Part shown: in pieces, positions 1-64,000 of the stretch | How the letters are laid out: each line of letters begins with the position of its first letter | Position numbering within the stretch: position 1 is the first letter of the stretch | Sequence record: MT129654.1 | DNA from: Escherichia phage MN04 | Length of the DNA stretch: 64,000 bases | Strand: one strand, 5' to 3' | Position numbers and translations under genes: made by a program | The notes under the pieces: generated by a model | What the model saw: only the letters and a program-made list of their open reading frames with translations | Told to the model about the DNA's origin: nothing | Database searches by the model: none

Positions 1-68
1 TTAAGGCCGTAGAATCATATAAAGTTACAACCGATGAATATGCTGATTGTTCTGGGCGAGCCGATGCG

Positions 69-482
69 GTGTATTTTAATGTTAAACTAACTCGTGAATA
101 TCTTTTGTCTTATGCCCCTTACCAATCCCAACAAAAGGACCCACAAATGGAACGTCGTATATCTATCGCTACCTCCACAGTATCATGTGACAGCGTAGGC
201 CAGTATGCAGCCTATGACAAATTCAAAACCACGGCTGTGCCTAGTCCATTCAATTCCGAACCGTATCATTGGAAAATTAAACCCGATAATTCTTTGGTTG
301 TTACTAACCCTACGATGAAACCTATTGAGACCTATTATGCAGATAGCATTCAGGAATCAATCCACCGTTTAAATGGTCAGATTGAAGATGAGAAAAAGAG
401 TATTCAAGACGTATTGATTCGCATCAAGAATATGGAAAACCAGCGTGACAAGCTCAGCGCGGCCCTATTAGCTCTAAAATAG
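69..482 (+). CDS. hypothetical early protein (137 aa)
   Basis: Six-frame ORF, co-oriented with the early gene block; no recognised motif. Start may lie upstream. Confidence 0.4.
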   Translation: MYFNVKLTREYLLSYAPYQSQQKDPQMERRISIATSTVSCDSVGQYAAYDKFKTTAVPSPFNSEPYHWKIKPDNSLVVTNPTMKPIETYYADSIQESIHRLNGQIEDEKKSIQDVLIRIKNMENQRDKLSAALLALK

Positions 483-483
483 T

Positions 484-513
484 GTTTACATCCAAGGACG
501 GATGGAGTATAAT
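484..513 (+). promoter_or_regulatory. early promoter (GTTTAC -35 / TATAAT -10), PeSL-like
   Basis: GTTTACA, 18-nt spacer, TATAAT, then CTATCAACTA and SD. Confidence 0.55.
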
Positions 514-541
514 CCTTTTATCAACTACTGAGGAGAATATC

Positions 542-1552
542 ATGACCCGTACTGAATACATTAATGCCTTTACTACGTATATCACTGCCAACACCCCTCC
601 ATTAACCCCATATGTGGTAATAGTTTCTAATATCAATAAATGGGTCGACCAAATTGATGATGCATTATCGCGCTGTTTCAAAGCTGAAATCGAAAAGATA
701 GCGGGTCGTTTGTTTATTCCTGATATCGTAGATACATTTAAAGGTTCTCGACTGCTTTCTCGACTGGTCAATAAGGACATCCTTTCTGAGTTCGGTAAAG
801 AGAAATATCCGGGTTCTAGCCATGTTGTTAGCTACAAATGGTTTGGTGATACCATAAAAGATTATGTCAAAATTAAAGGTATGGACCCTAGTAGTTTATT
901 TCCGCAACGTTGGGTTAGCGAATTCAAGGCTAACTCTGCATTAATTCTCAAAGCGGCCTCTAAAACTATAGTTTCCGGTGATTGTCGTACTATTCACCCG
1001 ATGGCTAATTGCATGATTAAAACAAATAGTTATAAAGGAAAAGCTATTATTTCTGTTATTTGGTCACCTAATAGGAAACCTAAAGATGATGCGGAAGTTG
1101 TAAAGTATCAAGATATTGCTTACGATACCTTGAATACTATCGAACAAGCCTTAGCTTTGATGAATACAGTAGAGAAATATGAGACCCAAGAAGTTAAACA
1201 CCACTTAGGCTGGAAAGGATATGAAGTTTTAGTAACAGTTCGCGAAATCAAATACCCTGTTCTAAAAACTGACGCTGAAATTTACCAAGAAAAATGTGAG
1301 GAAATTGTGAATACTGATAAAGAGCCTGCTACATTAGAAGACTTGATTAACGACTTGAACAGCCCTATCATGGCCCATACACCAATTACTAAATCCAAGT
1401 TACCGGAAATCGTTGCCTTAGAAAAAGCGTATAAAGATGCCTTGGCTATTAACAAAAAACTGACTGGCCAATATACTGCTGCCAAGAAACTTTGGGAAGA
1501 GTCTACCAATCGTTTAGACCGTCTTGAACAAGCCCTGGAGCTGTTGAAATGA
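542..1552 (+). CDS. hypothetical early protein (336 aa)
   Basis: Long ORF; start refined to ATG 542, preceded by CTGAGGAGAA SD and a PeSL-like promoter at 484-513. Confidence 0.5.
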   Translation: MTRTEYINAFTTYITANTPPLTPYVVIVSNINKWVDQIDDALSRCFKAEIEKIAGRLFIPDIVDTFKGSRLLSRLVNKDILSEFGKEKYPGSSHVVSYKWFGDTIKDYVKIKGMDPSSLFPQRWVSEFKANSALILKAASKTIVSGDCRTIHPMANCMIKTNSYKGKAIISVIWSPNRKPKDDAEVVKYQDIAYDTLNTIEQALALMNTVEKYETQEVKHHLGWKGYEVLVTVREIKYPVLKTDAEIYQEKCEEIVNTDKEPATLEDLINDLNSPIMAHTPITKSKLPEIVALEKAYKDALAINKKLTGQYTAAKKLWEESTNRLDRLEQALELLK

Positions 1553-1770
1553 AATACCAATTAGCTGACGATATTGACCAAACTATTCCTGATTGGAATG
1601 CTGTTATTAAAATTGTCGAACGCCGTGAAAAAGCTTCTAAGAATGTTCCGAACTGTCCGGAATGTGGTACTGAACAGGTTCAGTTAGTCCAATGGCGACA
1701 TAATCCGCTTCAGTACAAATGCCGACATTGTAAGCACAAATTTGAGCGAGATGAAAATGGCAAAGCGTAA
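1549..1770 (+). CDS. small zinc-ribbon protein (CPECG...CRHCKH)
   Basis: Two CxxC pairs in the translation; start overlaps the upstream stop (ATGA). Confidence 0.45.
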
Positions 1771-1993
1771 AGAATATGTAGAGGCTGCCGATAAGGCAGT
1801 CCGCGAACTCACCGTAGCTTATTATAAAGAGCATGGTAAATTCCCGGACAGTTATTCAGTATTGAAATCTGCTTTAACTCGTTCGTATAATAATATACTA
1901 TCTGATGTGTATGATTTAAAATACGAACACCTAGAAAAATATGGAACGGAACTTGACCGTTCTGAAGCATTCAAACAAGTATTAGGAATTTAA
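1742..1993 (+). CDS. hypothetical protein (83 aa)
   Basis: ORF in the tight gene array; start uncertain. Confidence 0.4.
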
Positions 1994-1994
1994 A

Positions 1995-2258
1995 ATGTTT
2001 AAAGTTTATGGGTATGATTCAAATATTCACCGTTGTGTTTTCTGTGATAATGCTAAACGACTACTTGATGTTAAGAAACAACCTTACGAATTCATTAACG
2101 TGATGCCGGAAAAAGGTGTATTTGATGATGAGAAGATTGCTGAACTCTTGGCTGCACTTGGTCGTGAATCTCAAGTAGGTTTGACTATGCCTCAGGTATT
2201 TGCTCCTGATGGAACTTCTATTGGTGGCTTTGACCAACTGCGAGCATATTTCAAATGA
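1995..2258 (+). CDS. nrdC: NrdC thioredoxin/glutaredoxin
   Basis: 87 aa, MFKVYGYDSNIHRCVFCDNAKRLL... near-identical in pattern to recalled T4 NrdC; CxxC active site. Confidence 0.85.
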   Translation: MFKVYGYDSNIHRCVFCDNAKRLLDVKKQPYEFINVMPEKGVFDDEKIAELLAALGRESQVGLTMPQVFAPDGTSIGGFDQLRAYFK

Positions 2259-2412
2259 TTGAATTATTGTTGGGTGTTTTGTATCTTATCATCGGCATTG
2301 GTTATGCTAAGACTCTAGCTAAATTAGATGATTCCGGTGACTTTTGTTCGTGGCTGACGTCTATGATTTGTTGGCCTTTATTTCTGGTTGGTGCTTCATT
2401 CTGGAACTTTAA

Positions 2413-2601
2413 ATGACTGAATTTGATATGGCTTATGGAACCTGCGCAAGAGAGTTTGCAAGTGAGTTTGATACTCCCGCGCCTAGTAAAGAAACCGTAT
2501 TGGCAAATCTCCCGGATTGGTTAAAAGAAGAAGCCACTGAATGGGGTTGGACTGATACTTGTGTACGTGACCAGCTATTTGAATTTATGGTGGAATTATG
2601 A
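2413..2601 (+). CDS. hypothetical acidic protein (62 aa)
   Basis: ORF, gene packing. Confidence 0.4.
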   Translation: MTEFDMAYGTCAREFASEFDTPAPSKETVLANLPDWLKEEATEWGWTDTCVRDQLFEFMVEL

Positions 2602-2906
2602 TTGAATTAAACGAACAGACCATTTTTCTAGGTGATGGCACCGAAGATGACCTAGAATATAAACTATACGAATATATGGTTTGGTTGGCTAAAGCAGAAG
2701 GTATTGACTTTGTTGTGGCTAATCCGTATGGTGAGAATACTGTTGTAATCGGTGACATTGCTTATGAAGTCCAATGGCAATACGTTGGGCTTGAATCTGA
2801 AGAATTTGAAGAAGATGAACATGGCGATTGGCATCCGGTTGGTCCTTGGTACTGGGACGACGGTGAGCCTGATTTTGAAGTATCAAGCTATTGGAGTGAC
2901 CAATGA
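2598..2906 (+). CDS. hypothetical acidic protein (102 aa)
   Basis: ORF with overlapping stop/start (ATGA). Confidence 0.45.
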   Translation: MIELNEQTIFLGDGTEDDLEYKLYEYMVWLAKAEGIDFVVANPYGENTVVIGDIAYEVQWQYVGLESEEFEEDEHGDWHPVGPWYWDDGEPDFEVSSYWSDQ

Positions 2907-3223
2907 CTATTGAAAATGAATTAGATGTTGATGCTGTTTTAAGCGAAATCATTGAAGACCATGATGCGTTTACTGAATCATACGAGTTTGAATTTTCGGA
3001 CTACCTGGTTCCGGTTGAATTAGGCGAATGGACACAAACCGGCAAATACCAATATCGCCAGGCAATTTATTTCAGCAAAAAACATAATGTGCATGTGGCT
3101 GTAAACGAAACTCGTACCGGCTCTTATCATACCGACTGGGACCATATGGTCCCGACTGTTGAACTGGTTAAGCTCCAAGAACGTGTCGTAACCCAAACTA
3201 TCCGAGAATGGATTACGCTATAA
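2903..3223 (+). CDS. hypothetical protein (106 aa)
   Basis: ORF with overlapping stop/start. Confidence 0.45.
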   Translation: MTIENELDVDAVLSEIIEDHDAFTESYEFEFSDYLVPVELGEWTQTGKYQYRQAIYFSKKHNVHVAVNETRTGSYHTDWDHMVPTVELVKLQERVVTQTIREWITL

Positions 3224-3340
3224 AACCATGGTATACCGCTCGATGGGAAACCGTCGAGCCAGAGGAACCGGTTTACAACGATTCCGAAATAGAGTATAAT
3301 GAACCTTCAAACAATGATTTAATCGATATGGAGTTTGGAT

Positions 3341-3514
3341 ATGAGTACCAAAATTGAAATTGGCCGTCATAAAGGCCGTCTGATTGAACATTCGCTTTAC
3401 GAGTTATCGGATTCAGGTTCTTTACCTGACCTAGAGTCTGATTTGATTAAAGCTGCAGCCGATTATATCCATTGGCTTGAAGCGCAACTCCGCTTTGCTG
3501 ATAAGGCGTTCTGA
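3341..3514 (+). CDS. hypothetical small protein (57 aa)
   Basis: ATG with GGAG upstream; stop overlaps the next start (ATGA). Not in the ORF track (<60 aa). Confidence 0.35.
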   Translation: MSTKIEIGRHKGRLIEHSLYELSDSGSLPDLESDLIKAAADYIHWLEAQLRFADKAF

Positions 3515-3699
3515 TGAAAACTGTATTAGTCTATACTGAAAAGTTAAATGGCGACAAGGTATGGAAACTTCTTATCAAAGGAAGTCCTAATGACCAGTTT
3601 ATGGCTACCTGCGTAGGATTATACACTCGTCCTACCAAAAAGATGATTCGTCAATTTAAACGGTTACACCGTATGTTTTACGGTACATTTGAAAAATAA
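3514..3699 (+). CDS. small basic protein with C-terminal RPTKKMIRQFKR motif
   Basis: Shares the PTK(R/K)xIRQ basic motif with ORFs at 27309 and 28339. Confidence 0.4.
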   Translation: MKTVLVYTEKLNGDKVWKLLIKGSPNDQFMATCVGLYTRPTKKMIRQFKRLHRMFYGTFEK

Positions 3700-3734
3700 T
3701 AAATACCCTTATCTAATAATGGTAAGGGTTTATT

Positions 3735-4208
3735 ATGTTGTTGACCGGCAAATTATACAAAGAAGAAAAACAAAAACTTTATGATGCACAATGTGGTAAG
3801 TGTTTGATTTGTAAACGTGAATTAAACCCTGATGTTCAAAGTAACCACCTTGACCACGACCATGAATTGAGCGGGCCAAAAGCTGGTAAGGTTCGTGGTT
3901 TACTATGTAACCTGTGCAATGCTGCAGAAGGACAAATGAAGCATAAGTTCAACCGTTCTGGTCTTAAAGGTCAAAACGTTGACTACCTCGAATGGTTAGA
4001 GAATTTGCTGGTCTATCTGAAATCTGATTACACTGAAAACAATATCCATCCTAATTTCGTTCCTGATAAAACCAAAGAGTTCAGTAGATTAGGTAAGGAA
4101 GAAATGATTGCTGAAATGCTTTCGCATGGAATGACTTATAATGAATCTGACACAAAGAAACAAATGGTCGATTCATTTAAAAAACAACTGAGGAAATCGC
4201 TTAAATGA
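3735..4208 (+). CDS. 49: recombination endonuclease VII (gp49)
   Basis: 157 aa; MLLTGKLYKEEKQK... and the HLDHDHEL...CNLCN zinc-site segment match recalled T4 endo VII. Confidence 0.9.
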   Translation: MLLTGKLYKEEKQKLYDAQCGKCLICKRELNPDVQSNHLDHDHELSGPKAGKVRGLLCNLCNAAEGQMKHKFNRSGLKGQNVDYLEWLENLLVYLKSDYTENNIHPNFVPDKTKEFSRLGKEEMIAEMLSHGMTYNESDTKKQMVDSFKKQLRKSLK

Positions 4209-4302
4209 TTAATTTTTATGCCTTAACCGAATCTATGAATGATATTATCCGGCGCATGGGTGTTGAGTATCCTGCTCAATGGTTATTTGTTGTAACTAAT
4301 AC

Positions 4303-4530
4303 ATGGACTATCGTATGAATAAATTTCGTAATGCTGCTTCTGATATCCTGGCCAATATTACATTTGTCCTGTTTATTGTGTGCCTTTTAATCCTGGTTAT
4401 CCCATTTGGATTGCTGTTTGTAATGATTGGTGCGCTGAGTACTGAAAAGGGTCTTGAAGGGTCTGAGTTCGAAAAACGAATCCAGGCTGTGCATAGTGTT
4501 ATTGCTAAAATGATGAAGGTGAAAGAATGA
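4303..4530 (+). CDS. small membrane protein (75 aa)
   Basis: Long hydrophobic stretch (FVLFIVCLLILVIPFGLLFVMIGAL). Confidence 0.4.
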   Translation: MDYRMNKFRNAASDILANITFVLFIVCLLILVIPFGLLFVMIGALSTEKGLEGSEFEKRIQAVHSVIAKMMKVKE

Positions 4531-4823
4531 AACGTTTTGAAGAGTATGTAGCTACTGATTGGGCGGCTTGGGACAAGTTTGGCCAAGAATGGTACTTCCA
4601 TGACTGTGACCTGAACCCGGAATTCTTTATCGGTAAGGAAGATGACCTTAAAGATATCTATGCTCTGTCAGAGATTCACGGTATTAAACCTACCGTCTAC
4701 TTCTCTTTTGATGATATGGGATTCCTTATCCAGATTTACATCCCGTATGGAACTAATGAAGACGAAGTTATCAAAACTTGGGACTACCAAGGAGTTATTT
4801 CCTGTGGACCAAAAGTTAACTAA
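4527..4823 (+). CDS. hypothetical protein (98 aa)
   Basis: ORF with overlapping start. Confidence 0.45.
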   Translation: MKRFEEYVATDWAAWDKFGQEWYFHDCDLNPEFFIGKEDDLKDIYALSEIHGIKPTVYFSFDDMGFLIQIYIPYGTNEDEVIKTWDYQGVISCGPKVN

Positions 4824-5121
4824 AATTGAGATTTATGGTATCCCTGAGACAGTCATGCGCTGTCCAGGGTGCATTGCAGTTCTATCGCTCCTAAATTCCC
4901 TTTCTATCCCACATACTTTCTATCCTGTGATTAACCAGACGCCGTCAGGCGCAGTATATGACAAGCCTCTTATAGTATCATTGGCCAAACGTGCTGGCTT
5001 CAAGAGCTTAGCTATACGCTATCCTGTAATCTTTGTTGATAATAAGAAAATAGAAAATATTCCTGCCTTCAAATCCCTTTTGATTGAGCTTGGCTATGAC
5101 CGAGATTTAATTGAAGATTAG
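4804..5121 (+). CDS. glutaredoxin-like CxxC protein (possible NrdH-like); start uncertain
   Basis: IEIYG-x7-RCPGC looks like a glutaredoxin beta1-CxxC; the only in-frame ATG upstream (4642) overlaps the neighbour, so GTG 4804 is proposed. Confidence 0.4.
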   Translation: MDQKLTKIEIYGIPETVMRCPGCIAVLSLLNSLSIPHTFYPVINQTPSGAVYDKPLIVSLAKRAGFKSLAIRYPVIFVDNKKIENIPAFKSLLIELGYDRDLIED

Positions 5122-5171
5122 TATTTACTTCCTCTCCTCATGTGTTATAGTCTATCCTATCAACACATGAG
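5122..5171 (+). promoter_or_regulatory. PeSL-like element with an 11-bp stem that includes the SD
   Basis: TATTTAC...TATAGT, plus inverted repeat CCTCATGTGTT / AACACATGAGG. Confidence 0.45.
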
Positions 5172-5180
5172 GAGAACATT

Positions 5181-5363
5181 ATGACCATCCAAGATAAAGA
5201 AATTAAAGCCGACCAGTATTATTTGGTAAATGGACGTGCGGTTCGTGTAATTGCTGCTAGTGATTCAGACGTATGGTATCGTGTACTAGACCATAAAAAT
5301 ATTCCATTGATGGTATGTGACGGTAGCTTGTTTTGTTCGATAGCTAAGGAAATTAAATTATGA
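5181..5363 (+). CDS. hypothetical protein (60 aa)
   Basis: ORF following a PeSL-like element whose stem contains the SD. Confidence 0.4.
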   Translation: MTIQDKEIKADQYYLVNGRAVRVIAASDSDVWYRVLDHKNIPLMVCDGSLFCSIAKEIKL

Positions 5364-5614
5364 GCCTGAAATTACATTCAATGAAAAATGTCATCACCCT
5401 TAATCTTGATGATGAGCGCCTGATTTTTCTCACCGTCACTGATAAGAATATTGAAATTGCAAATGGTCCTAAGACTTATTGCTGCCCAGTGAAGAATTGG
5501 AAGCATGTAACCTTTTTGACCCTGGCCGACCGTCTGAAAGACCTTAAGTTGGATTTGGATATCAAAGATATCCAGTACATTAAAAATCTTATTGGATACA
5601 AACTGTTGAGGTAA
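5360..5614 (+). CDS. hypothetical protein (84 aa)
   Basis: ORF, overlapping start. Confidence 0.4.
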   Translation: MSLKLHSMKNVITLNLDDERLIFLTVTDKNIEIANGPKTYCCPVKNWKHVTFLTLADRLKDLKLDLDIKDIQYIKNLIGYKLLR

Positions 5615-5616
5615 CT

Positions 5617-5910
5617 ATGGGTAAAACTATCCGTCGTAAAGAATTGCCATCTAGAGATTTTAATTGCATTGCTAGACGTAAAGCACCTGATGGCGTATCG
5701 GAAGAAACTTTGAATGAAAATATCTTCCGGTCAGATAAATGGAAACGCTTTAGCGGTGTTGATTCTGAAGTTAAGAATGAAATGAATCGCCAACTTCGTA
5801 AAGAAGTGAGAAAGCTGAAAAAAGATGTTTACAACGACGATGAACCTGATTACAATACTTCTCATCGAGTTGCAAAACGTAAATCAAACGAGTGCTATCG
5901 TTACAGCTGA
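5617..5910 (+). CDS. hypothetical basic protein (97 aa)
   Basis: ORF; Lys/Arg-rich. Confidence 0.4.
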   Translation: MGKTIRRKELPSRDFNCIARRKAPDGVSEETLNENIFRSDKWKRFSGVDSEVKNEMNRQLRKEVRKLKKDVYNDDEPDYNTSHRVAKRKSNECYRYS

Positions 5911-6049
5911 GGAAAATATGAATATCAAACGTATGCTTTTTAAACAAGGATTATACACCTTAAATGTTGCTCCAAAAGGCGATACGACTAAGTGGTCAGT
6001 AAATGACTGGATTGAATTTATTGATGAAAACGGCAACTGGAAAATTTAA

Positions 6050-6250
6050 ATGAATCCTGAATCTAAATTATCACAACGAATTGCTGAAGCCCGTCGTCAG
6101 TTCTTTGAAAATATGGTAGCTCAAGGTATTGATGACGAAGTTTTTCTAAACTGGTTTTGGAATAACAAATATTCAAAATGTGCAGGAGCAATATTAATAT
6201 CGGCCGCAATGATGTATGAAGGTTGGAAAGGCGCACTAGCACAAAAATAG
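6050..6250 (+). CDS. hypothetical protein (66 aa)
   Basis: ORF, gene packing. Confidence 0.4.
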   Translation: MNPESKLSQRIAEARRQFFENMVAQGIDDEVFLNWFWNNKYSKCAGAILISAAMMYEGWKGALAQK

Positions 6251-6279
6251 TTTACAAACTCTTGGGACCAGAGTATAAT
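6250..6279 (+). promoter_or_regulatory. early promoter, PeSL-like
   Basis: GTTTAC, 18 nt, TATAAT; the -10 sits in the loop of GGGACCA/TGGTCCC. Confidence 0.55.
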
Positions 6280-6319
6280 GGTCCCCACGGATTATAAATT
6301 TTAAACTGAGGAAATTATT

Positions 6320-6649
6320 ATGTCACAAGCTATTAAAAACGTACTGAACTCTTTCGCTTTCGATAAAGTTAATGAACTGATGAAAACTGGCTTTGTAACT
6401 CCTCAGGTTCTTGACCAATGGGTTGCTGAACTGTTACCAATCATGCACTCTAAAGACCAAAAAATTGGTAAGAACGGTATTCGTGAAATCCTGGTTCAAT
6501 ATATTCTTGATGAGTTTGATGTTGCTGCCTTCGGTGTTGAATCTAAAGCTTGGCACCCAGGTGAAATCACAGACAAAACCATCCGTCGTATGAAGAACCA
6601 ACGTAAGAAAAAATTCGTTGACCTGAAAATTGTTAAGGCTGCGAAATGA
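6320..6649 (+). CDS. hypothetical protein (109 aa)
   Basis: ATG preceded by CTGAGGAAATTATT TIR and a PeSL-like promoter at 6250-6279. Confidence 0.5.
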   Translation: MSQAIKNVLNSFAFDKVNELMKTGFVTPQVLDQWVAELLPIMHSKDQKIGKNGIREILVQYILDEFDVAAFGVESKAWHPGEITDKTIRRMKNQRKKKFVDLKIVKAAK

Positions 6650-6912
6650 TTAAAATAAAACTCTCTAATTACGATAAAAACTTGGAAATGATTGCTATGA
6701 AAGAAGAACTCCTGAATGATGTCCGCTTTACAGGTTATGCAGTCCAATTTAATGGTGATGGGGCTCTCCAGATTGAAGGTGACCACTTTATTATCGAATA
6801 TGAATTTAAACGGTACTGGCTATACGCTAAAGATGAAGTTGGCGGTATTGATTACGTCGATGAGTTTGATAATCTTGATGATGCATTAGAAGGAGCTCGA
6901 TTCCTACAATGA
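6646..6912 (+). CDS. hypothetical protein (88 aa)
   Basis: ORF, overlapping start. Confidence 0.45.
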   Translation: MIKIKLSNYDKNLEMIAMKEELLNDVRFTGYAVQFNGDGALQIEGDHFIIEYEFKRYWLYAKDEVGGIDYVDEFDNLDDALEGARFLQ

Positions 6913-7172
6913 AACCCATATCCACCACCCTCGCTTATGAAGGTCTCGGATTTTTCTTAATAGATAACTGTATGGATGTTGAGTTTGTTTGTGGTGAGAC
7001 TTCTTTAGTATGGAAGTCTCATATTTCCAAATACAACCATCGGGATTATCCGGAACTTTTTAAAGAATTTTGCGGATATATGTCCGAACATGGATGTACT
7101 GATACAATTTCTTATCCCGAGTTCATACAAATCCTTGAAACAGTATTTCAGGCTTATTGCTTACTCCGTTGA
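6909..7172 (+). CDS. hypothetical protein (87 aa)
   Basis: ORF, overlapping start. Confidence 0.45.
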   Translation: MKPISTTLAYEGLGFFLIDNCMDVEFVCGETSLVWKSHISKYNHRDYPELFKEFCGYMSEHGCTDTISYPEFIQILETVFQAYCLLR

Positions 7173-7238
7173 TGCTTTAAACGGGTCTCCAAATACTATG
7201 ATATAATAGACCTATGATTTGAGTTATCTGAGGTAACA

Positions 7239-7796
7239 ATGACCGAAATTAAACTGACTAAAAATAACTATGTAAATAATAAGGAGCTTCTGAAAGCCAT
7301 TACCCAGTGGAAAACGGAACTCCGAGAAAATACCGACCCTAATAAAATAGTTCGTCAGAACGACGTTATCGGCTTGGCTATTATGCTCATTGCTGAAGGC
7401 CTTTCTAAGCGTTTCAACTTCTCCGGATATACCCAATCTTGGAAGCAAGAAATGATTGCTGATGGAATCGAAGCCTCTATTAAAGGTCTTCATAACTTCG
7501 ACGAAACAAAATACGACAACCCACATGCATATATCACTATGGCTTGTTTTAATGCCTTTGTTCAGCGTATCAAGAAAGAACGTAAAGAAATGGCAAAGAA
7601 ATACAGCTACTTCGTCCATAACGTTTATGACGCCAATGACGACGACATGGTAGGTATCGCAGATGAAACTTTTATCCAGGATATTTACGACAAAATGACT
7701 CAGTATGAAACCTCTTTAGTTAAAGCGCCAGGGTCTGATAAGAGCGCTGAATCTAAAGTTGGTGAGCTGGATTTTTTATATGGAACTCAAGATTAA
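7239..7796 (+). CDS. 55: late-transcription sigma factor gp55
   Basis: 185 aa; [55 protein letters not shown] matches recalled T4 gp55. Confidence 0.9.
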
Positions 7797-8007
7797 CCTG
7801 GTAGGCCTTTTAGAAGAAGTAGATGGAGAGTATTCGGCAATTCCTTATGTTCTTAAAATGTATCTTAAGGATATTGCCAAGCTTCCTATTGTAATAGACC
7901 CAAAACACCCTGATTCGGTAGAAATTAAAGCTGAAAAAGGAACATTAACTTATAACTATCACGTTACCGACGAAGATTTTTATATAAAACTGAATTACAA
8001 GGATTAA
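7780..8007 (+). CDS. hypothetical protein (75 aa)
   Basis: ORF overlapping the 3' end of gene 55; start uncertain. Confidence 0.35.
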
Positions 8008-8008
8008 T

Positions 8009-8320
8009 ATGCAAAGCCATGACATTTCTCAATTGACTGATGAGCAAATTGAAGAAGCCCAGCAACGTTTAGAAGAGCACAATATTAAAGAAGCCAATTC
8101 GCAAGCGGCTAAGATTCTTAAGAAGAATGCTCGTGAAATCCGTCGTTTAAATCTCCATGCCCAAGGCGCTGTACTTGAAAACAACTTTGAAGCATATAAG
8201 TACGCTTTAATTAAATTACGCGGTATTTACCGTCAACCTGTTACTGATGAACTTGTTCAATTGATGTGGGAATCTACCCGCAAACAAATTTGGGAAATCG
8301 TCAATGGCTCTAGTAAATAA
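8009..8320 (+). CDS. hypothetical protein (103 aa)
   Basis: ORF, gene packing. Confidence 0.45.
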   Translation: MQSHDISQLTDEQIEEAQQRLEEHNIKEANSQAAKILKKNAREIRRLNLHAQGAVLENNFEAYKYALIKLRGIYRQPVTDELVQLMWESTRKQIWEIVNGSSK

Positions 8321-8592
8321 ACCCTTTAAACGGCTTCTTATTGGAGCCGCCTTCAGACTTCGCTCATACGGTAATATTTGTATTAAGCAGACCGAAACCG
8401 AATATAAAATGGTTGGGCAGTATTCCGATGAAATTTTTCGGATTGAGCCTGTAGCCAAGGTTTGGGTGGATTCACATCAACTTAAGAAGTGGTGGCAACG
8501 ATGATAACATGGACAGGTGGCTAATGAAAGACGAACATCCGGATTTTTAAGCTATGAATGACGAATACGAAAAAGTTTAAGAGGTTTTATGA

Positions 8593-8766
8593 ATGACGAA
8601 TTCGATGGATTTTGATAAGATTAAATCTGACAAAAATGAGATGATACTTAAATTTGAAGCTGCTCGTATTAAAGCGGAAAATGAAGGTATTATTACCTAT
8701 AAGCCTATCAAGTTCAGGTCTTCTCATGAACCTCTGTATGGTGTATTAATTGGTAAAGGAGCTTAG
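8593..8766 (+). CDS. hypothetical small protein (57 aa)
   Basis: ATG with GAGG upstream; ends at the terminator hairpin. Confidence 0.3.
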   Translation: MTNSMDFDKIKSDKNEMILKFEAARIKAENEGIITYKPIKFRSSHEPLYGVLIGKGA

Positions 8767-8778
8767 GCTCCTTTTTTG
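8757..8778 (+). terminator. intrinsic terminator
   Basis: GGAGCTTAGGCTCC hairpin followed by TTTTTT. Confidence 0.6.
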
Positions 8779-8800
8779 CTTTATATTCGGATGATAAAAT
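8777..8800 (+). promoter_or_regulatory. middle promoter candidate (MotA box + -10)
   Basis: TGCTTTA, 11-nt spacer, TAAAAT, upstream of the 47/46 unit. Confidence 0.45.
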
Positions 8801-8820
8801 GAACCAACTGAGGAGAACAT

Positions 8821-8964
8821 ATGGAATTACTTTTAGGATATGTCGTGTTATTCATGGCATTCTACACATTCACACGAGCCTGTTGGATAGGATTCTTTTC
8901 TACTCCTGATGGGTTCATCTCAATAATTTTATTTTGCATTGCGATAACGGTGCTCGGCTTATGA
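8821..8964 (+). CDS. small hydrophobic protein (47 aa)
   Basis: CTGAGGAGAACAT-ATG TIR; predicted TM peptide; stop overlaps the gene 47 start (ATGA). Confidence 0.35.
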   Translation: MELLLGYVVLFMAFYTFTRACWIGFFSTPDGFISIILFCIAITVLGL

Positions 8965-9983
8965 AAATATTAAACACAGGTGACTGGCACCTTGGAGTGA
9001 AGGCTGATGATGTGTGGGTACAAAATATCCAACGTCAAGGTATCCAAGACGCTATCAATTATTCTAAAGCAAATGGTATTACCGTGTGGATTCAATACGG
9101 TGATATCTTTGACGTTCGTAAAGCAATTACTCATAAGTGTATGGAATTCGCTCGCGAAATCTCTGATTTGCTTAAAGCTAATGGCATTACCATGTATACC
9201 ATTGTTGGTAATCATGATATGCACTACAAAAACACCCTAACTCCTAACGCTGCTTCTGAAGTTCTCGGTAAATACGACCATATCAAGGTTATTGAGAAAC
9301 CTACTACGGTTAACTTTGATGGCACCGAAATTGATTTGATTCCATGGATATGTGAAGAAAACACGACTGATATCATGGACCATATCAAAAATACCACAGC
9401 AGATTTCTGTATTGGACATTGGGAATTAAATGGTTTCTATTTCTATAAAGGAATGAAATCTCATGGTTTAGAACCTGATTTCCTTAAAAAGTATAAGCAA
9501 GTTTGGTCAGGCCACTTCCACACTATTTCTGATGCAGCAAACGTCAAGTACATTGGTACTCCATGGACCCTGACTGCAGGTGATGAGAACGACCCTCGTG
9601 GTTTCTGGATTTTCGATACCGAAACTCATAAAATGGATTTCATCATTAATGAAACCTGTTGGCATCGTAAGATTCATTATCCTAATGCGACTATCGATTA
9701 CAAAGATTTTACAAATATCGCAGTTCGTGTTATAGTCGATAAAATCGATGACGGCCTTACTAAGTTCGAATCAGAGCTTGAAAAGGTTGTTCACTCTTTA
9801 CGTATTGTGTCTAAGGTAGATAATAGTGTTGATATCGATGATTCTGAAGAGGAAGATGAAGTTAAATCCCTCTTGGATATGATGTATGATTATATCGACG
9901 CCCTTCCTGATGGCCACACTGAAGAAGACGTTAAAGCCCTTAAGACTATGGCCGCACAACTTTATAATGAGGTTACACGATGA
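8961..9983 (+). CDS. 47: recombination endonuclease subunit gp47 (Mre11-like)
   Basis: MKILNTGDWHLGVKADD..., GDIFDVRKAITHK, GNHDMHYKN metallophosphoesterase motifs; matches recalled T4 gp47. Start refined from the track's 8934. Confidence 0.9.
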   Translation: MKILNTGDWHLGVKADDVWVQNIQRQGIQDAINYSKANGITVWIQYGDIFDVRKAITHKCMEFAREISDLLKANGITMYTIVGNHDMHYKNTLTPNAASEVLGKYDHIKVIEKPTTVNFDGTEIDLIPWICEENTTDIMDHIKNTTADFCIGHWELNGFYFYKGMKSHGLEPDFLKKYKQVWSGHFHTISDAANVKYIGTPWTLTAGDENDPRGFWIFDTETHKMDFIINETCWHRKIHYPNATIDYKDFTNIAVRVIVDKIDDGLTKFESELEKVVHSLRIVSKVDNSVDIDDSEEEDEVKSLLDMMYDYIDALPDGHTEEDVKALKTMAAQLYNEVTR

Positions 9984-10243
9984 CTTTAGATGAATTCAAA
10001 AAATCGGGACTTGAACTGGAACACGACTGTATAGTTATTGACGATGATGGGCAACCTAGTACAATTAAGTTCTGGTTTGAAGCCGTGAGCACTCGTGATA
10101 CCGGCGAGCTTATTAAAGTTTATGTTGCTACCGATTGGGCTGTAGAATTTAGCTTTAATGTAATGGTAGATGATACTCCAGAAACATTAATTCATATGGC
10201 TGAATCATGCATCAAGGATGCTTATAACGATGAAGACTTTTAA
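9980..10243 (+). CDS. hypothetical protein (87 aa)
   Basis: ORF between 47 and 46; overlaps both neighbours slightly. Confidence 0.45.
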   Translation: MTLDEFKKSGLELEHDCIVIDDDGQPSTIKFWFEAVSTRDTGELIKVYVATDWAVEFSFNVMVDDTPETLIHMAESCIKDAYNDEDF

Positions 10244-11912
10244 GTTAAAAAAAGTAACGTATAAAAATATTATGTCGGTAGGGCAGCAGCCCATTACAAT
10301 CCAACTTGACAAGGTCCAAAAGACCTTAGTCACTGGTAAAAATGGTGCAGGGAAATCAACATTCCTTGAAGCTGTAACATTTGCTCTGTTCGGTAAGCCT
10401 TTTCGTGATGTTAAGAAAGGGCAGTTGATTAACTCAAGTAACAAGAAAGACCTTTTGGTCGAACTGTGGATGGAATATGATGGCAAAGAATACTATATCA
10501 AACGCGGGCAAAAACCCAACGTTTTTGAAATCTCTTGTGACGGTGAACGTCTTGATGAATCTGCCAGCAGTAAAGACTTCCAAGCGGAATTTGAACAGCT
10601 TATCGGAATGTCCTATGCAAGCTTCAAACAAATTGTCGTACTCGGCACAGCTGGATATACCCCTTTTATGGGCCTATCCACTCCTGCAAGAAGAAAACTC
10701 GTCGAAGACCTGTTAGAGGTTTCTGTATTAGCGGATATGGATAAGTTGAACAAATCTTTAATTCGTGAGACTAATAGCCAAATCCAAGTAATAGACGTTA
10801 AGCAAGATTCTATTACCCAACAAATTAAAATTTATAATGACAACGAAGAACGTCAACGTAAATTATCCGGCGAGAACGCCGCCCGCCTACAATTAATGTA
10901 TGATGAGCTCGTTAAAGAAGCCAGGACTGCGAAGGCGAGCATAGAATCCCTGACTGATGAATTACTCAATGTTATCGTAGATGATGACCCTAGCGACTCC
11001 ATGAGTGACCTGAGTAATAAAGGATTTGCAATCAAAAATGATATGGCAACCTTTACAAAGGTGGTTAAGTTATACGAAACTGGTGGTCACTGCCCTACGT
11101 GTATGCAAGGGTTAGAAGAGCACGGTAATATCCTTACTAAAATTAAGGATAAAAACTTTGAGCTTCAAAAATCTTTGGATAAGATTAATGAGCAATACCA
11201 AGAACTCAAGCTCATTAAGGACCAAGTAACCGAACAACGCAATAAAGCGTTGGCTATTAAATCTCAGATAGCTACTCATAAGCAGCAAGCCATTACTGCT
11301 GTAGAGAAAGCCAAAAAGGTTAAGGTATTAATTGACCAAGCGGCAGCTGAGTTCGTAAGTAATGCCGAAGAGATTGCTGTGCTTCAAGCAGAGCTTGATA
11401 AAATCGTCTCTACCAAATCGTCCTTGGTAATGGAAAAATATCATCGTGGAATTCTGACAGAAATGTTGAAGGATACTGGTATTAAAGGTTCCATTATTAA
11501 GAAATACATTCCTATCTTTAATAAGCAGATTAATTCTTATTTGAAGATTATGGAAGCGGACTACGTCTTTACCTTAGACGAAGAATTCAACGAGACGATT
11601 AAATCACGTGGACGTGAAGACTTTAGTTATGCTTCATTTTCACAGGGTGAGAAAGCACGTATTGATATCGCACTTCTTTTTACATGGCGTGATATTGCTT
11701 CTAAGGTATCAGGTGTTAATATCAGCACGTTAATTCTTGATGAAGTTTTTGATAGTGCCACGGATTCTGAAGGCGTTAAGAGCATTGCAACCATCTTGAA
11801 TAGCCTTGAGGATACGAACGTGTTCATTATCTCTCACCGAGACCATGACCCACAAGCTTATGGCCAACATCTTCAAATGAAGAAAGTTGGGCGATTCACG
11901 GTGTTAGAATGA
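10230..11912 (+). CDS. 46: recombination endonuclease subunit gp46 (Rad50/SbcC-like ATPase)
   Basis: Walker A GKNGAGKST, coiled-coil middle with CPTC zinc hook, C-terminal LDEVFDSATD signature; matches recalled T4 gp46. Confidence 0.9.
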   Translation: MKTFKLKKVTYKNIMSVGQQPITIQLDKVQKTLVTGKNGAGKSTFLEAVTFALFGKPFRDVKKGQLINSSNKKDLLVELWMEYDGKEYYIKRGQKPNVFEISCDGERLDESASSKDFQAEFEQLIGMSYASFKQIVVLGTAGYTPFMGLSTPARRKLVEDLLEVSVLADMDKLNKSLIRETNSQIQVIDVKQDSITQQIKIYNDNEERQRKLSGENAARLQLMYDELVKEARTAKASIESLTDELLNVIVDDDPSDSMSDLSNKGFAIKNDMATFTKVVKLYETGGHCPTCMQGLEEHGNILTKIKDKNFELQKSLDKINEQYQELKLIKDQVTEQRNKALAIKSQIATHKQQAITAVEKAKKVKVLIDQAAAEFVSNAEEIAVLQAELDKIVSTKSSLVMEKYHRGILTEMLKDTGIKGSIIKKYIPIFNKQINSYLKIMEADYVFTLDEEFNETIKSRGREDFSYASFSQGEKARIDIALLFTWRDIASKVSGVNISTLILDEVFDSATDSEGVKSIATILNSLEDTNVFIISHRDHDPQAYGQHLQMKKVGRFTVLE

Positions 11913-12100
11913 GTGATTTTATAACAGGCCAGCATTTGTTGGCCGTTCCAGAAATAAAGAGATATGTTTTAGTTAACAACTTCTCTGGAGACGAACATCT
12001 TGTTACTGAAGATTATCTCCAAAATGCTTTTAAGTCAGAATATGTTACAATCATGTCAAATAGAAATCCATCATGGTTTGTCTATGAGTACTTTGATTAA
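11909..12100 (+). CDS. hypothetical protein (63 aa)
   Basis: ORF, overlapping start. Confidence 0.4.
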   Translation: MSDFITGQHLLAVPEIKRYVLVNNFSGDEHLVTEDYLQNAFKSEYVTIMSNRNPSWFVYEYFD

Positions 12101-12102
12101 AT

Positions 12103-12126
12103 TGCTTTAAAATATTGATTTATAAT
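12103..12126 (+). promoter_or_regulatory. middle promoter candidate (MotA box + -10)
   Basis: TGCTTTA, 11-nt spacer, TATAAT, upstream of the 12157 ORF and gene 45. Confidence 0.5.
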
Positions 12127-12156
12127 ACATTTACCAACTAAATGAGAGAAAATATT

Positions 12157-12576
12157 ATGTTTGCTACTTCTAATGGCGTTACCGTTAAAGATATCCAAGT
12201 TAAAACCATCCGTACTGATTCCAACCCACATAATCAGAACCGTATCCGTAAATCATGGGTACTGAATATTGATACCGACTCTGCACGCCGATTGCAGTCT
12301 CTTCCACAAGAAACCAAGTTTATGCTGTACAGTATCATCGATAATGATGTATCTGATAAGTGGATTGAAATCATGCGTAAACACTTTAAAGATTCTTTGG
12401 CTGCAGGTGCTAAACTTGTTATCGACCGCGACGGTTCTGAACGTTTAGAAGATGATTATTGCGTCGACCCTGATGAGCAGTTGCTTGAAGCCGGTTCTAT
12501 TATTGCTTCCAAGATTCCAGAGTATATTGAATCTCTGCCTGAATCAATCCGTAAACAAATGATCGTAATTGCTTAA
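12157..12576 (+). CDS. hypothetical protein; RpbA-like by position only
   Basis: ORF between 46 and 45 behind a MotA-box promoter; no sequence-level support for the RpbA name. Confidence 0.4.
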   Translation: MFATSNGVTVKDIQVKTIRTDSNPHNQNRIRKSWVLNIDTDSARRLQSLPQETKFMLYSIIDNDVSDKWIEIMRKHFKDSLAAGAKLVIDRDGSERLEDDYCVDPDEQLLEAGSIIASKIPEYIESLPESIRKQMIVIA

Positions 12577-12601
12577 TAATTTGACTTGATAAGGAAACAT
12601 T

Positions 12602-13300
12602 ATGAAATTCTCTAAAGAAACCCTGAACATTCTTAAAAACTTCTCTGGTATTAACCCAGGCATTATGCTTAAACCAGGTAACACCATTCTGACCCGATCT
12701 GTTACCGGTGCAAGTTATGGTGAAGCTACTGTAAGTGATACCTTCGATATCGAAGCAGCAATCTATGATTTGAATGGCTTCTTAAGTATTCTGTCTTTGG
12801 TATCGGAAAGTGCTGAAGTTTCGGTAAGTGAAGACCAAACCACGTTAATTATTAAAGACCAACGTTCAACAATTAAGTGGCCTATTGCTGACCCAAGCAC
12901 AATCGCATTCCCAAGTAAAGCTATTCCGTTCCCTGTGGCTGAAGTTATTTTCGACCTGAAAGCCGAAGATTATCAACAGTTGATGCGTGTGTCCTCTGGT
13001 CTGAGTATTGATACATTTGCAATCACTGTAGACGATGGTAAAATTGTTATCAACGGTTATAAACAAGTCGACGATAAAGAATTAACTCGTCCATTGTATT
13101 CTCTGGTCGTGGCTGACCATGATGGTCCTGACTTTAAGTTCATCATTAACAAAACTAATATGAAAATGATGCCAGCCGATTATCATGTGTTGTTATGGGC
13201 GCGCGGTGAAGGCCAGGATGCTCGATTTGCAGCTAAGTTTGAAGGTACACAAGCTTCTTACGTATTAGCTATGGAAGCAGGCTCAAGCCACTCGTTCTAA
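12602..13300 (+). CDS. 45: sliding clamp gp45
   Basis: MKFSKETLNILKNFSGINPGIMLK... matches recalled T4 gp45 (about 228 aa). Confidence 0.9.
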   Translation: MKFSKETLNILKNFSGINPGIMLKPGNTILTRSVTGASYGEATVSDTFDIEAAIYDLNGFLSILSLVSESAEVSVSEDQTTLIIKDQRSTIKWPIADPSTIAFPSKAIPFPVAEVIFDLKAEDYQQLMRVSSGLSIDTFAITVDDGKIVINGYKQVDDKELTRPLYSLVVADHDGPDFKFIINKTNMKMMPADYHVLLWARGEGQDARFAAKFEGTQASYVLAMEAGSSHSF

Positions 13301-13361
13301 AGCATAGGGAGGAATTTCCTCCCTTGGAGTATAATGTAAAAACAAACCTGAGGAAATTAAT

Positions 13362-14321
13362 ATGCTTACAGTAAATAATAATGAATTCATGTGGGAACAG
13401 AAATATCGTCCAGGTACTTTATCTGAATGTATTCTGCCTGCTCATGATAAAGAAACTCTCCAAGCCATTGTTAATAAGGGCCTAATCCCTAACATTATCC
13501 TAGTCTCTGCTTCACCAGGCACAGGTAAAACTACCGTGGCTAAAGCATTGTGTGCCGATACAAATTCAGACATGTTGTTTGTTAACGGTTCCGACTGTCG
13601 TATTGATTTCGTTCGTAACGAACTTACTCGTTTTGCATCTTCTAAATCTATCGAAGGTAAACGTAAGGTAATTGTTATTGACGAATTCGACCGTGCTGGT
13701 GTTGCTGAAGCTCAACGCCACCTTCGTTCATTCTTAGAGGCCTATTCCTCAAACTGTTCTGTAATTATTACAGCAAACAATATTGATGGTATCATTGGTC
13801 CACTTCAATCCCGTTGTCGTGTAATTAAATTTGGTGAAGCCACTCCAGCTGACCAAACAGCCATGATGAAAGAAATGATTCATCGTGCAGTAGCAATTTG
13901 TAAAAATGAAAATGTTGAAGTCGAAGACCTTAAAGTTATTGCGGCTTTAGTTAAACAAAACTTCCCTGACTTCCGTAAAACAGTTAACCAACTGGACCGT
14001 TATTCCTCAAGTGGTAAAATCGATACAGGCATTTTGAGTATTGTAATGAATACCAATTCGCCTATTGATGAAGTAGTGGCTGCACTGAAAGATAAAAACT
14101 TTAAAGAACTCCGTGCATTAGCTCCACGTCATGTCAATGATTATGCCAACTTTATTATGACATTGGCTAACGAACTCTATGGTAAATTGCCTGGGCCGAG
14201 CATTGTTAGAATGTATGAAATCGTCGGTGAAAATAACCAATACCATGGTATTGCTGCTAACCCAGAAATTCACCTGACTTATCTGTTTATCCAACTTGCT
14301 CTGGAGCTCCAATGGCTATAA
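13362..14321 (+). CDS. 44: clamp-loader ATPase subunit gp44
   Basis: 319 aa; Walker A SPGTGKTT, DEFD Walker B, SRC motif (PLQSRCRV). Confidence 0.9.
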   Translation: MLTVNNNEFMWEQKYRPGTLSECILPAHDKETLQAIVNKGLIPNIILVSASPGTGKTTVAKALCADTNSDMLFVNGSDCRIDFVRNELTRFASSKSIEGKRKVIVIDEFDRAGVAEAQRHLRSFLEAYSSNCSVIITANNIDGIIGPLQSRCRVIKFGEATPADQTAMMKEMIHRAVAICKNENVEVEDLKVIAALVKQNFPDFRKTVNQLDRYSSSGKIDTGILSIVMNTNSPIDEVVAALKDKNFKELRALAPRHVNDYANFIMTLANELYGKLPGPSIVRMYEIVGENNQYHGIAANPEIHLTYLFIQLALELQWL

Positions 14322-14884
14322 GTCTTTTTGATGATGACGTTGAACTGAATGAACATGAAGTTGCTTGGAAACAACGTAACGACGCTGCTATTCAAGCCTT
14401 GGCCGATTCATTTAAAGAAAAGGCTGAAAACGAATTGTTTGCCATTATGAACGATATCACATACGGTAAAAAACAACGTAACTTGGCTCAATCAGAAAAC
14501 TATAACCAATTTTGGCTAGATAATAGTTTGAGCCAACACGTAGATTGCATTATGCAAGCCGCGATGGTTAACTGTCTTAAACTTGACGACCAAAGTCACT
14601 TCAATTATCTTTTACATGCTGTTCCTAAGGGTAAGAGATTTGGTAAATGGGCTAAGGCCCATGATGATGAAGTTAGTGTAGTTTTTATTACTCGTTTATT
14701 GATGAAATACCATTCAATTAATAATGATGACGCTTATCGTTATCTCGAGACTTATAAAATTAAAGGCCATCTTCCGGCAATGCTTAAGAAGATGAAAGGG
14801 TTGGTTACGGACGAGTTCCTGAAATCCGTAACTAAAAATGTGAAAGAACAAAAAGACTTGAAAAAGAAAGCATTGGAATGGTAA
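14312..14884 (+). CDS. 62: clamp-loader subunit gp62
   Basis: 190 aa; ...GKRFGKWAK... and C-terminal LKGLVTDEFLKSVTKNVKEQKDLKKKALEW match recalled T4 gp62; overlaps the 44 stop. Confidence 0.85.
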   Translation: MAISLFDDDVELNEHEVAWKQRNDAAIQALADSFKEKAENELFAIMNDITYGKKQRNLAQSENYNQFWLDNSLSQHVDCIMQAAMVNCLKLDDQSHFNYLLHAVPKGKRFGKWAKAHDDEVSVVFITRLLMKYHSINNDDAYRYLETYKIKGHLPAMLKKMKGLVTDEFLKSVTKNVKEQKDLKKKALEW

Positions 14885-14890
14885 ATTAAA

Positions 14891-15253
14891 ATGATTGAAA
14901 TTACTCTGAAGCAACCTGAAGACTTCCTAAAAGTGAAAGAGACCCTGACTCGTATGGGTATCGCTAATAATAAAGAAAAGAAACTATATCAATCCTGTCA
15001 CATTTTGCAAAAGCAAGGACGGTATTATATTGTCCACTTTAAAGAGATGTTGCGTATGGACGGTCGCCAGGTAGATATCGATGGTGAAGACTACCAACGC
15101 CGCGATTCTATCGCCCAGCTTCTTAAGGATTGGGGACTTATTGATATTGTAGACGATTCTGAATTGTTCGAAATTACTAATAATTTCCGTGTCATTTCCT
15201 TTAAACAAAAAAATGACTGGGAACTATTGTCTAAGTATACCATTGGTAATTAA
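14891..15253 (+). CDS. regA: translational repressor RegA
   Basis: 120 aa; MIEITLKQPEDFLKVKETLTRMGIANNKEK... nearly matches recalled T4 RegA. Confidence 0.9.
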   Translation: MIEITLKQPEDFLKVKETLTRMGIANNKEKKLYQSCHILQKQGRYYIVHFKEMLRMDGRQVDIDGEDYQRRDSIAQLLKDWGLIDIVDDSELFEITNNFRVISFKQKNDWELLSKYTIGN

Positions 15254-15254
15254 T

Positions 15255-15455
15255 ATGATTCTTGAAATTGAAACGTGTGAACGTCTTAAAGAGGTGTACG
15301 GGCTTTCACCAACTCAAACTGTTTTTGACCTTTCCGAAGAGCTCCAAATAGAATTTCAAAAGGACCTCCATAAGTTACTACATCCAGGTCAGCAAGTCTT
15401 CCAGGCTATGATTAGAACTAAGGCGAAGATGGCAATCCGACTATTAAACGTTTGA
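15255..15455 (+). CDS. hypothetical small protein (66 aa)
   Basis: ATG immediately after the regA stop; followed by a terminator. Confidence 0.35.
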   Translation: MILEIETCERLKEVYGLSPTQTVFDLSEELQIEFQKDLHKLLHPGQQVFQAMIRTKAKMAIRLLNV

Positions 15456-15473
15456 CAATAGAAATTTAAGCAA

Positions 15474-15495
15474 AGGGACTTCGGTCCCTTTTTGG
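15474..15495 (+). terminator. intrinsic terminator upstream of gene 43
   Basis: AGGGACTTCGGTCCCT hairpin followed by TTTTT; then GGAGTATAAT. Confidence 0.6.
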
Positions 15496-15551
15496 AGTAT
15501 AATTATTCATCAACAAACAAAAGACAATCACTCGTCTATAAAGGAAATGAA

Positions 15552-18263
15552 ATGCAAGAATTCTATTTGACAGTCGAACAAATCGGTGATAATATTCTCG
15601 AACGTTACATCGATAAAAATGGTAAAGAACGTAGTCGTGAAGTTCCTTACAAGCCTACAATGTTTATGCATGCCAACCCAGAGCAAGCCGTAAAATATAT
15701 TGACATCTACGGTAAGGGCTGTGTTAAGAAAGAATTCGATTCAATGCGCGATGCTTCTCAGTGGATGAAGCGCATGGACGATATGGGTCTCGAAGCCCTT
15801 GGTATGGACGACTATAAATTAGCCTATTTGTCTGATACCTATCGTAAAGAAATCAAGTATGATTCTTCCAAGATTCGTATTGCTAACTTCGACATCGAGG
15901 TAACATCTCCTGATGGATTCCCTGAACCTGCTCAGGCTAAACATCCTATCGATGCCATTACTCACTACGACTCGATTGATGATAAATTCTATGTATTTGA
16001 CCTTTTAGTTTCACCTTATGGTACGGTCGAAGAGTGGTCGATTAAAATCGCTGAGAAACTCCAAGACGAAGGTGGTGACGAAGTTCCACAAGAAATCATT
16101 GACAAAATCGTTTATCTTCCGTTTAATTCTGAAGAAGAAATGATGCTTGAGTATCTGAATTTCTGGCAACAGAAAACTCCTGTGATTTTGACTGGATGGA
16201 ATGTTGAATCATTTGACGTGCCATACGTTTATAACCGTCTTAAAAATCTGTTTGGCGAGAACACTGCTAAGCGATTAAGCCCACATCGTAAGACTCGTGT
16301 TAAAGTTATCGAGAATATGTACGGTGTTCGTGAAATTATTACACTGTTCGGTATCTCTGTTCTGGATTATATCGACCTTTATAAAAAATTCAGCTTTACC
16401 AACCAGCCTTCTTATTCTCTGGATTATGTTTCTGAATATGAATTGAAAGTAGGTAAGTTGAAATATGATGGTCCTATCTCCAAGTTACGTGAGACGAACC
16501 ACCAACGATATATTTCCTATAACATTATCGACGTATATCGTGTTGTACAGATTGATATGAAACGCCAGTTCATTCTTCTGAGTTTGGACATGGGTTACTA
16601 TGCCAAGATGCAGATTCAGTCGGTGTTCAGTCCAATTAAGACTTGGGACGCTATTATCTTTAATAGCCTTAAAGAACAGGGTAAAGTTATTCCTCAGGCC
16701 AAATCGCATGCGGTTCAACCTTATCCGGGTGCTTTCGTTAAGGAACCGATTCCTAACGCGTACAAATATGTAATGAGTTTCGACCTTACATCTCTGTACC
16801 CGAGTATCATTCGACAAGTGAATATAAGCCCAGAGACCATCGCAGGGACATTCGCTAACGCACCGATACATGAATATATTGCCGGAACTGCTCCGCGTCC
16901 TAGCGACACCTACAGTTGCTCTCCTAACGGCATGATGTACTATAAAGACCGTGATGGTGTGATTCCTACAGAAATCACGAAGGTGTTCTTACAGCGTAAA
17001 GAACATAAAGGTTATATGCTTGCAGCTCAACGTAACGGTGAGTTAATTAAAGAAGCATTAGAAAATCCTAATCCGTCTGTTGATAGCCCACTGGATATCG
17101 ATTATCGTTTCGACTTCTCTGACGAAATCAAAGCCCAGATTAAAAAATTGTCAGCATCTTCTTTAAAAGAAATGTTATTCAAAGCCGAACGTACTGAAGT
17201 CGCAGGTATGACTGCTCAGATTAACCGTAAGTTGCTTATCAACTCCCTTTATGGTGCACTTGGTAACGTATGGTTCCGTTACTATGACCTCAGGAACGCA
17301 ACTGCAATCACATTGTTTGGTCAAATGGCCCTCCAATGGATTGAACGTAAGGTTAACGAATATCTGAATAGCGTGTGTAAGACTGAAAACCAGAAGTTCG
17401 TGCTTTATGGTGATACCGACTCCATTTATGTTAAGGCTGATGCAATTATCAATAAAGTAGGCGAAGATAAATTCCGTGATACTAACCACTGGGTTGACTT
17501 CTTAGATAAATTTGCACGTGAACGTATGGAACCAGCTATTGATGCAGGCTTCCGTGAGATGTGTGAATACATGAACAATAAACAGCACTTGATGTTCATG
17601 GACCGAGAAGCTATCGCTGGTCCTCCACTTGGTTCTAAAGGTCTTGGTGGATTCTGGACAGGCAAGAAACGTTATGCACTGAACGTTTGGGACATGGAAG
17701 GTACTCGTTATGCCGAACCACACTTGAAAATCATGGGTCTCGAAACCCAGAAATCAAGTACACCTAAAGCGGTTCAGAAAGCACTGAAAGAATGCATCCG
17801 TCGTATGCTTCAAGAAGGCGAGGCCTCTTTGCAAGAGTATTTCAAACAGTTTAATAAGGAATTTAACGAATTAGACTATGTAAGCATTGCTGCAGTATCC
17901 AGTGCTAACAACATTGAGAAATATAATGAAGGTGGTTTCCCTGGTTCTAAATGTCCGTACCACATCAAAGGTTGCTTAGCTTACATGCGTGCTTCTGCTG
18001 GTGATTTGACAATGCCTCGAATCGTTGATGGTGAAAAGGTATATGTACTGCCACTTAAAGAAGGCAACCCGTTCGGTGAAGCTTGTATGGCATGGCCGTC
18101 AGGTATTGAACTTCCGATTCAGATTCGTGACCAAGTCCTCCGTTGGATGGACTACAACGTACTGTTCCAAAAGACCTTTATCAAACCTCTGACCGGTTTT
18201 ACTGAGTCTGCTAAAATCGACTACGAGAAAAAAGCAACATTATTTGACATGTTCGACTTTTAA
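15552..18263 (+). CDS. 43: DNA polymerase gp43 (family B)
   Basis: 903 aa from ATG 15552 (MQEFYLTVEQIGD...); exo motifs FDIEV and YNIID, pol motifs DLTSLYPSII and YGDTDS; very close to recalled RB69 gp43. The track start 15492 is an in-frame upstream extension. Confidence 0.95.
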   Translation: MQEFYLTVEQIGDNILERYIDKNGKERSREVPYKPTMFMHANPEQAVKYIDIYGKGCVKKEFDSMRDASQWMKRMDDMGLEALGMDDYKLAYLSDTYRKEIKYDSSKIRIANFDIEVTSPDGFPEPAQAKHPIDAITHYDSIDDKFYVFDLLVSPYGTVEEWSIKIAEKLQDEGGDEVPQEIIDKIVYLPFNSEEEMMLEYLNFWQQKTPVILTGWNVESFDVPYVYNRLKNLFGENTAKRLSPHRKTRVKVIENMYGVREIITLFGISVLDYIDLYKKFSFTNQPSYSLDYVSEYELKVGKLKYDGPISKLRETNHQRYISYNIIDVYRVVQIDMKRQFILLSLDMGYYAKMQIQSVFSPIKTWDAIIFNSLKEQGKVIPQAKSHAVQPYPGAFVKEPIPNAYKYVMSFDLTSLYPSIIRQVNISPETIAGTFANAPIHEYIAGTAPRPSDTYSCSPNGMMYYKDRDGVIPTEITKVFLQRKEHKGYMLAAQRNGELIKEALENPNPSVDSPLDIDYRFDFSDEIKAQIKKLSASSLKEMLFKAERTEVAGMTAQINRKLLINSLYGALGNVWFRYYDLRNATAITLFGQMALQWIERKVNEYLNSVCKTENQKFVLYGDTDSIYVKADAIINKVGEDKFRDTNHWVDFLDKFARERMEPAIDAGFREMCEYMNNKQHLMFMDREAIAGPPLGSKGLGGFWTGKKRYALNVWDMEGTRYAEPHLKIMGLETQKSSTPKAVQKALKECIRRMLQEGEASLQEYFKQFNKEFNELDYVSIAAVSSANNIEKYNEGGFPGSKCPYHIKGCLAYMRASAGDLTMPRIVDGEKVYVLPLKEGNPFGEACMAWPSGIELPIQIRDQVLRWMDYNVLFQKTFIKPLTGFTESAKIDYEKKATLFDMFDF

Positions 18264-18265
18264 GT

Positions 18266-18295
18266 GTTTACATACCACATGGAACGTGGTAGTAT
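18266..18295 (+). promoter_or_regulatory. early promoter, PeSL-like
   Basis: GTTTAC, 18 nt, TAGTAT, then CTATCAACTACATGAGGAA. Confidence 0.5.
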
Positions 18296-18325
18296 CCTTC
18301 CTATCAACTACATGAGGAAATTATA

Positions 18326-18562
18326 ATGGAAGCTTTAATCGTTAGTGCTGGTGTTTTAGGATTTGGTTCTCTGGTTATTATGTTCATTGGTTACTTTTTA
18401 CCATGGATTCTGGCTCTTCTGCGAGGCACTCGTAGCAATGTTGGAATCTTCTTCCTTAATCTCCTGTTAGGATGGACTATGATTGGTTGGGTAGTGGCTT
18501 TAATCTGGGCTATCGTCGCTGAACGTAAATCAAACGCACAAATCATTATCGTTAAACAATGA
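18326..18562 (+). CDS. small two-TM membrane protein; Imm-like by position
   Basis: 78 aa with two hydrophobic helices, directly downstream of 43 where T4 has imm; no sequence-level confirmation. Confidence 0.4.
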   Translation: MEALIVSAGVLGFGSLVIMFIGYFLPWILALLRGTRSNVGIFFLNLLLGWTMIGWVVALIWAIVAERKSNAQIIIVKQ

Positions 18563-18703
18563 AGATAATTATTTTATTTCTTATAATGGCTGCCTTTACC
18601 ATTTATTGGGCAGTGGCAATTCCTCCAATGATTCCAACATTAATCATGGGATGGATTATTCTTATAGCACAAATTAAGTATAACTGTTTTAATTGAGGAT
18701 ATT

Positions 18704-19204
18704 ATGAAAAAGTTAATTATCGCAATGAGTATGCTCCTATCAGGTTGCGCAGTCCAATACGGTGATGCAGTTTCGGCTGATGAAGTTGGTAAAGCTCGTA
18801 TCGCAGCTGAACAGAAACAATTCGACGGCGAAATGAAATTCCGTGCCGGTTCTGGACTTGTGTATACCCGAGCTAATAATCAATGTGGTAATAACTGTGC
18901 AAAATATGCTCAAAGGGAAATCGAATTCCAACGTGAACAAGAGTCTAAGCGTGAAGCGGTACTAGCCAAACACCAGGCAGAAATGAAGCGCCAAGATGAT
19001 TTGTACAAAAAGCAGAAACTGTATTCTATGTGTGTAAACCATATCAATTTACAGATTTCTGTCCATGAGGCTCGTTATTACGAAATGCTCGAAACCGAGA
19101 GCTTCGATAAGGCTCGTGATTATAAGAAACAAATCAACAAGCTTAAGACCAAAGTGCCTGCTGCAGTAGAACAGTGCATGGAATACGGTAAAGATAAGAT
19201 TTAA
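18704..19204 (+). CDS. putative lipoprotein (166 aa)
   Basis: Signal peptide with lipobox LLSGC. Confidence 0.5.
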   Translation: MKKLIIAMSMLLSGCAVQYGDAVSADEVGKARIAAEQKQFDGEMKFRAGSGLVYTRANNQCGNNCAKYAQREIEFQREQESKREAVLAKHQAEMKRQDDLYKKQKLYSMCVNHINLQISVHEARYYEMLETESFDKARDYKKQINKLKTKVPAAVEQCMEYGKDKI

Positions 19205-19264
19205 GCAATAGAAATTTATTAAAAATAGTGTATAATGTACCTACATTCACTTGAGGAACAGATA

Positions 19265-20938
19265 ATGAAAAAGGTTGTTATTTTAGGCGCAGGTCTTGGC
19301 TCACGGTTGTATCCAATTACTAACGAAATCCCGAAGGTATTGGTTAACTATAAACAACATACGGTATTAAAGCATTTGTATGATTTGTATAGTAACCAAT
19401 CAGATGAAATTATTCTGGTTATTCACAGCAAATTTAACGACCTCGTTAAAGGCTATATTAAATCCATTAACATGATTACTGGTGATAAGCCTAAATTCAC
19501 TATTCGTAACGTTGATGTTGCTAATGGTTCAGCTCATGCTATCGATTGCATTGCCGAAGATATCATTGGCCATAACGTCCTGTTTAACTGGTGTGACATC
19601 ATTCCTGAAGGTCATAAAGTTGAGTGGGGTAACGACTACTGTTATACCTATGGAACTGACTGTCGTTTTACATTTGAAGAACCGTACTTACGTGAAATTG
19701 GCACTGGTGGTGGCGTAGTTGGTTTATATCAGGTGGCTAATTGGACAGGTTTCGACCGTTCTAATTACGGTGAAGACCTTGCTGATAACCTGGATTCAAT
19801 GGTCTATTTGACTGAACGTAAACTGGACTTTGTAGTTGATGTCGGTGACAAATTGAAACTGGCTAAGGCCCATGAAGATTCTGAAATTAACCGTGAATTT
19901 AATAAATTAGAATTCACCGAGAATCTGGCTATTAAAGTACCAACTAACGAATTAGGTAAAGAAATTCAATCTAAAGAAATCAATTGGTATAATTCTATTG
20001 ATTCTGAATTCGTTCCTAGCATTGTAGACTTTTCTCCAGGCGAATTCATTAAAATGGAACGTATCTTTGGTCGGACCATGGCAGATGCCTACCGGTTTAT
20101 GTCCAAAGAAACTAAAGTCCTCATGGTTTATAAGGTCATTAGTGCATTACGTTCATTCGGTGGAACTATTGATAATCCGTCCGATGAACAATGGTATTCC
20201 GATGTTAAGAAAGAAGTATTGGACAAGGTCCTTATTCGTAATGCTTCTATTGCCGGATTGATTGAAGGCTTTGCTCCACAAGGCATTACCCATGTTAACG
20301 ATTTCAAAGTAGGCGACCCTGAAAAACTTCTCCGCCATGCACTAGAAATTCTGTCTGAACATAAAGAACCGTACCAACTTATTCATGGCGACCCACACTA
20401 CAGTAATATTATGCTGTCGGACGAAGGTGATATTAAAATCATCGACCCACGTGGTTATTTCGGTAATAGTTCTAAAGGCCCTGCGATTTATGATGAAGCT
20501 AAGGTGCTTTATTCTATCGATGGCTATGACAAATTTAACTCAGACCCTCTATGGGGTGGATTAACCCGTAACGGAACTCGTGTATTCGTTGATATTGAAA
20601 AGGTTATGCCTTTAGACGATATCCCTATGTGCACATTTAAGCACAAGCTCTGGATTGCTGTTATTTGGATGGCTCTGGCAGGTTACTTTAAGAATAACCC
20701 TCTGAAAGCTCTGGGTGCTTATTATAACGGTTTGTACCAACTGAGTGTGCTGCTGAAGCGGCATCCTCGTAAGCGTAAGCTTATTACAGGTGAATTTGTC
20801 GATGAAGTTCGTGACCCTATCACGGCCCAAATTATTACTCGTTGTCCTGATAAGTGGGTTTTGCTTGACCAGGAAACTGGTGTAAAATATAAACCTACAG
20901 GTTCTACTGAACTCCACAAACAATGGAAGAAAATTTAA
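19265..20938 (+). CDS. bifunctional nucleotidyltransferase / APH-choline-kinase-like kinase fusion
   Basis: N-terminal ILGAGLGSRLYPIT (sugar-1-P/LicC-type nucleotidyltransferase G-x-G-x-R motif); C-terminal LIHGDPHYSNIM...IIDPRGYFG (Brenner kinase motif plus metal-binding DxG). Function inferred from motifs only. Confidence 0.6.
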   Translation: MKKVVILGAGLGSRLYPITNEIPKVLVNYKQHTVLKHLYDLYSNQSDEIILVIHSKFNDLVKGYIKSINMITGDKPKFTIRNVDVANGSAHAIDCIAEDIIGHNVLFNWCDIIPEGHKVEWGNDYCYTYGTDCRFTFEEPYLREIGTGGGVVGLYQVANWTGFDRSNYGEDLADNLDSMVYLTERKLDFVVDVGDKLKLAKAHEDSEINREFNKLEFTENLAIKVPTNELGKEIQSKEINWYNSIDSEFVPSIVDFSPGEFIKMERIFGRTMADAYRFMSKETKVLMVYKVISALRSFGGTIDNPSDEQWYSDVKKEVLDKVLIRNASIAGLIEGFAPQGITHVNDFKVGDPEKLLRHALEILSEHKEPYQLIHGDPHYSNIMLSDEGDIKIIDPRGYFGNSSKGPAIYDEAKVLYSIDGYDKFNSDPLWGGLTRNGTRVFVDIEKVMPLDDIPMCTFKHKLWIAVIWMALAGYFKNNPLKALGAYYNGLYQLSVLLKRHPRKRKLITGEFVDEVRDPITAQIITRCPDKWVLLDQETGVKYKPTGSTELHKQWKKI

Positions 20939-21321
20939 TGTCGCATCGAGTAGAAAATAAGCCACATTTATGTTTTGATATCGATAACACAATCACGATT
21001 TGGAACCATGACCGTGATTATGAGAACTTTAAACCGGACACCGAAATGGTGTCCATGATTAATAAGCTTTATGATGAAGGGTACGAGATTACATTGTTCA
21101 CCGCGCGTGGCATGACTTCATGTGGCCCAGGTCGAATCTTGGTTGAAGTAGTTCCTGCATTGGTTAAGAACCTTGAAAAGATTGGATTGAAATATCATAA
21201 TCTGCTTACACATAAGCCGAGTTATACTTTTATCATCGATGACCGAGCAATCCGTCCCGACCACTTTAAAGAAATGGTTCGTGAAGGAACTCTTGATAGT
21301 TATAAGGCCTATCATCCATGA
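20938..21321 (+). CDS. HAD-superfamily phosphatase-like protein
   Basis: LCFDIDNTIT (HAD motif I DxDxT) and TLFTARG; small KdsC-sized protein. Confidence 0.5.
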   Translation: MSHRVENKPHLCFDIDNTITIWNHDRDYENFKPDTEMVSMINKLYDEGYEITLFTARGMTSCGPGRILVEVVPALVKNLEKIGLKYHNLLTHKPSYTFIIDDRAIRPDHFKEMVREGTLDSYKAYHP

Positions 21322-21854
21322 ATCCAAAAATCATTGTTATAGACGGCCCGGATAATTCCGGGAAGTCCACTTTAATTAAAAATCTGTTATCCAATAAGAA
21401 ATACCGCCTTATTGATTTTCCTAAAAAGATTAATGGTAAGTGTATTTCATTAGGAACTGATAACGATAAGGCTTTAGTTGAAACTCTGTATAAGTTTTTA
21501 GACCCTAATTTCGTTTATATCCTTGACCGTGGTTATCCAAGTAATATTGTTTACTCAGGATTCCTTCGTGGTGAAATGGACCCTTATGTAGAACTGGAAG
21601 ATTGGAAAGGGTTTAAATCTGAATTTAACGTTATCGAGGTTATTTTAACTCGCAATCCATTAGACGAAGACTTCGAAGACGACCTTATTAAATTAACCAA
21701 AGATGAGTTCAACCTAACTATCCGGCAATACGAAACATGTTTTGAAAACGTGTTTAAAATCTTAAATCATGACGGCCATAATAATTTGCTTAATGTTGAT
21801 ATGGTAGAATTAAAACGTCTGAACGAATATATTGAAAATAAGGTGAATAGATGA
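21318..21854 (+). CDS. P-loop small-molecule/nucleotide kinase-like protein
   Basis: Walker A IVIDGPDNSGKSTL at the N-terminus; 178 aa. Confidence 0.5.
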   Translation: MNPKIIVIDGPDNSGKSTLIKNLLSNKKYRLIDFPKKINGKCISLGTDNDKALVETLYKFLDPNFVYILDRGYPSNIVYSGFLRGEMDPYVELEDWKGFKSEFNVIEVILTRNPLDEDFEDDLIKLTKDEFNLTIRQYETCFENVFKILNHDGHNNLLNVDMVELKRLNEYIENKVNR

Positions 21855-22549
21855 AACACATTACCGCTGTTAGTTTTGAAAATGCATTTAAACAAATGAA
21901 CGAAGAAATCCTGGAAGCTCCACAGTTTGCAGTTGATTCTCGTATCGGACGTTGTTATGAAATTGGTTCTGCTTCGGTAGAAGTACTGGATGCAAGCACC
22001 TATAAATTCACCGATCCTCGTATTAATCGTATTAGTTATGAATATGCCGAATCTTTCTGGAAGTTTATGATTTCTGGTGGTACTGACGCCGCCGAAGCAT
22101 TTAAGGAATACCCTAATGTTGCTAAGTTCATTGATAAGCCGAAAAGTGACGTATTGCCTGCAAACTTCAACACTTTCTATGGACCTCGAATTGTGGCCCA
22201 ACTCCCAGCCTTACTTAAAGAGCTTAAAGAAAAGCCTAACTCAAGACGCGTTGTGTTCCAGATTCTCCAAGAACAAGACCAAGCCCTCCTTGATTCTGAC
22301 GAATCCTTAGAATATCCTTGCACCGATTCGGTAACGTATTATATTCGTGATGGACGTCTGTATGCACACACTCATATGCGTTCACAGAACTGTGCTATTG
22401 TTATGCAGCTGGATTTCTATCTGCAGGGTAAACTGATGGCATTTATTGCTGAACAGTGCGGTGTCGGTTTAGGTACATATTCCCACACCATGGTAAGTGC
22501 ACACGTGTTTGAACGTGATTTTGACTACGTCCGAGGTTTCCTGAAATGA
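21851..22549 (+). CDS. 42: thymidylate-synthase-family pyrimidine hydroxymethylase (divergent dCMP hydroxymethylase, gp42 position)
   Basis: NSRR and CTDSVTYYIRDGRL...MRSQN align to the catalytic-Cys region of recalled T4 gp42, at lower identity than the neighbouring core genes. Confidence 0.6.
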   Translation: MKHITAVSFENAFKQMNEEILEAPQFAVDSRIGRCYEIGSASVEVLDASTYKFTDPRINRISYEYAESFWKFMISGGTDAAEAFKEYPNVAKFIDKPKSDVLPANFNTFYGPRIVAQLPALLKELKEKPNSRRVVFQILQEQDQALLDSDESLEYPCTDSVTYYIRDGRLYAHTHMRSQNCAIVMQLDFYLQGKLMAFIAEQCGVGLGTYSHTMVSAHVFERDFDYVRGFLK

Positions 22550-23439
22550 GTTTGTTTATCGTTCCTATTTTCAGTATGCGTAGTTACGAAACAGGTGAAT
22601 ATGCCGTCCTTAAGGACGGCAATTTTCAACTCCATTTAAATCGTGCTCGTCCAGGTGATTATCTGGCTTATCCTAGAAATTCGAGCGATATCAAAGAATG
22701 CATTGAATTATTCCCAGATCTGAATTTCGTACCACTTTGGTATAAAGAAAATGCTTATGAAACCCGTAAACATTTCTGGTCTGAAAATGAGTTTGTAGTC
22801 GATTCACTAATCGAATACTACGATTGCTCAGGACTGGTAACCGATATCACTGGTTACGATGGTGCTCATACTGTACAATTCAACTTTAATATCACAATGG
22901 ACCCTGAAGTTCCTCGTTATTATATCGACGAGTTCATTGATATTGATGTGGCTTCAGTTGAACGTTCACTTTATACTACAGTCCTGAATCAATGCCAGAA
23001 AGACGTCTTGGTGTCACGAGGTGCATCCTCTGATAAGATTTTTGTAGACCAAAAGGTAATTAATCCTGCAGTAATTGAGCGTTACTCTGAAGGTCTAGCG
23101 CCTATTAAAATTGATGGTATTTTCCATCCATTCCGTATTTCAGATAAGTGTTATCAATTCGAAAGAGTTGTAGACCAAGCTGCCGCTGAAGGTGCTCGTC
23201 TTTATATCACCGATCCGAATGATTCATTTAAGCGCGAAGACTATCGTCCTGATGTAGAGATTATTAAATTCAAACCAAGTAAGGTTGAATATTATCAAAT
23301 TCTGAAATCAAGACCACATATCATTTATCATGAGAACCCAGGTTTAGTATTCCATCCTGGTCTGGCTGAATTCATTTATTTCGGTGCCAATATTCATTCT
23401 GAATACGAAATGCCACGTTATGAGGACGTAGTATGCTAG
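22546..23439 (+). CDS. hypothetical protein; candidate DNA glycosyl/modification transferase (occupies the T4 beta-gt position)
   Basis: 297-aa ORF between the gp42-like gene and uvsX; functional call is by synteny only, no recognised motif. Confidence 0.35.
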   Translation: MSLFIVPIFSMRSYETGEYAVLKDGNFQLHLNRARPGDYLAYPRNSSDIKECIELFPDLNFVPLWYKENAYETRKHFWSENEFVVDSLIEYYDCSGLVTDITGYDGAHTVQFNFNITMDPEVPRYYIDEFIDIDVASVERSLYTTVLNQCQKDVLVSRGASSDKIFVDQKVINPAVIERYSEGLAPIKIDGIFHPFRISDKCYQFERVVDQAAAEGARLYITDPNDSFKREDYRPDVEIIKFKPSKVEYYQILKSRPHIIYHENPGLVFHPGLAEFIYFGANIHSEYEMPRYEDVVC

Positions 23440-23642
23440 GTCCTCTATTGCTTTTTATAGGTTTGTTATTATTCTCTTTCGGAGCCTTGCTATTACTAGT
23501 GTGGCTCGAGAAACGAGAAGTTCGGAAGATAGTCGATAAGGCTATCAACCGAGGAATTAAGTAATGCTGTAGCTGTGAAGTGATATAATTACCCTATCTT
23601 AAAACGTGAGAAAAAATATAATGATGCCTATGGAAAAATATA

Positions 23643-24815
23643 ATGTCTGATTTAAAATCCCGTTTGATTAAAGCTTCTACTTCTAAAATGACTGCCGACC
23701 TGACCAAATCTAAATTGTTTAATGGTCGTGACGAAGTTCCTACTCGTATTCCTATGCTTAATATTGCATTGGGTGGTGCATTGAATGCAGGCTTACAATC
23801 AGGTTTGACAATCTTTGCTGCACCGTCTAAACACTTTAAAACGTTGTTTGGATTAACTATGGTTGCGGCGTATATGAAGAAATATCCAGACGCAATTTGC
23901 TTGTTCTATGACTCTGAGTTCGGTGCTTCAGAATCTTATTTCCGTTCAATGGGTGTTGACCTGGAACGTGTGGTTCATACGCCAATCCAGTCAGTCGAAC
24001 AACTGAAGGTTGACATGACCAACCAATTAGAAGAAATTACTCGTGGCGAAAAGGTTATTATCTTTATCGACTCCATCGGTAACACTGCTTCTAAGAAAGA
24101 AACCGAAGATGCTTTGAACGAGAAAGTTGTAGGTGATATGACTCGTGCTAAGTCTCTGAAATCTCTGTTCCGTATCGTAACACCTTATCTGACTATCAAG
24201 GATATTCCTTGTGTAGCAATTAACCATACGGCTATGGAAATTGGTGGAATGTATCCTAAAGAGATTATGGGTGGTGGTACTGGTATTCTGTACTCTGCTT
24301 CTACTGTGTTCTTTATCTCTAAACGTCAGGTTAAAGATGGCACCGAGCTCACTGGTTATGACTTCACCCTGAAGGCCGAAAAATCTCGTACTGTTAAAGA
24401 GAAATCAACGTTCCCAATTACTGTGAACTTTGAAGGTGGTATTGACCCATTCAGTGGATTGCTCGAAATGGCTACTGATATTGGCTTTGTTGTGAAACCT
24501 AAAGCTGGTTGGTATAATCGTGCATTCCTTGACGAAACCACAGGTGAAATGGTTCAAGAAGAAAAATCATGGCGTGCTAAAGCTACCGATTGTGTCGAGT
24601 TCTGGGGACCACTGTTTAAACATGCTCCATTCCGTGAAGCAATCGAGAATAAGTATAAGCTCGGTGCAATTAATTCTATTAAAGAAGTCGATGATGCGGT
24701 GAACGACCTTATTAACTCTCGTGTCTCTAAGAACGTTGCTGTTAAATTAGGTGGCAATGCCCAAAGTGCCGCTGATATCGAAAACGATTTAGAAGAGATG
24801 GATTTAGATGACTGA
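23643..24815 (+). CDS. uvsX: recombinase UvsX (RecA-like)
   Basis: 390 aa; MSDLKSRLIKASTSK..., Walker A-like region, EDALNEKVVGDMTRAKSLKSLFRIVTPY; matches recalled T4 UvsX. Confidence 0.95.
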   Translation: MSDLKSRLIKASTSKMTADLTKSKLFNGRDEVPTRIPMLNIALGGALNAGLQSGLTIFAAPSKHFKTLFGLTMVAAYMKKYPDAICLFYDSEFGASESYFRSMGVDLERVVHTPIQSVEQLKVDMTNQLEEITRGEKVIIFIDSIGNTASKKETEDALNEKVVGDMTRAKSLKSLFRIVTPYLTIKDIPCVAINHTAMEIGGMYPKEIMGGGTGILYSASTVFFISKRQVKDGTELTGYDFTLKAEKSRTVKEKSTFPITVNFEGGIDPFSGLLEMATDIGFVVKPKAGWYNRAFLDETTGEMVQEEKSWRAKATDCVEFWGPLFKHAPFREAIENKYKLGAINSIKEVDDAVNDLINSRVSKNVAVKLGGNAQSAADIENDLEEMDLDD

Positions 24816-25137
24816 TTTATCTGATTTAGATAATTTTGTTAAAGATACTGAAGAGGGTCCTAGTGACCCTCGTTATTATGAGAAATCGTTAGATATAATC
24901 CGTAAGTCAATGGGTTCTGTTAAGCAGGAAATTATGCTTACATTACCCGATGGCACTGCTCACATCGTTTATGTGATGAATATTGTTATTGAGAAAGATG
25001 GAAAAGTGTCGGTTGATTTCGGAACGCCTTCCGAAGACCGAAAAGAAGAGCTAGCGCTTCATGTAGAAAAATGTGTTACAATGCAAATACAAGAAGAACT
25101 GGATAAAATTAAATCTAAGAGGTGGTGGAAGTGGTAG
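24808..25137 (+). CDS. hypothetical protein; gp40-like by position
   Basis: 109-aa ORF between uvsX and 41, as in T4; no sequence confirmation. Confidence 0.4.
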   Translation: MTDLSDLDNFVKDTEEGPSDPRYYEKSLDIIRKSMGSVKQEIMLTLPDGTAHIVYVMNIVIEKDGKVSVDFGTPSEDRKEELALHVEKCVTMQIQEELDKIKSKRWWKW

Positions 25138-26561
25138 AAACTATTTTGGCTCAACTGCTAGGCAATAGTGATTATTTCACTAAGGTCTGGCCTTATATGA
25201 ATGATTCTTATTTTGACCAGGGTCCGGCAAAGACCCTTTTCAAAGAAATCAAAAAACATGTCAATGAATATAATGCGGTGCCTTCTAAAAATGCTTTGAG
25301 TATTGCATTAGATAACAGCACCCTTTCAGAAGTTGAACACCAAGGAGCTAAAGAGCTTTTAAGTTCACTGAACGCTGGCCCTGAAGACCAAGAATGGTTG
25401 GTTAAAGAGACAGAGAAATATGTTCAGAAGGCAGCGATGTATAATGCCACTTCAAAAATTATTGAAATTCAAACTAATGCCGACCTTCCGGTTGAGCAAC
25501 AAAATAGAAAACTCCCAGGTATTGGTGCTATTCCAGATATCATGCGTGATGCATTATCGATTTGTTTCGATTCTGAATTAGGCCATGACTGGATGGATGA
25601 CTATGAAGAACGTTTTAAAAGTTATTCCGATAAAGCACGTAAGGTTCCATTCCGTCTTAATATTCTGAATAAGATTACTAAGGGTGGCGCTGAGTTTGGT
25701 ACTGAAAACGTATTGTTGGCAGGAACAAACGTAGGTAAGTCTCTGGGTCTGTGTTCATTGGCTGCTGATTACCTTCAATCCGGTTACGATGTTCTTTATA
25801 TCTCCATGGAGATGGCAGAGGAAGTATGCGCTAAGCGTATCGATGCTAACCTTCTAGATGTATCACTGGATGATATTGATGATGGTCACGTCTCATGGCC
25901 TGAATATAAAGCTAAGATGGATAAGTGGCGTTCAACTGCTACTTTAGGTCGTTTAAAGATTAAACAGTATCCTACTGGTGGTGCTAATGCCGATACATTC
26001 CGTGCATTATTAAACGAATACAAGCTCAAACAAAACTTTGTCCCACAGGTCGTTATCGTCGACTACTTGGCTATCTGTGCTTCATCCCGTACGAAAGTTT
26101 TCTCTGAAAACAGTTATGGATTGATTAAGATGGTTGCCGAAGAACTACGTGGACTTGCAGTAGAGAAGAAATTATTGTTGTGGACTGCAGCCCAGACTAC
26201 TCGTGGTGCGAACGTTGCCGCCGAAATCGATATGGCTGATATCGCTGAATCCTTTGGTATTGCACATACTGCAGACTTCATGTTAGGTGTGGTCGAGACA
26301 GAAGAGTTTGCTCAGATGGGTATGCAGATGGTTAAGCAGCTTAAATCTCGTTATGGTGATAAGAGCTACTACAACAAATTTAAGATTGGTGTTAAGAAAG
26401 GAAACCAGCGTTGGTATGAAGTTGAAGACGATTCTAACCCAGGCCCAGTGAACACCGTTCGTGAGGCTACAGGTGAAATGAACCGCCAAGCAGAGGTCAA
26501 TCGCCAGTCGCGTGTTAATAGAAGCGATTTAGACGATTTAGCAGCATCTATCAAATTTTAA
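25122..26561 (+). CDS. 41: replicative helicase gp41 (DnaB-like)
   Basis: 479 aa; GTNVGKSLGLCSLAADYL Walker A and IVDYLAIC; matches recalled T4 gp41. Confidence 0.95.
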   Translation: MVEVVETILAQLLGNSDYFTKVWPYMNDSYFDQGPAKTLFKEIKKHVNEYNAVPSKNALSIALDNSTLSEVEHQGAKELLSSLNAGPEDQEWLVKETEKYVQKAAMYNATSKIIEIQTNADLPVEQQNRKLPGIGAIPDIMRDALSICFDSELGHDWMDDYEERFKSYSDKARKVPFRLNILNKITKGGAEFGTENVLLAGTNVGKSLGLCSLAADYLQSGYDVLYISMEMAEEVCAKRIDANLLDVSLDDIDDGHVSWPEYKAKMDKWRSTATLGRLKIKQYPTGGANADTFRALLNEYKLKQNFVPQVVIVDYLAICASSRTKVFSENSYGLIKMVAEELRGLAVEKKLLLWTAAQTTRGANVAAEIDMADIAESFGIAHTADFMLGVVETEEFAQMGMQMVKQLKSRYGDKSYYNKFKIGVKKGNQRWYEVEDDSNPGPVNTVREATGEMNRQAEVNRQSRVNRSDLDDLAASIKF

Positions 26562-26586
26562 GGAGCTTCGGCTCCTTTTTTTTGTT
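26561..26586 (+). terminator. intrinsic terminator after gene 41
   Basis: AGGAGCTTCGGCTCCT hairpin plus T9. Confidence 0.7.
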
Positions 26587-26592
26587 TTAAGG

Positions 26593-26621
26593 GTTTACTT
26601 CTCCTGTAGGCATGATACTAT
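26593..26621 (+). promoter_or_regulatory. early promoter, PeSL-like
   Basis: GTTTAC, 17 nt, TACTAT with TG at -15, then AGACCTATCAACT. Confidence 0.55.
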
Positions 26622-26645
26622 AGACCTATCAACTTGGAGAACAAA

Positions 26646-26963
26646 ATGAAAACCATCGACTGTAAAGCGGAATATAAAGTGTATTACCATGGAAGTTGTA
26701 GTGTTGCTAATATTGGTAATATGCTTTGTCCTCCTGAGGAAACAGGAGTTCTGTCTGAAACTGGTCGTAAGAAAAACCTAAATCGTGTGTTCTTTACTGA
26801 AGATATCGGTTTGGCTAAGATTTATGCTGGACGAGCTGCTCGTTCGGTGGGAGGAGAACCTCGTCTTTATCGTGTAATTGCTCCGGTAGATGTGGTTTGT
26901 TTAAATGATACCAAAGGCGCTACGGTTTATCACGCTGAATGGGCCTTCTGTGAGGAAATCTAA
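26646..26963 (+). CDS. hypothetical protein (105 aa)
   Basis: ATG with GGAGAA SD after a PeSL-like promoter. Confidence 0.45.
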   Translation: MKTIDCKAEYKVYYHGSCSVANIGNMLCPPEETGVLSETGRKKNLNRVFFTEDIGLAKIYAGRAARSVGGEPRLYRVIAPVDVVCLNDTKGATVYHAEWAFCEEI

Positions 26964-27167
26964 ATGTATAAATTAGAGAACGTAGTGTTTATTGGTTGGT
27001 TTGAAAATGGTAATATGTTTACCAAAGAAACTGCGCTGGATGTTAGTGACCAAAAAATGATTGAATGGGTTACAGTGCAGTATGCAGAAGTGAATAATGC
27101 ACTGGTGAAAGCCTTTGTTAATGACAATAAAGTTTTTGAATATGATGCCCGCATTGAGGAAATCTAA
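26964..27167 (+). CDS. dmd: Dmd-like antitoxin (discriminator of mRNA degradation)
   Basis: VVFIGWFENGNMFTKE...QYAEVNNALVKAF resembles recalled T4 Dmd, in the 41-61 interval as in T4. Confidence 0.7.
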   Translation: MYKLENVVFIGWFENGNMFTKETALDVSDQKMIEWVTVQYAEVNNALVKAFVNDNKVFEYDARIEEI

Positions 27168-27308
27168 ATGGAAGAGGTTGAATGTGTAGTATGTGGTTGT
27201 TCGGTATGTGAAGACCAGGCAGTATTTGATGCTTGGGACAACGCAACTTGTTTAGACTGCGATAGCGAATACGAAGAAATTGCTCATAAACATGAAGACG
27301 AGGAATAA
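27168..27308 (+). CDS. small Cys-rich acidic protein (46 aa)
   Basis: CVVCGCSVC...CLDC; start overlaps the dmd stop. Confidence 0.35.
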   Translation: MEEVECVVCGCSVCEDQAVFDAWDNATCLDCDSEYEEIAHKHEDEE

Positions 27309-27548
27309 ATGAATATTGTATTAATGAAGCCAACCCCTAGCTCTTTTTGGAATAAATCTTTTGGTAAGCATAATATGTTTATCCAACGCACCGTAAGCAG
27401 CTGGGAACTAGTTCTTTCAGTAGGTCATAATGATTATGAACAGGAATATGTAGAGTTCTTCGAATTTCCTGTGAAGCCTACTAAGCGTCAGATTCGTCAG
27501 ACCAAACGTAAATTCCGTAAAATTTATTTGGAAGATTCGTTAAAATAA
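27309..27548 (+). CDS. small basic protein with PTKRQIRQTKRKFRK motif
   Basis: Paralogue of the 3514 and 28339 ORFs by shared C-terminal motif. Confidence 0.4.
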   Translation: MNIVLMKPTPSSFWNKSFGKHNMFIQRTVSSWELVLSVGHNDYEQEYVEFFEFPVKPTKRQIRQTKRKFRKIYLEDSLK

Positions 27549-27549
27549 A

Positions 27550-27579
27550 GTTTACATCGGTCTATGGTAGTGATACTAT
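27550..27579 (+). promoter_or_regulatory. early promoter, PeSL-like
   Basis: GTTTAC, 18 nt, TACTAT, then AGACCTATCCACT. Confidence 0.55.
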
Positions 27580-27607
27580 AGACCTATCCACTAATGAGGA
27601 GTTAAAA

Positions 27608-27901
27608 ATGAAAAAGTTATTAATCGCAGCAATCCTTACAGTAGCATCATGTGGCACGGCTCCGGTAACTGCCGGATTGGATAAAGACCTTTGTGAATGG
27701 TCTATGACTGCAGACCAAGAGTCAGTTGAACATCAGATTTATGCCGATATCATGAACATCACTAAACGTGACCGTCCTGACATGGTTAAAGAAGTGTCCG
27801 ACCAATTAGCTTCAACCGGTGTTATGCAGTACAACTATGTTTTGTATTGTGACGCTAATTTCGATAACAAAAACATTGTTAAAGAGGTTACAGGTGAGTA
27901 A
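27608..27901 (+). CDS. secreted/lipoprotein-like small protein; Sp-like by size and position
   Basis: 97 aa, signal peptide with a Cys (ILTVASCG); same size and locus as T4 sp. Confidence 0.45.
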   Translation: MKKLLIAAILTVASCGTAPVTAGLDKDLCEWSMTADQESVEHQIYADIMNITKRDRPDMVKEVSDQLASTGVMQYNYVLYCDANFDNKNIVKEVTGE

Positions 27902-27902
27902 A

Positions 27903-28337
27903 ATGATTAACAGAACTTTGGTTATTAAAAAGCTTCGTTGTAAAAATCCAAACGCACAAGCATACAGGATGTTTTGGAGCGACGACCATCAGTACCTAGG
28001 TTATTTTATTGTTGATAGCGACGATAGAATTGTATTCGCTCATAAACTTCTTAACAGAGAATTAAACCATTGGCAAGAACTTATTGCTGTTAAGTCTAAA
28101 TTATTTTCGCTCAATGCAATGCACCAATTGGTTTATTTTTTCGCTGACGGGTTTCCGGACAAGGTTGAATTTGAAGGATTCGAATTTAAAGATATCCACC
28201 CGGGCAACGAATTGAACGACCGCGTTAATATGGATATCCCTAGCAAGTATATCAAAAACAGTCTGTTGAAAATTCTGGAAGCTCCGGTTTATTCAATTGA
28301 CGACCAGATTTTTAATGCCTTTATGAACCGAGGTTGA
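27903..28337 (+). CDS. hypothetical protein (144 aa)
   Basis: ATG right after the upstream stop; the track's longer ORF (27819) overlaps the preceding gene. Confidence 0.45.
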   Translation: MINRTLVIKKLRCKNPNAQAYRMFWSDDHQYLGYFIVDSDDRIVFAHKLLNRELNHWQELIAVKSKLFSLNAMHQLVYFFADGFPDKVEFEGFEFKDIHPGNELNDRVNMDIPSKYIKNSLLKILEAPVYSIDDQIFNAFMNRG

Positions 28338-28338
28338 T

Positions 28339-28560
28339 ATGTTTGTCTTAACTCAATTCTCTAAAGCAGTGTATAGTTACTCTTGTCAGTGGGAAGTCTT
28401 TATTGATTCTCCTTCGCCCAAGTACGGCGTTTTTGGACGAGTAACTACTCAGGCTTACGTTGCACGACCTACTAAAAGACAGATTCGTAAGCTTAAAAAG
28501 GCACACCGTCAACTGATTAAAAGAAGGGAACAATATGAGTGCAATGTGTACGGGCTCTAA
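28339..28560 (+). CDS. small basic protein with RPTKRQIRKLKK motif
   Basis: Paralogue of the 3514 and 27309 ORFs. Confidence 0.4.
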   Translation: MFVLTQFSKAVYSYSCQWEVFIDSPSPKYGVFGRVTTQAYVARPTKRQIRKLKKAHRQLIKRREQYECNVYGL

Positions 28561-28726
28561 GATTTCTGTATTCGAACTGTTCGAAGAATATGAAATCGTA
28601 TCAAAAGACCAAGAAGCTATCCATATTATTGCAGGTGATGGCGTAACTTGGATTATCCCACTTTACCACGAAGATACGTATGAAGTCACTGATGCAAATG
28701 GTGATAAAGCTATTTTCGTAATATAA
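28535..28726 (+). CDS. hypothetical protein (63 aa)
   Basis: ORF; start uncertain. Confidence 0.35.
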   Translation: MSAMCTGSKISVFELFEEYEIVSKDQEAIHIIAGDGVTWIIPLYHEDTYEVTDANGDKAIFVI

Positions 28727-28729
28727 ATA
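28722..28729 (+). promoter_or_regulatory. late promoter consensus TATAAATA
   Basis: Exact TATAAATA about 14 nt before the SD of the 28743 small ORF. Confidence 0.4.
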
Positions 28730-28742
28730 AGGCCAGGAGCCT

Positions 28743-28904
28743 ATGAAATCTTTTAAAGAAGTTATGAACGAAGATATGGTCGCAGGCGATGCTGGTGGAA
28801 ATCCATCTAATATTGCCTCCGGAACTACCTCAGGCGCAGTCGTCAACAAAGGGCCTGAACAAATCCCATCTAAAAAGCGTAAAGAAAAATCCGAAAACGA
28901 ATGA
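28743..28904 (+). CDS. small Gly/Lys-rich protein (53 aa) behind a late-promoter consensus
   Basis: TATAAATA at 28722-28729, then GGAG and ATG 28743. Not in the ORF track (<60 aa). Confidence 0.35.
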   Translation: MKSFKEVMNEDMVAGDAGGNPSNIASGTTSGAVVNKGPEQIPSKKRKEKSENE

Positions 28905-28942
28905 TATAATGGCTCTATTAATTTAGAGCCCAAGGAAAAATA

Positions 28943-29971
28943 ATGTCATATGTCGATAGAGAATTTGCTGTACGTGCCTTGAATTACCAACCTAAATTCA
29001 GACAAGTAACTGGTAGTGATTTTAAATTAAATTGTCGTTGCCGTGTATGTGGTGACTCCCAAAAAGATGAAAACAAAGCTCGATTCTGGGCCTATCCGGC
29101 CAATGACGGCTCTGTAATGCTACACTGTTTTAACTGTGATTATTCGGCAGGAATTAAGAAGTACCTATACGAATATGAGCCTGATTTATATCGCGAATAT
29201 ATTCTTGAGAAACATAAAGAGCAATCGTTCGGGAGACAAGCTGCACCTAAGGTGGAGATATCTGAAAAAATTAAAGCTAAGATGCCTGTCATTGAAAAGC
29301 TTAATTTCTGTGAACGATTAGATAGAATGCCGAAAGACCATCCTATTATTAAGTATGTAACTCTGCGGTGCATTCCTGAAAATAAATGGAATCGGTTATG
29401 GTTTACTAAAGAATGGCCTGCATTGGTGAATTCTGTTAATCCAGGGACCTATTCCAAAGAAATGCCTGAACCACGTTTGGTTATTCCAATTTTCAATAAG
29501 AATAAGCAAATTGAAAGTTTTCAGGGCCGAGCCTTACGTAAAGATGCTCCACAAAAATATATTACAATAAAAGCTCATGACCAAGCTACAAAAATATATG
29601 GAATGGATACAGTTGACGAACGTCAATTGGTGTGGGTAATGGAAGGTCCTATTGATTCATTATTCGTACCTAATGCAATAGCAATTACTGGTGGGTCGTT
29701 GGACTTGGCTATGGTTCCGTGTAAAGAAACTCGTGCCTGGGTAATGGACAATGAACCCCGTCATCCTGACACAATTAAGCGTATGCAACGATTAGTTGAT
29801 GCCGGCGAAAGGGTCCTATTCTGGGACAAGGCTCCATGGCCTTCTAAAGATATAAATGATATGGTTATGAAAGATAAAGCTGATATAAATGATATATTGA
29901 CGTATATGAAAGCTAATATAGCCCAAGGGTTAATGGCAAAAATGAGGCTTTCAAAATATTCTAAAATTTAG
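28943..29971 (+). CDS. 61: DNA primase gp61
   Basis: 342 aa; zinc ribbon CRCRVCGDS...CFNC and VMEGPIDSLF Toprim; matches recalled T4 gp61. Confidence 0.9.
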   Translation: MSYVDREFAVRALNYQPKFRQVTGSDFKLNCRCRVCGDSQKDENKARFWAYPANDGSVMLHCFNCDYSAGIKKYLYEYEPDLYREYILEKHKEQSFGRQAAPKVEISEKIKAKMPVIEKLNFCERLDRMPKDHPIIKYVTLRCIPENKWNRLWFTKEWPALVNSVNPGTYSKEMPEPRLVIPIFNKNKQIESFQGRALRKDAPQKYITIKAHDQATKIYGMDTVDERQLVWVMEGPIDSLFVPNAIAITGGSLDLAMVPCKETRAWVMDNEPRHPDTIKRMQRLVDAGERVLFWDKAPWPSKDINDMVMKDKADINDILTYMKANIAQGLMAKMRLSKYSKI

Positions 29972-30168
29972 ACAGGAACTCCGCTAAAGAATCCAATTAT
30001 GCTTAATACGTGTTCCATTGTAACCGCTGGTAAAATTACCCCTTGGCTAGCGGCTACAGGAACTACTAAAAGATTCCAAAGGAATACGTCTAGCGCAAGA
30101 AAACCTAACATCATTTTCTTGTCTTTCTTTTCAGCCAATTTCCAGATTTGGTAAAAAATACTACCCAT
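29968..30168 (-). CDS. small hydrophobic protein on the opposite strand (66 aa)
   Basis: Strong SD (AGGAGG, 6 nt before ATG) on the - strand between 61 and 56; hydrophobic C-terminal half. Confidence 0.45.
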   Translation of the reverse strand: MGSIFYQIWKLAEKKDKKMMLGFLALDVFLWNLLVVPVAASQGVILPAVTMEHVLSIIGFFSGVPV

Positions 30169-30262
30169 GTTATCCTCCTGTTAAATTAATATTTATTCGC
30201 TTTAATCTAGCAGTTTATAATTATCTAACTTACTAACAAATGAATTGATAAGGAAAAATATA

Positions 30263-30784
30263 ATGGCTCATTTTAATGAATGTTCTCAACTGATTGCCGG
30301 TGCCGATAAAGCTGAAGAAGCTTATTTTAATGCTCTGATTCACGAAGATAAAGACCCTCTGCAGGTTATGCTTGATATGCAGAAATCTTTGCAGGTTCGT
30401 TTAGCTAAAGATAAGCCTGAATATAATCGTCATCCTGATGATTTGGCCACTGCGGGTGAAGTTGTCGATTGGCTTCGCAACCAGAAAGATTATATTGATG
30501 ACGAATTCCGTGAACTTCTGACTTCTCTTGGTGGTATGAGTAATGGTGAAAAAGATGCATCTGCAGTATGGAAGCCTTGGAAAGCTCAACATGCTGAACG
30601 TCGTGAAACCCTGATTAACGATTTGTCTCCTGAAGACCAGCTCGAAATTAAATTCGAAATGATTGATATTCTGCACTTTGTTCTGAATATGTTCCAGGGT
30701 CTTGGACTGACCGCTGAAGAAATCTTTAAACTGTATTACCTTAAAAATGCCGAGAACTTTGCTCGTCAAGACCGAGGTTATTAA
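30263..30784 (+). CDS. 56: dCTPase/dUTPase gp56 (MazG-like)
   Basis: 173 aa from ATG 30263; at the T4 gene 56 locus; function from recalled homology. Confidence 0.75.
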   Translation: MAHFNECSQLIAGADKAEEAYFNALIHEDKDPLQVMLDMQKSLQVRLAKDKPEYNRHPDDLATAGEVVDWLRNQKDYIDDEFRELLTSLGGMSNGEKDASAVWKPWKAQHAERRETLINDLSPEDQLEIKFEMIDILHFVLNMFQGLGLTAEEIFKLYYLKNAENFARQDRGY

Positions 30785-30786
30785 GT

Positions 30787-30794
30787 TATAAATA
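30787..30794 (+). promoter_or_regulatory. late promoter (TATAAATA) for soc
   Basis: Exact TATAAATA about 20 nt before the soc SD; soc is a late capsid gene in T4. Confidence 0.6.
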
Positions 30795-30825
30795 CACCTG
30801 TAATTAAACAACAAAGGAGTTAATT

Positions 30826-31059
30826 ATGGGTGGTTTCGTTAATATCAAAACCTTTACGCATCCAGCTGGTGAAGGTAAAGAAGTTAAAGGTACTGAGGTT
30901 TCAGTCCCGTTTGAAATCTATTCAAATGAGCATCGTATTGCCAATGCTCATTATCAGACTTTCCCTTCGGCCGTTGCAGCCTATACTACTGTAGTGACTG
31001 ATGCAGCCGATTGGCGAACTAAGAACGCGGCGATGTTTACGCCAACTGATATTGTTTAA
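30826..31059 (+). CDS. soc: small outer capsid protein Soc
   Basis: 77 aa; FVNIKTF...AHYQTFPS matches recalled T4 Soc; exact late promoter TATAAATA 30787-30794 upstream. Confidence 0.8.
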   Translation: MGGFVNIKTFTHPAGEGKEVKGTEVSVPFEIYSNEHRIANAHYQTFPSAVAAYTTVVTDAADWRTKNAAMFTPTDIV

Positions 31060-31064
31060 TTATA

Positions 31065-31088
31065 AGGAACCTTCGGGTTCCTTTTTTC
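31065..31088 (+). terminator. intrinsic terminator after soc
   Basis: AGGAACCTTCGGGTTCCT hairpin plus T6. Confidence 0.7.
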
Positions 31089-31097
31089 GTTTTAGTA

Positions 31098-31127
31098 GTT
31101 TACTTTACGAGTAGGCCATGTTAAGAT
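31098..31127 (+). promoter_or_regulatory. early promoter, PeSL-like (weaker -10)
   Basis: GTTTAC, 18 nt, TAAGAT. Confidence 0.4.
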
Positions 31128-31153
31128 AGATGTATCTTATAGAGGAGAACACT

Positions 31154-31363
31154 ATGTTAAATCGTTGGATTAAACCAAATAAAACTTTGGATGAAATTAT
31201 CGCTAATCACGTATTGAAAAAGTACTTCTATACTCCTTGGTATACCGAAGTTATTGTCCATTCATTTATGATGCATGAAGACGGTTCTATCGAATTTAAT
31301 GCCGAAATCCGTCACGAGACTGATGATATTGATAAGGTTGAATTTAAACGAGGTTTCCTATGA
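31154..31363 (+). CDS. hypothetical protein (69 aa)
   Basis: AGAGGAGAA SD before ATG 31154, downstream of a PeSL-like promoter. Confidence 0.4.
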   Translation: MLNRWIKPNKTLDEIIANHVLKKYFYTPWYTEVIVHSFMMHEDGSIEFNAEIRHETDDIDKVEFKRGFL

Positions 31364-31677
31364 TTCGTTGGCTTAAGAATTTTTTCAAGACCACTCCTGG
31401 TGAAGGTGTAGTTCCTATCTCAGGTCCGAAGGAATATGTTTATGTAGGCGATGGTATGATGGAAGAAGTTACCCGTCAACCTGAAAAGGCGGGTAATGTG
31501 GATGCCAAGGCTATTCCTTTGAATTCTAAAAAGTTTAAAGAACATCTAGAAGCTAGTCGAACAAGCCATATTGATACCACTCCTATTATGGTTGCGGCTG
31601 CCGTTAGTTCTTGGACCGGCGATTCGTCTTATTCTGACTCAGGAAGCTGTGACTCATCGTCCGGCTCGTGTGATTAA
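31360..31677 (+). CDS. hypothetical protein (105 aa)
   Basis: ORF, overlapping start; Ser/Cys-rich C-terminus. Confidence 0.45.
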   Translation: MIRWLKNFFKTTPGEGVVPISGPKEYVYVGDGMMEEVTRQPEKAGNVDAKAIPLNSKKFKEHLEASRTSHIDTTPIMVAAAVSSWTGDSSYSDSGSCDSSSGSCD

Positions 31678-31877
31678 TGAAACCTTTATCATGGCTTAAA
31701 GATTGGCTAGACCGTCCTGGTGATTATCTTGATGACGGTTGGTTAGACCAAGCTAATGCAGAAATGAAACGTGAATCCGAGGAATGGATTCTTAAAGGCA
31801 TCCGTGACGAACGCGAAAAGAAATTAGAACGCGAGGCCCTTAGGATTATGCGTGATATCTATGGGGATAAATCATGA
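31677..31877 (+). CDS. hypothetical protein (66 aa)
   Basis: ORF, gene packing. Confidence 0.4.
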
Positions 31878-32027
31878 CTATTGAAGAAGCTGAAGCACGT
31901 ACTAAAGAGGCAATGGATTTGCTTCTTAAAATTGGTAGTAAAATGATGGAAGAAAACGAGAAATACATCCAGGAAAATAAAATTCCGGATGGTCCTTTAG
32001 TAGGTAAACTAAAAAGAGGAAAACATA

Positions 32028-32519
32028 ATGAAAGTCTATGAACTCGAATTCCATGTACGTGATTCATCAGGCCAAACGCATCCTTATGATGCTACGGCGT
32101 GTCTTATCTTTGTCGACAATGGTATGAATTCTATAACCCAGTTAGAAACACGATTAAAAGATATTAAGCTGCCAGAAAATATTCTGATGAAGGCTTACCA
32201 TAACAAAAATGTTGATGTCGCTGAGGGATGCCCTTTTAGTGTGGCTCAAGCCTTGCATATCAAAGGCTATCGTTACCCGGCGGACCCGTATGCCGAAGGA
32301 ACAATGGATATTTTCTATAAAGATAGAGATAGAATGGCTACTGAACGTCTTAAAGGTCGTACTTATCTGATTTCTACCGTCGAAGACCTGACGGAGGTAG
32401 AATGTCAGATTTGGAAACACTTTGATATTGGTTTGCGTTTTACCCCGACCGAAGAAGCTATTCGTGATGCTAAGTTACGAGCTCGTATGTATGGTTATGG
32501 TCCTATCGGTGGTTACTAA
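32028..32519 (+). CDS. hypothetical protein (163 aa); Mrh-like by position only
   Basis: ORF between soc and the mod genes. Confidence 0.4.
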
Positions 32520-32707
32520 TGGACTTATTTGATATGTTTGTCATTCCGGACCCTGAGCCTGAAACAACTCAGGAGCCGCCTGTTGACCTTGTCAACGAAC
32601 TTGATATGATTATACAGAAGCACGGTTTTAAGTTGCCTAAAGATGCCCTGGCTGACCTTGCTTCTTACTATCAAGACCCTCCACCATGGGCACCTTGGGT
32701 AAAATAA
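32519..32707 (+). CDS. hypothetical acidic protein (62 aa)
   Basis: ORF, overlapping start. Confidence 0.35.
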   Translation: MDLFDMFVIPDPEPETTQEPPVDLVNELDMIIQKHGFKLPKDALADLASYYQDPPPWAPWVK

Positions 32708-32940
32708 TGAATTGGCTAACTAATATACCTACATCGGCATTAGATATCGACCGTAAACAAGCCCGTAAGGAAATCGAGCAAAAAAATATTCAGGCAAAAG
32801 CTCCTAAGATTACGGCCAAGGCGCCGGAAATAAAAAGCTCTTATGAAACAAAAAGCTCTTATACTTCATATACCCAATCCCTAACAGGCCAAGCCGCTGA
32901 CATTGCGGTGTTTGGCGTCCCACTCGGTGTGTTTAAGTAG
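32707..32940 (+). CDS. hypothetical protein (77 aa)
   Basis: ATG overlapping the upstream stop. Confidence 0.4.
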   Translation: MNWLTNIPTSALDIDRKQARKEIEQKNIQAKAPKITAKAPEIKSSYETKSSYTSYTQSLTGQAADIAVFGVPLGVFK

Positions 32941-32997
32941 TTTACACCTCCTCCCTTCATGTTATAATGACCTCTAAATCACTGGAGGTCATATGAA
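32940..32997 (+). promoter_or_regulatory. early promoter plus SD-sequestering stem-loop before modB
   Basis: GTTTACA...TATAAT, then ATGACCTC / GAGGTCAT inverted repeat enclosing GGAGG and the ATG. Confidence 0.5.
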
Positions 32998-33562
32998 CAT
33001 CGAACAAAAATGTCTTTATCAAGACCGAATCAATTCCAAATTTTCAAAATCTGAACAAGCGTTGTTAGAGAAATGTCTGGATGCCAAAAAAGACCCTAAC
33101 TTCCATTACGACCTAGACAAACTGGTTCGTAAGCATGTCACTTCAGTGGTTCCGGTAGAGCTTTATCGTGGGATTACCACCAGAGAACTTGGGCAATTAG
33201 AGCTCCTTTCAGTAGGATGTCAATGGTCTCCTGGCCGGGTTACTTCTTTTAGTACACAATACTCTCAGGCTTGCCAGTTCGCAGGGTCATGGGAATATGG
33301 AACCAAAACCATTTTAAGTCTCAGGAATGCACCCTTCATTTTTGACTACTACAATCATGCTATCGACCTTGTTCTTGCAGGGAGTGCGGACGAACTTGAA
33401 ATAGATGAAACCCGTATTGACCTCTATGATATGGTCGAAACCGAATGTGAGTTCATGGTCTCTAGCCTATCACGATTTGAGATTGTTGAAATCGAAACTA
33501 TCAAAAGAGACCCATACGACATCGAGTACAAAATAATTCATTTAAAAATGTTGGATTTTTAG
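32993..33562 (+). CDS. modB: ADP-ribosyltransferase ModB-like
   Basis: R-S-E-type hints (LYRGIT, S-x-S, acidic E-x-E region); paralogous to the next gene; soc-dda locus as in T4. Confidence 0.5.
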   Translation: MNIEQKCLYQDRINSKFSKSEQALLEKCLDAKKDPNFHYDLDKLVRKHVTSVVPVELYRGITTRELGQLELLSVGCQWSPGRVTSFSTQYSQACQFAGSWEYGTKTILSLRNAPFIFDYYNHAIDLVLAGSADELEIDETRIDLYDMVETECEFMVSSLSRFEIVEIETIKRDPYDIEYKIIHLKMLDF

Positions 33563-33591
33563 TTTACAGGCAAGGAAGCTTGTGGTACTAT
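33562..33591 (+). promoter_or_regulatory. early promoter, PeSL-like
   Basis: GTTTAC, 18 nt, TACTAT. Confidence 0.5.
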
Positions 33592-33616
33592 CTTTCTATC
33601 AACTGAGGAGAATAAT

Positions 33617-34231
33617 ATGTTATATCCAAGCCATAAATTAGCAGAATTTATCAACAATGCCAAATGCGACGATTTCCGTGAGAATACCCAGATAGAAATT
33701 GATGAGGTGTATTCTGATTTAGAACAGAGCACGCTCTGGCAGTGTATGGAAAATAAACCTGATTCTATCCAGGAAACTCTGAACAAAATTATTCGTAAGA
33801 ACCTGACTTCTGTAGTGCCTGATAAGCTCTATCGCGGTATATCTAAAAAGACCCTGAAGTATCTAGAGTCCACAATGTGTGTGGGTGCGGTAATTGAATT
33901 CGACCGCGTGATGAGCTTCTCTAAAGACTTCAACGTAGCAAGGAATTTCGCATCTTATAACTTCTACGGCACATTTAATATCTTTTGTATTAATGATGCG
34001 CCATTTGTGTACAATTATCAGGAAGAAATCTTTAAAATGTTATGTGCTGCGCCCCCTGAAGAGTTCCCAGGCGCATTTCCTGAATCTACACGTGTAGCAA
34101 ACTTACAATTAATTAATGATGAAGATGAGATGATGTTCCCTGCGGGAACTACGCTGCGCGTAGACTCTATTGAGAGAAATCCTAAATGGAATAATTACAC
34201 CATTTGGAATCTTTCCGTTCTTTCTTACTGA
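33617..34231 (+). CDS. modA: ADP-ribosyltransferase ModA-like
   Basis: LTSVVPDKLYRGIS block shared with the upstream paralogue (HVTSVVPVELYRGIT); position matches T4 modA. Confidence 0.5.
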   Translation: MLYPSHKLAEFINNAKCDDFRENTQIEIDEVYSDLEQSTLWQCMENKPDSIQETLNKIIRKNLTSVVPDKLYRGISKKTLKYLESTMCVGAVIEFDRVMSFSKDFNVARNFASYNFYGTFNIFCINDAPFVYNYQEEIFKMLCAAPPEEFPGAFPESTRVANLQLINDEDEMMFPAGTTLRVDSIERNPKWNNYTIWNLSVLSY

Positions 34232-34300
34232 ACCACCCGGTTTAATTGAAAGGCAAAGTCCTTGATTCATTATACTGTTGAAAATTTAAAGCAAAAAAGT

Positions 34301-34329
34301 GTTTACTTTATTAAGCAACATGATACTAT
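34301..34329 (+). promoter_or_regulatory. early promoter, PeSL-like
   Basis: GTTTAC, 17 nt, TACTAT, then AGACCTATCAACT. Confidence 0.55.
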
Positions 34330-34368
34330 AGACCTATCAACTAATCGTCCGTAAGATGAGAAAATATC

Positions 34369-35118
34369 ATGCCTACTATTAAAACTAACGATGAATTTGA
34401 GTTAAAGGTTTACAACCGCCGCAAACACACCAAAGCTTCTGCTTATAAACGCGGTAAGGACTTCAATCTGTCCAGTAAGTATGTTCGTAGACTTCTCGAA
34501 CAAAAAGTGTGCGCTTATTCAGGCGAGTACTTTGATGAAAATTCAGTTAATGATAAGATTTCATTTGAACGTTTTAACAACGATATCGGTTATATTGAGG
34601 GTAATGTAATCCCAGTTAAAGTTAAGTATAACAGCTTACGTGCCGATTTGTCCCTTGATGAACTGAAACGTGCTCAGACTCGTTTAGCAGTTCGTATTTC
34701 AGGTAGTTCTAAAATGCCTAATAGTTTTAAAGTTACTCCTGATAACTATTATAAAATCCGTAAAATCGTTAAAAATATAAAAGATACCCAAAGAGGTCTT
34801 AAAAAACGTGAAAAACGTCTTAAAGACCTTATTAAATCGGGAGCTACTGATAAGACTCCTTCTGTTATCGCGGTTAAGGCCCGTATCCATGGTTCTAACG
34901 CTTCAATAGGTACTATGGAAAAAGGTCTTAAATCTTTAATTGGTGGGCCTGATTGGCGTGTTAAGTTTAAATTGTCTGAAGCAGAAACGCGTTACGATAT
35001 GTATGATAAAATTATTCAAGGTCTGGAGCGTTTAGAACACCTTTCTTTTATTGACAAATTGAAGTTGAAAAAAGGTCTTCCGCTGAATGCTTCAATTTTT
35101 TCACTGATTAGAGGTTAA
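34369..35118 (+). CDS. hypothetical protein (249 aa); Srd-like by size and position only
   Basis: ORF between modA and dda where T4 has srd; basic, coiled-coil-like C-terminal half. Confidence 0.4.
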   Translation: MPTIKTNDEFELKVYNRRKHTKASAYKRGKDFNLSSKYVRRLLEQKVCAYSGEYFDENSVNDKISFERFNNDIGYIEGNVIPVKVKYNSLRADLSLDELKRAQTRLAVRISGSSKMPNSFKVTPDNYYKIRKIVKNIKDTQRGLKKREKRLKDLIKSGATDKTPSVIAVKARIHGSNASIGTMEKGLKSLIGGPDWRVKFKLSEAETRYDMYDKIIQGLERLEHLSFIDKLKLKKGLPLNASIFSLIRG

Positions 35119-35119
35119 C

Positions 35120-35419
35120 GTGATGTACTATGCATACGTATTAGTTCACAAGGACAAAGATGGGTATGAAATTCCATTAGAAGATGCCGGTGAAGTGACT
35201 TTGTATTCGACAAAGATTGGAGCCGACACTGCTTTAGAGGCTTATGAAATCTCAACAAAAAGATATCTTCGGCTTGGACGCCTTGAAACAGTGTGCACGC
35301 CAAGAAAGTGGTGGTTTGATAAGTGGGAAACTAAAACGGTTTTTCCTACCAAAGAACGGGCCCGAGAATTAAAATTGATTTTAGACACTTTATATGTTAA
35401 GCGAGTAAAATTGGCATGA
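35120..35419 (+). CDS. hypothetical protein (99 aa)
   Basis: ORF immediately upstream of dda. Confidence 0.45.
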   Translation: MMYYAYVLVHKDKDGYEIPLEDAGEVTLYSTKIGADTALEAYEISTKRYLRLGRLETVCTPRKWWFDKWETKTVFPTKERARELKLILDTLYVKRVKLA

Positions 35420-36747
35420 TTACATTTGAAGACTTGAATATTGGGCAACGGACGGCCTTTAAAGAAATCATTGAAGCTATTAAACGACGTAAGGGCGAAT
35501 GGATTACATTGAATGGTCCTGCTGGTACAGGTAAAACGACCCTTACTAAATTTATCCTTGACCACTTAGTCAAGAATGGCGAACTCGGAGTTATTTTGAC
35601 CGCACCTACACACGCGGCCAAGAAGGTATTGTCGAAACTCGCAGGCCAAGAAGCATCGACAATCCACCGAATCTTAAAGATTAACCCGACTACATACGAA
35701 GACCAGGATATTTTTGAACAACGTGAAGCTCCTGACTTGAGCAAATGTAATGTTCTTGTGGTCGACGAAGGCTCAATGATTGACGGTAAGTTGTTTAAGA
35801 TTATCGAAGCTTCAGTTCCGCCATGGTGCACTGTACTGGGGATTGGCGACCGAGCTCAGTTACAACCTGTAGAACCAGGAAGTGATGGAAGTCCTCAGTT
35901 GTCTCCATTCTTTACCCATCCTAAAATTAAACAGCTACACCTTACTGAAGTAATGCGTAGTAATGCTCCTATCATTGAGGTTGCTACTGAAATCCGTAAT
36001 GGTGGATGGTTCCGAGATTGTATATTCGAAGGTCACGGTGTCCATGGTTTTAAATCTCAAACGGCTTTAAAAGATTTTATGATGAATTATTTTTCCATCG
36101 TAAAAGATGCTGATGCCTTGTTTGAGAACAGGATGTTTGCTTATACAAATAAATCAGTTGAAAAACTGAATAGCATTATTCGTAAAAAGCTTTATGAAAC
36201 CGATACGCCTTATATCAAGGGCGAAATCCTCGTGATGCAAGAGCCTTTTATTAAGGAACTTGAATACGACGGTAAGAAATTCTCTGAAACCATTTTTAAT
36301 AACGGCCAGATGGTTCGTATTTTAGATGTGAACCACACCTCATTGTTCTTGTCTGCCAAGGATGTAGGCACTCGCCAGATGATTAATTACTGGGACCTCC
36401 AGGTTGAATCTGTTGATGAGGATGACGAGTACTATGTAGAACACTTGAAAGTTATTGATGAGGCTTCAGTTGAGAAGTTCCATTATTTCTTGGCTAAGGT
36501 GGCTACTGAGTACAAGGCTATGCGTGGAACAGGTAAGAAACCTAAGTGGGCTGATTTCTGGAAAGCTAAGAGAATGTTCACTAAGGTTCGAGCTCTTCCG
36601 GTGAGCACTGTCCATAAATCACAGGGTCTTACTGTCCAAAACAGTTTCATCTATACTCCGTGCATGCACATGGCAGATGCCAATTTAGCTTCACAGCTGG
36701 CTTATGTTAGTATTACCCGTGCTCGCACTGATGCCTATTATGTTTGA
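35416..36747 (+). CDS. dda: Dda DNA helicase (SF1B)
   Basis: 443 aa; Walker A GPAGTGKTT and VLVVDEGSM; matches recalled T4 Dda. Confidence 0.9.
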   Translation: MITFEDLNIGQRTAFKEIIEAIKRRKGEWITLNGPAGTGKTTLTKFILDHLVKNGELGVILTAPTHAAKKVLSKLAGQEASTIHRILKINPTTYEDQDIFEQREAPDLSKCNVLVVDEGSMIDGKLFKIIEASVPPWCTVLGIGDRAQLQPVEPGSDGSPQLSPFFTHPKIKQLHLTEVMRSNAPIIEVATEIRNGGWFRDCIFEGHGVHGFKSQTALKDFMMNYFSIVKDADALFENRMFAYTNKSVEKLNSIIRKKLYETDTPYIKGEILVMQEPFIKELEYDGKKFSETIFNNGQMVRILDVNHTSLFLSAKDVGTRQMINYWDLQVESVDEDDEYYVEHLKVIDEASVEKFHYFLAKVATEYKAMRGTGKKPKWADFWKAKRMFTKVRALPVSTVHKSQGLTVQNSFIYTPCMHMADANLASQLAYVSITRARTDAYYV

Positions 36748-36754
36748 GGAAAAT

Positions 36755-36994
36755 ATGATTAAAGTAACTAAAGACCAATTTTATAAGTTGAAATTCGAGA
36801 CGGAATATATTATTAAGGTCAACCCAGACGATACAAATATCCGTGGCAAGGCTCATAAGGTCTTGCATTCACTTAAAGAGATTGAAAGTGATTTTATTGC
36901 AGTGCAAAAACTGATGGACGACAATATCTCTTCGGTTTATATTGAAGACTATACTGTTGGCCAAATCCGAGACCTTATGAGGTACGTTAAATGA
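36755..36994 (+). CDS. hypothetical protein (79 aa)
   Basis: GAGGAAAAT-ATG TIR; ORF between dda and dexA. Confidence 0.4.
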   Translation: MIKVTKDQFYKLKFETEYIIKVNPDDTNIRGKAHKVLHSLKEIESDFIAVQKLMDDNISSVYIEDYTVGQIRDLMRYVK

Positions 36995-37665
36995 AAGATA
37001 TAATTATTGACTTCGAAACCTTTGCCACTACCCAAAATGCAGCAGTTATCGACCTCGCCGTAATTGCTTATGACCCTAATCCAGAGGTAGTAGAATCGTT
37101 TGAAGAGCTTACTCAACGCGGTCTTCGTATTAAATTTGATTTGGCTTCTCAACGCGATAAACGTCTGTTCTCTAAAAGCACATTGCAGTGGTGGAAAGAA
37201 CAAGGACCTGAAGCACGTAAAAACCTGGCTCCGTCCGAAATTGATGTGAGTACTTCTATCGGCATTGGTAATTTCCTGGAATACTGCCGTAAAAACGAAG
37301 TGGACCAATGGAAATCCCAGATGTGGTGCCGCGGAATGTCCTTTGACTTTCCGATCTTAGTCGACCTTATTCGTGATGCTTATCGTTCTGAAGGTGTTCC
37401 TGAGAACGAAATCGATACAACTAAGTTGGAACCGGTTAAATTCTGGAACCAACGTGATATCCGCACGGCCATTGAAGCCTATTCACTGACGCGTGGATTA
37501 AGCATGTGCCCTCTGCCTAACGGAACATTGAATGGCTTTGTAGCCCATGACTCTATCCATGACTGTGCTAAGGATATCTTGATGCTGAAATATGCCCAAC
37601 GATATGCTTTAAACCTGGAAGATGTTCCTGAGAATCCAGACCCATTAAGTGTAAAAAATCGATAA
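36991..37665 (+). CDS. dexA: exonuclease A (DexA)
   Basis: 224 aa; IIIDFETFATTQNAAVIDLAVIAYDPNPEVV and CRGMSFDFPILVDLIRD match recalled T4 DexA. Confidence 0.8.
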   Translation: MKDIIIDFETFATTQNAAVIDLAVIAYDPNPEVVESFEELTQRGLRIKFDLASQRDKRLFSKSTLQWWKEQGPEARKNLAPSEIDVSTSIGIGNFLEYCRKNEVDQWKSQMWCRGMSFDFPILVDLIRDAYRSEGVPENEIDTTKLEPVKFWNQRDIRTAIEAYSLTRGLSMCPLPNGTLNGFVAHDSIHDCAKDILMLKYAQRYALNLEDVPENPDPLSVKNR

Positions 37666-37669
37666 AAGT

Positions 37670-37698
37670 GTTTACTTCTCCTCATGACATGATATTAT
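37670..37698 (+). promoter_or_regulatory. early promoter, PeSL-like with stem-loop
   Basis: GTTTAC, 17 nt, TATTAT; TCCTCATG / CATGAGGA inverted repeat. Confidence 0.5.
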
Positions 37699-37725
37699 CT
37701 ACCCTATCAACATGAGGAGAACAAA

Positions 37726-38229
37726 ATGAAAATTTATCGAGTTGAGTCATCGTTCAGTATCTTAGATGATGGAAACGCTATCACAATACGACGAGACCTC
37801 TGTACTCAAATGACTCCGTATAGAAGTACAATGGACTCATGGAGTGAAGGCTGGTTATTGGAAGTAGGTTTCGACAGACCCAATTTTAAGCATCGTCATA
37901 CCATCAATAAAAATATTCCACTACCAAGTCAAGATAAGTTGCTGGTAGAAAATTCTAATAAAACCATTAGAACTAAGTGGAAACGGCCTGATTATGAAGA
38001 CTGTGATGATTATATTCCAGGTTGGTTTGTTAACCTCTACCATTTTGCTTTTGCCAGTGAGTATGATATGATGCGCTGGTTCACTCGTGAAGAGCGTAAA
38101 GAATTATCTTCTAAAGGATTCTATCTTGCCGTTTACGAAATACCTGAAGATGAGGTAGTCATTGGTGACCGCCAAGTAATGTTCCGCAAGTCCCATGCTG
38201 AACTCGTAGATTTTATTGAAATGAGATAA
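37726..38229 (+). CDS. hypothetical protein (167 aa)
   Basis: GAGGAGAA SD behind a PeSL-like promoter. Confidence 0.5.
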   Translation: MKIYRVESSFSILDDGNAITIRRDLCTQMTPYRSTMDSWSEGWLLEVGFDRPNFKHRHTINKNIPLPSQDKLLVENSNKTIRTKWKRPDYEDCDDYIPGWFVNLYHFAFASEYDMMRWFTREERKELSSKGFYLAVYEIPEDEVVIGDRQVMFRKSHAELVDFIEMR

Positions 38230-38231
38230 TT

Positions 38232-38783
38232 ATGAAATTTAATTATAATCCCAAATACACACCGAACCCGGCGGCCAAATTGATTGATTTTGATGTTTTA
38301 AGCACTTATGCAGCCCCTATTGAACCATTAGAAATTAAGGAAACCACTATGACTACTCAGACTATCGAAATCGGTAAAACCTACAAACTGGTTGAACCTG
38401 AAATTAAAACTAAGGCCTTGATTTCTGGTTATAAAACTCTGACTGATGTTTTTGGCGAAGGCGAATTTATTGTTGAAGAATTCGCTAAAAGTGAGTGGTT
38501 TGACAAATCTTACGTCATCCACGGTCGCCGGTTAGATAATAACAAAATAGAGAAAAACCTGGTTTATGAAGATGAATTTGGGCTTTTCCGTGAAGTCGGA
38601 GTCGAACAAGACCCTACAGACCTGTTGTGTGCTGCTGTGGCTATCCGTCGTCCTTTTGATAATCCTATCTGTGGTTGGGTAACAGACCAGTGGATTGAAG
38701 ATGGTGTTGAACTCCTGAACGTTGTACATGCTGGTGATTTTAGCGTAGTACCTCGTAGTGCAGTGGTTAATGTATTGAATTAA
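38232..38783 (+). CDS. hypothetical protein (183 aa), tandem paralogue A
   Basis: C-terminal W(V/I)TDQW(I/V)E(D/G)GV(E/K)L..V...G.F.VVP shared with the 38857 ORF. Confidence 0.5.
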   Translation: MKFNYNPKYTPNPAAKLIDFDVLSTYAAPIEPLEIKETTMTTQTIEIGKTYKLVEPEIKTKALISGYKTLTDVFGEGEFIVEEFAKSEWFDKSYVIHGRRLDNNKIEKNLVYEDEFGLFREVGVEQDPTDLLCAAVAIRRPFDNPICGWVTDQWIEDGVELLNVVHAGDFSVVPRSAVVNVLN

Positions 38784-38785
38784 TA

Positions 38786-38814
38786 GTTTACTTTATCGAG
38801 AGCCATGTTATAAT
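38786..38814 (+). promoter_or_regulatory. early promoter, PeSL-like
   Basis: GTTTAC, 17 nt, TATAAT; -10 in the loop of GAGAGCCAT/ATGGCTCT. Confidence 0.55.
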
Positions 38815-38856
38815 GGCTCTTATGGATTATAATCCTTTAACCAAGAGAGAAAAATT

Positions 38857-39408
38857 ATGATTACTATCGGTGAAATTGTTCGTGTATCCAAAGAATCTCG
38901 CTCAAAAGCCGCAGGTCGTTTTGTTGAAGTTGCAGGTATTCGTACCAATTTAGTAGGTGGAATTAAAGAAGTTAAAGTGCGTATTATTCCTAAAAATGGC
39001 CAGACCGAAACCGAATTTGCTTATGTTCGCCCTAAATTTTTAAAATCGACTGAATTTACCGGATACATCGCTCCTGTAGTTGAAGAAGTTGAATCCCATG
39101 ATGGGTATGTATGTGAAAGCAATGATATTCGCGGCGTAGTAGCTCAAGACGTTGAAACTATTGACCAATCTCATGTCGGCGTTGATTTCAAATGGAAATT
39201 AGGTCGAGGAGTGTGTTTTAATACTCCTAAACCGTTCAAATATGTTGACGAACCTTTTGGTACTTACGAAACCAGTAGCATGTCTGGTTACATCACAGAC
39301 CAGTGGGTTGAAGGTGGCGTTAAGCTCTATAACATCGTGTTCCTTGGAACCTTTAAGGTTGTTCCTGAAAGCTTTATTGTTGAATATGCTAACATTCACC
39401 GTGCATAA
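38857..39408 (+). CDS. hypothetical protein (183 aa), tandem paralogue B
   Basis: Same length and conserved C-terminal block as the 38232 ORF. Confidence 0.5.
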   Translation: MITIGEIVRVSKESRSKAAGRFVEVAGIRTNLVGGIKEVKVRIIPKNGQTETEFAYVRPKFLKSTEFTGYIAPVVEEVESHDGYVCESNDIRGVVAQDVETIDQSHVGVDFKWKLGRGVCFNTPKPFKYVDEPFGTYETSSMSGYITDQWVEGGVKLYNIVFLGTFKVVPESFIVEYANIHRA

Positions 39409-39569
39409 AGTTTAAAAAACAGTATACAATACGGTAGGGTAGTGATAAGATTACCCTATCAAAACAAATGAGTGAAATGGAGAATAAAAATGTTTGCACC
39501 TTATATTATGATTACAGTTATCGTTATCTGTCTGTATCTTTTAATTAAAGCTTGTTAAGGAGATTTAAA

Positions 39570-39791
39570 ATGACTACTAAAATCACTGCAAACTCGACTC
39601 GTGAAGAATTTGAAGATGTTCTGTTCAACCCTGATTTAATCGTGGTTCAAAAGGAACATTCTGATACGTTTTCTCATTTATCGTCGGTTTATGTATACGA
39701 AAATCAAGGTGATAAAAACCCTATGTATGCAGTGTTCCGTGAAATCACTGCTGAAGGCACCGACTTCTGGAAGGAAACTTACAATGCTTAA
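39570..39791 (+). CDS. hypothetical protein (73 aa)
   Basis: AAGGAG SD before ATG 39570. Confidence 0.4.
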   Translation: MTTKITANSTREEFEDVLFNPDLIVVQKEHSDTFSHLSSVYVYENQGDKNPMYAVFREITAEGTDFWKETYNA

Positions 39792-40287
39792 TCAAGAACT
39801 TGAATTTGAAAAAGGTAAATGGTACTATTTTAAAGATGACGCGGCAGAAGCTGAATTCCGTAAGCTGAATTCCCATAATATTAGGACTCCTAATAATTCT
39901 TCTATAGCAGATATTATTGTCAATTCTGAAGGTTTTTGCCCTGTTAGATTAGCGGCAGGTTATGTGATGAACGTGGACTTGGCTTATGGTGATAACATTG
40001 ATATGGTTTTATATCCAAGCGAGCGTAAATTCTTTACGGAAATGGTTGTAGTTGACAGTGAAGACGAATGGGCCGAAGATGGTTTTTCTGAAGAAGACCG
40101 GTCTGAACCGAGTGATTTCCCTTTGACTAAAATCACTATGGAAATGGGTTTAGTTGGCGGTGAAGACCAGTCTGAAGACGCAGCCCCATATGAACCGAGT
40201 GATTTCCCTTTGACTAAAATCACTATCTCCAATAATTCTGAAGCCTGGACTGTTTACCGGATGTTGAAAGCCCACTTTAAGGAATAA
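39784..40287 (+). CDS. hypothetical acidic protein with internal 11-aa repeat (EPSDFPLTKIT x2)
   Basis: ORF; nucleotide direct repeat inside the CDS. Confidence 0.45.
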   Translation: MLNQELEFEKGKWYYFKDDAAEAEFRKLNSHNIRTPNNSSIADIIVNSEGFCPVRLAAGYVMNVDLAYGDNIDMVLYPSERKFFTEMVVVDSEDEWAEDGFSEEDRSEPSDFPLTKITMEMGLVGGEDQSEDAAPYEPSDFPLTKITISNNSEAWTVYRMLKAHFKE

Positions 40288-40288
40288 T

Positions 40289-40465
40289 ATGCCACTTTAT
40301 GATTACAAATGCCAATCCGAAGACTGTGCAAAAGAATACGAAAAAATCAAGAAAATCTCTGAAAGAGATAATGATGTTTGCCCTGATTGCCATCGGTTGG
40401 CTGTTCGGTTAGTTTCAGCTCCTAAACATGTTAACGGCGGGTTCTATGACCTGCTAACTAAGTGA
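40289..40465 (+). CDS. small zinc-ribbon protein (58 aa), FmdB-like
   Basis: MPLYDYKCQSEDC...CPDCH; two CxxC pairs. Not in the ORF track (<60 aa). Confidence 0.4.
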   Translation: MPLYDYKCQSEDCAKEYEKIKKISERDNDVCPDCHRLAVRLVSAPKHVNGGFYDLLTK

Positions 40466-40471
40466 GAAATT

Positions 40472-40732
40472 ATGAAATATGTTAATCGTTCTATTGCAGC
40501 TCTTGTACTAGCAGTTTCGTTGGTTGGTTGTACTGATGCTGATAATGCCACCCGTGTATTGGATGCAAATGGCTACGAACAAATCCAAATCACAGGATAC
40601 AACTTATTTGGCTGTTCTGAAGATGATTTCCAACGTACAGGCTTTATTGCTGTAGGGCCGACAGGTAAAAGGGTTGAAGGAACAGTTTGTTCTGGGTTAT
40701 TCTTTAAAAAGTCAACCATTCGGTTTGATTAA
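40472..40732 (+). CDS. putative lipoprotein (86 aa)
   Basis: Signal peptide with lipobox LVGC; followed by a terminator. Confidence 0.45.
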   Translation: MKYVNRSIAALVLAVSLVGCTDADNATRVLDANGYEQIQITGYNLFGCSEDDFQRTGFIAVGPTGKRVEGTVCSGLFFKKSTIRFD

Positions 40733-40750
40733 GGGCTTCGGCCCTTTTAT
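40733..40750 (+). terminator. intrinsic terminator candidate
   Basis: GGGCTTCGGCCC hairpin plus a short T-run. Confidence 0.45.
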
Positions 40751-40774
40751 GCTTTAAGTGAAATGGGATAATAT
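40750..40774 (+). promoter_or_regulatory. middle promoter candidate (MotA box + -10)
   Basis: TGCTTTA, 12-nt spacer, TAATAT, upstream of gene 39. Confidence 0.45.
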
Positions 40775-40798
40775 TCTCCTACTACATGAGGAAATAAC

Positions 40799-42616
40799 AT
40801 GATTAAGAATGAAATTAAAGTACTGTCCGACATTGAACATATCAAAAAACGTAGTGGGATGTATATTGGCTCAAGTGCTAATGAAGCTCACGGTCGATTC
40901 CTGTTTGGTAATTTTACCCAGGTGAACTATGTTCCAGGGCTAGTTAAATTAATTGACGAAATCATTGATAACTCTGTCGATGAAGCTATTCGTACCAATT
41001 TTAAATTTGCAAATAAAATCGATGTTCAAATTAAGAATAATCAGGTTTCAGTTTCTGATAATGGCCGTGGTATTCCTCAAGCAATGGTTACCGACCAAAA
41101 CGGTGAACAAATTCCGGGCCCTGTAGCTGCATGGACTATTCCAAAGGCCGGTGGTAACTTTGGAGATGACGCCGAGCGTAAAACAGGCGGCATGAACGGT
41201 GTTGGTAGTAGTTTAACTAATATCTTCTCTGTTTTGTTCACAGGCATCACCTCTGATGGTGAGAATGAGATTACTGTTAACTGTTCCAACGGAATGGAAA
41301 ACAAAGGTTGGTCTACTAAGAAATCTAAAGGTAAGGGTACTTCGGTTATATTCACCCCAGACTTTAACCATTTCGAAGAAAATAGTCTGTCCCAAATTTA
41401 TCTGGATATTACATTAGACCGTCTTCAAACACTGGCCGTAATTTATCCAGATATCCAATTTACTTTTAATGGTAAAAAAGTAGATGGCAACTTTAAAAAG
41501 TATGCTAAGCAATTTGGTGAAGACTTTGTAATCCAAGAAACCGATAATGTTTCGATGGCATTTACTCCTTCTCCGGACGGGTTCCGTCAACTGACGTATG
41601 TAAACAATATCCATACTAAGAACGGTGGTCACCACGTTGAATGTGTGTTTGATGATATCTGTGAGCACCTTCTGCCTGGTATTAAAAAGAAATATAAAGG
41701 AATCGAAGTAACTAAGGCTCGTGTTAAAGAATGCCTTACTATGGTAATGTTCATTCGTGATATGAGCAATATGCGTTTTGATTCGCAGACTAAAGAGCGA
41801 TTAACCTCTCCGTTTGGCGAGATTCGTAACCATATCCAAATTGATGCTAAGAAAATTGCAACGGCTATTCTTAAGGTCGATGGGTTGATTATGCCTATCG
41901 TCGAAGCCGCTTTAGCACGTAAACTCGCTGCCGAAAAAGCCGCCGAAACAAAAGCTGCTAAGAAAGCTTTGAAAGCCAAGGTCCATAAGCATATTAAAGC
42001 CAATATGTATGGCAAAGATGCTGATACGACTTTATTCCTTACGGAAGGTGATTCTGCAATGGGTCCTTTCATTGAAGTTCGTAATAAAGACCTCCAAGGT
42101 GGTTATCCGTTACGCGGAAAGGTTATGAATACCTGGGGTATGACTGCTGCTGATATCATGAAGAACAAAGAATTGTTTGATATCTGTGCAATCACTGGAC
42201 TGGTTATTGGTGAACCTGCAGATAAAACCAACTATCGTAATATCGCTATCATGACTGACGCCGATGTGGATGGTACTGGTTCGATTTATCCTTCGTTATT
42301 AGCTTTCTTTAGTCAGTGGCCGGAATTGTTTGAACAGGGACGAATTCGTTTCTGTAAGACTCCTGTAATCATTGCTCAGGTTGGTAAAGAACAGGAATGG
42401 TTCTATGATGTACCTAGTTATACCAAAGCTAAGGACTCTCTACCAAAACATTCCATTCGATATATTAAAGGTTTAGGTTCTCTTGAGAAAGCTGAATATC
42501 GTCGAATGATTCAAGACCCTAAATTTGATGTGGTTCAATTACCTGAAGATTGGAAAGAACAGTTCGAAATGCTCCTAGGGAATGACCCACAGCTGCGTAA
42601 GGCTTGGATGTCATAA
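40799..42616 (+). CDS. 39: DNA topoisomerase II large subunit gp39, fused 39+60 form (GyrB-like)
   Basis: 605 aa continuous ORF; GHKL ATPase region (IDEIIDNSVDEA, GRGIP) and Toprim LFLTEGDSA. Confidence 0.9.
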   Translation: MIKNEIKVLSDIEHIKKRSGMYIGSSANEAHGRFLFGNFTQVNYVPGLVKLIDEIIDNSVDEAIRTNFKFANKIDVQIKNNQVSVSDNGRGIPQAMVTDQNGEQIPGPVAAWTIPKAGGNFGDDAERKTGGMNGVGSSLTNIFSVLFTGITSDGENEITVNCSNGMENKGWSTKKSKGKGTSVIFTPDFNHFEENSLSQIYLDITLDRLQTLAVIYPDIQFTFNGKKVDGNFKKYAKQFGEDFVIQETDNVSMAFTPSPDGFRQLTYVNNIHTKNGGHHVECVFDDICEHLLPGIKKKYKGIEVTKARVKECLTMVMFIRDMSNMRFDSQTKERLTSPFGEIRNHIQIDAKKIATAILKVDGLIMPIVEAALARKLAAEKAAETKAAKKALKAKVHKHIKANMYGKDADTTLFLTEGDSAMGPFIEVRNKDLQGGYPLRGKVMNTWGMTAADIMKNKELFDICAITGLVIGEPADKTNYRNIAIMTDADVDGTGSIYPSLLAFFSQWPELFEQGRIRFCKTPVIIAQVGKEQEWFYDVPSYTKAKDSLPKHSIRYIKGLGSLEKAEYRRMIQDPKFDVVQLPEDWKEQFEMLLGNDPQLRKAWMS

Positions 42617-42823
42617 TAAATACGTACGGTACATGAGTACCGTATAAAAGGAGACTTTATGAGAAAGTACTGGGTTACGCTCGTCACAGGTGAATATGGT
42701 TATCTCTGGACAGATACACGTCCTCTTTTTGCAGAGTACGTTACTATCACAGTTGAAACATGGGACGGCGAAGTTTACCAAACCCGTGGTCAAGTTTATA
42801 GAGTCGATTCAAGCAACTAATTA

Positions 42824-42846
42824 AGGGCCGCAAGGCCCTTTTTTGG
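42824..42846 (+). terminator. intrinsic terminator
   Basis: AGGGCCGCAAGGCCCT hairpin plus T6. Confidence 0.65.
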
Positions 42847-42895
42847 GGTTTACAACAGATTAAAAGTGTGATACGATTCTCTAAGAGGTGAGAAT

Positions 42896-43219
42896 ATGAT
42901 TATGCAAGATAATAGTATAGTGAACACTGGCAACTTGGCTTTGTCTTTTATGGAGACCGCAATTCGCAATTGTAAAGACGAAGGAGTAGTGATTACAAGC
43001 GGCAAGGGACTAGAATATCTCAAGGCTGTAAAATCTATTGCCTTAAAGATTAAAGATAACCAGGCGCTCTCTCCTGTTGTCCAGGAAAAGGTTCTAGAGA
43101 TATTGTATCGCCACAGAGAGCACAAAAGTACAATGGGTTCTATGAGAAGAATTCTGGCTGAACTAGGTTCTACCAGAGAATATGTTCAACATGAGGTAGT
43201 TAAAAATGACAAACTTTAA
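42896..43219 (+). CDS. hypothetical protein (107 aa)
   Basis: GAGGTGAGAAT-ATG TIR. Confidence 0.45.
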   Translation: MIMQDNSIVNTGNLALSFMETAIRNCKDEGVVITSGKGLEYLKAVKSIALKIKDNQALSPVVQEKVLEILYRHREHKSTMGSMRRILAELGSTREYVQHEVVKNDKL

Positions 43220-43409
43220 AGTCAACATTGATTTGTTTGATAAAGCTGTCCACAAAGAATTCCGGCTAATCCAGAGATTTTTTGATATCAATGCAGCTGA
43301 AGATTTTAAAGAACGCTTTAAAGAAATCAGATATAAAATACTCAACGACATCGCTACTAAGGAAGAGCTCCTTGAAGTAGCAGATATTTTTAAACGTAAC
43401 CTGAATTGA
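43206..43409 (+). CDS. hypothetical protein (67 aa)
   Basis: ORF upstream of rIIA. Confidence 0.4.
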   Translation: MTNFKVNIDLFDKAVHKEFRLIQRFFDINAAEDFKERFKEIRYKILNDIATKEELLEVADIFKRNLN

Positions 43410-43416
43410 GAAAAAT

Positions 43417-45627
43417 ATGATTATTGAAACCGAAAAAGAACAAATCATTGGCAACGGCTCTAAGTCCACAGGATTTACTATCCAGGCTTCGCCTAAGGTC
43501 TTTAAAATTCTTTCATCAGACCTTTATAGTAATAAGGTACGTGCCGTAGTTCGTGAACTAATTACCAACATGATTGATGCTCATATTCTGAATGGTAATA
43601 AAGAACGTTGGAAAGTACAGGTTCCTGGTAAGCTCGACCCTCGCTTTGTGTGCCGTGATTTCGGCCCAGGTATGAGCGATTTCCAGATTCGTGGTGATGA
43701 AAACGAAACCGGTTTGTATAACTCTTATTTCGCATCATCTAAAACTGCTTCTAATGATTTCATCGGCGGCTTTGGCCTTGGTTCAAAATCTCCGTTCAGT
43801 TATACCGAAACGTTTAATATTACCTCATGGCACAATGGCGAAGTTCGCGGTTATGTAGCTTATATGGATGGTGATGGGCCGCAGATTAAACCTACTTTCG
43901 TAGAACCTATGCAGCCAGGTGATAAAACAGGTATCGAAATCACGGTTCCTGTCGATGAAGAAGATTTCCGTAAGTTTGAAACTGAAGTTCGATATATCAT
44001 GCGTCCGTTCATTGGACTTGGCGATGTTGACGGTGTTGAAGTTGATTATTTCCCTGAATTTGAAGACTACTATCCTGTAACCACTACAAATTATGGCAGC
44101 TTCGAACGTTCAGGACTTTATGCAGTTTATGGTGGTATTGTTTATCCATTGGATTCTGCTTATAATAAAGGCACATGGATGCGTACTCGCCATGATGTAG
44201 TTTATATTAAGTTCCCTATGGGTTCGCTGGATATTGCTCCGTCTCGTGAAGTGTTGTCTCTTGATAAACGTACGATGGAAAATATTGCAACCCGTATCGA
44301 AGCACTGGATGCAGTGGTCTTTAAAAACGATACACAAGAATGGGTTGAATCTGATAATCCACGCCATGTTTATCGCGACCTTTCTAACCTTGGTTACAGT
44401 GCTCGTGACTATCTTACCAAAAAAGGTGGGACTAGCCTGTTTACTACAGAAAAATTGACATATGAGAAATTATACCAACGTTACACACTTCAAAACGACC
44501 TTATTAATTTAGGTGTGGTTTACGAAATCGTTTCAGACCCACGTTTGAAACGAATTAAGCCGAGTGGTAATACTTCTTCGGTGGCAGGACTTAGTAGCCT
44601 ATTAGGCATTAATAATAAAGAAATCCATATTGTTTATGATGATGAAAAGGGTCGTGTGCCACTAGTTCGAGGACTTTGGGCTCTGGCAATGGACAACAGT
44701 GCTTCGGCTAAGAAAATTGTTAAAGAGAACAATATTCCTAAATACGGAACCGACCTTATTTTTGTCGACCCAAATTCAATGCTGCAAATGCAACAACTTG
44801 AAAAGGTTAAAGAACTTTTTAAAGGTGACACTATTCATTTTTATAAAGTCTCTGAACTGAATAAAATTGTTAAGCCATGGATTCCGGTTACTGTCCGTTC
44901 ATCAGAACCTCGTCCTAAAACACCAAGTGCTTATCGTTGGTTCATTAAAGACGGACGTTGGCAACAAGAGACCTTGTACTTAACTGCTGCAGAAGCAGAA
45001 GAAATTACAGGGTACGTATTGTTTGGTAGTCGTTCTGATATCATGGGAATGGACGAAGCTTATGGTATCTTTGACATCAACACCACTACCATGTGTCGTA
45101 TGGCTAATTTGATTGGTGCTACCGAATTCCATATCATTCGTCCTCAAATTGCCAAAAAGATTAAAAAGTTAGGCCAATGTGAATGCTTGATGGAAACCAC
45201 GTTAGAAGCTTATGCCCAAGCCTTAGACGAAGTAGATGTTGACGATTACCTTGGTAGTAACACCCGTGCAAGATATTATCTTGAAATCATTGCCAAGTTC
45301 CCTGAGCTAGGTTTCATGACCAAGTATTTCAGTGATAAGCCGGTGTCTGAAGCATATACTCGTCTGAGCAATTTCTATGATATATTCCGTTATATGAATT
45401 TCCATGGCTATATCACTGATGACAAGCTTTCAGTTATCAAGAAAATTTGTAACACGACGTTCTATACGTTAACCGAAAATGCTTCAAGTAACAATGATAA
45501 AATGACTATACAGTTTGAATCTGATTACCATTTAGTTTCGGACTACATGTATCGTCGTGGAACATCCATTACCGAGGCTTCTGTAGCTCAAATCGTTAAA
45601 TTCATGAAAGCCGTGGAAGCGGCTTAA
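43417..45627 (+). CDS. rIIA: rIIA protein
   Basis: 736 aa; MIIETEKEQIIGNGSKS... and VVRELITNMIDAH N-terminal block match recalled T4 rIIA. Confidence 0.85.
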   Translation: MIIETEKEQIIGNGSKSTGFTIQASPKVFKILSSDLYSNKVRAVVRELITNMIDAHILNGNKERWKVQVPGKLDPRFVCRDFGPGMSDFQIRGDENETGLYNSYFASSKTASNDFIGGFGLGSKSPFSYTETFNITSWHNGEVRGYVAYMDGDGPQIKPTFVEPMQPGDKTGIEITVPVDEEDFRKFETEVRYIMRPFIGLGDVDGVEVDYFPEFEDYYPVTTTNYGSFERSGLYAVYGGIVYPLDSAYNKGTWMRTRHDVVYIKFPMGSLDIAPSREVLSLDKRTMENIATRIEALDAVVFKNDTQEWVESDNPRHVYRDLSNLGYSARDYLTKKGGTSLFTTEKLTYEKLYQRYTLQNDLINLGVVYEIVSDPRLKRIKPSGNTSSVAGLSSLLGINNKEIHIVYDDEKGRVPLVRGLWALAMDNSASAKKIVKENNIPKYGTDLIFVDPNSMLQMQQLEKVKELFKGDTIHFYKVSELNKIVKPWIPVTVRSSEPRPKTPSAYRWFIKDGRWQQETLYLTAAEAEEITGYVLFGSRSDIMGMDEAYGIFDINTTTMCRMANLIGATEFHIIRPQIAKKIKKLGQCECLMETTLEAYAQALDEVDVDDYLGSNTRARYYLEIIAKFPELGFMTKYFSDKPVSEAYTRLSNFYDIFRYMNFHGYITDDKLSVIKKICNTTFYTLTENASSNNDKMTIQFESDYHLVSDYMYRRGTSITEASVAQIVKFMKAVEAA

Positions 45628-45641
45628 TCTAAGGAAATATT

Positions 45642-46610
45642 ATGTACAATATTAAATGTCTATCCGAATCTGAACAGGTTGAAATCGTTAAGTTATATAT
45701 TTCTGGTAATTATACCCAACAAGAACTAGCCGACTGGTATAGTGTATCAGTTGATACAATCCGCAGAGTTTTGAATAACCATAAAGAAGCAGGACAAGCA
45801 CAAGTGGTTATTACCGGAAATATTACGGTAACGGTTCCTAACGAGCCTCGTGTAGTTCCGGTTGAAGTTACTATTGGTGGCTCTCGTCCGGAAATTATCT
45901 GGAACGCCAGTTCTAAATTCGTATCCATCACTGAAGGTCGTACAGTATGGAATACTACTAATAAGAACAAACACTTTGATGCCATCGTACAGGCCCTTAA
46001 AGAATCCCGTTTTGATGATGCGATTAAACTGATTTCCATTAAAGAAGCTGTTAAGGCTTTCGTTAAAGGTAACGTTCGTATTGAAGGTGGACGTCTGGTT
46101 TATCAAGGTATCGAATTGCGTTCAGGGTTGATTGACCGTATTATCACCTCAATGGAAAATGGCGAAGATTTTGAATTCTACCTGCCGTTCCTTGAGAATC
46201 TGTTAGAAAACCCAAGCGAAAAAGCTGTACAGCGTCTGTTCGACTTCCTGGTCGCGAACGATATCAAAATCACTGAAGACGGCCACTTTATCGCATGGAA
46301 AGTTGTTAATTCCGATTACACCGACTGCCGTACTGGTACGTTTGATAACTCGCCAGGTAAGCCAGTTAAAATGCCTCGTTCGCGTGTAAATGATGACGAC
46401 GAAGTAACTTGTTCAAGTGGTCTGCACGTTTGCTCTCGTAGCTATATTGGTCATTTTGGTAACTCTAACTGTAAAGTAGTTTCATGCAAAGTTAACCCGC
46501 GTGATGTTGTTAGTATCCCAGTTGATTATGGTGATGCTAAAATGCGTGTATGTTATTATGAAGTTCTGGAAGACGTCACTGAACAGTTCGCAAACGAATA
46601 CAAATACTAA
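45642..46610 (+). CDS. rIIB: rIIB protein
   Basis: 322 aa; MYNIKCLSESEQVEIVKLYISGNYTQQELADW... and C-terminal KMRVCYYEVLEDVTEQF match recalled T4 rIIB. Confidence 0.85.
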   Translation: MYNIKCLSESEQVEIVKLYISGNYTQQELADWYSVSVDTIRRVLNNHKEAGQAQVVITGNITVTVPNEPRVVPVEVTIGGSRPEIIWNASSKFVSITEGRTVWNTTNKNKHFDAIVQALKESRFDDAIKLISIKEAVKAFVKGNVRIEGGRLVYQGIELRSGLIDRIITSMENGEDFEFYLPFLENLLENPSEKAVQRLFDFLVANDIKITEDGHFIAWKVVNSDYTDCRTGTFDNSPGKPVKMPRSRVNDDDEVTCSSGLHVCSRSYIGHFGNSNCKVVSCKVNPRDVVSIPVDYGDAKMRVCYYEVLEDVTEQFANEYKY

Positions 46611-46648
46611 ATCAATAAACGGAGGCTCCGGCCTCCTAAGAGGAAATT

Positions 46649-46846
46649 ATGTTAGATTACCAAGCACGTGTAATTGATGAATATGCCCAACTGGTCTTGA
46701 AAATTAATGCACTTGAAGAGTTTATTAAAGGCGTCGTTTTTGAAACTCTTGATATCCGTCAACAAGGGTTACTGATTGCACAACTGGATGCAATGGGTGC
46801 ATATGCTCATTGTTTAGAGGTTCGTATTTCTTATTTCGGTGAGTAA
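46649..46846 (+). CDS. hypothetical protein (65 aa)
   Basis: AAGAGGAAATT-ATG TIR after an rIIB-distal hairpin. Confidence 0.4.
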   Translation: MLDYQARVIDEYAQLVLKINALEEFIKGVVFETLDIRQQGLLIAQLDAMGAYAHCLEVRISYFGE

Positions 46847-46847
46847 A

Positions 46848-47165
46848 ATGATTAATTTCATGAACGTCGGCGACGAAGATATCAAAGATAGTTATCTCCA
46901 AGGTAATCATGTGGCCGATAAGGTTTATTGTGTGGATGTAATCAAATCTGATAAAGCTACAGGCCATCTTTTTGCAACAGATGTGATTTTCGATTCAGTT
47001 GAAAACCTTAAAAAATTAGACCACAGTAAATTGAGTGAAAACTCTCGTATCTATTTTGGTAATGTTCACGTCGAAGAATTGTATATTGGTGGTGATTATG
47101 AATCCGTCAAATCCGGGACTAGTTCGACTGTCGAAGATGCCGACATTTACCCTGAAGACATCTGA
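46848..47165 (+). CDS. hypothetical protein (105 aa)
   Basis: ORF, start refined to ATG 46848. Confidence 0.4.
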   Translation: MINFMNVGDEDIKDSYLQGNHVADKVYCVDVIKSDKATGHLFATDVIFDSVENLKKLDHSKLSENSRIYFGNVHVEELYIGGDYESVKSGTSSTVEDADIYPEDI

Positions 47166-47178
47166 TTTAACGGGTGAA

Positions 47179-47655
47179 ATGAAGGTCAAGATTAAGGATA
47201 CCGTATTGTATTCCTTAAGCCAGGACCCATCCCAAGATAAGAAAGAAGTATTGACTCGGTGTGTTATTGCAACGTATGCAGAGTACATGGTGGCTGATTG
47301 GTTGAAAGGATATGTCAACAGTGGTCTGGAAGACCATGACGACCCTTATACCTACGCCTGGGACGTTTTAGCCCATCCTATGTACTGTGGACTACGTGTA
47401 GAGGTCAAGACCCACCAATCTGATTCTAAGTGGATTTCCTGCACTACAGGATACTCAGGTGACTTCCCTTATGGAACAGGGATAAACCTAGGACCGCTCT
47501 TGAATCATAAAGTTGCAGACTGTATAATTATATTCGACACTTCAGTAAATGAGGCAGGCGACGTCCTGTTCACTCCTAAGTTCTCTGGTGACAGAGAATC
47601 CATCAAAAAGCTAGTCCGTAAGAGTAATTACAACGGCTGGTATCTCGCCTTATAA
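47179..47655 (+). CDS. hypothetical protein (158 aa); sits where T4 has denB, not verified
   Basis: Start chosen at ATG 47179 to avoid overlap; the track's 47035 start overlaps the upstream ORF. Confidence 0.35.
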   Translation: MKVKIKDTVLYSLSQDPSQDKKEVLTRCVIATYAEYMVADWLKGYVNSGLEDHDDPYTYAWDVLAHPMYCGLRVEVKTHQSDSKWISCTTGYSGDFPYGTGINLGPLLNHKVADCIIIFDTSVNEAGDVLFTPKFSGDRESIKKLVRKSNYNGWYLAL

Positions 47656-47669
47656 TTTTAAAAATAAGT

Positions 47670-47699
47670 GTTTACATACACCATGGATGGTGTTACTAT
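47670..47699 (+). promoter_or_regulatory. early promoter, PeSL-like
   Basis: GTTTAC, 18 nt, TACTAT, then CTATCAACTACATGAGAGG. Confidence 0.55.
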
Positions 47700-47730
47700 C
47701 TTCCTATCAACTACATGAGAGGAAAACAAA

Positions 47731-47991
47731 ATGGATATCAAATTATATTACGCTAAACACAAAGTTACGGGTAAAGTTGTTGCCGCAATGTACGATGCAT
47801 CAGGTGAAGATGTTATTACGGAATTATCCCTTTCTAATTGTAGATTTCTTCGTCCTTTGATAGCGTCAAAAAAAGATTTACAAAAACTTATCGACGGTAA
47901 ATTAGATAATGTCGATGATATAGATATCCATTATGAACTCCGCCATGCACTGAATGATGGGTTTATGGAAATAAAAGAGCTAGTATTATGA
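47731..47991 (+). CDS. hypothetical protein (86 aa)
   Basis: GAGAGGAAAA SD behind a PeSL-like promoter. Confidence 0.45.
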   Translation: MDIKLYYAKHKVTGKVVAAMYDASGEDVITELSLSNCRFLRPLIASKKDLQKLIDGKLDNVDDIDIHYELRHALNDGFMEIKELVL

Positions 47992-48081
47992 GTAGCAAAA
48001 TGTGGTGCCTTATTTGGATAGCCTGTATCCCAGTGATTTGCGTATGTTTTAGTTTATTGTTGTGGAAATTGGCATAAATCA

Positions 48082-48110
48082 GTATACATCTCCATTAGAC
48101 ATGATATTAT
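48082..48110 (+). promoter_or_regulatory. early promoter, PeSL-like (variant -35 GTATAC)
   Basis: GTATAC, 17 nt, TATTAT, then AGACCTATCAACT. Confidence 0.45.
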
Positions 48111-48420
48111 AGACCTATCAACTAATGGAGATGATTATGAAAAACTTACTTAAAGCAATTTGGAACATGTTTGTGTTATTGGTTGTATTGAGCATTTTCC
48201 CAATAGTTTTTATGATTGACCATGTACGTGTATTCTTTAACTTCTGAGGAAAATATTATGGGTAATCGAATTTATAAAGTAAAGTTGCATGGTAAAGTGA
48301 TTACTACCGTTAGTTTTAATTTTTATATCAGCGCTGACTGCGCCCGCGATATCCTCATCGAGGAAGGATATAGCGAATACATCCAAATTGAAGAAGTTCT
48401 TTAATTCTGAGGAAAATATT

Positions 48421-48645
48421 ATGAAACTTTTTAAAGATATCGCAGTTGGTGAAAAATTTGTCTTAGGTAATGGTCAACAATTGATTCGCATTTCTCCTTT
48501 AATGGATAATAGTGAGCGGCCCATTCGTACTGAAAACTGTTTGGATTATCCTTTTTATCAAAAGCGTTTTGCTATTGAAAATAATACCGAGTGTTTCACG
48601 GTTGATGAACTGATGGAATTATCAGAAGAAGTCGACTCTGAATAA
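48421..48645 (+). CDS. hypothetical protein (74 aa)
   Basis: CTGAGGAAAATATT-ATG TIR. Confidence 0.4.
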   Translation: MKLFKDIAVGEKFVLGNGQQLIRISPLMDNSERPIRTENCLDYPFYQKRFAIENNTECFTVDELMELSEEVDSE

Positions 48646-48659
48646 TTGAGGAAAATATT

Positions 48660-49004
48660 ATGTCTAAAGTATTTTTTGGTAATTCTAAAGTTATGTTCTT
48701 TGAGCAACTCAGTCTTAAAGAGGCATTGGCAGCCTTCAATCAAGAACTGGTTACTGGGTTAGATTCAAAAACTATGGCAAGTGCGGATTTCGTTTTCGTT
48801 CAAGACCCGGATACAGGGTTTTATCGATTCATCAAATTCCGTATGAGCATGGACCCTGACTATCGTAGTGCTTACTATGTGAGTTACGAAAATGTTATCG
48901 AAGAATTACGTGATACCTATGGACGTGCTTTGAACCCACTGAATAAGGTTTATAATGCGTCCTTTTATACGAGCGGATTTATTTTAGAACAGCTACAAAA
49001 ATAG
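48660..49004 (+). CDS. hypothetical protein (114 aa)
   Basis: TTGAGGAAAATATT-ATG TIR. Confidence 0.45.
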   Translation: MSKVFFGNSKVMFFEQLSLKEALAAFNQELVTGLDSKTMASADFVFVQDPDTGFYRFIKFRMSMDPDYRSAYYVSYENVIEELRDTYGRALNPLNKVYNASFYTSGFILEQLQK

Positions 49005-49032
49005 TTTACAACCTCGAGAATCATGTTATAAT
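49004..49032 (+). promoter_or_regulatory. early promoter, PeSL-like
   Basis: GTTTAC, 17 nt, TATAAT; flanking near-palindrome GAGAATCAT/ATGGTTCTC. Confidence 0.55.
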
Positions 49033-49081
49033 GGTTCTCGTTGACTGGATAACAAAACATTAATCTACTGAGGAAATTGAT

Positions 49082-49531
49082 ATGAATACTTATATGACTC
49101 GCGGTAACGTTCTGTCTGCTGGTGCTACTACTGTTGCTTATGTTAAGAATGGCGAATACCAAAATGGTAAGCCTTCTAAAGAAATCTCAGCCCAGCCAGG
49201 CTTCTACTTCTTTGTTAAAGGTGAAGCAGATTCTCGTGTCGTAGCCGCTCGCTTTTATGTCGGCAACCAACGTTCAGCTCAAGGTCTTGATGGTATTGTG
49301 GCTAACATTCGTAAGAAACGTTCGCAATCAGCTCGTACTATGGCTGTGAATGGTGTAGTGTATGAAGTTCTTTATGTACCTGCTTCTAAAATGAAACCAC
49401 TGACTACAGGTTTTGGTAAGGGTCAAATTGCAATGGCTTTCACTCGCAACCATAGTTCCGACCTTCAGACCCTGGAAGAAATGAACCGCATGTTGGCTGA
49501 TAACTTTAAATTCGTTCTGCAGGCTTACTAA
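49082..49531 (+). CDS. ndd: nucleoid disruption protein Ndd
   Basis: 149 aa; RFYVGNQRS...[17 protein letters not shown]...TRNH...[19 protein letters not shown] matches recalled T4 Ndd. Confidence 0.85.
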
Positions 49532-49608
49532 TGAGCAATTTCCATAACGAACATGTGATGCAGTTCTATCGTAACAATCTTAAAACTAAAGGCGTCTTCG
49601 GACGCTAA
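49531..49608 (+). CDS. stp: Stp peptide (anticodon-nuclease activator / restriction inhibitor)
   Basis: 25 codons, [25 protein letters not shown], essentially identical to the recalled 26-residue T4 Stp; start overlaps the ndd stop. Confidence 0.8.
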
Positions 49609-49618
49609 TGAGGAAAAT

Positions 49619-49780
49619 ATGATTATCCTAGTTTTTATTGAACTTATTATGGCTATGGTTTGTTCAGTTTGCTTCTTTTTAGGTGTATGGACCCCTGGTC
49701 CGGTATTCTTAAGTTTTCTGTTTATTGGCTGGGTTCTTTCTACTTTTGTCGGTTTACTTAAGACGATTAAAAATGATTAA
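49619..49780 (+). CDS. small membrane peptide (53 aa); Ac-like by size and position
   Basis: AGGAAAAT-ATG; hydrophobic core; sits between stp and 52 where T4 has ac. Confidence 0.35.
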   Translation: MIILVFIELIMAMVCSVCFFLGVWTPGPVFLSFLFIGWVLSTFVGLLKTIKND

Positions 49781-49917
49781 GAAAATCTTGGGCTACTCGG
49801 TAGCCCTTGCTGCTTTATTGGTAGCACTGTATTATGGAGTAATATTCGGTCTTATCCAAGTTGTGCTTTTTATTTCCGATGTTATTATGGTTATTCATTC
49901 ACTAGTATGGTAAAATT

Positions 49918-51297
49918 ATGGCTGATGTAATTGATACCCTTTTTAAACAATCCTTAGATGTTTACGATGATGCTTTTACTCGTCGTGACTTAAAAAGCAT
50001 TATCGACAATGAAGCGCTGGCTTATGCAATGTATACTGTCGAAAACCGCGCCATTCCAAATATGATTGATGGCTTTAAACCTGTACAACGTTTTGTAGTT
50101 GCTCGTTGTCTTGATATGGCTCGTGGTAATAAAGAAAAATTCCACAAACTAGCTTCTATTGCAGGTGGTGTAGCCGACCTTGGATATCACCACGGTGAAG
50201 GTTCTGCTCAAGAAGCAGGTGCTCTGATGGCTAACACATGGAACAACAACTTCCCACTGTTGGATGGCCAAGGCAACTTTGGTTCTCGATTAGTTCAAAA
50301 GGCTGCAGCCTCTCGTTATATTTTTGCACGAATTGGAACTAATTTCGCAAAGGTTTATAAGGATACAGAATATGCTCCGGTTCATGCGGATGTCGAACAT
50401 AAGCCACCAGCTTTTTATCTGCCTATTATTCCTACTGTTCTTCTTAATGGTATTTCCGGTATTGCGACTGGTTATGCAACTAATATTCTTCCTCATAGTT
50501 TTGATTCTGTTAAGAAAGCTGTATTGCAGGTTCTTCAAGAAAAACGCGTAACCAAGCCTAAGGTGGCTTATCCGGAATTCCGTGGCGATGTGGTTGAGAT
50601 TGAACCAGGTAGTTATGAACTACGAGGCACGTATAAGTTCACATCTCGAACCCAAATGCATATCACAGAAATCCCGTACAAATACGACCGTGAAACGTAC
50701 GTGGCCAAGGTACTGGACCCTTTAGAAGACAAAGGGTATATCACGTATGATGACGACTGTGACGAGAATGGTTTCGGCTTCAAGGTTAAGATTCGTAAAG
50801 AATATGAATTGCCTACTGAAGAAAATAAGAAGCATGAAAAAATCATGAAGGACTTCGGGTTAATCGAACGTCGTTCGCAAAACCTGACCGTCATTAATGA
50901 GAAAGGTAAACTTAAGGTTTACGAAGATGTAGTTGAACTGATTCGTGATTTCGTTGAGGTCCGTAAGACCTTTGTACAAAAACGTATTGATGGTAAAATC
51001 ATCGAAACCGAAGAAGCTTTCAAACTGGCATTGGCTAAAGCTACATTCATTAAAGATGTTATTGATGGTGTGGTGGTTATCCAAGGTAAGACCCGTAAAG
51101 TTTTAACCGAAGAATTGGCCAGCAATAAAGTCTACGGTGAATACGCTGATAAACTCGTAGCAATGAATATTTTCCATATCACGTCCGATGAAGCTAAGAA
51201 ACTGGCTTTGGAAGCCAAGGCTAAGAAAGAAGAGCACCAATACTGGAAAACCACTGATGTTGTAACTGAGTATGTTAAAGATTTGGAGGCTCTATGA
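49918..51297 (+). CDS. 52: DNA topoisomerase II medium subunit gp52 (GyrA-like)
   Basis: 459 aa; ENRAIPNMIDGFKPVQRF (GyrA-type segment). Confidence 0.9.
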   Translation: MADVIDTLFKQSLDVYDDAFTRRDLKSIIDNEALAYAMYTVENRAIPNMIDGFKPVQRFVVARCLDMARGNKEKFHKLASIAGGVADLGYHHGEGSAQEAGALMANTWNNNFPLLDGQGNFGSRLVQKAAASRYIFARIGTNFAKVYKDTEYAPVHADVEHKPPAFYLPIIPTVLLNGISGIATGYATNILPHSFDSVKKAVLQVLQEKRVTKPKVAYPEFRGDVVEIEPGSYELRGTYKFTSRTQMHITEIPYKYDRETYVAKVLDPLEDKGYITYDDDCDENGFGFKVKIRKEYELPTEENKKHEKIMKDFGLIERRSQNLTVINEKGKLKVYEDVVELIRDFVEVRKTFVQKRIDGKIIETEEAFKLALAKATFIKDVIDGVVVIQGKTRKVLTEELASNKVYGEYADKLVAMNIFHITSDEAKKLALEAKAKKEEHQYWKTTDVVTEYVKDLEAL

Positions 51298-51398
51298 GCC
51301 TTGGAGTCGAGTTCTTGTTACTCTGTATCTTTGCTGTTATCCTAGGCCTGGCGACAGGCTTAGCTATAGGTTTAATAGCAGCCCACTTTAAAAAGTAA
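51294..51398 (+). CDS. small hydrophobic peptide (34 aa)
   Basis: ATG overlapping the gene 52 stop; single predicted TM helix; followed by a terminator. Confidence 0.3.
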   Translation: MSLGVEFLLLCIFAVILGLATGLAIGLIAAHFKK

Positions 51399-51420
51399 GG
51401 AACCTTCGGGTTCCTTTTTG
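51398..51420 (+). terminator. intrinsic terminator after gene 52
   Basis: AGGAACCTTCGGGTTCCT hairpin plus T5 (same sequence as at 31065). Confidence 0.65.
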
Positions 51421-51438
51421 GGTTTAGTGCAAAAAAGT

Positions 51439-51467
51439 GTTTACATCTGCTTTAAACATGATACTAT
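51439..51467 (+). promoter_or_regulatory. early promoter, PeSL-like (duplicate copy 1)
   Basis: GTTTAC, 17 nt, TACTAT, then AGACCTATCAAATAAATGAACTGAAAC. Confidence 0.55.
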
Positions 51468-51515
51468 AGACCTATCAAATAAATGAACTGAAACAAACAA
51501 CCCGGAGATACAAAA

Positions 51516-51743
51516 ATGAAATTTAAAATCGAAAACGAAATCGTTAAAGCTAAAAATGCTCTGACTGCTAACAAACTGGTTGTAGATGGTATTGAATATG
51601 ATATCTGTGGAGTTCGTGAAGAAAAACCCGGTGTTCTGACTTTCTTCACAATGATTTTTAAATTTAAAGGTGACACAGAATTCAAACAGTTTGATTTTGC
51701 CCCTGAAGACGAAATCGAAGTTCGTAATCTGAACATTAAGTAA
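51516..51743 (+). CDS. hypothetical protein (75 aa), flanked by duplicated PeSL-like elements
   Basis: ORF with GGAG SD between two near-identical ~60-bp cassettes. Confidence 0.45.
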   Translation: MKFKIENEIVKAKNALTANKLVVDGIEYDICGVREEKPGVLTFFTMIFKFKGDTEFKQFDFAPEDEIEVRNLNIK

Positions 51744-51782
51744 GTACTTTATTAGAGCTCTTGAAAAAGAGCTCAAAATAAA

Positions 51783-51811
51783 GTTTACTTCTGCTTTAAA
51801 CATGATACTAT
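51783..51811 (+). promoter_or_regulatory. early promoter, PeSL-like (duplicate copy 2)
   Basis: Near-identical to the 51439 copy over about 60 bp. Confidence 0.55.
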
Positions 51812-51848
51812 AGACCTATCAAATAAATGAACTGAAACGGAGATTAAA

Positions 51849-52484
51849 ATGTCTAAAATTACTTATATCATCAAAGCTTCTGAAGACGCCCTGAATGAAA
51901 AAACCGCTTCAATCTTAGTACATATCATCAAGCATAACTTCATCACTTCAGGCGAAGTCCGTGAAGCCCTGAGTGAACAATTTAGTGCAGCGGTAGTTAA
52001 CTCTAACATTGGTGTATTGATTAAGAAAGGATTCATCGAAAAATCTGGTGATGGACTGGTGGCTACGGGTGAAGCAATGGACCTAGTTCAAAAAGCTGCT
52101 GACCTGTTCGCTTCTGAAAATGCTCCAGAGATGTTGGAAAAACGTAAAACTCGCAGTTCACGTGGTGTTACTCCTGAAATGGTAGTATTGGCTGGTGAAG
52201 TTAAATCTTTGTTAGAAGACCGAATCGAGATTCGTGAAATCGCTGAAAACCGTAGCAATCTTGAAGTTCGATTCGCTAAACGTACCAACGGTATTCGTCA
52301 AATCGAAGTCCGTCGTGACGGAATGATGCGTATCTTCGGTTATAATATGACCGATAAAGAAAAACAAGTGTTTACTTCCTTGAATCTTGATGTTAAGATT
52401 AAGACTGGTGGTAAGAATACTTATATCGACTTCCAAAACGTATCATCTGAAGTTATCAAAACCGTAACCAACGCAATTATCTGA
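51849..52484 (+). CDS. motA: middle-transcription activator MotA
   Basis: 211 aa; MSKITYIIKAS...NSNIGVLIKKGFIEKSGDGL matches recalled T4 MotA (also 211 aa). Confidence 0.85.
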   Translation: MSKITYIIKASEDALNEKTASILVHIIKHNFITSGEVREALSEQFSAAVVNSNIGVLIKKGFIEKSGDGLVATGEAMDLVQKAADLFASENAPEMLEKRKTRSSRGVTPEMVVLAGEVKSLLEDRIEIREIAENRSNLEVRFAKRTNGIRQIEVRRDGMMRIFGYNMTDKEKQVFTSLNLDVKIKTGGKNTYIDFQNVSSEVIKTVTNAII

Positions 52485-52498
52485 CTGAGGAAATTATT

Positions 52499-52828
52499 AT
52501 GAACAAGCTGAATATTGTTAATGAACTTCGTCGTTGTGCAGAACCTACTCAAGAAGGTTGGGATATTTGGTACCATGGCGCTTATCTCGGCACTATTGTT
52601 AAGATTAAAGCAGGTAAATACTTAATCATCCGTGGTGGTTCTGAAGCTTCTATGGGAATTCGTAAGAACTTTATGGCAGCCATCAGCACCTTTGTTCCAG
52701 CTGCTTATGAAGTCTATAAAGCCGACTACAAAGAATACCAGGAATCACAACCGGTTATTCGTTCAATTGGTGTTAATAAAGCTCAACAGAAAACTTTATG
52801 GCAACGTGTTAAAGGATGGTTCAAATGA
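52499..52828 (+). CDS. hypothetical protein (109 aa)
   Basis: CTGAGGAAATTATT-ATG TIR. Confidence 0.45.
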   Translation: MNKLNIVNELRRCAEPTQEGWDIWYHGAYLGTIVKIKAGKYLIIRGGSEASMGIRKNFMAAISTFVPAAYEVYKADYKEYQESQPVIRSIGVNKAQQKTLWQRVKGWFK

Positions 52829-53163
52829 TTCCGATGGAACTTAACTGGGACGGCGAAGGTCATTCCCTTAAATTGATTGAAGAACAGCGTAATGATTGGG
52901 ACGAGCGTGTAGCTTTAGTAAACGGTATTAAGAAAATTTACCAACTCAACCTTCATATTGACAATGTTCATCTTGAATTTGGTATGCAGTTATTGCGGTT
53001 TCTTGAGATTATTTTTATAGAAAAGGTAAACATAACTTCGCATGGTGCTGGCCAATCGGTTGTTATTAAATTATCATCCTATTATAAAGGTGATTTAATT
53101 GAAACAGCCACCAAAATTCAAGAATTTGCTAAAGATAACGGCCATAAGGTGATTTTCAAATGA
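52816..53163 (+). CDS. hypothetical protein (115 aa)
   Basis: ORF, overlapping start. Confidence 0.45.
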
Positions 53164-53648
53164 ATCCATTAAAAGGTAAAGAATTATCCTTTAAAGACCG
53201 TATGGCTTTATTAGATAAAGCTCTTTCTCGTGAAACACCTGAAAGCTTAGCAGCTAAATTACGAGCCTATGGTGATTACACTGAATATTCGGAAGAGGAT
53301 GTTTTGGAAGAGGTTCCTGAAATCTGTTGGCAGATTGCTCATTGGAACAACAATGAAAAATATCAGCGACGAATTGTGTGTGCAGCCAATCGCTTTAAGT
53401 TAAAAGACGGCGGGACTTTGGTTATTCCTGGCGCGCGTCATTATTCAAAAGATATGGCGGAAGTGCTTGACCAAGTAAGTGATAAACTTGTGTCAGAGCA
53501 TGTTTGCGGTGATGACCAAGGATTTATCGACCAATACTCAAATTATTGGACTCGCGAAGAAGCAATGATTATTGCAACATATGCTAATCAAGTTCGTATT
53601 GAACGTGGTGGTAGTGAAAAAGAACTTTACTCTGAGGACCTTTACTAA
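53160..53648 (+). CDS. hypothetical protein (162 aa)
   Basis: ORF, overlapping start. Confidence 0.45.
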
Positions 53649-53929
53649 TGAATCTTAAACAACTCCAGATTGATGCAATCGAAGCCCATATCAACCATAT
53701 TAAACGTCTGAATGTTATGGTGGAAGATAATTGGGGAACTTATGTCAACCAACCGGCTTGGGATGCATTAGATCATGAATATATAAAGAATATTAGTTCT
53801 AAGACAATTCATGGGAATATGGAAGGGTTGAAGCCGTTCCTACGTGATATGTATATTGCAACTAATAAAGAAATTATCAGTTCTCTTGAATATCAATTAA
53901 GGAAATTACGTGAACAATCTTGTAGCTAA
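53648..53929 (+). CDS. hypothetical protein (93 aa); Arn-like by size and position only
   Basis: ORF between motA and asiA where T4 has arn; no sequence confirmation. Confidence 0.3.
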   Translation: MNLKQLQIDAIEAHINHIKRLNVMVEDNWGTYVNQPAWDALDHEYIKNISSKTIHGNMEGLKPFLRDMYIATNKEIISSLEYQLRKLREQSCS

Positions 53930-54232
53930 GCACGATTTCAATAAGGCTTCGGTCCATAAGGACAAGAAGAAAAATTTTAAAGAGTCCAAGCGTAAGCAGA
54001 AACATAAGGGTAAAGGGTATGAGTCATAACTTAGAGAATACCGTAACAGGTATGCGTACGCGTGAGCAGGAGTGCTTTGAGGAATTCCTAGGAGCTGATT
54101 TTAAGTTCCAGGAACCTATTGAAGAAATGTATCAGGAATATGTTAAAAAGAACGAAGAACATGTTTACAATCCATAAGGATATGTTATTATAGCCTTATC
54201 AGATAATGTCGTACTGAATTGAAGAGAATATT

Positions 54233-54508
54233 ATGACTAAAATTGAAATCGTTTCCGAAATTGCTACTATTGTTTCCATTTTGATTAAAACGGATTGTGA
54301 AGACATCATGCAACGCCGTGATGAGTTTATTGCCTTTTTGAATGAGTTGGGTATTCGTAATGAACATGGAAAGGAACTTAACGGTCTATCTTTTAATAAA
54401 CTCTTTAAGTCTTTAACTGAAGATGAACGTGATACTCTTATTGAGCAATTTAATGAAGGGTATGAAGATATACACCGTTATCTAATGATGTATACCTCCA
54501 ATTTTTAA
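54233..54508 (+). CDS. asiA: anti-sigma70 factor AsiA
   Basis: 91 aa; IVSILIK...FIAFLNELGI...LIEQFNEGYEDIHRYLMMYT matches recalled T4 AsiA. Confidence 0.8.
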   Translation: MTKIEIVSEIATIVSILIKTDCEDIMQRRDEFIAFLNELGIRNEHGKELNGLSFNKLFKSLTEDERDTLIEQFNEGYEDIHRYLMMYTSNF

Positions 54509-55158
54509 CGAGTTCGACCTAATGTCCTCCCGGCCTGACCACACATAGACGAAAGTCTAGGAAATCCTAAATCCGGTTTGATGTCATACCAGTATAATGA
54601 TATCGAACCGGCATAGATGTTATCCAAATTAAAAAACGGACATGAAAACATATACGTGAAATGGGTTTTCTTCTTTGTAGGAAGGAACACAGTTTCTGTA
54701 CTTGATTCAAAATAATTCCCGTTAACTCCCGCCATATACTCCACTGACGTTTTGTCAATCGGAAATCCTCCCGTATTTTTTGCGTCTACCGTTTCCGGTA
54801 ATTTACCCTCATAAGCAACCATGTCCACAAAATAATTCATGTTGGTTGGTCTAAAAGAATATATTGCTGTGAAGTCTGCGCCTGAAGAAGAATGCACTAT
54901 TCGGAGCTGCTCGATAGCCGCAATTTTAAATCTATTGTCCTGGTCTTGTCTAATCATTTCAGTATAAGAGGCATAAGTTGTCTCTTTATAAAAGTTTAGA
55001 ATATATTCGCCTTTATACCAAACCAGTGCCATAAAGAACAATAATATTACGACTAGGACCCGGGAAAAAACTACTTTCCCGGAAGAAGTATCTTTAAAAA
55101 TTCTATCAAGAAGTCCAAAAAGTAGGTCTGATAATGAAAATCCTACTTTTGGTTCCAT
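54505..55158 (-). CDS. t: holin T
   Basis: 217 aa; DLLFGLLDRIFKD, single N-terminal TM, YSFRP...YFVD..AYEGKLP, CPFFNLDNIYAG match recalled T4 T; late promoter TATAAATA just upstream. Confidence 0.9.
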   Translation of the reverse strand: MEPKVGFSLSDLLFGLLDRIFKDTSSGKVVFSRVLVVILLFFMALVWYKGEYILNFYKETTYASYTEMIRQDQDNRFKIAAIEQLRIVHSSSGADFTAIYSFRPTNMNYFVDMVAYEGKLPETVDAKNTGGFPIDKTSVEYMAGVNGNYFESSTETVFLPTKKKTHFTYMFSCPFFNLDNIYAGSISLYWYDIKPDLGFPRLSSMCGQAGRTLGRTR

Positions 55159-55176
55159 ACTTTTCTCCTTTAAAGA

Positions 55177-55184
55177 TATTTATA
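55177..55184 (-). promoter_or_regulatory. late promoter (TATAAATA) for holin t
   Basis: Reverse complement of TATTTATA gives exact TATAAATA on the - strand, just upstream of the t SD. Confidence 0.6.
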
Positions 55185-55200
55185 ATTTAATACTTTCGTA

Positions 55201-55974
55201 TTATAACCAAGAGCCGTAGATAGTGCCTGTAGCGCCCCATGATGGGGCGGAACCGAATACTGCTCTACCAGGAGCACCACCACCCGACCTGGATAAGTTT
55301 TTACCCCATCCATCTCCGCCCCAACCTCCAGCATCACCGCCATTGCCTCCGCCGAATTGGGAAGTGTAACCGGCGCCACCTGGACCATCATAACTAGCAT
55401 TGCCACCTGGCCAATTAACACCACCGCCGCCGAGACCAAATGGTCTGCCGCCACCGCCACCTGCTGTAGAATTTGCAGGCCAACTATTCTGTAATGATAC
55501 GGCACCGCCGCCACCACCACCGGAGGCTATCACACCATAATTCCAAATGCGAAGTCGCCCACCAATATCATTTTGGATTACGTCACCACCATTAGTGCCT
55601 GGGCTTCCATTTACGCTACCATTACCACCTCGGCCCCACATATGAACACCACCATGAATATTCAAAGTAACATATTCGTTAGGGGTATCACCGTACATAA
55701 AGAACAACGGAACATCTTTAGTATATGATACTAAGTTGCCTGTGATATTAAACACTATAGGAGCACCGCCGGCTTCAAAACAACGGTCTCTAAACCATTG
55801 CCCGTTAAAGTTATGGTCGGCCCCAAGCGTGTGAATTACTTCAACAGATCGACCTATCATATTACTCATCCAAAAAGGAACACCCATTCTTAATCTTACG
55901 GCTGCTCCTGCCATCCAAGGGTCTCCAGTTTGTACCCTTGCAGACCATCCTACCCACGGTCCTTCAACTGCCAT
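55201..55974 (-). CDS. 38: long tail fibre adhesin gp38 (T2-type, glycine-rich)
   Basis: 257 aa from the ATG behind GGAGG (the track's TTG start rejected); poly-Gly motifs ([25 protein letters not shown]) between conserved N- and C-terminal parts. Confidence 0.8.
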
Positions 55975-56005
55975 ATAAACCTCCAAGGGGCCTAAGCCCC
56001 TCTTA

Positions 56006-59000
56006 TTATTTTAACAATGATTTAACTAAAGCTTTAAGTTCTTCAATCTCTGATTTCAATTCTGTTATTTCGGCAGTATGCTCATTGATTGCAGCTGTAT
56101 TTAAACCAATTACACCGTTATAGTTCAAACGAAGTAAAGCTTCACTATTAGGGTCACCTTCAACCAATTCAGGTAAAATAGCTTGAACTTCTTGGGCAAT
56201 TAAACCAGCATTAGGTTCCCATTTCTGATTACCTTCCTCATCTAGGCCTCGCTTCTGCATATAAGTGTAACCGTTAATTTTAGAAAGCTTCTGAGAAGCA
56301 TTTTCAAATTTAACAAGGTCTTTTTTAACGCGAATATCAGAACGAACATAAACATCACGGACATATGTAGAATAGGCATCACTTTGTTGGATTAAATGAC
56401 CAAAAGAAATAATAGCCCTTCCTGTTTCGGTCCACAAAGCACCGGTGGTATCCCAAAGACCTTGATGGATATGGTAAGAGCTAGACCAAGATGCAATATG
56501 CATACCATTGGCAACCATATTGATTCGGCCATCACCGCCGTGTGATAATCCTGTGTCATTATCACCAATAGCAATACTAGGAGAGCCTAATCCGTTAACA
56601 GTTCCAACACCAATGGCAGGAGTCTGGACTAAAGTCGGGGCGTAAAATAAACCGCTAGAGTGGAATTCGAAAATACCTACAGGACCGTCGCCACGCTCGG
56701 CATTACCTACTCGAATTATCGCTTGTCCCCATGCTTGTGGAGTACGACGCATGCCTAATTCAACAGAAGTAGTATAACCCTGACCACTAATTACAGATCG
56801 GCCTTTAATAATGGGATAATAACTGTCTTCACCCACACTACCAAACTCAAGGAAATAAGGTGCTTCTAAGCCCCATTGGTCACCCCATGCACCAGATTTA
56901 TGTGCAATCCAGTTGGAACCGTTCATATAAATACGGTCTCGGTTTACATTGAATACTGAAGCACCTTGTGGAGATAAAACAACCTCACCATTATGGGTGA
57001 TATTAATACCACCTTGGGATTGGAAGCTCCAGAAGGCTAAACCGTTATCAGCACCACCATTACCTACATACCAGTTATCAACACCACCTTTTTTACCCTT
57101 AACATAACCAGCTTCATCTGCCGGATAATCAATAACAATAGCGTCTGAATTGGTTTTAAGAGTTAAGCGGCCTGTCATTGTGTCCCCGCCTTTACCAACA
57201 CGAGTATTCACCGCTGCGTCAAGGTTAGTAGCACCGCTATACTTGTTCCAAATAGAACCTGCAATATTACCATCAGTATTCATGAAAGCTGTACCGGCAT
57301 ATAAGCGGTTCTGAGCCATGAAGTTACCTTCTTTGGTAAAGCGCCAATATTTTAATCCTGTAGCATCACCATCACCAAGCAAATCACCTTGAGCAACAAT
57401 TCGATATTCACTTGTAGCTCGGTCCATACCTTGAGTAACAGTTACGTTCGAATCAATATTTTTCTGCTTAGTAATAGGGTAAAATGCTTGAGTTGCAGCA
57501 TCGAGCGTTTGATATACCAGAGCTTTAGTCGTGTTCTGGTTGGCATAAGATGCACCGTTACTATTAGGGAATTCTAATGCACCATTACCCCTAAAATAAA
57601 CCTGGTCTGCTTCTAAGTTAGGGATTTTAACCCGACCGGTGTCTAACATAATACTTAATGGGCGTAATGGACCCAATCCGCCACTTTCACCAGCATTAAC
57701 ATTGGTTGGGATAATATGTAGCTGGTCTTCTGAATTTCGAAAAATAACACCATACTTATCATTCCAAATACGAAGACCACTAGCAGCGCGGACTTTAATT
57801 TCATTGGAAACATATAGATTGCGTTTTAAAGATGTATCTTGACTGACAGACAATCCTTCGACGATGTTCATCGTGCCGTTTAAATAAGATTCGACTTTAC
57901 CTGCCGTATTTCGTTGAATATAGTGCATCCAGCCGGTAGCATCAGATGTTTCCAATACGTTTTTACGAGAACCACCTACCGTATTAAAAGTGTCACCCCA
58001 ACCTTTGAGCTCTATATTATCAACTGAACTATATCCTGAGGTACTTCCTTTAAAAAGCACAGTGGAAGCGTTACCACGACCGTCAATATTAACCGAACCA
58101 CCACGGACTTCAACGTTACCAGGAGTAACCAACAACCCACCATCAGTGTTAACGTTTGTTACACCTTTACCACGGAAATAATGGTGGTATTTACCACTCT
58201 GATGATAACCTAAAAGAGTCTGCCCATCACCAAAGCCGTTTTTATCATTAGTAGTATTAACAATAACTAATGGATAGTTTTGAGCTGTAGGAAGAATTAA
58301 ATCAGAACCGTTGGTTGAATAACCCGCAACTAACTGTTTAAGGCTTGTAACTTCAGTCGGAGTTGTAAGTAAAGTATAAGCTCCATTATTAACTGTATGG
58401 AACTGGCCGTCTTGTTTCCATTTCAAACCTGTGTTATTGTCACCAAGAGCAATTGAAGCCGTCCCTAATTCAGAATATCCTTTAGGGCCACCTGGAAGAC
58501 CTACAGAAATAGAATGACCGGCTTTCAATCCACCTGCCCAGTTAAACGACAAAATATAAGTGTCTAAGCCATCTCCGGAATACCAGGCTATTCCGTCATT
58601 AACATTAACTTCGTGGAAAATACCTGCTCCTACAGCATTTCGCATAACACGGAGGTGGTTAATAGCCGTTTCGCTTTCTGCCAATGGAGTGTTATTTGAT
58701 AATGAAGATATATCGTAATCGCCGGCGGCTTTACCGTCGGTAATAACTTTATTAGTATAAATTATTGGAGATTTTACCGATGTTCCACCAGAAATAGATG
58801 GAGCATAAAATAAACCGTCACCGTTGAATGCAAAAATATTAGATGTTGAATTAGTGTAATCCTGAACACGAACATTTAAGATTTGCTTGGTATCCCCAGC
58901 ACGGTTTTGAGAATAAATTATGCCTCTTTCACGCGCATCAGCCAAATCCTGGAATCGAACGTGGGTAGTTCCTGCACCCCGTACAAGAACTTCACCGTTA

Positions 59001-59320
59001 TCTGTCATTAGGCGAGATTTTGCTGTGATATCACCATTTGCTGTTATACTTCCGGATGTCGTATAACTACCTGTTTGGGTAAAAGCACCCTTCAGGGCAT
59101 AATCGCCGGTCTGGTTGTAGTTACCGTTATGAATAACGTTTCCGTCGATATTACCACCTTTAGCAAAGCCAAGGTCGATAATCGCTCCAGTGTCATCTTT
59201 GGTAAATAACAAACGGTCTTTTAAGTTAATAGCCAGCTCGCCTTCAGCCAACTGCGCTGGCGTAGGACGTACACCAGCTACTTTACTTCTTTTAAATTGT
59301 ATCTGTTTTAAAGTAGCCAT
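56006..59320 (-). CDS. 37: long tail fibre distal subunit gp37
   Basis: 1104 aa; [36 protein letters not shown] matches the recalled T4 gp37 N-terminus; C-terminal intramolecular-chaperone-like domain. Confidence 0.9.
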
Positions 59321-59328
59321 AATGCCTC

Positions 59329-59976
59329 TTAATAATAACCAAAATCTTGAATAGAATCTTTTTGAACAATCTGGTCAAAGCGAGGAACGTGTCCTGCACC
59401 AGAGGCCGGATTCCGTGAAATAAAGTTAGGAGCCGCTAGCACTCCATCCATTATTTGCATGTCAGTATTATTTATTTGGACCTGTTTTGCGTTATCTACT
59501 AATGACAATCCAACTTGAGCTTTAGTAGGGGTGTTGCCTGGGCTGAATACGCGGCCTGATTCATCATATACTTGACGGAATAATGAATCACCCATTACGG
59601 TAAGACGTTTAGCCCCAACTGTTGTATTTGGGTCAAATATCATAAACGGAGTACCATCTTCCGTTTCATATCCAAAAGCACCTTTAATACGGAAAGAAGC
59701 TGTGAACGGAGCCCCGCCGGTTCTTGCTCCTAATTTAATACCATATCCATTAGTATCATTAAAGGTCAAACCTTTTTCAAAATACACGTTGTTCTTATAA
59801 TTACCGCCGTTAGCTTTTGAAACGAAATCGTTATCAACTGCTTGAGGTTTATTATACTCGGTGTAAACTTTATATGTTTTGTAAAGAAGGTCATTTGATA
59901 CAGGCGTTAAGGGGAAATTACCTTGGTGCCATAATACCGAACCTCCTGCTGTAGAACCTAATTTTAAATCTGCCAT
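59329..59976 (-). CDS. 36: long tail fibre subunit gp36
   Basis: 215 aa; MADLKLGSTAGGSVLWHQGNFPL...HVPRFDQIVQKDSIQDFGYY matches recalled T4 gp36 termini. Confidence 0.85.
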   Translation of the reverse strand: MADLKLGSTAGGSVLWHQGNFPLTPVSNDLLYKTYKVYTEYNKPQAVDNDFVSKANGGNYKNNVYFEKGLTFNDTNGYGIKLGARTGGAPFTASFRIKGAFGYETEDGTPFMIFDPNTTVGAKRLTVMGDSLFRQVYDESGRVFSPGNTPTKAQVGLSLVDNAKQVQINNTDMQIMDGVLAAPNFISRNPASGAGHVPRFDQIVQKDSIQDFGYY

Positions 59977-60033
59977 TTTGAGTTTCCTTTGGGAGTTATA
60001 GCCTTTTATATATATTTATGGCTGTAGAAAACG

Positions 60034-60058
60034 AAAAAAAGGAACCCGAAGGTTCCTT
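60034..60058 (-). terminator. intrinsic terminator after gene 35 (- strand)
   Basis: Reverse complement reads AAGGAACCTTCGGGTTCCTTTTTTT. Confidence 0.65.
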
Positions 60059-61178
60059 AATATTTTTCTCTAAATTCAGCGACCCAAACCTGACCAGGTT
60101 TAGTGCCTGTTTTATCATATAGCTGGGCTATGGTAGTACCCATATTTTTAGTTTCCGTACCAAAGTTCATACGAATACCGTTAACACCAAATTCAGCAGG
60201 TTTTGGCTGAGGTTCTGATTCAGATATCTCACCGAACATAACATTTCGAACTCCGCCTTGGCCAGCCGAAGCTGTTTTTCTGGCATAAAGGGTAAAGTCT
60301 GTAGTACCTTCAGGAACCATTACTACCCGTTCAAACGTCATCCATGCACCAGCAGGAACGTTGGAAGGAACGTCCATATTAACTGTCCCAGTTAAAGCAC
60401 CTGAAGCATTAAAAAATCTAACAGACATCTGAGAAGTCCCGACGTCTTTTAAAGCCTGGTCGCACATCATTTGAAACTTAAGGTAAAAGAATTCACCTGG
60501 TTTCATATTATAATCTGTTAATGGGGTAGTAGGAGATTCGGTGGGAAATCGCTTAATTTCATCTCCCTCATTGCTTAGATAAGTGCTTTCGTCTTCAACA
60601 ATTCTGACAGGATATCCTGTACCACCGACGTCGCTGATATCATCAAATACCACTTCTAATGGAGTAGAAACATCTTCGACAAGCACCCCATCATTATAAA
60701 GCACATGTTCCATTACTATAGCATTCCTTCCCGAAACATAAAATGCTGAATAAGACGGCTCGAAGCGGTCTATTAGCCATTTAGATGGAAATGCGGTACT
60801 TCCTGCTGCATGGAACCAATCGATAAGTTTTTGTGAAGCATTTAATCTACCGGAAGATACTAAACAAACTATTCTATTGGCTGGTATAGAATTTATATAC
60901 GTTATAAAAGCTTCAGAAATAACATCAAAATCTTTTGTAAAACTATAAGTTTTGTTAGCCACTATTTTGGGTTCAGCACTAACATCGATTTCTATAAGGT
61001 TTAATCCATTTTGAAAATTTTGGGAACCGAAGTTCCCATCTTGAAATTTAACATATGCCTTTGTGGTAGACTTAGTACAACTACCCGCTATACTAAGTTT
61101 ATACCTTACGGCATTGTTTTCAGATAATGTAGGAACCTGGACATATCCTTGTCCAAATTCTGCCATAAATCTTTCCAT
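60057..61178 (-). CDS. 35: long tail fibre hinge protein gp35
   Basis: 373 aa ORF in the conserved 34-35-36-37 order; size matches T4 gp35. Confidence 0.8.
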   Translation of the reverse strand: MERFMAEFGQGYVQVPTLSENNAVRYKLSIAGSCTKSTTKAYVKFQDGNFGSQNFQNGLNLIEIDVSAEPKIVANKTYSFTKDFDVISEAFITYINSIPANRIVCLVSSGRLNASQKLIDWFHAAGSTAFPSKWLIDRFEPSYSAFYVSGRNAIVMEHVLYNDGVLVEDVSTPLEVVFDDISDVGGTGYPVRIVEDESTYLSNEGDEIKRFPTESPTTPLTDYNMKPGEFFYLKFQMMCDQALKDVGTSQMSVRFFNASGALTGTVNMDVPSNVPAGAWMTFERVVMVPEGTTDFTLYARKTASAGQGGVRNVMFGEISESEPQPKPAEFGVNGIRMNFGTETKNMGTTIAQLYDKTGTKPGQVWVAEFREKY

Positions 61179-61186
61179 AATACCTC

Positions 61187-64000
61187 TTATTCAATCCACT
61201 CAAATTTAACGGATTTAGTGACCGGGTCAGGAATAATGCGAACGTTACCAATACGTAACCAATCAAGGATTGTAATGTTACCCATTGTAGCGTTATCAGC
61301 AGGCAATGCACCAACCTCTTCCGCAGAAGGAGGGTTATCTGCGGTATAGACCATAGAGAACGTAGTCCATGCGTTTTTATTTTTCTGCCAGGTGCGAGTA
61401 TAACGAATAGTACCACCATTCAATCCTGTAGGATAGCACACCCAATCCTGATAACATGAATCCAATGTATTACCAAACTGTGTTAACGTACCAGGATATT
61501 TAACTTCCTTATCACGAACAGAATAATCAAACCAAGTACCACGTAATTTCTGACCTGATGTACCGAGAACTTCGTCACCAAAACTACCGTCTTCGTTACG
61601 ATAACGAATAGCCGGGGAACTAAATGCACCCGTTTCTGTCAACCAACCAGAAGCATTCCATATCTCATCAGAAACACCTGCAGGTTTAGTTTGGACCGTA
61701 TCGATATTAACCTGACGTTTAGTTTTCATCGTCCAATAACCTGGGAACAGGTTAAATGTAGCCGAATCATTGATATCGACAGACCAGAAGCCAACTGTTT
61801 CTGCAGTAGGGGCCTGGGATGCTAATGTAGGTTTAACACCAACAGAGCGGACGTATTTTTGAGCAACCAAACCATTGTTTGCCGATACTTGCCCTGTAGA
61901 AACGATAGTACCTGAAGTAGTTACGTTTTGCAATGAAGACAGAGCAGAAGCATTTAGTGTGGTTGTAGAAACACCGTTAGAAGTGGTTATACCTGTGATA
62001 TTAGCATTCTTAGAAATACTAATGGAACCACTATTAACAGCAAAGTCACCAGTCGTATTAAAGGTCCAGTAGGAAGATTCTAAAGAACCCGGCGATGGAA
62101 GATAATGTATTTTAAAATCACGAGTTCCATCGTTTACAGTGCCTAAAGAGAATGTACCTTGCCCTAAACGTTGTTTAACAATAGGATGGAACTTGGCATC
62201 CGGGGTCGAATTTATCTCGGCAAAAATCGGAGCTAAAGTATCGCCTTGAGAGTTCCAAGTACCGGCACCTGACTGTGGTCCTACAAATTTAATAGATTTA
62301 CCTGAGCTAACAGATACATCATTTTTAAAAGTAGAATTCCCGGTTACTTCCAGAGAACCTAAAATAGTGTTGCCGGTAATATTAGCAGTACTAGAAGACA
62401 CCAGAGGAGCCGCCAGGTTCAATTGTTTGGTCAGGATTAAAGAACCATTAACCGTTTGGTCGACGTCTCTACGAATGAACTGAAGTGAATCCAGACCATC
62501 CAATTTCTCGGAGTTCACAGCCGTAGCATTTATAGGTAAAAAGTTCTGTAAAGTTTTATTCATCTCGTAAGATGAAACCGCATAACCTGTTTTAGGATAG
62601 TTGGCTGCATTCAGAACAGTATCGTCGTTCTCATAAAGGCCTGTACCTGAGTTAAATTTAACACCAGAACCGGTAACTTTATTTCCTGAGTAAGTCAAAG
62701 CACCTTCGGTCAATTTAACAAATCCACGACGAAGTGCAGTAGCTTCCCAAGTGGTTTCGGACTGTACTACATATTTTAAACCAGAAGGGCTTACAGCCAG
62801 AACTTTAGAAGTTCCTGCAGTGGTTTCGGTATTCGTTGCAACACGAATAATACCTTCAGAACTTTCAGTAGATTTTTTAGAGTGTAATTTCAAAGGAGTG
62901 ATGATGGTTTTGTCATCAGTGCCAACATTGACTTCGGTCTGGGTAGCCAGACGAGCGGTACCACGTTGGGTCTCATTTGCTTCTCTAATATCTAGTGTAT
63001 AATGGTTCCATAAGGTTCCTGATTCAATCAAACCGCTGGCTGCTGAGACAGAAGTTCTAGCAGTATCATTAAGTCTTGTTTTAATTTTCAACGGAGTTGA
63101 AATAACATTATCTAACGTACCAGCATCAAATTCTGCTTGGGTTGCAATTCTAGCAATACCAGTCAATCCTTCCGTAGCTTTCCTGTCATTTAACGTTTTA
63201 GGCGTTACCGCACGAGTATAATCTGTTCCAGTATCGGTCTCTACTTGCGTAGCAATTTCAATTAACCCTGTACGAGTATCAAGAGCCACACGGGCATGCA
63301 ACGTTTCAGGAGAAACCGCACTGTTAGCAAATCCGCTAGCAGACTGTCCAGTATTAACTTCTGACTGGGTAGAAAGATATACTGTACCTTGTTGGGCTTG
63401 AGTAGCTTTATATTGGTCAAGTGCTTTAGGAGAAATAACCAAATTGCCTACGTTCTTATTATAAACGTTAGTACCTACAGTGTCCCTAGCAGTCGCAGGA
63501 GTGGTGTCCACCGTAGAGGTATATTTTACAATACCTGAAAGACTTTCAGTGCCCTGGCGCGTCTGTAGCTTCTTAGGAGTAATAATGGTGGTATCGTCAA
63601 CACCAGCATCAGTTTCCTGTTGCGTAGCAATTTCAGCTACACCACGACGAGTTTCGGTTGCAGTACGTTCGTTTAATTTCTTAGGAGAAATAATCAAATC
63701 GTCCTGGAATGCGAAGGTTGTGTCCTGGTTCACCTGAGCAGTAGTAGCAATACGAGCAATACCACGACGAGTTTCAGTGGCAACACGATTGGCTAAAGTC
63801 TGCGGAGTAATTGCAAGTTCTTTTTCAGGATTATTTTCATGGTCGACGTTTGCCTGGGTCTGAGACGCAAGGGCAATAACACCTAGACGAGCACGAGTTA
63901 AATCATCCTTAGAATCAACACGTTCTACCGTAGGAACGTTCTGAGCAACAACCCAATATTTACCACCTGTAGTGGTGTCTTCGATATAACTCAGTTCAAT
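61187..64000 (-). CDS. 34: long tail fibre proximal subunit gp34 (partial; N-terminus beyond the window)
   Basis: C-terminus GTLTQFGNTLDS..YQDW..YPT...ALP.DNATMGN.TI.D.LRIGNVRI.PDPV.K.VKFEW.E and internal PKKLNERTATETRRGVAEIATQQET repeats match recalled T4 gp34; the frame is still open at the window edge. Confidence 0.85.
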   Translation of the reverse strand: MELSYIEDTTTGGKYWVVAQNVPTVERVDSKDDLTRARLGVIALASQTQANVDHENNPEKELAITPQTLANRVATETRRGIARIATTAQVNQDTTFAFQDDLIISPKKLNERTATETRRGVAEIATQQETDAGVDDTTIITPKKLQTRQGTESLSGIVKYTSTVDTTPATARDTVGTNVYNKNVGNLVISPKALDQYKATQAQQGTVYLSTQSEVNTGQSASGFANSAVSPETLHARVALDTRTGLIEIATQVETDTGTDYTRAVTPKTLNDRKATEGLTGIARIATQAEFDAGTLDNVISTPLKIKTRLNDTARTSVSAASGLIESGTLWNHYTLDIREANETQRGTARLATQTEVNVGTDDKTIITPLKLHSKKSTESSEGIIRVATNTETTAGTSKVLAVSPSGLKYVVQSETTWEATALRRGFVKLTEGALTYSGNKVTGSGVKFNSGTGLYENDDTVLNAANYPKTGYAVSSYEMNKTLQNFLPINATAVNSEKLDGLDSLQFIRRDVDQTVNGSLILTKQLNLAAPLVSSSTANITGNTILGSLEVTGNSTFKNDVSVSSGKSIKFVGPQSGAGTWNSQGDTLAPIFAEINSTPDAKFHPIVKQRLGQGTFSLGTVNDGTRDFKIHYLPSPGSLESSYWTFNTTGDFAVNSGSISISKNANITGITTSNGVSTTTLNASALSSLQNVTTSGTIVSTGQVSANNGLVAQKYVRSVGVKPTLASQAPTAETVGFWSVDINDSATFNLFPGYWTMKTKRQVNIDTVQTKPAGVSDEIWNASGWLTETGAFSSPAIRYRNEDGSFGDEVLGTSGQKLRGTWFDYSVRDKEVKYPGTLTQFGNTLDSCYQDWVCYPTGLNGGTIRYTRTWQKNKNAWTTFSMVYTADNPPSAEEVGALPADNATMGNITILDWLRIGNVRIIPDPVTKSVKFEWIE

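Follow-up and report, generated by a model that had tools for sequence, protein, structure and literature searches.

An identical stem loop of 23 nt (AAGGAACCTTCGGGTTCCTTTTT) is found at three gene junctions, on both strands, of a JS98-like Dhakavirus, a T4-like coliphage. This raises the question of whether the copies belong to a portable regulatory cassette, as was first supposed from their identity and by comparison with PeSL elements, or are terminators of their own junctions. Exactly three exact matches are present in the window (the whole stretch of DNA that was analysed, 64,000 nt), two on the + strand and one on the − strand (Table 1). The original prediction of one hairpin used three times on both strands is thus confirmed, with trivial corrections of 1–2 nt to its end coordinates. 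No further copies were found in the window with up to 3 mismatches allowed, and none is expected by chance (0 matches in 100 dinucleotide-preserving shuffles of the window). When aligned, the three sites are identical over 24 nt, comprising the 23-mer and one upstream base (the T of a TAA stop codon); no homology of the flanks was seen beyond these 24 nt. The complete genome of JS98, the closest annotated relative, contains exactly the same three copies and nothing else within 4 mismatches. Allowing up to 5 mismatches across the whole JS98 genome adds only one unrelated AAGGGACC hairpin, which is 5 mismatches off. Counting the motif across a full genome and in relatives, the check originally proposed, gives three copies in JS98, and relatives vary by site.

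Three junctions

Copies 1 and 3 are located where they had been placed. Copy 1 begins 4 nt past the soc stop on the + strand, and copy 3, on the − strand, overlaps the stop of gene 35 and precedes gene 36. The strand and region given for copy 2 are also correct; however, it does not directly follow gene 52, since a 34-aa ORF intervenes. This ORF is without annotation in the JS98 record, and T4 carries motA.1 at the same position. The early promoter that follows copy 2 (TTTACA-N16-TACTAT) has AAAAAAGTG upstream.

Table 1. Features at the three hairpin junctions, with positions in the window
Feature	Position	Strand	Basis or remark
Late promoter, T4-type, TATAAATA	30787..30794	+	Exact match, 32 nt before soc ATG; assigned by comparison to soc in T4
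soc, small outer capsid protein, 77 aa	30826..31059	+	100 % identical to JS98 soc product, annotated soc in NC_010105
Hairpin copy 1	31064..31086	+	Stem 31064–31071/31076–31083, loop TTCG, T6-CGTTTT; fold −11 kcal/mol, terminator-like
Early promoter (sigma-70/T4-type), TTTACT-N17-TAAGAT, for mrh.2-like ORF	31099..31127	+	Sequence; T4 arranged likewise
34-aa hydrophobic membrane ORF, T4 motA.1 position	51294..51398	+	ATG overlaps gene 52 stop; TAA overlaps copy 2
Hairpin copy 2	51397..51419	+	Terminator-like; kept in 6 Dhakavirus genomes, one with TTAG loop
65-nt direct repeat, left copy	51430..51494	+	AT-rich spacer, early promoter TTTACA-N16-TACTAT (51440–51467), 5′UTR start
Variable 75-aa ORF between promoter repeats	51516..51743	+	Two other ORFs instead, or none, in close relatives
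Second stem loop, AGAGCTC-TTGAAAA-GAGCTCT, no T-run	51754..51774	+	Just upstream of right promoter copy; kept in relatives L102, L104, L107 and L109
65-nt direct repeat, right copy, promoter for motA	51774..51838	+	94 % identical; sequence
motA, 211 aa	51849..52484	+	ORF and annotation comparison
Gene 36, tail fibre hinge connector	59329..59976	−	ORF and annotation comparison
Late-promoter-like CATAAATA, upstream of gene 36	60013..60020	−	TATAAATA there in T4 and other relatives
Hairpin copy 3	60036..60058	−	Overlaps gene 35 TAA; terminator-like; orthologous hairpin in 19 T4-like loci and T4
Gene 35	60057..61178	−	ORF and annotation comparison

Hairpin structure and stem evolution

Each copy forms a perfect 8 bp stem (AAGGAACC/GGUUCCUU), of which 4 pairs are GC, capped by a C(UUCG)G tetraloop; the 23-mer by itself has a predicted fold of −11 kcal/mol. 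A T-run (T5–T7) lies directly 3′ of the stem in all three copies, followed by CGTTTT or GGGTTT. All three hairpins overlap or follow the TAA stop of the upstream ORF on the coding strand and were scored terminator-like in the sense orientation. A GC-containing stem with a short loop, an adjacent U-run and a sense position at a gene 3′ end are therefore common to the three, as expected of intrinsic terminators, and at the soc and 35/36 sites the structure is also kept by compensatory change in relatives. The original view of them as terminators, each on its stated strand, is supported. The remaining perfect hairpins of terminator type in the window and in JS98 follow the same template (AAGGAGC-, AAGGGC-, AAAGGGAC-, AAAAGGCC- and AAAAGGGC-TTCG, among others); the JS98 genome holds 11 TTCG-loop hairpins with 9 distinct stems, and CTTCGG is twofold enriched in the window. 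A class of C(UUCG)G-tetraloop terminators in phage T4 was reportedly described by Tuerk et al. in 1988.

The three hairpins are real, ordinary and already known in kind. We judge it about 80 % probable that they are ordinary Rho-independent terminators of the C(UUCG)G type typical of T4-like phages, identical as a result of a small design space; both their termination activity in vivo and the reason for their identity we infer from sequence. T4 terminators consist of a GC stem, a 4 nt loop and poly(U) (PMC2988022), and it was in mRNA of T4 that the UUCG tetraloop was first found (PMC4371310). The copies described here share with these T4 terminators the C-G-closed, GC-containing stem, the UUCG loop, the U-run and the intercistronic position after a stop (PMC4371310, PMC2988022). 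Hairpins of this kind stand at the soc and 35/36 junctions of T4 too, and only the exact stem differs, being AAGGACTCC at soc and AGGGACCC/GGTTCCCT at 35/36 in T4, whereas the JS98 sub-clade has the same stem at all three sites.

As terminators, each hairpin would end one transcription unit, with the promoter of the next unit coming after it: soc would be separated from the early promoter and mrh.2-like ORF, gene 52 and the small ORF at the motA.1 position from the early promoter, variable ORF and motA, and genes 34–35 from the late promoter and genes 36–37. The hairpins would stop RNA polymerase, insulating neighbouring units from one another, and probably also shield the mRNA 3′ end.

Comparison with relatives suggests that two of these hairpins are old. 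At the soc junction of relatives and T4 the hairpin is always followed by a promoter and an mrh.2-like ORF, while the stem is variously AAGGAACC, AGGGAACC/GGTTCCCT, AAGGAATCC/GGATTCCTT or AAGGACTCC/GGAGTCCTT, the last being that of T4. Double-sided compensatory changes have occurred at 4 of the 8 pairs, and a paired indel separates the 8 bp stem of the JS98 type from the 9 bp stems found in T4 and in other relatives. At the 35/36 junction the hairpin, T-run and TATAAATA are present in all of the 19 loci compared and in T4, and the stem takes at least 6 different forms. Nolan et al. (2006; PMC1524935) studied 6 T4-like genomes and predicted a terminator between genes 35 and 36 in every one. Copy 3 is at exactly that position, with the late promoter of gene 36 after it, and shows no substantive difference from this conserved terminator, being its version in JS98-type sequence. 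Both hairpins, that of soc and that of 35/36, are thus orthologous and long resident at their own junctions.

Stem states at the three sites were compared across relatives and no co-variation among the sites was seen, leaving concerted evolution of these three sites unsupported. In contig 2706795356 the stems of sites 1 and 3 are AAGGAATCC and AAGGAACC, respectively, and the loop of site 2 is TTAG. Sites 1, 2 and 3 of contig 2974735671 read AAGGAATCC, AAGGAACC and AAGGGACC(TTAT), and in contig 2706795394, from which site 2 was not recovered, site 1 reads AGGGAACC and site 3 AAGGACC. Each site evolves independently of the other two. Each hairpin would be old and vertically inherited at its own junction, its stem drifting via compensatory substitutions and indels inside a very narrow template (an A-run, GG, 1–3 variable pairs and C-UUCG-G), with the three sites of the JS98 sub-clade happening on the same point of a small sequence space.

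Chance, recombination and portability

The exact 23-mer is not confined to these phages. In IMG/VR viral metagenomes it has 79 matches in 32 unrelated flank contexts. Among the matches listed for AAGGNNCCTTCGGGNNCCTTTTT in IMG/VR, 119 of 120 are able to pair; the AA/TT variant (the AAGGAACC type) accounts for 5 of these 120 listed matches, or ~4 %, and is no commoner than its siblings. Convergence or drift within a small terminator design space appears to explain the identity best, because the stems differ compensatorily, the sites do not co-vary, and the sequence recurs in 32 unrelated contexts as ~4 % of a common template. Given three hairpins of the AAGGNNCC template, the probability that all are the same is ~0.011. 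Under a crude model, the chance of some identical triple among 11–16 terminators is ~0.3–0.66 if there are 20 effective stem types and 0.016–0.05 if there are 100. The triple identity is not trivially likely, which counts against pure coincidence. The 23-mer is also present three times in Morganella phage MP1, at other sites that are not orthologous to these; the depositors annotated one of these copies as a rho-independent terminator (by prediction only) followed by a promoter. This use of the 23-mer three times in a second T4-like lineage is a hint that the stem is preferred or has spread.

The hairpins could also have been homogenized by ectopic gene conversion or recombination among paralogous modules (terminators, or terminators with promoters), making them identical by descent and still ordinary terminators. 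One indication comes from 3′ of nrdC.11, a fourth locus that lies beyond the window, where JS98 has AAAAGGCC-TTCG and contig 2706795356 has AAGGAACC-TTCG within homologous flanks. The hairpins at this junction show 8 coordinated differences, and adjoin a promoter block ~85 % identical to that of site 2 over ~93 nt; a hairpin can therefore probably be replaced when such paralogous terminator-promoter modules recombine. The paired indel at soc, the ~1 % conditional chance of triple identity and the short homology patches that suffice for T4-type recombination (PMC2839356) point the same way. However, sites 1 and 3 have no homology to site 2 or to each other past 24 nt, stem states do not co-vary across genomes, and the observed states are all 1–2 steps apart in a tiny sequence space, so that coincidence is easy. 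Recombination may have contributed to the identity, yet homogenization as its source is unlikely. Equally tentative is a wider proposal, that T4-like terminators are maintained by compensatory change and occasionally overwritten by ectopic recombination between paralogous PeSL modules. If this is true, regulatory punctuation would have evolved in concert, leaving as its traces the identical hairpins described here, those at three sites of MP1 and the swap from AAAAGGCC to AAGGAACC at nrdC.11.

Doubtful to a greater degree is that the hairpin is, or marks, a portable PeSL-type cassette inserted at three unrelated junctions. The PeSL layout consists of a stem loop, an AT-rich spacer, a sigma-70-like promoter, an SD and an ATG (Arbiol 2010, PMC2839356; Comeau 2014, PMC4122927). 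Copies 1 and 2 share this succession, with a T4-type early promoter within 15–25 nt downstream (TTTACW-N16/17-TAnnAT in general form), and the stem fits the AGNA-loop-TCNT consensus of the PeSL T4/PST group. Together with their downstream early promoters they appear to be instances of this known terminator-promoter composite. Copy 3 lacks an early promoter and precedes the late promoter CATAAATA between conserved tail-fibre genes, and is therefore not a PeSL. The supposed likeness to PeSL elements consequently holds for the layout of copies 1 and 2 and for the plastic site 2, and fails for copy 3.

Further support for the cassette comes from site 2. Close relatives carry three different ORFs, or none, between the 65-nt promoter repeats, and the bracketing of this swap point by two promoter copies has, in sequence layout alone, the geometry proposed for excision of PeSL mini-circles. 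The site 2 hairpin, spacer and −35 recur in the same genomes 3′ of nrdC.11, a second locus that is hyperplastic in relatives, as a block of ~50–90 nt, and the promoter block belongs to a family repeated in the window at 26594, 27551, 34302, 48083, 51440 and 51784. Nevertheless, the swappable ORF is bracketed by repeats of the promoter block, with its different stem loop (AGAGCTC...), and not by the AAGGAACC hairpin. ORF replacement is seen at site 2 only; the soc junction is mosaic among relatives in its promoter segment alone, and the conserved genes 35 and 36 that flank site 3 show no insertion, deletion or replacement of ORFs.

Identity of the hairpins had been taken to suggest a portable cassette, and this part of the original prediction does not stand: what the sites have in common ends at 24 nt without flanks, and the 23-mer arises in 32 unrelated contexts. 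The soc and 35/36 hairpins, with their compensatory stems, are orthologous across T4-like coliphages including T4, which argues that there was no recent insertion there, and sites 1 and 3 have conserved neighbours that belong to the core or near-core genes. Single copies in related genomes whose flanks had diverged were named in advance as contrary to portability; a lowered copy number of this sort is found in several relatives, with the exact motif at site 2 only in contig 2974735671 and missing at sites 1 and 2 in contig 2706795356. Given the orthology, the cassette reading for sites 1 and 3 is largely refuted.

Selection on the sequence itself as the recognition site of a trans-acting factor (an RNA-binding protein, nuclease or DNA-binding recombination helper) might be suspected from the exact identity at three sites here and three others in MP1, and protein binding of PeSL stem loops has been speculated (Arbiol et al., PMC2839356), but it is very improbable: stems at orthologous sites vary freely by compensatory mutation while loop and pairing are kept, which argues for selection on structure, the AA/TT variant is not over-represented in its template among the matches listed, and an Rfam gathering scan of the whole window matched no family.

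In bacteria, REP/BIME-like dispersed hairpins are short palindromes that recur in intergenic regions on both strands. The palindrome described here likewise recurs between genes on both strands; unlike REP/BIME, it is present only 3 times in a genome, each time after a stop codon in the sense orientation and with a canonical U-run, and its copies are orthologously fixed, not dispersed. This orientation, the U-runs and the free compensatory change led us to reject a role at the level of DNA, a dispersed repeat of the REP kind and a binding site for a protein.

Implications for T4-like phages

As ordinary terminators, the three hairpins are of little importance beyond annotation. In a JS98-like phage they would mark where three transcription units end: behind soc, behind gene 52 and its trailing small ORF, and behind genes 34–35. 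They also call for caution: because short UUCG terminators occupy a very small sequence space, their exact identity, even in phages that are unrelated, is only weak evidence that they are mobile or share an origin. The soc and gene 52 junctions would extend the known PeSL layout of terminator and promoter by examples from Dhakavirus, and the junction upstream of motA is a clear case of ORF swapping.

The repeated hairpin and its setting

The 23-mer AAGGAACCTTCGGGTTCCTTTTT occurs exactly three times in the window, twice on the + strand and once on the - strand; the triple occurrence of the hairpin, as matched exactly, is thus real. No further copies were found in the window at up to 3 mismatches, and 100 dinucleotide-preserving shuffles gave 0 matches. 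Identity reaches one base further 5′, into the T of the TAA stop codon, so that 24 nt are common to the three sites; alignment of the three revealed no flank homology outside these 24 nt. The window is that of a JS98-like Dhakavirus, a T4-like coliphage, with ~97 % identity to JS98 (3 kb tested).

Positions of the hairpin copies and neighbouring features
Feature	Position	Strand	Remark
Hairpin copy 1	31064-31086	+	exact 23-mer match
Hairpin copy 2	51397-51419	+	exact 23-mer match
Hairpin copy 3	60036-60058	-	exact 23-mer match
Late promoter TATAAATA	30787-30794	+	in front of soc
soc	30826-31059	+	ORF listing and JS98/T4 annotation; copy 1 starts 4 nt past soc
Early promoter TTTACT-N17-TAAGAT	31099-31127	+	12 nt past copy 1; then mrh.2-like ORF
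34-aa hydrophobic ORF	51294-51398	+	MSLGVEFLLLCIFAVILGLATGLAIGLIAAHFKK
Early promoter TTTACA-N16-TACTAT	51440-51467	+	3′ of copy 2 after AT-rich spacer
65-nt direct repeat, early-promoter block	51430-51494 and 51774-51838	+	94 % identical
75-aa ORF	51516-51743	+	bracketed by the 65-nt repeats
Stem-loop AGAGCTC...	51754-51774	+	precedes right promoter copy
Spacer and -35, GTTTTAAGGGTTTACTT	26560-26577	+	after AAGGAGC-TTCG terminator at 26560
Fourth terminator-promoter module	~49599-49618	-	JS98 (NC_010105), outside window
Fourth module, related locus	8422-8444		L047; also in L258, L264 and L268

Copy 1 ends the short unit that starts at the late promoter in front of soc. Copy 2 is located at the stop of the 34-aa ORF and not immediately 3′ of gene 52; the original prediction, which placed it after gene 52, was slightly imprecise in this respect, as the small ORF intervenes, and was otherwise correct in its description. 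The ATG of this ORF overlaps the gene 52 stop, at the position of T4 motA.1, and the ORF is conserved in six Dhakavirus genomes and unannotated in the JS98 RefSeq record. According to the ORF listing and JS98 annotation, copy 3 lies on the gene 35 stop, upstream of gene 36, and is followed 3′ by CATAAATA, which is late-promoter-like (TATAAATA in other relatives), and then by gene 36.

Each copy forms a perfect 8 bp stem, AAGGAACC/GGTTCCTT, with a TTCG loop closed by a C-G pair, and 3′ of each stem is a T5-7 run that leads into CGTTTT or GGGTTT. The predicted folding energy of the isolated 23-mer is -11 kcal/mol, and a consensus scan scored all three copies as terminator-like in the sense orientation. 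Scanning the window and the complete JS98 genome showed other clean terminator hairpins built on the same template (A-run, GG, 1-3 variable pairs, C-TTCG-G), with stems such as AAGGAGC, AAGGGC, AAAGGGAC, AAAAGGCC and AAAAGGGC. In the complete JS98 genome, 9 distinct stems occur among 11 perfect TTCG-loop terminator hairpins, and AAGGAACC is the only repeated one. The window contains 40 occurrences of CTTCGG where shuffles predict 19.6, a twofold enrichment, and across its whole 64 kb there was no Rfam hit at or above a family's gathering score. The UUCG tetraloop was first found in T4 mRNA (PMC4371310) and T4 terminators have a GC-rich stem, a 4 nt loop and poly(U) (PMC2988022), a classical picture that the hairpins of this phage match. 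Anatomy, position and comparative evidence together give good support to a predicted terminator function. Copies 2 and 3 are also terminator-like on the antisense strand (51397-51416 and 60039-60058; CGAA loop, T-rich tail) because of their A-rich upstream flank, and could terminate weakly in both directions.

PeSL-like layout and the junction upstream of motA

Promoter-early stem-loop elements (PeSLs) of T4-like phages are composite intergenic elements made up of a terminator stem-loop, an AT-rich stretch, a sigma-70-like early promoter, a Shine–Dalgarno sequence and an ATG; they cluster in hyperplastic regions, where recombination between them leads to insertion, deletion or replacement of ORFs, and excised PeSL mini-circles have been demonstrated experimentally (PMC2839356; PMC4122927). 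PeSLs of the T4/PST group have TTTACW-N17-TAYWAT as their promoter consensus and often an AGNA-loop-TCNT stem (PMC2839356; PMC4122927). Copies 1 and 2 are laid out in this way, and AGGA...TCCT agrees with the T4/PST stem consensus; copy 3 does not fit the layout because of its late promoter and conserved tail-fibre neighbours.

At site 2, what brackets the 75-aa ORF is the promoter block and not the AAGGAACC hairpin. Between the same 65-nt repeats there is another ORF in JS98 and one further relative, and yet another in a third relative, the ORFs being unrelated, while two relatives have no ORF and a single promoter copy immediately upstream of motA. The geometry of 51430-51838 matches PeSL mini-circle excision/insertion upstream of motA, and site 2 is a textbook plastic junction.

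The early-promoter family has at least six + strand members in the window (26594, 27551, 34302, 48083, 51440 and 51784), and its common sequence, GTTTACW...CATGATACTATAGACCTATCAAC, extends well past the hexamers. The 14-mer TATAGACCTATCAA occurs exactly five times, and seven times at up to 2 mismatches, for which 0.8 are expected by chance. GTTTTAAGGGTTTACTT also follows the soc terminator as a spacer in genomes of the IME281 type (L083, L095); modules carrying it form a second, small terminator-promoter subfamily. The fourth module, in the nrdC.10/nrdC.11 hyperplastic region, has a spacer and promoter homologous to site 2; relatives vary both in its hairpin (AAAAGGCC, AAGGAACC or AGGAACC) and in the ORFs on either side.

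Orthologous hairpins in related phages

A hairpin is present at the same position of the soc junction in all 17 related IMG/VR loci and in T4, with differing stems: the JS98 sub-clade has AAGGAACC, the related loci also have AGGGAACC/GGTTCCCT and AAGGAATCC/GGATTCCTT, T4 has AAGGACTCC/GGAGTCCTT, and a single more distant relative has GGGAACC and another loop. RNAalifold identified double-sided compensatory changes at 4 of its 8 pairs. Likewise, the 35/36 junction has a hairpin, T-run and TATAAATA in all 19 loci and T4, with stems AAGGAACC, AAGGACC, AAGGGACC (TTAT loop), GGGAGAC, AGGAGCC (TACG loop) and AGGGAGCC/GGTTCCCT; a terminator between genes 35 and 36 was predicted in six of six T4-like genomes compared by Nolan et al. 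(PMC1524935). Selection acts on hairpin structure. At site 2, AAGGAACC is kept in six Dhakavirus genomes, one with a TTAG loop, and T4 has a different hairpin directly upstream of motA.

Comparison of stem states among relatives showed no joint change at the three sites. In contig 2706795356, site 1 has AAGGAATCC, site 2 the TTAG loop and site 3 AAGGAACC; the corresponding states in contig 2974735671 are AAGGAATCC, AAGGAACC and AAGGGACC; and in contig 2706795394, sites 1 and 3 have AGGGAACC and AAGGACC, respectively. With orthologous hairpins and sites that change separately, the soc and 35/36 hairpins are long-resident, independently evolving junction features.

Source of the triple identity

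The exact 23-mer occurs 79 times in IMG/VR in 32 flank contexts without common sequence; of these contexts, only 3, together with one paralogous locus, are from JS98-like phages. Scanning for the degenerate AAGGNNCCTTCGGGNNCCTTTTT returned at least 120 loci; among the matches listed, 119 of 120 are able to pair, and the AA/TT variant makes up 5 of 120 (4 %), not commoner than its siblings. Given the many unrelated contexts and the ordinary variant frequency, the 23-mer is an unremarkable variant of a terminator template in wide use, arrived at many times independently. For three hairpins of the AAGGNNCCTTCGGGNNCCTTTTT template, the probability that all are the same is ~0.011; for some triple among 11-16 terminators it is 0.29-0.66 at 20 effective stem types, 0.06-0.17 at 50 and 0.016-0.05 at 100. 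Stem states at each site differ among relatives by just 1-2 steps, which makes coincidence within a small sequence neighbourhood the most likely source of the triple identity.

It is possible that recombination contributed to the identity of the three hairpins. Morganella phage vB_MmoM_MP1 (NC_031020; L019, L038, L059), which belongs to another T4-like genus, has three copies of the same 23-mer, all at non-orthologous sites, and the one annotated copy examined is a rho-independent terminator according to the depositors, followed by a promoter. Downstream of nrdC.11, outside the window, JS98 has AAAAGGCC-TTCG where 2706795356 has AAGGAACC-TTCG, with eight coordinated differences between homologous flanks, and the downstream spacer and promoter of this module are ~85 % identical to site 2 over ~93 nt. 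This suggests that the nrdC.10/nrdC.11 hairpin was replaced via recombination between paralogous modules.

Finding one hairpin sequence at three junctions does not in itself indicate mobility. What stands of the portable cassette in the original prediction is the membership of two hairpins in the described PeSL class, one of them at a cassette-swapping junction. The kind, positions and mechanism of these elements are already known: the sequence of T4 itself includes a soc terminator hairpin, and conservation of the 35/36 terminator across T4-like phages has been reported.

Follow-up and report, generated by a model that had tools for sequence, protein, structure and literature searches.

Two adjacent open reading frames lie between soc and dda in the window, the whole 64,000-nucleotide stretch of DNA analyzed here, and they raise two questions: which enzymes they encode, and whether a stem-loop ahead of the first one controls its translation. 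An earlier note on this DNA had read the ORFs, of 189 and 204 residues, as tandem ModB/ModA-like ADP-ribosyltransferases, and both were located on the plus strand, at 32993–33562 (ORF1) and 33617–34231 (ORF2). The window is 99.7% identical at the nucleotide level to Escherichia phage JS98 (genus Dhakavirus), whose GenBank record already names ORF1 modB and ORF2 modA. The ORFs are the annotated, published genes modB and modA of this T4-like coliphage, and the gene pair is not new; the interpretation of the locus in the earlier note is supported as essentially correct, and was already known.

The placement between soc and dda, where T4 has modB and modA, was confirmed by matches to Soc (30826–31059; Pfam PF16855, E = 7e-18) and Dda (35416–36747; SH3_14 and AAA_30 domains) and by T4 gene order, with homologues of Mrh-like, modA.2, Srd and Dda.1 between them arranged as in T4. 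ORF1 is the first mod gene, after modA.2 and ahead of srd and dda, as is T4 ModB, and ORF2 is the second of the pair, directly 5′ of srd, as is T4 ModA. Homology, the JS98 annotation and gene order designate ORF1 as modB, the first-position Mod ADP-ribosyltransferase, and ORF2 as modA, the second-position enzyme. A homologue is present in about 1,070 phage records.

The conserved block to which the earlier note had drawn attention (HVTSVVPVELYRGIT versus LTSVVPDKLYRGIS) was found in both proteins, and the likeness extends over their full length, with 32% identity across 184 residues and an E-value of 7e-27, far above chance. Both match PHROG 832, “RNA polymerase ADP-ribosylase” (E = 3.5e-37 for ORF1 and 1.5e-44 for ORF2). 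ORF1 is 33% identical to T4 ModB (85 bits, E = 2e-25) and scores only 32 bits against T4 ModA; ORF2 is 39% identical to T4 ModA over 166 residues (86 bits, E = 8e-26) and 33% identical to T4 ModB (90 bits, E = 3e-27). Searches of Pfam-A and NCBIfam gave no significant match for either ORF and are uninformative, T4 ModA and ModB being likewise unmatched there; database homologues carry a precomputed assignment to PF26816, an entry not in the Pfam copy used.

Alignment places the R-S-E motif residues on the plus strand at R59 (33167–33169), S85-F-S87 (33245–33253) and E151-C-E153 (33443–33451) in ORF1, and at R73 (33833–33835), S100-F-S102 (33914–33922) and E169-D-E171 (34121–34129) in ORF2. The R, S-x-S and E-x-E residues are invariant in a four-way alignment of ORF1, ORF2, T4 ModA and T4 ModB; a family alignment of 26 sequences shows no variation at R, G, S, F and ExE, and at least 90% of them have the second Ser of S-x-S. 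The first copy of lineage L023 has the ExE in alignment, as S-E-L-E-W. The catalytic Arg and Glu, whose loss the earlier note had named as the observation that would count against its reading, are thus both kept in alignment with T4 ModA and ModB. The Arg of each ORF is set in LYRG and aligns with R73 of T4 ModB, whose importance for catalysis has been demonstrated by experiment (PMC10468400). The E151-C-E153 and E169-D-E171 stretches align with the EQE stretch of XopAI. The Ser named in older T4 literature, which we take to be S109 in ModA and S111 in ModB, aligns with ORF1 G98/S99, a position without a conserved Ser; these alignments suggest that the R-S-E triad takes its conserved Ser from the strand-borne S-x-S and that the Ser of the older literature is a different residue. 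The S-x-S as the true triad Ser would be relevant to mutational studies.

Sequence-profile searches against PDB chains gave nothing significant (best E 0.07–0.75), and it is only the comparison of folds that ties the Mod proteins to solved ADP-ribosyltransferases. The predicted models of ORF1 and ORF2 have pLDDT values of 87.6 and 91.0, and their recognized best PDB matches in Foldseek are R-S-E enzymes such as C3bot1, Certhrax, VIP2, CDTa and iota Ia, at a probability of 1.00 and E-values of 1e-6 to 1e-8. ORF1 matched C3, Certhrax and VIP2, as well as phage ModB models with TM-scores up to 0.92, and ORF2 matched C3, Certhrax, ExoS/T, HopU1 and XopAI. In the models, the Arg stands at the end of a strand, the S-x-S lies on the next strand and is followed by a helix, and the ExE begins a strand. 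PHROG 832, the R-S-E fold matches and the T4-like gene order all uphold the ModB/ModA-like identity of the pair, and from sequences and models we infer that ORF1 and ORF2 are R-S-ExE-type arginine-specific mono-ADP-ribosyltransferases.

The assignment of substrates relies on orthology, which is only moderately supported. Both enzymes, of about 200 residues, would draw on NAD+ to modify proteins of the host within the first minutes after infection. T4 ModB targets ribosomal protein S1, EF-Tu and trigger factor and performs RNAylation with NAD-RNA (PMC10468400; PMC3014915); ORF1 would act in the same way on S1, EF-Tu and trigger factor, possibly with RNAylation from NAD-capped RNA, and ORF2 would act as T4 ModA does, on Arg265 of both RNA polymerase α subunits. 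A neighbor-joining tree places ORF1 with the ModB side, and its split between the ModA and ModB sides has a bootstrap of only 60%, computed by a fast distance method. It is conceivable, though unlikely, that ORF2 is not the functional equivalent of T4 ModA and that both proteins derive from a ModB-like ancestor with another division of targets, in which neither enzyme, or else ORF1, handles RNA polymerase α. The weakness of the deep split would fit such a history, as would the long branch of T4 ModA, the clustering of single-copy Mod lineages with the ModB side, the slightly higher score of ORF2 against ModB than against ModA, and the ModB-like character of its N-terminal half (EQSTLWQCMENK). 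However, T4 ModA clearly prefers ORF2 among the JS98 proteins (86 versus 32 bits), a 99% clade of copies in second position, drawn from three lineages, joins T4 ModA, and the order of the mod genes is conserved. The varying number of Mod genes bears on which activity is ancestral, given the RNAylation of host proteins by ModB.

Upstream of modB, the plus strand carries an early-type σ70 promoter at 32940–32968, with the −35 element GTTTACA (TTTACA at 32941–32946), a 16-nt spacer and the extended −10 element TGtTATAAT (TATAAT at 32963–32968). It matches the consensus at 11 of 12 positions, plus the TG, and is of the same type as published T4 early promoters (PMC2988021). Transcription is predicted to start near 32975, from spacing alone; a literature search for a transcription-start map of T4 or JS98 found none.

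The initiation region of modB is predicted to fold into an RNA hairpin at 32956–33004 (plus strand), composed of an inner helix (32967–32976/32983–32992) and an outer helix (32956–32963/32996–33004), with stem-loop arms at 32959–32974 and 32985–33000. Its minimum free energy is −19.3 kcal/mol, compared with −8.4 ± 2.3 kcal/mol for shuffled sequences (z = −4.67), and none of 200 shuffles was as stable. The earlier note had claimed that a stem-loop hides both the Shine-Dalgarno (SD) sequence and the start codon. The structure and the first of these hold for JS98, where the SD GGAGG (32984–32988) lies within the inner helix, fully paired, with an unpaired probability of 0.00. The second does not, in that the AUG (32993–32995) sits in a 3 × 3 internal loop between the helices with an unpaired probability of 0.61; the modB leaders of T4 and of most relatives have the AUG paired as well. 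No Rfam family was found at the hairpin, and no terminator was predicted on the plus strand between 32500 and 32990.

The −10 box falls inside the 5′ arm of the hairpin, and the sequence that pairs with the SD, over and just 3′ of the −10 box, would lie 5′ of the predicted start. RNA read through from upstream promoters would fold the hairpin and hide the ribosome-binding site. RNA from modB’s own early promoter would lack the 5′ arm and stay translatable, because that arm overlaps the −10 box; in agreement with this, RNA begun at 32975 showed no such fold (−5 kcal/mol, z = +0.58). The translational control suggested in the earlier note is accordingly narrowed: the structure stands, and since the promoter lies within the hairpin, the block should affect read-through transcripts only. 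ModB would then be made only while its immediate-early promoter fires. Over-expressed ModB is lethal (PMC3014915), and a gate of this kind would explain how synthesis of a toxic early enzyme stays strictly within the immediate-early phase when read-through transcription is heavy. The modB start site and the translational effect of the hairpin are predictions from sequence and folding. We propose, with a probability of roughly 0.8, that the locus is the JS98 modB–modA ADP-ribosyltransferase pair, that each gene has its own early promoter, and that the modB leader serves as a translational gate.

The arrangement of −35, TG, −10, hairpin, SD and AUG was found in 24 of 24 aligned leaders from relatives, in which the −35, TG and −10 columns are invariant, and every lineage covered has it ahead of its first, or sole, mod gene. 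Across 19 leaders, the SD is unpaired with a probability of about 0.00 (at most 0.24) in RNA read through from upstream and of 0.22–0.77 in promoter-proximal RNA. Hairpin z-scores range from −3.7 to −4.7. The design is kept in at least a dozen lineages and genera, with the pairing repeatedly re-registered, and it survives even next to the remnant of a deleted gene. One consensus structure for the whole set of leaders was discarded, because those of L012, L034/L037, L020, Klebsiella phage Roth68 and the Krischvirus relative have their pairing in a shifted register or carry inserted pairs; these five further lineages nevertheless keep the pairing of SD and/or AUG. Covariation was counted without them, on the 16 sequences that share a register, which are mutually related and from which the structure itself was derived. 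Within this set, 98.9% of cells are paired, four pairs show compensatory double changes, and none of 500 shuffles reached the score; the covarying columns, which alternate between G-C and A-U, are 14–38 (8 versus 7 sequences), 15–37 (7 versus 6), 11–41 and 20–32. The modB hairpin is conserved across T4-like phages with an early promoter built in, and this is the fresh point of the analysis. A search of the accessible literature found no description of the modB leader hairpin, which other T4 papers may already contain.

These data bear on the idea that the inverted repeat is incidental, arising where a −10 box (TATGAT/TATAAT) happens to be partly complementary to ATCATG-type starts and a CU-rich stretch stands opposite a GGAGG SD. 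Of the 12 pairs, four show no variation; these are located in the −10 box and on or close to the AUG, where sequence is constrained for other reasons. Yet the four covarying column pairs are positions without such other constraint, controls in which the register was slid pair in just 27–58% of cells, and the SD remains sequestered in lineages whose register differs or whose stem has gained pairs. Together with the z-scores, and with the occurrence of such behavior in only three of 14 comparable leaders in the window, this leaves a chance repeat disfavored and improbable in the extreme.

Could the modB stem instead be a terminator or attenuator of the PeSL type, stopping upstream transcription before modB with no role in translation? 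Cassettes of this kind, with an early promoter, a stem-loop often over the −10 box, and then SD and ATG, are known in T4-type phages; reporter assays showed termination of transcription by their stem-loops, and JS98 has been noted to contain PeSL-like sequences (PMC2839356; PMC4122927). The Krischvirus relative has the stem GCCUCC/GGAGGC with UUUUUAUU after it. In JS98, however, the stem is followed by AUAUGAACAUCG, without a U-run, a terminator scan at 32956–33004 found nothing, and the U-tract is missing in most lineages; intrinsic termination at the modB stem of JS98 was rejected for want of a U-tract. Moreover, the 3′ arm is formed by the SD and/or AUG in every lineage, even where the register has shifted, as selection to hide the ribosome site predicts, whereas termination needs no such arm. 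A terminator in place of a translational element is therefore distinctly unlikely, although the two roles are not mutually exclusive.

A hairpin that protects or processes the RNA, by keeping a RegB-type endonuclease away from the SD's GGAG or by serving as an RNase III or stabilizer element, appears very improbable. RegB-type cleavage at the GGAG of early SDs is a known mode of control in T4 (PMC3014915), and the paired motif here is GGAGG; but stems of 10–20 bp are short for RNase III, and there is no obvious benefit in shielding an SD that ribosomes cannot use.

The modB–modA spacer is 54 nt here and includes a weaker early-type promoter of modA at 33563–33591 (plus strand; TTTACA, 17-nt spacer, TACTAT; 9 of 12 consensus matches). 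The modA SD, GAGGAG (33605–33610, plus strand), is not sequestered, with unpaired probabilities of 0.34 (long form) and 0.48 (short form). A stem at 33564–33585, between −35 and −10, draws a terminator-like call, and a PeSL class with the stem in that position fits this leader (PMC2839356).

Among the 14 early-type promoters of the window, two leaders besides that of modB behave like it, and motB.2 of both JS98 and T4 has the same leader design. Since other leaders share the behavior, the promoter-embedded hairpin may be a general property of the cassette and not a control specific to ModB. In its widest form, which we hold tentatively and at somewhat less than even odds, an anti-SD inside or just after an early promoter, 5′ of that promoter’s own start, would be a general, conserved translational insulator of T4-type phages, and some PeSL “terminators” would really be translational gates. 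If so, translation of a gene would depend on RNA begun at its own promoter, and a toxic RNAylating ADP-ribosyltransferase would be confined to the immediate-early burst.

Finally, we compared the locus with known systems. With T4 ModB (NP_049636), the NAD-protein ADP-ribosyltransferase and RNAylating enzyme, ORF1 shares the Arg at R59 (R73 in ModB) and the Glu pair E151/E153 (E171/E173), as well as a leader made of an early promoter, a hairpin over the −10 box, an SD and an AUG; the N-terminus of ORF1 is about 15–18 residues shorter, and the stem sequences differ (AUGACCUCU in JS98 versus AUGAUAGCUUCU in T4). R73, E169 and E171 of ORF2 correspond to R72, E163 and E165 of T4 ModA (NP_049635), the RNA polymerase α Arg265 ADP-ribosylase, but the N-terminal region of ORF2 is more ModB-like. 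In T4, modA overlaps modB (ATGA), whereas in JS98 ORF1 does not overlap the next gene and each gene has its own early σ70 promoter. The R-S-E toxins (C3bot1, 2C89/1G24; Certhrax, 4FK7; VIP2, 1QS1; iota Ia, 4H03; CDTa; ExoS/T; HopU1; XopAI) have their fold in common with the Mod proteins, with Arg, Ser-x-Ser and Glu-x-Glu in the same order on the core strands, at an identity of only 10–18%, a TM-score of about 0.5 and sequence-profile E-values of at least 0.07. Unlike these toxins, the Mod proteins have an N-terminal helical bundle of their own and act within the infected cell, not as secreted proteins.

The PeSL cassettes likewise join a strong σ70-like early promoter to a stem-loop, followed by SD and ATG, and in this they resemble the leaders of modB (stem over −10) and modA (stem between −35 and −10). 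The two papers on PeSL, in which translation does not come up, present the stems as G/C-tract terminators and sites of recombination beside ORFans (PMC2839356; PMC4122927); the modB element differs in that its 3′ arm is the SD, in that the JS98 form has no U-tract, and in being kept with one gene family across genera. A precedent in principle is that of T4 e, soc, 49 and I-TevI, in which the SD and/or AUG is helical in long transcripts and an embedded proximal promoter yields a shorter, translatable RNA; modB is not among the T4 cases of inhibitory structure listed there (PMC3014915). As in those genes, the SD of modB is paired in RNA initiated upstream (its unpaired probability is 0.00 in JS98 and does not exceed 0.24 across 19 leaders). 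The T4 genes use late promoters, which delay expression, whereas modB has an early promoter of the −35/TGn/−10 σ70 type, and the predicted effect is reversed, to early expression only. If the modB hairpin acts as a gate, the principle of e, soc, 49 and I-TevI would extend to early promoters, with its timing reversed.

ORF1 (32993–33562, + strand, 189 aa) and ORF2 (33617–34231, + strand, 204 aa) are paralogues, with 32% identity over 184 aligned residues (E 7e-27), including the blocks that the earlier note had quoted in describing the tandem pair. As that note also claimed, they lie between soc and dda, where T4 has modB and modA: Pfam identifies Soc (30826–31059) and Dda (35416–36747), dCTPase, Mrh-like, Srd and Dda.1 homologues are found between and around them, and the T4 gene order modA.2, modB, modA, srd, dda.1, dda is that of the window. 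A nucleotide search matched the window to Escherichia phage JS98 (genus Dhakavirus) at 99.7% identity over 1,501 bases. The gene names are not new, because the JS98 GenBank and RefSeq records already annotate ORF1 as modB and ORF2 as modA; the pair is known and widespread, with Mod homologues in 1,068 phage records. The modA.2–modB gap also holds an 84-aa ORF (32686–32940; phrog_14077, E 1e-35), which is unannotated in JS98 RefSeq; in some relatives the same stretch is annotated as coding for a hypothetical protein.

Both proteins match PHROG 832, 'RNA polymerase ADP-ribosylase' (ORF1, E 3.5e-37; ORF2, E 1.5e-44). Neither has a significant match in local Pfam and NCBIfam, which is uninformative because T4 ModA and ModB get none there either. 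We aligned ORF1 and ORF2 with T4 ModB and ModA (from NC_000866), and all four share the Arg in L[YW]RG (ORF1 R59, ORF2 R73, ModB R73, ModA R72), the Ser in V-x-S-[FA]-[ST] (S85, S100, S99 and S96, respectively) and Glu-x-Glu (E151/E153, E169/E171, E171/E173 and E163/E165). The 2023 RNAylation paper (PMC10468400) names the R-S-EXE motif and describes R73 of T4 ModB as important for catalysis. The catalytic Arg and Glu are thus present, and a 26-sequence alignment that includes database homologues shows no variation at R, G, S, F or either Glu. Sequence profiles alone reached no solved structure for either ORF. The AlphaFold models are confident (ORF1/ORF2: pLDDT 87.6/91.0, pTM 0.83/0.84), and in the PDB they come closest (E down to 9e-8, probability 1.00, TM ~0.5) to C3 exoenzymes, Certhrax, VIP2, CDTa, iota toxin Ia, ExoS/T, HopU1, XopAI and a toxin/immunity ART; among viral models, phage ModB and ModA proteins are the top matches (TM up to 0.92). 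In the models one strand ends with the Arg, S-x-S lies on the next strand and is followed by a helix, and E-x-E runs into a strand; the usual R-S-E layout has Arg at a strand end, S-x-S on the next strand and E-x-E before a strand. The serine reportedly cited in older T4 work (ModA S109, ModB S111) falls in the helix after the S-x-S strand. Since that position is not conserved (G98/S99 in ORF1), we regard the S-x-S on the strand as the actual Ser motif. Family match, T4 alignment and predicted fold agree in pointing to ModA/ModB-like ADP-ribosyltransferases, as had been proposed.

ORF1 is clearly nearer T4 ModB (85 bits) than ModA (32 bits); for ORF2 the scores are 90 bits (ModB) and 86 bits (ModA), and it is the best JS98 partner of T4 ModA. 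In a bootstrapped NJ tree every second-position copy groups with T4 ModA, and the copies in first position and the single ones all group with T4 ModB. We assign targets to the JS98 proteins provisionally, from position and a moderate phylogenetic signal, because the deep split between the two sides has only 60% bootstrap support. Two mod genes are present in JS98-like, T4-like and L023-like phages and only one in many other lineages; copy number in T4-type phages is one or two (loci L009–L019 and L031–L039 versus L003–L008 and L021–L029). Because single-copy genes all fall on the ModB side, the ModB type may be ancestral or universal and the ModA type an addition, albeit weakly at 60% support. 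Locus L020 carries one full mod gene and a 44-aa deletion remnant (1436–1626) of the first, in which the N-terminal MTCQSE is fused in-frame to the C-terminal EQEYMVSGISRFEIV; this remnant still has an intact early promoter and SD-sequestering hairpin. The L014 gene (1399–2073) apparently starts with GTG. In L009 (1379–2067) a frameshift or sequencing error is suggested, because its leader is that of L010 while its open frame comprises just 125 aa from an internal Met.

The inverted repeat ahead of modB (+ strand, arms 32959–32974 and 32985–33000) folds at -19.3 kcal/mol (shuffles -8.4 ± 2.3; z -4.67). The earlier note held that this stem-loop sequesters both SD and start codon. The first part stands, as the SD (GGAGG, 32984–32988) is fully paired; the AUG lies in a 3x3 internal loop separating the inner and outer helices. 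That note overlooked that an early promoter close to consensus has its -10 box within the 5' arm (TTTACA, 16-nt spacer, TATAAT with TG extension; + strand, 11/12 consensus positions), of the UP/-35/TGn/-10 type of T4 early promoters (PMC2988021). From the usual spacing, transcription is predicted to start near 32975. The hairpin is expected to form only in RNA from upstream, because RNA from the predicted start does not fold in this way (-5.0 kcal/mol, z +0.58). A rival reading, that the stem is a transcription terminator, is opposed by the missing U-tract in JS98. For read-through from upstream, a terminator scan of the + strand from 32500 to 32990 predicted none. In nearly all lineages the -35/-10 spacer (32946–32958, and the same columns of the leader alignment) is rich in pyrimidines and contains CCTCC-like runs, e.g. 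ACCTCCTCCCTTC, that might serve as a second anti-SD on read-through transcripts.

The T4 modB leader has the same arrangement with another stem sequence, TATGATagcttct...ggaggctatcATG. In 24 leaders of relatives the -35, TG, -10 and AUG columns align, and all 24 have a hairpin linking the -10 region to SD/AUG. Covariation was counted on 16 sequences with a common pairing register, which are related to one another and from which the stem itself was derived: the 12-pair stem has 98.9% of cells paired, versus 27–58% with the 3' partner slid by 1–3 columns, four pairs change on both sides (e.g. G-C 8 vs A-U 7; G-C 7 vs A-U 6), and 0/500 shuffles reached the observed score. Sequestration is kept with a shifted register or inserted pair in L012, L034/L037, L020, Klebsiella phage Roth68 and a Krischvirus. 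A chance repeat is contradicted by this covariation and re-registering across lineages. In 19 leaders, the probability that the SD is unpaired is ~0.00 (max 0.24) in read-through RNA and 0.22–0.77 in RNA from the predicted start.

We propose that the early promoters of modB and modA would drive synthesis of both enzymes right after infection, that these would ADP-ribosylate host proteins, and that the hairpin would silence modB on read-through RNA, confining ModB production to the immediate-early burst; ModB over-expression is lethal (PMC3014915). From the end of the upstream ORF (32940) it is 16 nt to the outer helix (32956) and 27 nt to the inner one, so that terminating ribosomes are unlikely to open the inner helix. 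A role in RNA processing or protection is a rival to this silencing. Of the translational control suggested earlier, the structure is real and conserved; the role is one we infer from sequence, and would be expected for read-through RNA only.

Three of the 14 early-type promoter leaders in the window sequester the SD in this way, namely those of modB and of the gene at 37726 (motB.2 position) and, to a lesser degree, that of the gene at 542. In the motB.2-position leader (37670–37728; 167-aa gene) an 11-nt anti-SD, TTCTCCTCATG, lies within the promoter spacer, 5' of the predicted start, and pairs with CATGAGGAGAA, covering the SD, in a perfect 11-bp stem (SD unpaired 0.00 read-through, 0.38 in the short form from the gene's own start). 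T4 motB.2 (L040, 845–935, - strand) has the same design in another sequence (17-bp stem, -32.5 kcal/mol, z -7.5), which suggests that an anti-SD inside the promoter is a recurring device of early genes. The third leader (484–560; 336-aa ORF from 542) has a weaker fold, with SD unpaired 0.01 in the long form versus 0.48 in the short. The modA SD is not hidden (0.34 long, 0.48 short). The modA leader stem (33564–33585) sits between the promoter boxes and fits the promoter-early stem-loop (PeSL) class; L006 has complementary segments of different bases (ACGAG/CTCGT), L004 weaker ones and L020 none, and the predicted L006 and L004 folds do not form the stem. The motif CTATCAAC occurs 11 times in the window (2.1 expected; 0/100 shuffles reach 11), nine times on the + strand (sites include 18301, 26626, 33596, 34334, 37704 and 47704), and several copies lie a few bases 3' of early-type -10 boxes, among the earliest transcribed nucleotides of the leaders of modA, srd and motB.2.

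A literature search, covering key T4 papers in part, found no description of the modB leader structure. In T4 e, soc, 49 and I-TevI, inhibitory structures block long early transcripts and an internal proximal late promoter yields translatable RNA; modB is absent from the cases listed there (PMC3014915). In PeSL cassettes of T4-type phages an early promoter is joined by a stem-loop that often overlaps the -10 box, and SD and ATG come next; the cassettes have been interpreted as terminators and recombination sites, with translation never mentioned (PMC2839356, PMC4122927). A real and conserved element of known kind, the modB leader structure is embedded in a promoter: its anatomy is like that of PeSL, and its proposed logic is like that of the T4 e-gene structure with the timing reversed.

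Follow-up and report, generated by a model that had tools for sequence, protein, structure and literature searches.

Conserved early micro-ORFs flanking ndd and gene 52 of a JS10-type T4-like coliphage encode predicted small membrane peptides

The best-described relatives of the small early genes considered here are those of phage T4. The T4 deletion sa-delta-9, which removes 52.1, ac, stp, ndd, ndd.1-6 and denB, is viable with a yield of about 50% and abolishes phospholipid-synthesis stimulation (PMC6071114), and a deletion extending from gp52.1 to rIIB is viable as well (PMC9712115). [quoted passage not shown] T4 Ac makes cells sensitive to acriflavine and has been proposed to block AcrAB-TolC (bioRxiv 10.1101/2025.06.30.662393; PMC13250531); the link to AcrAB-TolC is a hypothesis in a preprint. 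The functional data on the T4 block consist of these lipid-synthesis and acriflavine phenotypes only. Turnover in a cassette-like fashion has been described for ndd.4/.5 (PMC4122927). In a T4 proteome study, motA.1, 52.1, ac and ndd.2 to ndd.6 have transcripts of the 'early' class, and the small products were undetected by LC-MS (Class_P = NA; PMC9697503 Table S2).

We analysed a stretch of 64,000 nt from Escherichia phage MN04 (hereafter the window), which belongs to a T4-like Dhakavirus, is 98% identical to phage JS10 in the region examined and carries the dispensable early 'D region' genes denB, ndd, stp, gene 52 and motA; it contains no ac gene. A sequence-only reading of the same DNA had singled out five short ORFs in this region as unannotated genes for single-transmembrane (TM) peptides. 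All five exist on the + strand (Table 1), as do three further hydrophobic ORFs it had named (8821, 23433 and 39490), the one correction being to the first of the cluster, which had been placed at 47991-48080, 3 nt from its actual position, where the ATG lies on the upstream stop codon. They are not, however, unannotated: all five match PHROG families (E 1e-16 to 1e-26), every one carries an annotation in one relative or more, and the closest relative, JS10, has annotations for three of the five (hypothetical protein, ndd.4 and 52.1). Sequence comparison shows the five micro-ORFs to be genuine early genes of a T4-like coliphage of the JS10 type, conserved and coding for predicted small membrane peptides, an identity that the sequence-only reading had also proposed and that is borne out by PHROG and Pfam matches, conservation, dN/dS and early promoters. 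They are previously catalogued small membrane-peptide genes flanking ndd and topoisomerase gene 52 and do not constitute a new class. Three are orthologs of the T4 D-region genes ndd.6, ndd.4 and 52.1; the other two, assigned by profile to PHROG 9347 and PHROG 16377, lie in the ac and motA.1 slots.

Table 1. Positions of the micro-ORFs, context genes and signals in the window
Feature	Coordinates	Strand	Basis or context
47-aa gp47.1 homolog, two hydrophobic segments	8821..8964	+	100% identity to JS10 gp47.1
45-aa hydrophobic ORF absent from the list of the sequence-only reading	18559..18696	+	gap scan; PHROG 3610, E 1e-21
43-aa peptide, N-terminal TM and basic C-tail	23433..23564	+	upstream of uvsX
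22-aa hydrophobic ORF	39490..39558	+	between motB and cef
T4-type early promoter TTTACA-17-TACTAT	47671..47699	+	upstream of 86-aa ORF and ndd.6 homolog
29-aa single-TM peptide, T4 Ndd.6 homolog (PHROG 8851)	47988..48077	+	profile and T4 match
Early promoter TATACA-16-TATTAT	48083..48110	+	immediately 5' of ndd.4 homolog; includes 22-nt promoter repeat
36-aa single-TM peptide, T4 Ndd.4 homolog (PHROG 3098)	48137..48247	+	profile and T4 match
Strong early promoter TTTACA-16-TATAAT	49005..49032	+	11/12 consensus matches
stp	49531..49608	+	context gene, 25 aa, not hydrophobic
53-aa two-helix membrane hairpin (PHROG 9347)	49619..49780	+	profile match, AF2
46-aa gp52.1 (Pfam DUF7396, PHROG 3595)	49773..49913	+	Pfam, T4 match
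Gene 52, topoisomerase II medium subunit	49918..51297	+	context; micro-ORFs on both sides
34-aa single-TM peptide (PHROG 16377)	51294..51398	+	profile match
Intrinsic-terminator hairpin	51397..51416	+	begins at 34-aa ORF stop codon

The 29-aa peptide, encoded on the early strand between denB and ndd.4, matches its PHROG family over residues 1-28 of the 28-position profile (E 3.9e-16), is 48% identical to T4 Ndd.6 over 25 aa and is annotated in JS10 as EpJS10_0260. RefSeq and PHROG label the Ndd.6 family 'outer membrane protein', which is a prediction only. The 36-aa peptide covers 36 of 37 profile positions (E 4.1e-21) and is 61% identical to T4 Ndd.4, with homologs in 28 of 43 T4-like loci. 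An alternative ATG at 48125 would give a 40-aa form, but the 36-aa start, which has a GGAG 6 nt upstream, is favoured because the profile aligns with residues 5-40 of the longer form.

The 53-aa product matches its profile at 53 of 53 positions (E 8.1e-26), and tblastn recovered the family from 88 phage records at identities from 98% down to about 27%, always at 51-53 aa, in phages of Escherichia, Enterobacter, Edwardsiella, Kosakonia, Serratia and Erwinia; NC-G, dhabil, IME281 and CLB_P2 have the ORF annotated. The peptide has two hydrophobic segments and a G-x-W-x-P turn that is conserved in the family, and AF2, in a single-sequence prediction, folds it into a helix-turn-helix (H2-22, H26-52; pLDDT 85). 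The searches found no homologs outside phages, and no bacterial ones to hint at a target. We rejected the ORF as an ac homolog: tblastn against the T4 ac region gave no match, hhalign did not list the pair with Ac among its best 25 (probabilities 17.8% down to 1.2%), and the two genes are not orthologs since they coexist in JS98, IME281, NC-G and EcS1.

Immediately downstream, gp52.1 covers 46 of 46 positions of its Pfam family (78 bits, cut-off 27), is 91% identical to T4 gp52.1 and is present in 33 of 43 loci. The gap between 52.1 and gene 52 is 4 nt here and 1-8 nt in every locus that has 52.1, and the upstream small membrane ORF always overlaps 52.1, by 1-8 nt. On the far side of gene 52, the 34-aa ORF matches its profile at 34 of 34 positions (E 2.3e-21), is carried by 54 Dhakavirus-type records and is annotated in CLB_P2 and others. 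Five Dhakavirus relatives differ within it by 2-4 nucleotides, all synonymous, and a 32-aa version, which has most of the first 26 residues in common (roughly 60% by eye), occurs in phages whose gp52 is 67% identical; the motif G18xxxG22xxxG26 is conserved. A homology with MotA.1 was considered and rejected, as tblastn gave no significant match, BLAST clustering placed the two apart and hhalign gave no signal, the pair not being among the best 25. The single-TM description holds for the 29-, 36- and 34-aa peptides, whereas the 53-aa peptide is a predicted hairpin and gp52.1 is ambiguous in topology, because its roughly 40 hydrophobic residues are modelled by AF2 (single-sequence prediction) as one 44-residue helix.

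The early promoters ahead of the micro-ORFs are of the sigma-70, T4 type. That preceding the 86-aa ORF (47731-47991) fits the T4/PST early-promoter consensus TTTACW-N17-TAYWAT (PMC4122927); the 22-nt repeat within the next, CATGATAYTATAGACCTATCAA, occurs in 6 copies in the window versus 0 expected; and the strong promoter precedes ndd, stp (product identical to T4 Stp residues 1-25; PHROG 6763, E 1.6e-20), the 53-aa ORF, 52.1, gene 52 and the 34-aa ORF. The terminator hairpin is followed by another early promoter (51440-51467), giving a PeSL-like composite. Good Shine-Dalgarno sequences (SDs), which had been claimed for the whole cluster, are found at 48137 (GGAG), 49619 (GAGGA) and 51294 (GGAGG, 5 nt upstream of an ATGA overlapping the gene 52 stop codon), while the starts at 47988 and 49773 have no SD. 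Both of these fall within the last nucleotides of the ORF ahead of them (4-nt and 8-nt overlap, respectively), which implies translational coupling; the 4-nt overlap of the 29-aa ORF with the 86-aa ORF recurs in 7 of 10 loci.

Hydrophobic small ORFs elsewhere in the window vary in how well they are conserved. The 47-aa ORF matches PHROG 6693 (E 1e-30), its JS10 counterpart being labelled 'hypothetical predicted membrane protein'. The 43-aa ORF is confined to records of the Dhakavirus type (21 of them), is annotated in CLB_P2 and unannotated in JS10, and had no match in a PHROG search. The weakest candidate is the 22-aa ORF, which matched nothing in PHROG, Pfam or NCBIfam, is unannotated in UP19 and absent from the JS10 motB-cef stretch examined; the 501 nt around it are covered to at least 80% in only 3 phage records.

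Hydrophobicity alone is weak evidence in the AT-rich DNA of the window. Among ATG-initiated ORFs of 20-65 aa, 8 of the 60 lying in gaps between long + strand ORFs were strongly hydrophobic, against 10 of 311 others, a comparison set made up of overlapping ORFs and the minus strand (Fisher p = 0.003). We regard the micro-ORFs as real because they are conserved rather than because they are hydrophobic. The sequence-only reading had allowed that they might not be conserved in relatives; ORF integrity and length are in fact maintained across several Tevenvirinae genera, protein similarity outlasts DNA divergence, and the family alignments contain invariant motifs. The median dN/dS of the five families is 0.10-0.41 (0.28 for the ndd.6 family, 0.32 for ndd.4 and 0.35 for 52.1), pointing to purifying selection; values of 0.3-0.4 are only moderate, and the sets were small and partly redundant.

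We consider it probable that the five ORFs are real genes for early, inner-membrane, dispensable and host-specific accessory peptides that modify envelope physiology. The peptides would be produced in the first minutes of infection and would insert into the host inner membrane, as one helix in the case of ndd.6, ndd.4 and the 34-aa peptide and as a helical hairpin in the case of the 53-aa peptide, there to serve as dispensable, host-specific accessory factors. Through small-xxx-small (GxxxG) helix interfaces the peptides may bind host membrane proteins or lipids, or pack against them, and such contacts would modify envelope physiology, with T4 Ac as the model; a second pointer to an envelope role is that the T4 block is required for phage-induced stimulation of phospholipid synthesis. 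By analogy, accessory inner-membrane peptides modulating the host envelope are most likely what these micro-peptides are, and the targeting of host membrane proteins is the most plausible of the putative roles that the sequence-only reading had offered, the others being superinfection exclusion and lysis inhibition.

It is extremely unlikely that the five ORFs are untranslated chance frames in AT-rich intergenic DNA that owe their conservation to regulatory DNA or RNA (promoters, RBSs, terminators). Hydrophobic frames do occur among the small ORFs outside the gaps (10 of 311), the 22-aa ORF at 39490 shows poor conservation and lacks annotation wherever this was checked, and the T4 counterparts escaped detection by LC-MS (PMC9697503). 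Chance frames would not be expected, however, to keep their protein similarity despite DNA divergence, with substitutions biased to synonymous, nor to preserve reading frame and length across genera and place their starts precisely for SD-dependent or coupled initiation, and an Rfam search gave no family match for the cluster. Like the small T4 proteins Imm, Sp and RI, which are early or located in the membrane or periplasm, the cluster peptides are early and membrane-directed, yet a role in superinfection exclusion or lysis inhibition of the Imm/Sp or RI/RIII type is quite improbable. Scans of PHROG, Pfam and NCBIfam returned nothing beyond families of unknown function, a single 'outer membrane protein' label and noise below threshold, with no match to any functionally named family and nothing of the Imm, Sp, RI, RIII or holin kind; the cluster ORFs are not adjacent to lysis genes; and the 29-36-aa peptides, unlike RI, are nearly without an extramembrane domain for a periplasmic partner. 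Nor do the two papers on T4 deletions of the block (PMC9712115, PMC6071114) report a change in exclusion or lysis inhibition.

A further, unlikely reading makes the peptides putative host-lethal membrane perturbers, type I toxin- or pinholin-like, that depolarise or permeabilise the inner membrane early for host shut-off. The 34-aa peptide and 52.1 have conserved GxxxG or glycine-zipper motifs, a hallmark of TM helices that oligomerise or form pores. Host-lethal products, moreover, are encoded by many of the small T4 genes of the immediate-early class (PMC6071114). The small-xxx-small motif is nevertheless equally consistent with heteromeric packing. Depolarisation would also run counter to the energised membrane that T4 needs for DNA entry and replication. 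Decidedly unlikely, too, is a general arrangement in which the gene 52 flanks form a coupled chain of membrane micro-proteins with conserved slots and sequences swapped among unrelated families, with X58, ac, the 53-aa peptide or Y43 in front, followed by 52.1 and gene 52 and, last, a hydrophobic peptide that can be swapped. Were this so, the slots would be filled by exchangeable effectors, specific to the host, that act on machines of its inner membrane, and the 53-aa hairpin, for instance, might inhibit another pump or transporter in the manner of Ac; alternatively, the chain peptides would anchor the topoisomerase or replication complex in the membrane. The latter notion, that the peptides bracketing gene 52 (53-aa, 52.1 and 34-aa) are co-translated tethers of the topoisomerase or early replication complex, draws on the ending of 52.1 just ahead of gene 52 (33/33 loci), on a hydrophobic micro-ORF, drawn from at least eight unrelated sequence families, whose start lies on the stop codon of gene 52 in 32 of 43 loci, and on gp39 and gp52, which were reportedly membrane-associated in fractionation studies of the 1970s. 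We hold it to be highly improbable, since close packing and coupling are general for T4 early genes, 52.1 is missing from 10 of 43 loci and the downstream ORF from 11 of 43, and T4 without 52.1 grows (sa-delta-9, PMC6071114; gp52.1-rIIB deletion, PMC9712115). A literature search on topoisomerase membrane tethering by these peptides found no support.

Taken as probable accessory peptides of the inner membrane, the five can be set beside their T4 counterparts. The product of 49773-49913 is the ortholog of T4 gp52.1 with essentially no differences, the YYG-x-x-F/Y-G and LFISDV motifs, the length of 46 aa and the 4-nt spacing to gene 52 all being common to both. T4 Ndd.6 (28 aa) resembles the 29-aa peptide in length class, in position after the denB-proximal ORF and before ndd.4, in the motif W-C-x-x-W...I-P-x-I-C and in its single TM; the 29-aa peptide differs at its C-terminus (WKLA rather than MRLL). 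T4 Ndd.4 and the 36-aa peptide both have a basic N-terminus, one TM, an F-P...I-D motif and their own early promoter; T4 Ndd.4 is 42 aa as annotated whereas the form here is likely 36 aa, and the T4 neighbours ndd.5, ndd.3, ndd.2a and ndd.2 are absent from the window. T4 Ac (51 aa) is like the 53-aa ORF product in size, position and 8-nt overlap with 52.1, and both are two-helix hairpins, by AF2 for the latter and by the published architecture for Ac (bioRxiv 10.1101/2025.06.30.662393), but they have no sequence or profile similarity and belong to different PHROG families. T4 motA.1 and the 34-aa ORF both start on the ATGA ending gene 52, close the row of ORFs ahead of a terminator or of the motA promoter region and encode glycine-rich, hydrophobic products; the 34-aa peptide is shorter than MotA.1 (49 aa, 'predicted periplasmic'), has one TM and no detectable homology to it, and its family is limited to phages of the Dhakavirus type plus a single group farther away. 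Bacterial small membrane regulators of the AcrZ type are single-helix or hairpin peptides of ~30-50 aa that bind larger membrane proteins; without claiming homology, we take their likeness to the micro-peptides as a working analogy.

The region 47500-52000 is 98.1% identical over its full length to Escherichia phage JS10 (Straboviridae, Tevenvirinae, Dhakavirus), matches 665 phage records and corresponds to the T4 rIIB/denB-to-motA region, lying in the direction of early transcription. Its + strand carries, in order, denB, an 86-aa ORF, small ORFs, ndd.1, a 114-aa ORF, ndd, stp, small ORFs, gene 52 (topoisomerase II medium subunit), a small ORF, a 75-aa ORF and motA. The sequence-only reading had picked out five ORFs here as unannotated, strongly hydrophobic, single-transmembrane (TM) peptides with good Shine-Dalgarno (SD) sequences. 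This observation was largely correct, but the ORFs are already catalogued. All five are present, with GRAVY values of 1.5-1.9 and best 19-residue Kyte-Doolittle windows of 2.5-2.8; the coordinates listed for the first run 3 nt high. SD sequences precede the starts at 48137 (GGAG), 49619 (GAGGA) and 51294 (GGAGG), whereas 47988 and 49773 have none; these two starts lie inside the preceding ORF, by 4 nt and 8 nt, respectively. 'Unannotated' holds at most for single records, since JS10 annotates the ndd.6 homolog (as a hypothetical protein), ndd.4 and 52.1, while other relatives annotate the 53-aa ORF (NC-G, dhabil, IME281 and CLB_P2) and the 34-aa ORF (CLB_P2 and several further records). Three of the ORFs are orthologs of named T4 ORFs; the remaining two fall into PHROG families that already exist, and sister genomes annotate them.

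Features of the window discussed in the text
Feature	Position	Strand	Remarks
gp47.1	8821-8964		100% identity to JS10; PHROG 6693
45-aa ORF	18559-18696	+	MKIIILFLIMAAFTIYWAVAIPPMIPTLIMGWIILIAQIKYNCFN; strongly hydrophobic; PHROG 3610, E 1e-21
43-aa ORF	23433-23564		Dhakavirus-type records only (21); annotated only in CLB_P2; no PHROG
22-aa ORF	39490-39558		between motB and cef; poor conservation
T4-type early promoter	47671	+	precedes 86-aa ORF and ndd.6
ndd.6 homolog (29 aa)	47988-48077	+	PHROG 8851, E 4e-16; T4 Ndd.6 match
T4-type early promoter	48083	+	precedes ndd.4
ndd.4 homolog (36 aa)	48137-48247	+	PHROG 3098, E 4e-21; 61% identity to T4 Ndd.4
163-nt cassette	48243-48423	+	ends are exact repeats of RBS region TTCTGAGGAAAATATTATG; in window and JS10, cleanly missing from IME281
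48-aa ORF in cassette	48258-48404	+	non-hydrophobic; no PHROG match
T4-type early promoter	49005	+	precedes ndd through 34-aa ORF
stp	49531-49608	+	equals T4 Stp over 25 residues, without only the final Gln; non-hydrophobic
53-aa ORF	49619-49780	+	PHROG 9347
52.1 (46 aa)	49773-49913	+	Pfam DUF7396, 78 bits (cut-off 27); 91% identity to T4
34-aa ORF	51294-51398	+	PHROG 16377
Terminator hairpin	51397-51416	+	begins at 34-aa ORF stop codon; followed by another early promoter
75-aa ORF	51516-51743	+	unrelated sequence there in NC-G, dhabil and CLB_P2
22-nt early-promoter segment CATGATAYTATAGACCTATCAA	26611, 27569, 34319, 48100, 51457, 51801	+	6 copies, 0 expected

The single-TM description held for the ndd.6, ndd.4 and 34-aa peptides, in which hydropathy gives one TM segment, and failed for the 53-aa peptide, in which it gives two. 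Single-sequence AF2 modelled the latter as helices at residues 2-22 and 26-52 joined by a turn at a conserved G-x-W-x-P (pLDDT 85), and 52.1 as one 44-residue helix (pLDDT 94), which in our judgement would be too long for a simple span. By the positive-inside rule, ndd.4 and 52.1 would lie N-in and the 34-aa peptide N-out/C-in. The ndd.6 homolog and T4 Ndd.6 are MSSKMWCLIWIACIPVICVCFSLLLWKLA and MSSLWWCFVWLISIPVICLTFTFVMRLL, respectively; inspection by eye led us to reject a lipoprotein, no lipobox preceding Cys13, which is Ser in T4. For the ndd.4 homolog, the PHROG 3098 profile favours the 36-aa start.

Three further hydrophobic ORFs had been listed elsewhere in the window, two of which are gp47.1 and the 43-aa ORF; a CbdX-like match of the latter in the NCBIfam/Rfam scan was sub-threshold and taken as noise. 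The 22-aa ORF is doubtful and could not be supported as a gene: only 3 records conserve its surroundings, and UP19, the sole relative checked, does not annotate it. A scan of gaps added the 45-aa ORF, which the sequence-only reading had missed. The non-hydrophobic stp was not listed there either; its T4 product sets off the host anticodon nuclease PrrC.

It is very probable that the five ORFs are genuine early genes encoding small membrane peptides, and we regard chance ORFs as a most improbable alternative. In a crude scan of the whole window, 8 of 60 small ATG ORFs in the gaps between long + strand ORFs were strongly hydrophobic, against 10 of 311 other small ORFs (Fisher p = 0.003). Lack of conservation in relatives had been named as what would count against the ORFs; all five are conserved across relatives. 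By tblastn, the 53-aa peptide occurs in 88 phage records (Escherichia, Enterobacter, Edwardsiella, Kosakonia, Serratia and Erwinia phages) at 98% to about 27% identity and always at 51-53 aa. A search of 5.8 billion proteins returned only 7 clusters for it, each of phage type; neither bacterial relatives nor a Pfam domain turned up. The 34-aa peptide is found in 54 Dhakavirus-type records, and a 32-aa version that keeps G18xxxG22xxxG26 is carried by phages with a gp52 of only 67% identity. Readthrough or extension of gp52 into the 34-aa ORF was rejected, this ORF having another frame and its own SD. We took 48 loci around gp52 from IMG/VR, some of them duplicates of GenBank genomes, and clustered ORFs over 43 loci including the window and T4, of which 33 had 52.1, 28 ndd.4, 18 the 53-aa family, 13 ndd.6, 12 ac, and 9 each the 34-aa family and motA.1. 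Median Nei-Gojobori dN/dS was 0.28 for ndd.6, 0.32 for ndd.4, 0.41 for the 53-aa family, 0.35 for 52.1 and 0.10 for the 34-aa family, ratios that are inflated because only unique protein sequences were used. Across five Dhakaviruses the 34-aa ORF differs at 2-4 nucleotides, every change being synonymous. An NCBIfam scan of the peptides and an Rfam scan of the region gave nothing useful, the latter no matches at all.

The promoter hexamers match the consensus TTTACW-N17-TAYWAT of the terminator-promoter composites ('PeSL' elements) of T4 and PST (PMC4122927). In T4, motA.1, 52.1, ac, stp and ndd.2 to ndd.6 count as early by their transcripts, and LC-MS detected no protein from any of them, gaps of a kind ascribed to small size or low expression, with the 5-kDa Ndd.4 given as an example (PMC9697503). 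In phage PST, other ORFs stand in place of ndd.4/.5, which has been ascribed to PeSL-mediated recombination (PMC4122927). The copies of CATGATAYTATAGACCTATCAA combine with hairpins at 51397-51416 and about 51757-51780 into PeSL-like composites, which flank the 75-aa ORF. The 48243-48423 cassette looks like an indel from recombination between repeated ribosome-binding sites. A 16-mer, TGAGGAAAATATTATG, has 13 copies in the window when as many as 2 mismatches are allowed; the expectation is 0.14.

As to function, only two leads exist for the small hydrophobic ORFs between rIIB and 52, namely the acridine phenotype of ac and the effect of a multi-gene deletion on lipid synthesis. The T4 deletion sa-delta-9 takes out some 3.4 kb with 52.1, ac, stp, ndd, ndd.1-6 and denB; phage yield is then still about 50% of wild type, and the rise in phospholipid and phosphatidylglycerol synthesis that the phage normally induces is lost (PMC6071114); a T4 deletion from gp52.1 to rIIB is viable (PMC9712115). 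T4 ac confers sensitivity to acriflavine and its deletion resistance, and the two-helix Ac peptide is proposed to block AcrAB-TolC (2025 preprint, bioRxiv 10.1101/2025.06.30.662393), a block repeated as an assumption in PMC13250531. The phage has no ac gene (49500-49920 of the window), unlike JS98, IME281 and NC-G. Since ac is absent here and its deletion makes T4 resistant, natural insensitivity to acriflavine is predicted for this phage.

With Ac as the model, the peptides might be dispensable, host-adaptive peptides of the inner membrane whose action is to bind proteins of the host membrane or to disturb lipid and envelope physiology, a mode of action that we propose tentatively; joined to the reading as real early genes, it makes the best explanation overall, and a fairly probable one. 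Three other roles, in falling order of probability, were weighed against it. Host-lethal, membrane-perturbing peptides are unlikely, and a role in superinfection exclusion or lysis inhibition, suggested by the sequence-only reading, is decidedly so; tethers of gp52 or the replication complex are highly unlikely, a literature search on gp52 membrane association having returned nothing usable. The literature search gave no gene-specific data on ndd.4, ndd.6, 52.1, motA.1 or the two Dhakavirus families, and the main texts of the HIDEN-SEQ and CRISPRi-ART phage functional-genomics studies do not mention ndd.x, 52.1 or motA.1; about one third of T4 proteins are labelled uncharacterised or hypothetical (PMC9697503). 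If host membrane machines are the targets, the peptides would be compact natural inhibitors of relevance to antimicrobial design.

In 33 of 33 loci 52.1 ends 1-8 nt before gene 52, and in every case a small membrane ORF of the 53-aa, ac, 43-aa or 57-aa family lies upstream and runs 1-8 nt into it. In 32 of 43 T4-like loci (51294 in the window; L014-L060 among relatives), a scan restricted to ATG starts found a hydrophobic micro-ORF whose start overlaps the gene 52 stop or lies just ahead of it; these ORFs belong to at least 8 BLAST-unrelated families of 23-77 aa. Positions are thus conserved and occupants swapped. NC-G (locus L002, 2370-3182) and IME281 (locus L005, 2369-3046) carry an extra block of divergent stp and ac, inserted after ndd and ahead of the 53-aa gene, with a remnant of the 52.1 N-terminus behind it. 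In NC-G a 57-aa two-TM ORF stands before the block, and the 52.1 remnant continues in frame into a second copy of stp. The arrangement looks like a recombinant join of 'stp-ac-52.1' and 'stp-53aa-52.1' modules.

The 53-aa peptide and Ac, like the 34-aa peptide and MotA.1, gave no tblastn match and fell in separate BLAST clusters. Among 16 small-peptide families from the 43 loci, every hhalign pair stayed below 18% probability (best 17.8%), and neither 53-aa/Ac nor 34-aa/MotA.1 was among the pairs listed; with hhalign giving no signal, we do not claim homology for either. Moreover, JS98, IME281, NC-G and EcS1 have both ac and the 53-aa gene, so the latter is not an ortholog of ac. Nothing in the window goes beyond the T4, JS98 and JS10 annotations and PHROGs, and the modest added value is comparative. 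In T4, ac (51 aa) and 52.1 share an 8-nt overlap, and motA.1 (49 aa) begins on the ATGA that ends gene 52; in the window the 53-aa and 34-aa ORFs take exactly these positions, and the two families thus share the T4 slots yet are not orthologs of Ac and MotA.1.

Follow-up and report, generated by a model that had tools for sequence, protein, structure and literature searches.

Stp is a textbook example of a phage factor that counteracts restriction and is in turn sensed by an abortive-infection nuclease of the host. The T4 peptide is reported to be both necessary and sufficient for activation of the latent tRNA-Lys anticodon nuclease PrrC (PMC3014915, summarizing Penner et al. 1995), which is kept silent by the type Ic enzyme EcoprrI (PMC3014915, PMC1484252, PMC12707154). 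As described in PMC3014915, T4 Stp relieves restriction by EcoprrI and EcoR124I with modification unaffected, and the same account, citing Penner et al. 1995, lists EcoKI and EcoBI as not inhibited, type Ia enzymes being spared. The functional determinant is assigned there to residues 1–18, with loss-of-function mutations clustering at residues 4–14, and deletion of the eight C-terminal codons is stated to reduce both activities only moderately (PMC3014915). Stp is classed as a delayed-early product of T4, together with Pnk and Rnl1 (PMC3014915), the two phage enzymes by which PrrC damage is repaired (PMC3014915, summarizing Amitsur et al.). The molecular mechanism of Stp and its mode of binding have been described as unknown (PMC12707154), and a search for solved structures returned no matching PDB chain at E ≤ 10.

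The sequence analysed here, referred to as the window, is a stretch of 64,000 nucleotides from Escherichia phage MN04 (MT129654.1). Its positions 49000–50000 are 94–97% identical at the DNA level to Dhakavirus genomes, including NC-G, dhabil, JS10, CLB_P2 and IME08. The value for JS10, the nearest RefSeq relative, is 96.4%, and the JS10 locus has an identical architecture and encodes an identical 25-aa peptide from an identical CDS, to which RefSeq gives the name stp (YP_002922605.1, 'activator of host PrrC lysyl-tRNA endonuclease'). Nothing of substance distinguishes the two loci; the RefSeq record carries no annotation for the 53-aa ORF that follows stp. The 25-aa ORF of the window is very probably the orthologous stp of a Dhakavirus, a JS10/JS98-like T-even phage, expressed together with ndd and acting like T4 Stp.

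Identification of stp and its place in the ndd–52 cluster

The gene, consisting of 25 codons plus stop and starting with ATG, occupies positions 49531–49608 of the plus strand. It had been proposed in a first-pass annotation, and both translation and the ORF listing confirm it. The ATG (49531–49533) shares one base with the TAA stop codon of ndd (49529–49531) in a TAATG junction; this overlap had also been pointed out in the first-pass annotation, and T4 has the same arrangement. The TAA stop codon of stp is directly followed by an in-frame TGA. According to the ORF listing, no ORF of at least 20 aa overlaps these coordinates on the opposite strand, and 58 ORFs of at least 20 aa overlap the 4 kb stretch around stp. 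A lone ORF of 25 aa is therefore not significant, and the case for stp rests on homology.

Alignment to T4 stp, which had been suggested as a check on the initial assignment, gave 25 identical residues out of 25 aligned (NC_000866, 165505–165585, 26 residues), and the T4 sequence assumed in that assignment proved to be right. The last residue of T4 Stp, Gln26, is absent from the window peptide, the CAG TGA found in T4 at codon 26 and the following triplet being replaced by TAA TGA, while the 18 N-terminal residues that form the functional determinant are unchanged. The peptide matches the Pfam family PF08133 (Anticodon nuclease activator family) over profile positions 1–25 of 26 with 72.1 bits (E = 2e-20; curated cutoff 25 bits) and PHROG 6763 ('activator of host PrrC lysyl-tRNA endonuclease') with E = 1.6e-20, and its length fits the 25–27 aa of the family members compared. 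A tblastn search of 50,697 records (2.3 Gb) returned matches in 820 phage records (best E = 6e-10), 438 of which reach at least 99% identity over the aligned stretch. As judged from these alignments and scores, the homology of the 25-aa ORF to the Stp family is far beyond chance.

Other Stp variants can be distinguished from that of the window, namely a T2 type (…NNLKNFGILGFKK), a Gaprivervirus/VR25 type (…QWHRHNLKLTGVFGRP) and the homologues of siphoviruses (Kagunavirus, Bas95, Tunavirus Lg3 and Tlsvirus Stevie). All of them score above the Pfam cutoff, are 25–27 aa long and have the core MS(N/S)(F/W)xNExVMQ(F/W)(Y/H)R in common with the window peptide, but they diverge from it in the C-terminal third and lie in different genomic contexts. 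The siphoviruses in question (Kagunavirus-like phages of ~44 kb, Bas95, Lg3 and Stevie) are unrelated to T4; their peptides of 25–26 aa exceed the PF08133 cutoff, and their stp genes have Shine–Dalgarno sequences of their own and are close to saturation at synonymous sites. A gene for polynucleotide kinase is located 1.2 kb downstream of the stp homologue in Stevie. Our literature searches yielded no paper on the siphovirus homologues, and just the GenBank record of Stevie notes the similarity.

Upstream of stp lies ndd (49082–49531, plus strand), encoding a nucleoid disruption protein of 149 aa that is recognized by PF06591 (Phage_T4_Ndd, 230 bits) and PHROG 1102, displays 63.5% amino-acid identity to T4 Ndd and has a JS10 counterpart annotated as ndd. 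Downstream, all on the plus strand, follow a hydrophobic ORF of 53 aa (49619–49780) in the position termed the ac slot, a 52.1 homologue (49773–49913) encoding a 46-aa membrane peptide with 91% amino-acid identity to T4 gp52.1 (PF24129, DUF7396, 78 bits), and gene 52 (49918–51297), encoding the 459-aa medium subunit of topoisomerase II (81% amino-acid identity to T4 gp52, in agreement with the JS10 annotation). The order ndd–stp–(ac slot)–52.1–52 is that of T4, and the window stp thus has the synteny of the T-even gene. In phage variants that carry an extra ORF before stp, the stop codon of that ORF again overlaps the stp start. Such is the case for a cysteine-rich hydrophobic ORF of 57 aa (MRTFFVMGYLFVLASL…CFERLCKMCGIYE), which is situated between ndd and stp in NC-G (732–905 of its locus) and JS98, occurs in some Dhakaviruses and Gapriverviruses, and is absent from the window.

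A sigma-70/T4-early-type promoter-like site on the plus strand (49005–49032), a pure consensus match composed of TTTACA, a 16-nt spacer and TATAAT, with TG, is located 50 nt upstream of ndd; with 11 of 12 hexamer matches it is the best such site in 48600–50200 and the likely promoter of an ndd–stp–53aa–52.1–52 transcript. From it, stp would be transcribed early together with ndd. The ribosome-binding signal of stp is a weak AGG ~8 nt upstream of the start codon, and translation would proceed by termination–reinitiation coupling at the TAATG junction, aided by this AGG. No Rfam family matched positions 48800–50100 at E ≤ 1.

The identification of stp is thus based on the ORF itself, sequence identity, family membership, synteny and purifying selection, and nothing in the sequence runs counter to it. 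The gene is already known, in that its family, its position, the phage genus and the annotation of the reference genome are all on record. It is also easily missed, as the first-pass annotation had warned: among 31 sampled full-length matches of 100% identity, taken as a spread sample of the tblastn matches, two name Stp and most have no CDS at this place, carrying just that of Ndd.

The ac slot and the mosaic surroundings of stp

The T4 locus (Stp, NP_049878) resembles that of the window in the position of stp after ndd, the TAATG overlap, the GAGGAAAATATG ribosome-binding region of the next gene and a C(UUCG)G hairpin, whereas the window copy lacks Gln26 and has another small membrane ORF after it in place of ac. 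The first-pass annotation had described this following gene as a small Ac-like membrane peptide; a small hydrophobic product is indeed encoded there, but its kinship with Ac is not upheld. Like T4 Ac (NP_049877), the 53-aa ORF fills the slot between stp and 52.1, has a similar length and hydrophobicity and overlaps the 52.1 start by 8 nt (ATGATTAA), yet no sequence relationship between the two was detectable. BLASTP produced no alignment with T4 Ac, the two proteins fall into separate families (PHROG 9347, of unknown function, for the 53-aa ORF and PHROG 2501 for Ac), comparison of the two small family alignments with hhalign gave a probability of 0.4%, and scans against PHROG, Pfam and NCBIfam found no relationship. 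Moreover, NC-G, JS98 and IME281 carry an Ac homologue (…TGETSVISQ…) and the 53-aa ORF side by side. Homology to Ac was rejected on these grounds, 'Ac-like' being a positional description only. The C-terminal Asn-Asp common to the 53-aa ORF and Ac is imposed by the 8 nt shared with the start of 52.1 (AATGATTAA). From these comparisons, the 53-aa ORF is most fittingly regarded as an alternative cassette of the ac slot, consisting of a small hydrophobic ORF.

The identity of codon 26 of stp went together with the occupant of the slot in ten IMG/VR loci that match T4-type stp at its 3′ end: TAA is present in five, each followed by the 53-aa ORF, and CAG in the other five, each followed by a T4-type ac. 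An exception is Bas38, a Tequatrovirus from a phage collection, in which the 26-aa form of Stp precedes a member of the 53-aa family; this member is annotated as 'acridine resistance protein', by position alone.

Neighbouring cassettes at the ndd–52 locus are visibly shuffled, with Ac-type or 53-aa-type ORFs, second stp types and stp remnants. Comparison of the window with T4 reveals a near-identical block of ~150 nt (49470–49625), which covers the final ~20 codons of ndd, all of stp and the sequence up to GAGGAAAATATG; it breaks off sharply where the ac-slot ORF begins, T4 identity returning exactly at the start of 52.1. Such a pattern of identity around the ac slot is that expected for cassette exchange via conserved flanks. 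In the JS98-type Dhakaviruses (JS98 and IME281), the region between ndd and the 53-aa ORF contains an inserted cassette with a full VR25-type stp, an Ac homologue and a 5′ fragment of 52.1 that is frameshifted; a GAGTAAT microhomology marks where this cassette meets a T4-type stp remnant lacking its start. The arrangement has the look of a relic left by illegitimate recombination at the locus. The window and JS10 have a single intact T4-type stp only, and the JS98-type cassette has no equivalent in the window.

Predicted action of the peptide

The two activities that the first-pass annotation ascribed to T4 Stp, inhibition of type Ic restriction and activation of PrrC, agree with the accounts given in PMC3014915, PMC1484252 and PMC12707154. 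By analogy, the 25-residue peptide of the window would bind host type Ic restriction–modification complexes of the EcoprrI and EcoR124I class, and its binding would block restriction and leave modification in place. In hosts carrying the prr locus, the perturbed type Ic complex would unmask the latent anticodon nuclease PrrC, which would then cut tRNA-Lys 5′ to the wobble base, and the phage polynucleotide kinase/phosphatase and RNA ligase 1 would in turn repair the tRNA. We infer the transcription and translation of the window stp as well as all of these biochemical steps, the action being deduced from identity with T4 Stp. The loss of Gln26 is expected to be harmless, since residues 1–25 are unchanged and, according to PMC3014915, a C-terminal deletion of eight codons lowers the T4 activities only moderately. 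Both genes of the tRNA-repair pair, pseT (Pnk) and rnlA (Rnl1), are present in JS10; their place is outside the 64 kb window, and their presence in the window phage is assumed from this relative.

Since a thymidylate-synthase-like (gp42-like) protein and a sugar nucleotidyltransferase/kinase are encoded in the window, the phage DNA is probably hydroxymethylcytosine-based and already withstands type I enzymes. If so, it is no clearer here than for T4 what selective benefit anti-restriction would bring. The corresponding module, at the place of T4 beta-gt/gene 42 (19235–23439, plus strand), comprises a 567-aa nucleotidyltransferase-plus-kinase, a 178-aa P-loop protein, the 232-aa gp42-like protein and an ORF of 297 aa with no Pfam match, and neighbouring genes are labelled thymidylate kinase and phosphoheptose isomerase in JS10. 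The module looks like one for hydroxymethylcytosine with a sugar modification other than T4 glucosylation.

Selection on stp and competing readings

The window stp differs from the Kagunavirus homologue by pS = 0.80 and pN = 0.057, synonymous sites being near saturation; the respective values are 0.71 and 0.105 for Bas95, and 0.70 and 0.127 for Yersinia phage P8, each of these homologues exceeding the Pfam threshold (simple Nei–Gojobori estimates, from which two T1-like comparisons with unreliable pS > 1 were left out). By these estimates, stp is under purifying selection across phage families and the peptide is the selected product. Conservation with respect to T4 extends to the nucleotide level, with 75 of 78 nucleotides and 23 of 25 codons identical. 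In comparison, the 563 sliding 25-codon windows of ndd, 52.1 and 52 have on average 10.3 and at most 21 codons identical to T4, and by this measure no other 25-codon stretch of the ndd–52 cluster is as conserved in nucleotide sequence as stp.

Codons 21–25 of stp and the first base of its stop codon make up a hairpin with a C(UUCG)G tetraloop, GGCGUC-UUCG-GACGCU (49591–49606, plus strand), with a folding energy of −9.3 kcal/mol (z = −4.4), equalled by none of 200 shuffles. The surrounding region of 141 nt folds no better than shuffles (z = −0.26), the local 16-nt hairpin alone standing out. The hairpin lies 4 nt upstream of the GAGG Shine–Dalgarno sequence of the next ORF and is not followed by a T-run. 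In phage G2540 the same hairpin is annotated as a 'putative transcriptional terminator'; its interpretation as an intrinsic plus-strand terminator was rejected here on account of the missing T-run and of a terminator-like match that the scan reported on the minus strand only. The CTTCGG motif itself occurs 40 times in the window for 19.6 expected, a count reached in none of 100 shuffles. Eleven CTTCGG sites have flanking stems of 4–8 bp, and three of them are an identical 20-mer, AAGGAACCTTCGGGTTCCTT, followed by a T-run and with the look of a terminator, at 31064–31083 (plus strand), 51397–51416 (plus strand) and 60039–60058 (minus strand). Among the stemmed sites, that of stp is unusual in its location within a coding sequence and its lack of a T-run.

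The extreme nucleotide conservation of stp might reflect selection on an RNA element, be it the C(UUCG)G hairpin or some more extended structure, instead of or besides the peptide, with the hairpin acting as an mRNA stabilizer, a processing barrier or a regulator of the ribosome-binding site of the downstream ORF. The excess of identical codons over the remainder of the cluster, the stability of the hairpin and the doubled frequency of CTTCGG in the window are in keeping with such a role, as are the VR25-type stp genes, which keep the hairpin with two stem substitutions that are G·U-compatible and synonymous. However, the hairpin accounts for just 16 of the 78 nt of stp, the whole 141-nt region shows neither exceptional folding nor an Rfam match, and the codon identity is equally explicable by recent interlineage recombination among T-even phages at a visibly mosaic locus. 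The hairpin is, moreover, confined to T4-type and VR25-type stp, the T2 and siphovirus copies being devoid of it; those of T2, Kagunavirus and Bas95 nevertheless retain the peptide with high pS and low pN, and the peptide is thus the primary selected product. Scans of IMG/VR with sequence patterns gave 10–11 loci each, too few for covariation statistics on the hairpin. An RNA element as the cause of the conservation is considered unlikely. Similarly doubtful is a dual function of stp, in which the segment would also serve as a functional RNA element or a recombination 'linker', promoting the exchange of cassettes and governing how the downstream membrane-peptide genes are expressed. The hairpin and the codon conservation leave room for a secondary RNA role or for recent recombination, with the identification of stp unchanged.

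Since start-less T4-type remnants are found in JS98 and IME281, fused to a frameshifted piece of 52.1 and preceded by a second stp that is intact and of a different type, dead copies of stp do exist in Dhakavirus, and the window gene, which displays the Dhakavirus CAG-to-TAA change at codon 26, might be a decaying pseudogene of this kind that is no longer translated. This is highly improbable, given that the ATG is intact, the TAATG junction is like that of T4, all 25 residues are as in T4 and the window locus, like that of JS10, has one stp only; the lost Gln26 belongs to a C-terminal part that is largely dispensable in the deletions described in PMC3014915. A translated and conserved peptide could, on the other hand, owe its maintenance to something besides the interplay with type Ic enzymes and PrrC, such as another host target, its effect on PrrC being incidental. 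Judging from T-even biology, the phage DNA is probably protected already by cytosine hypermodification, and the at least 99% identity of the aligned peptide in 438 records despite this probable protection suggests continuing selection; the mechanism of Stp, described as unknown in PMC12707154, would accommodate such a role. Nevertheless, our searches found no alternative target of Stp, and anti-restriction makes direct sense for the siphovirus homologues, the DNA of which is probably unmodified. A relevant role elsewhere is accordingly viewed as distinctly improbable, and action on type Ic complexes and PrrC, as in T4, is the preferred reading.

No new biology is implied by this assignment, because the same gene is annotated in the JS10 RefSeq record and has been characterized in T4 since 1988–1995. 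Recognition of stp matters chiefly for annotation, gene callers often skipping the gene because it is only 25–26 codons long, and it indicates that the phage from which the window derives is likely to trigger PrrC-type defence and to inhibit type Ic restriction.
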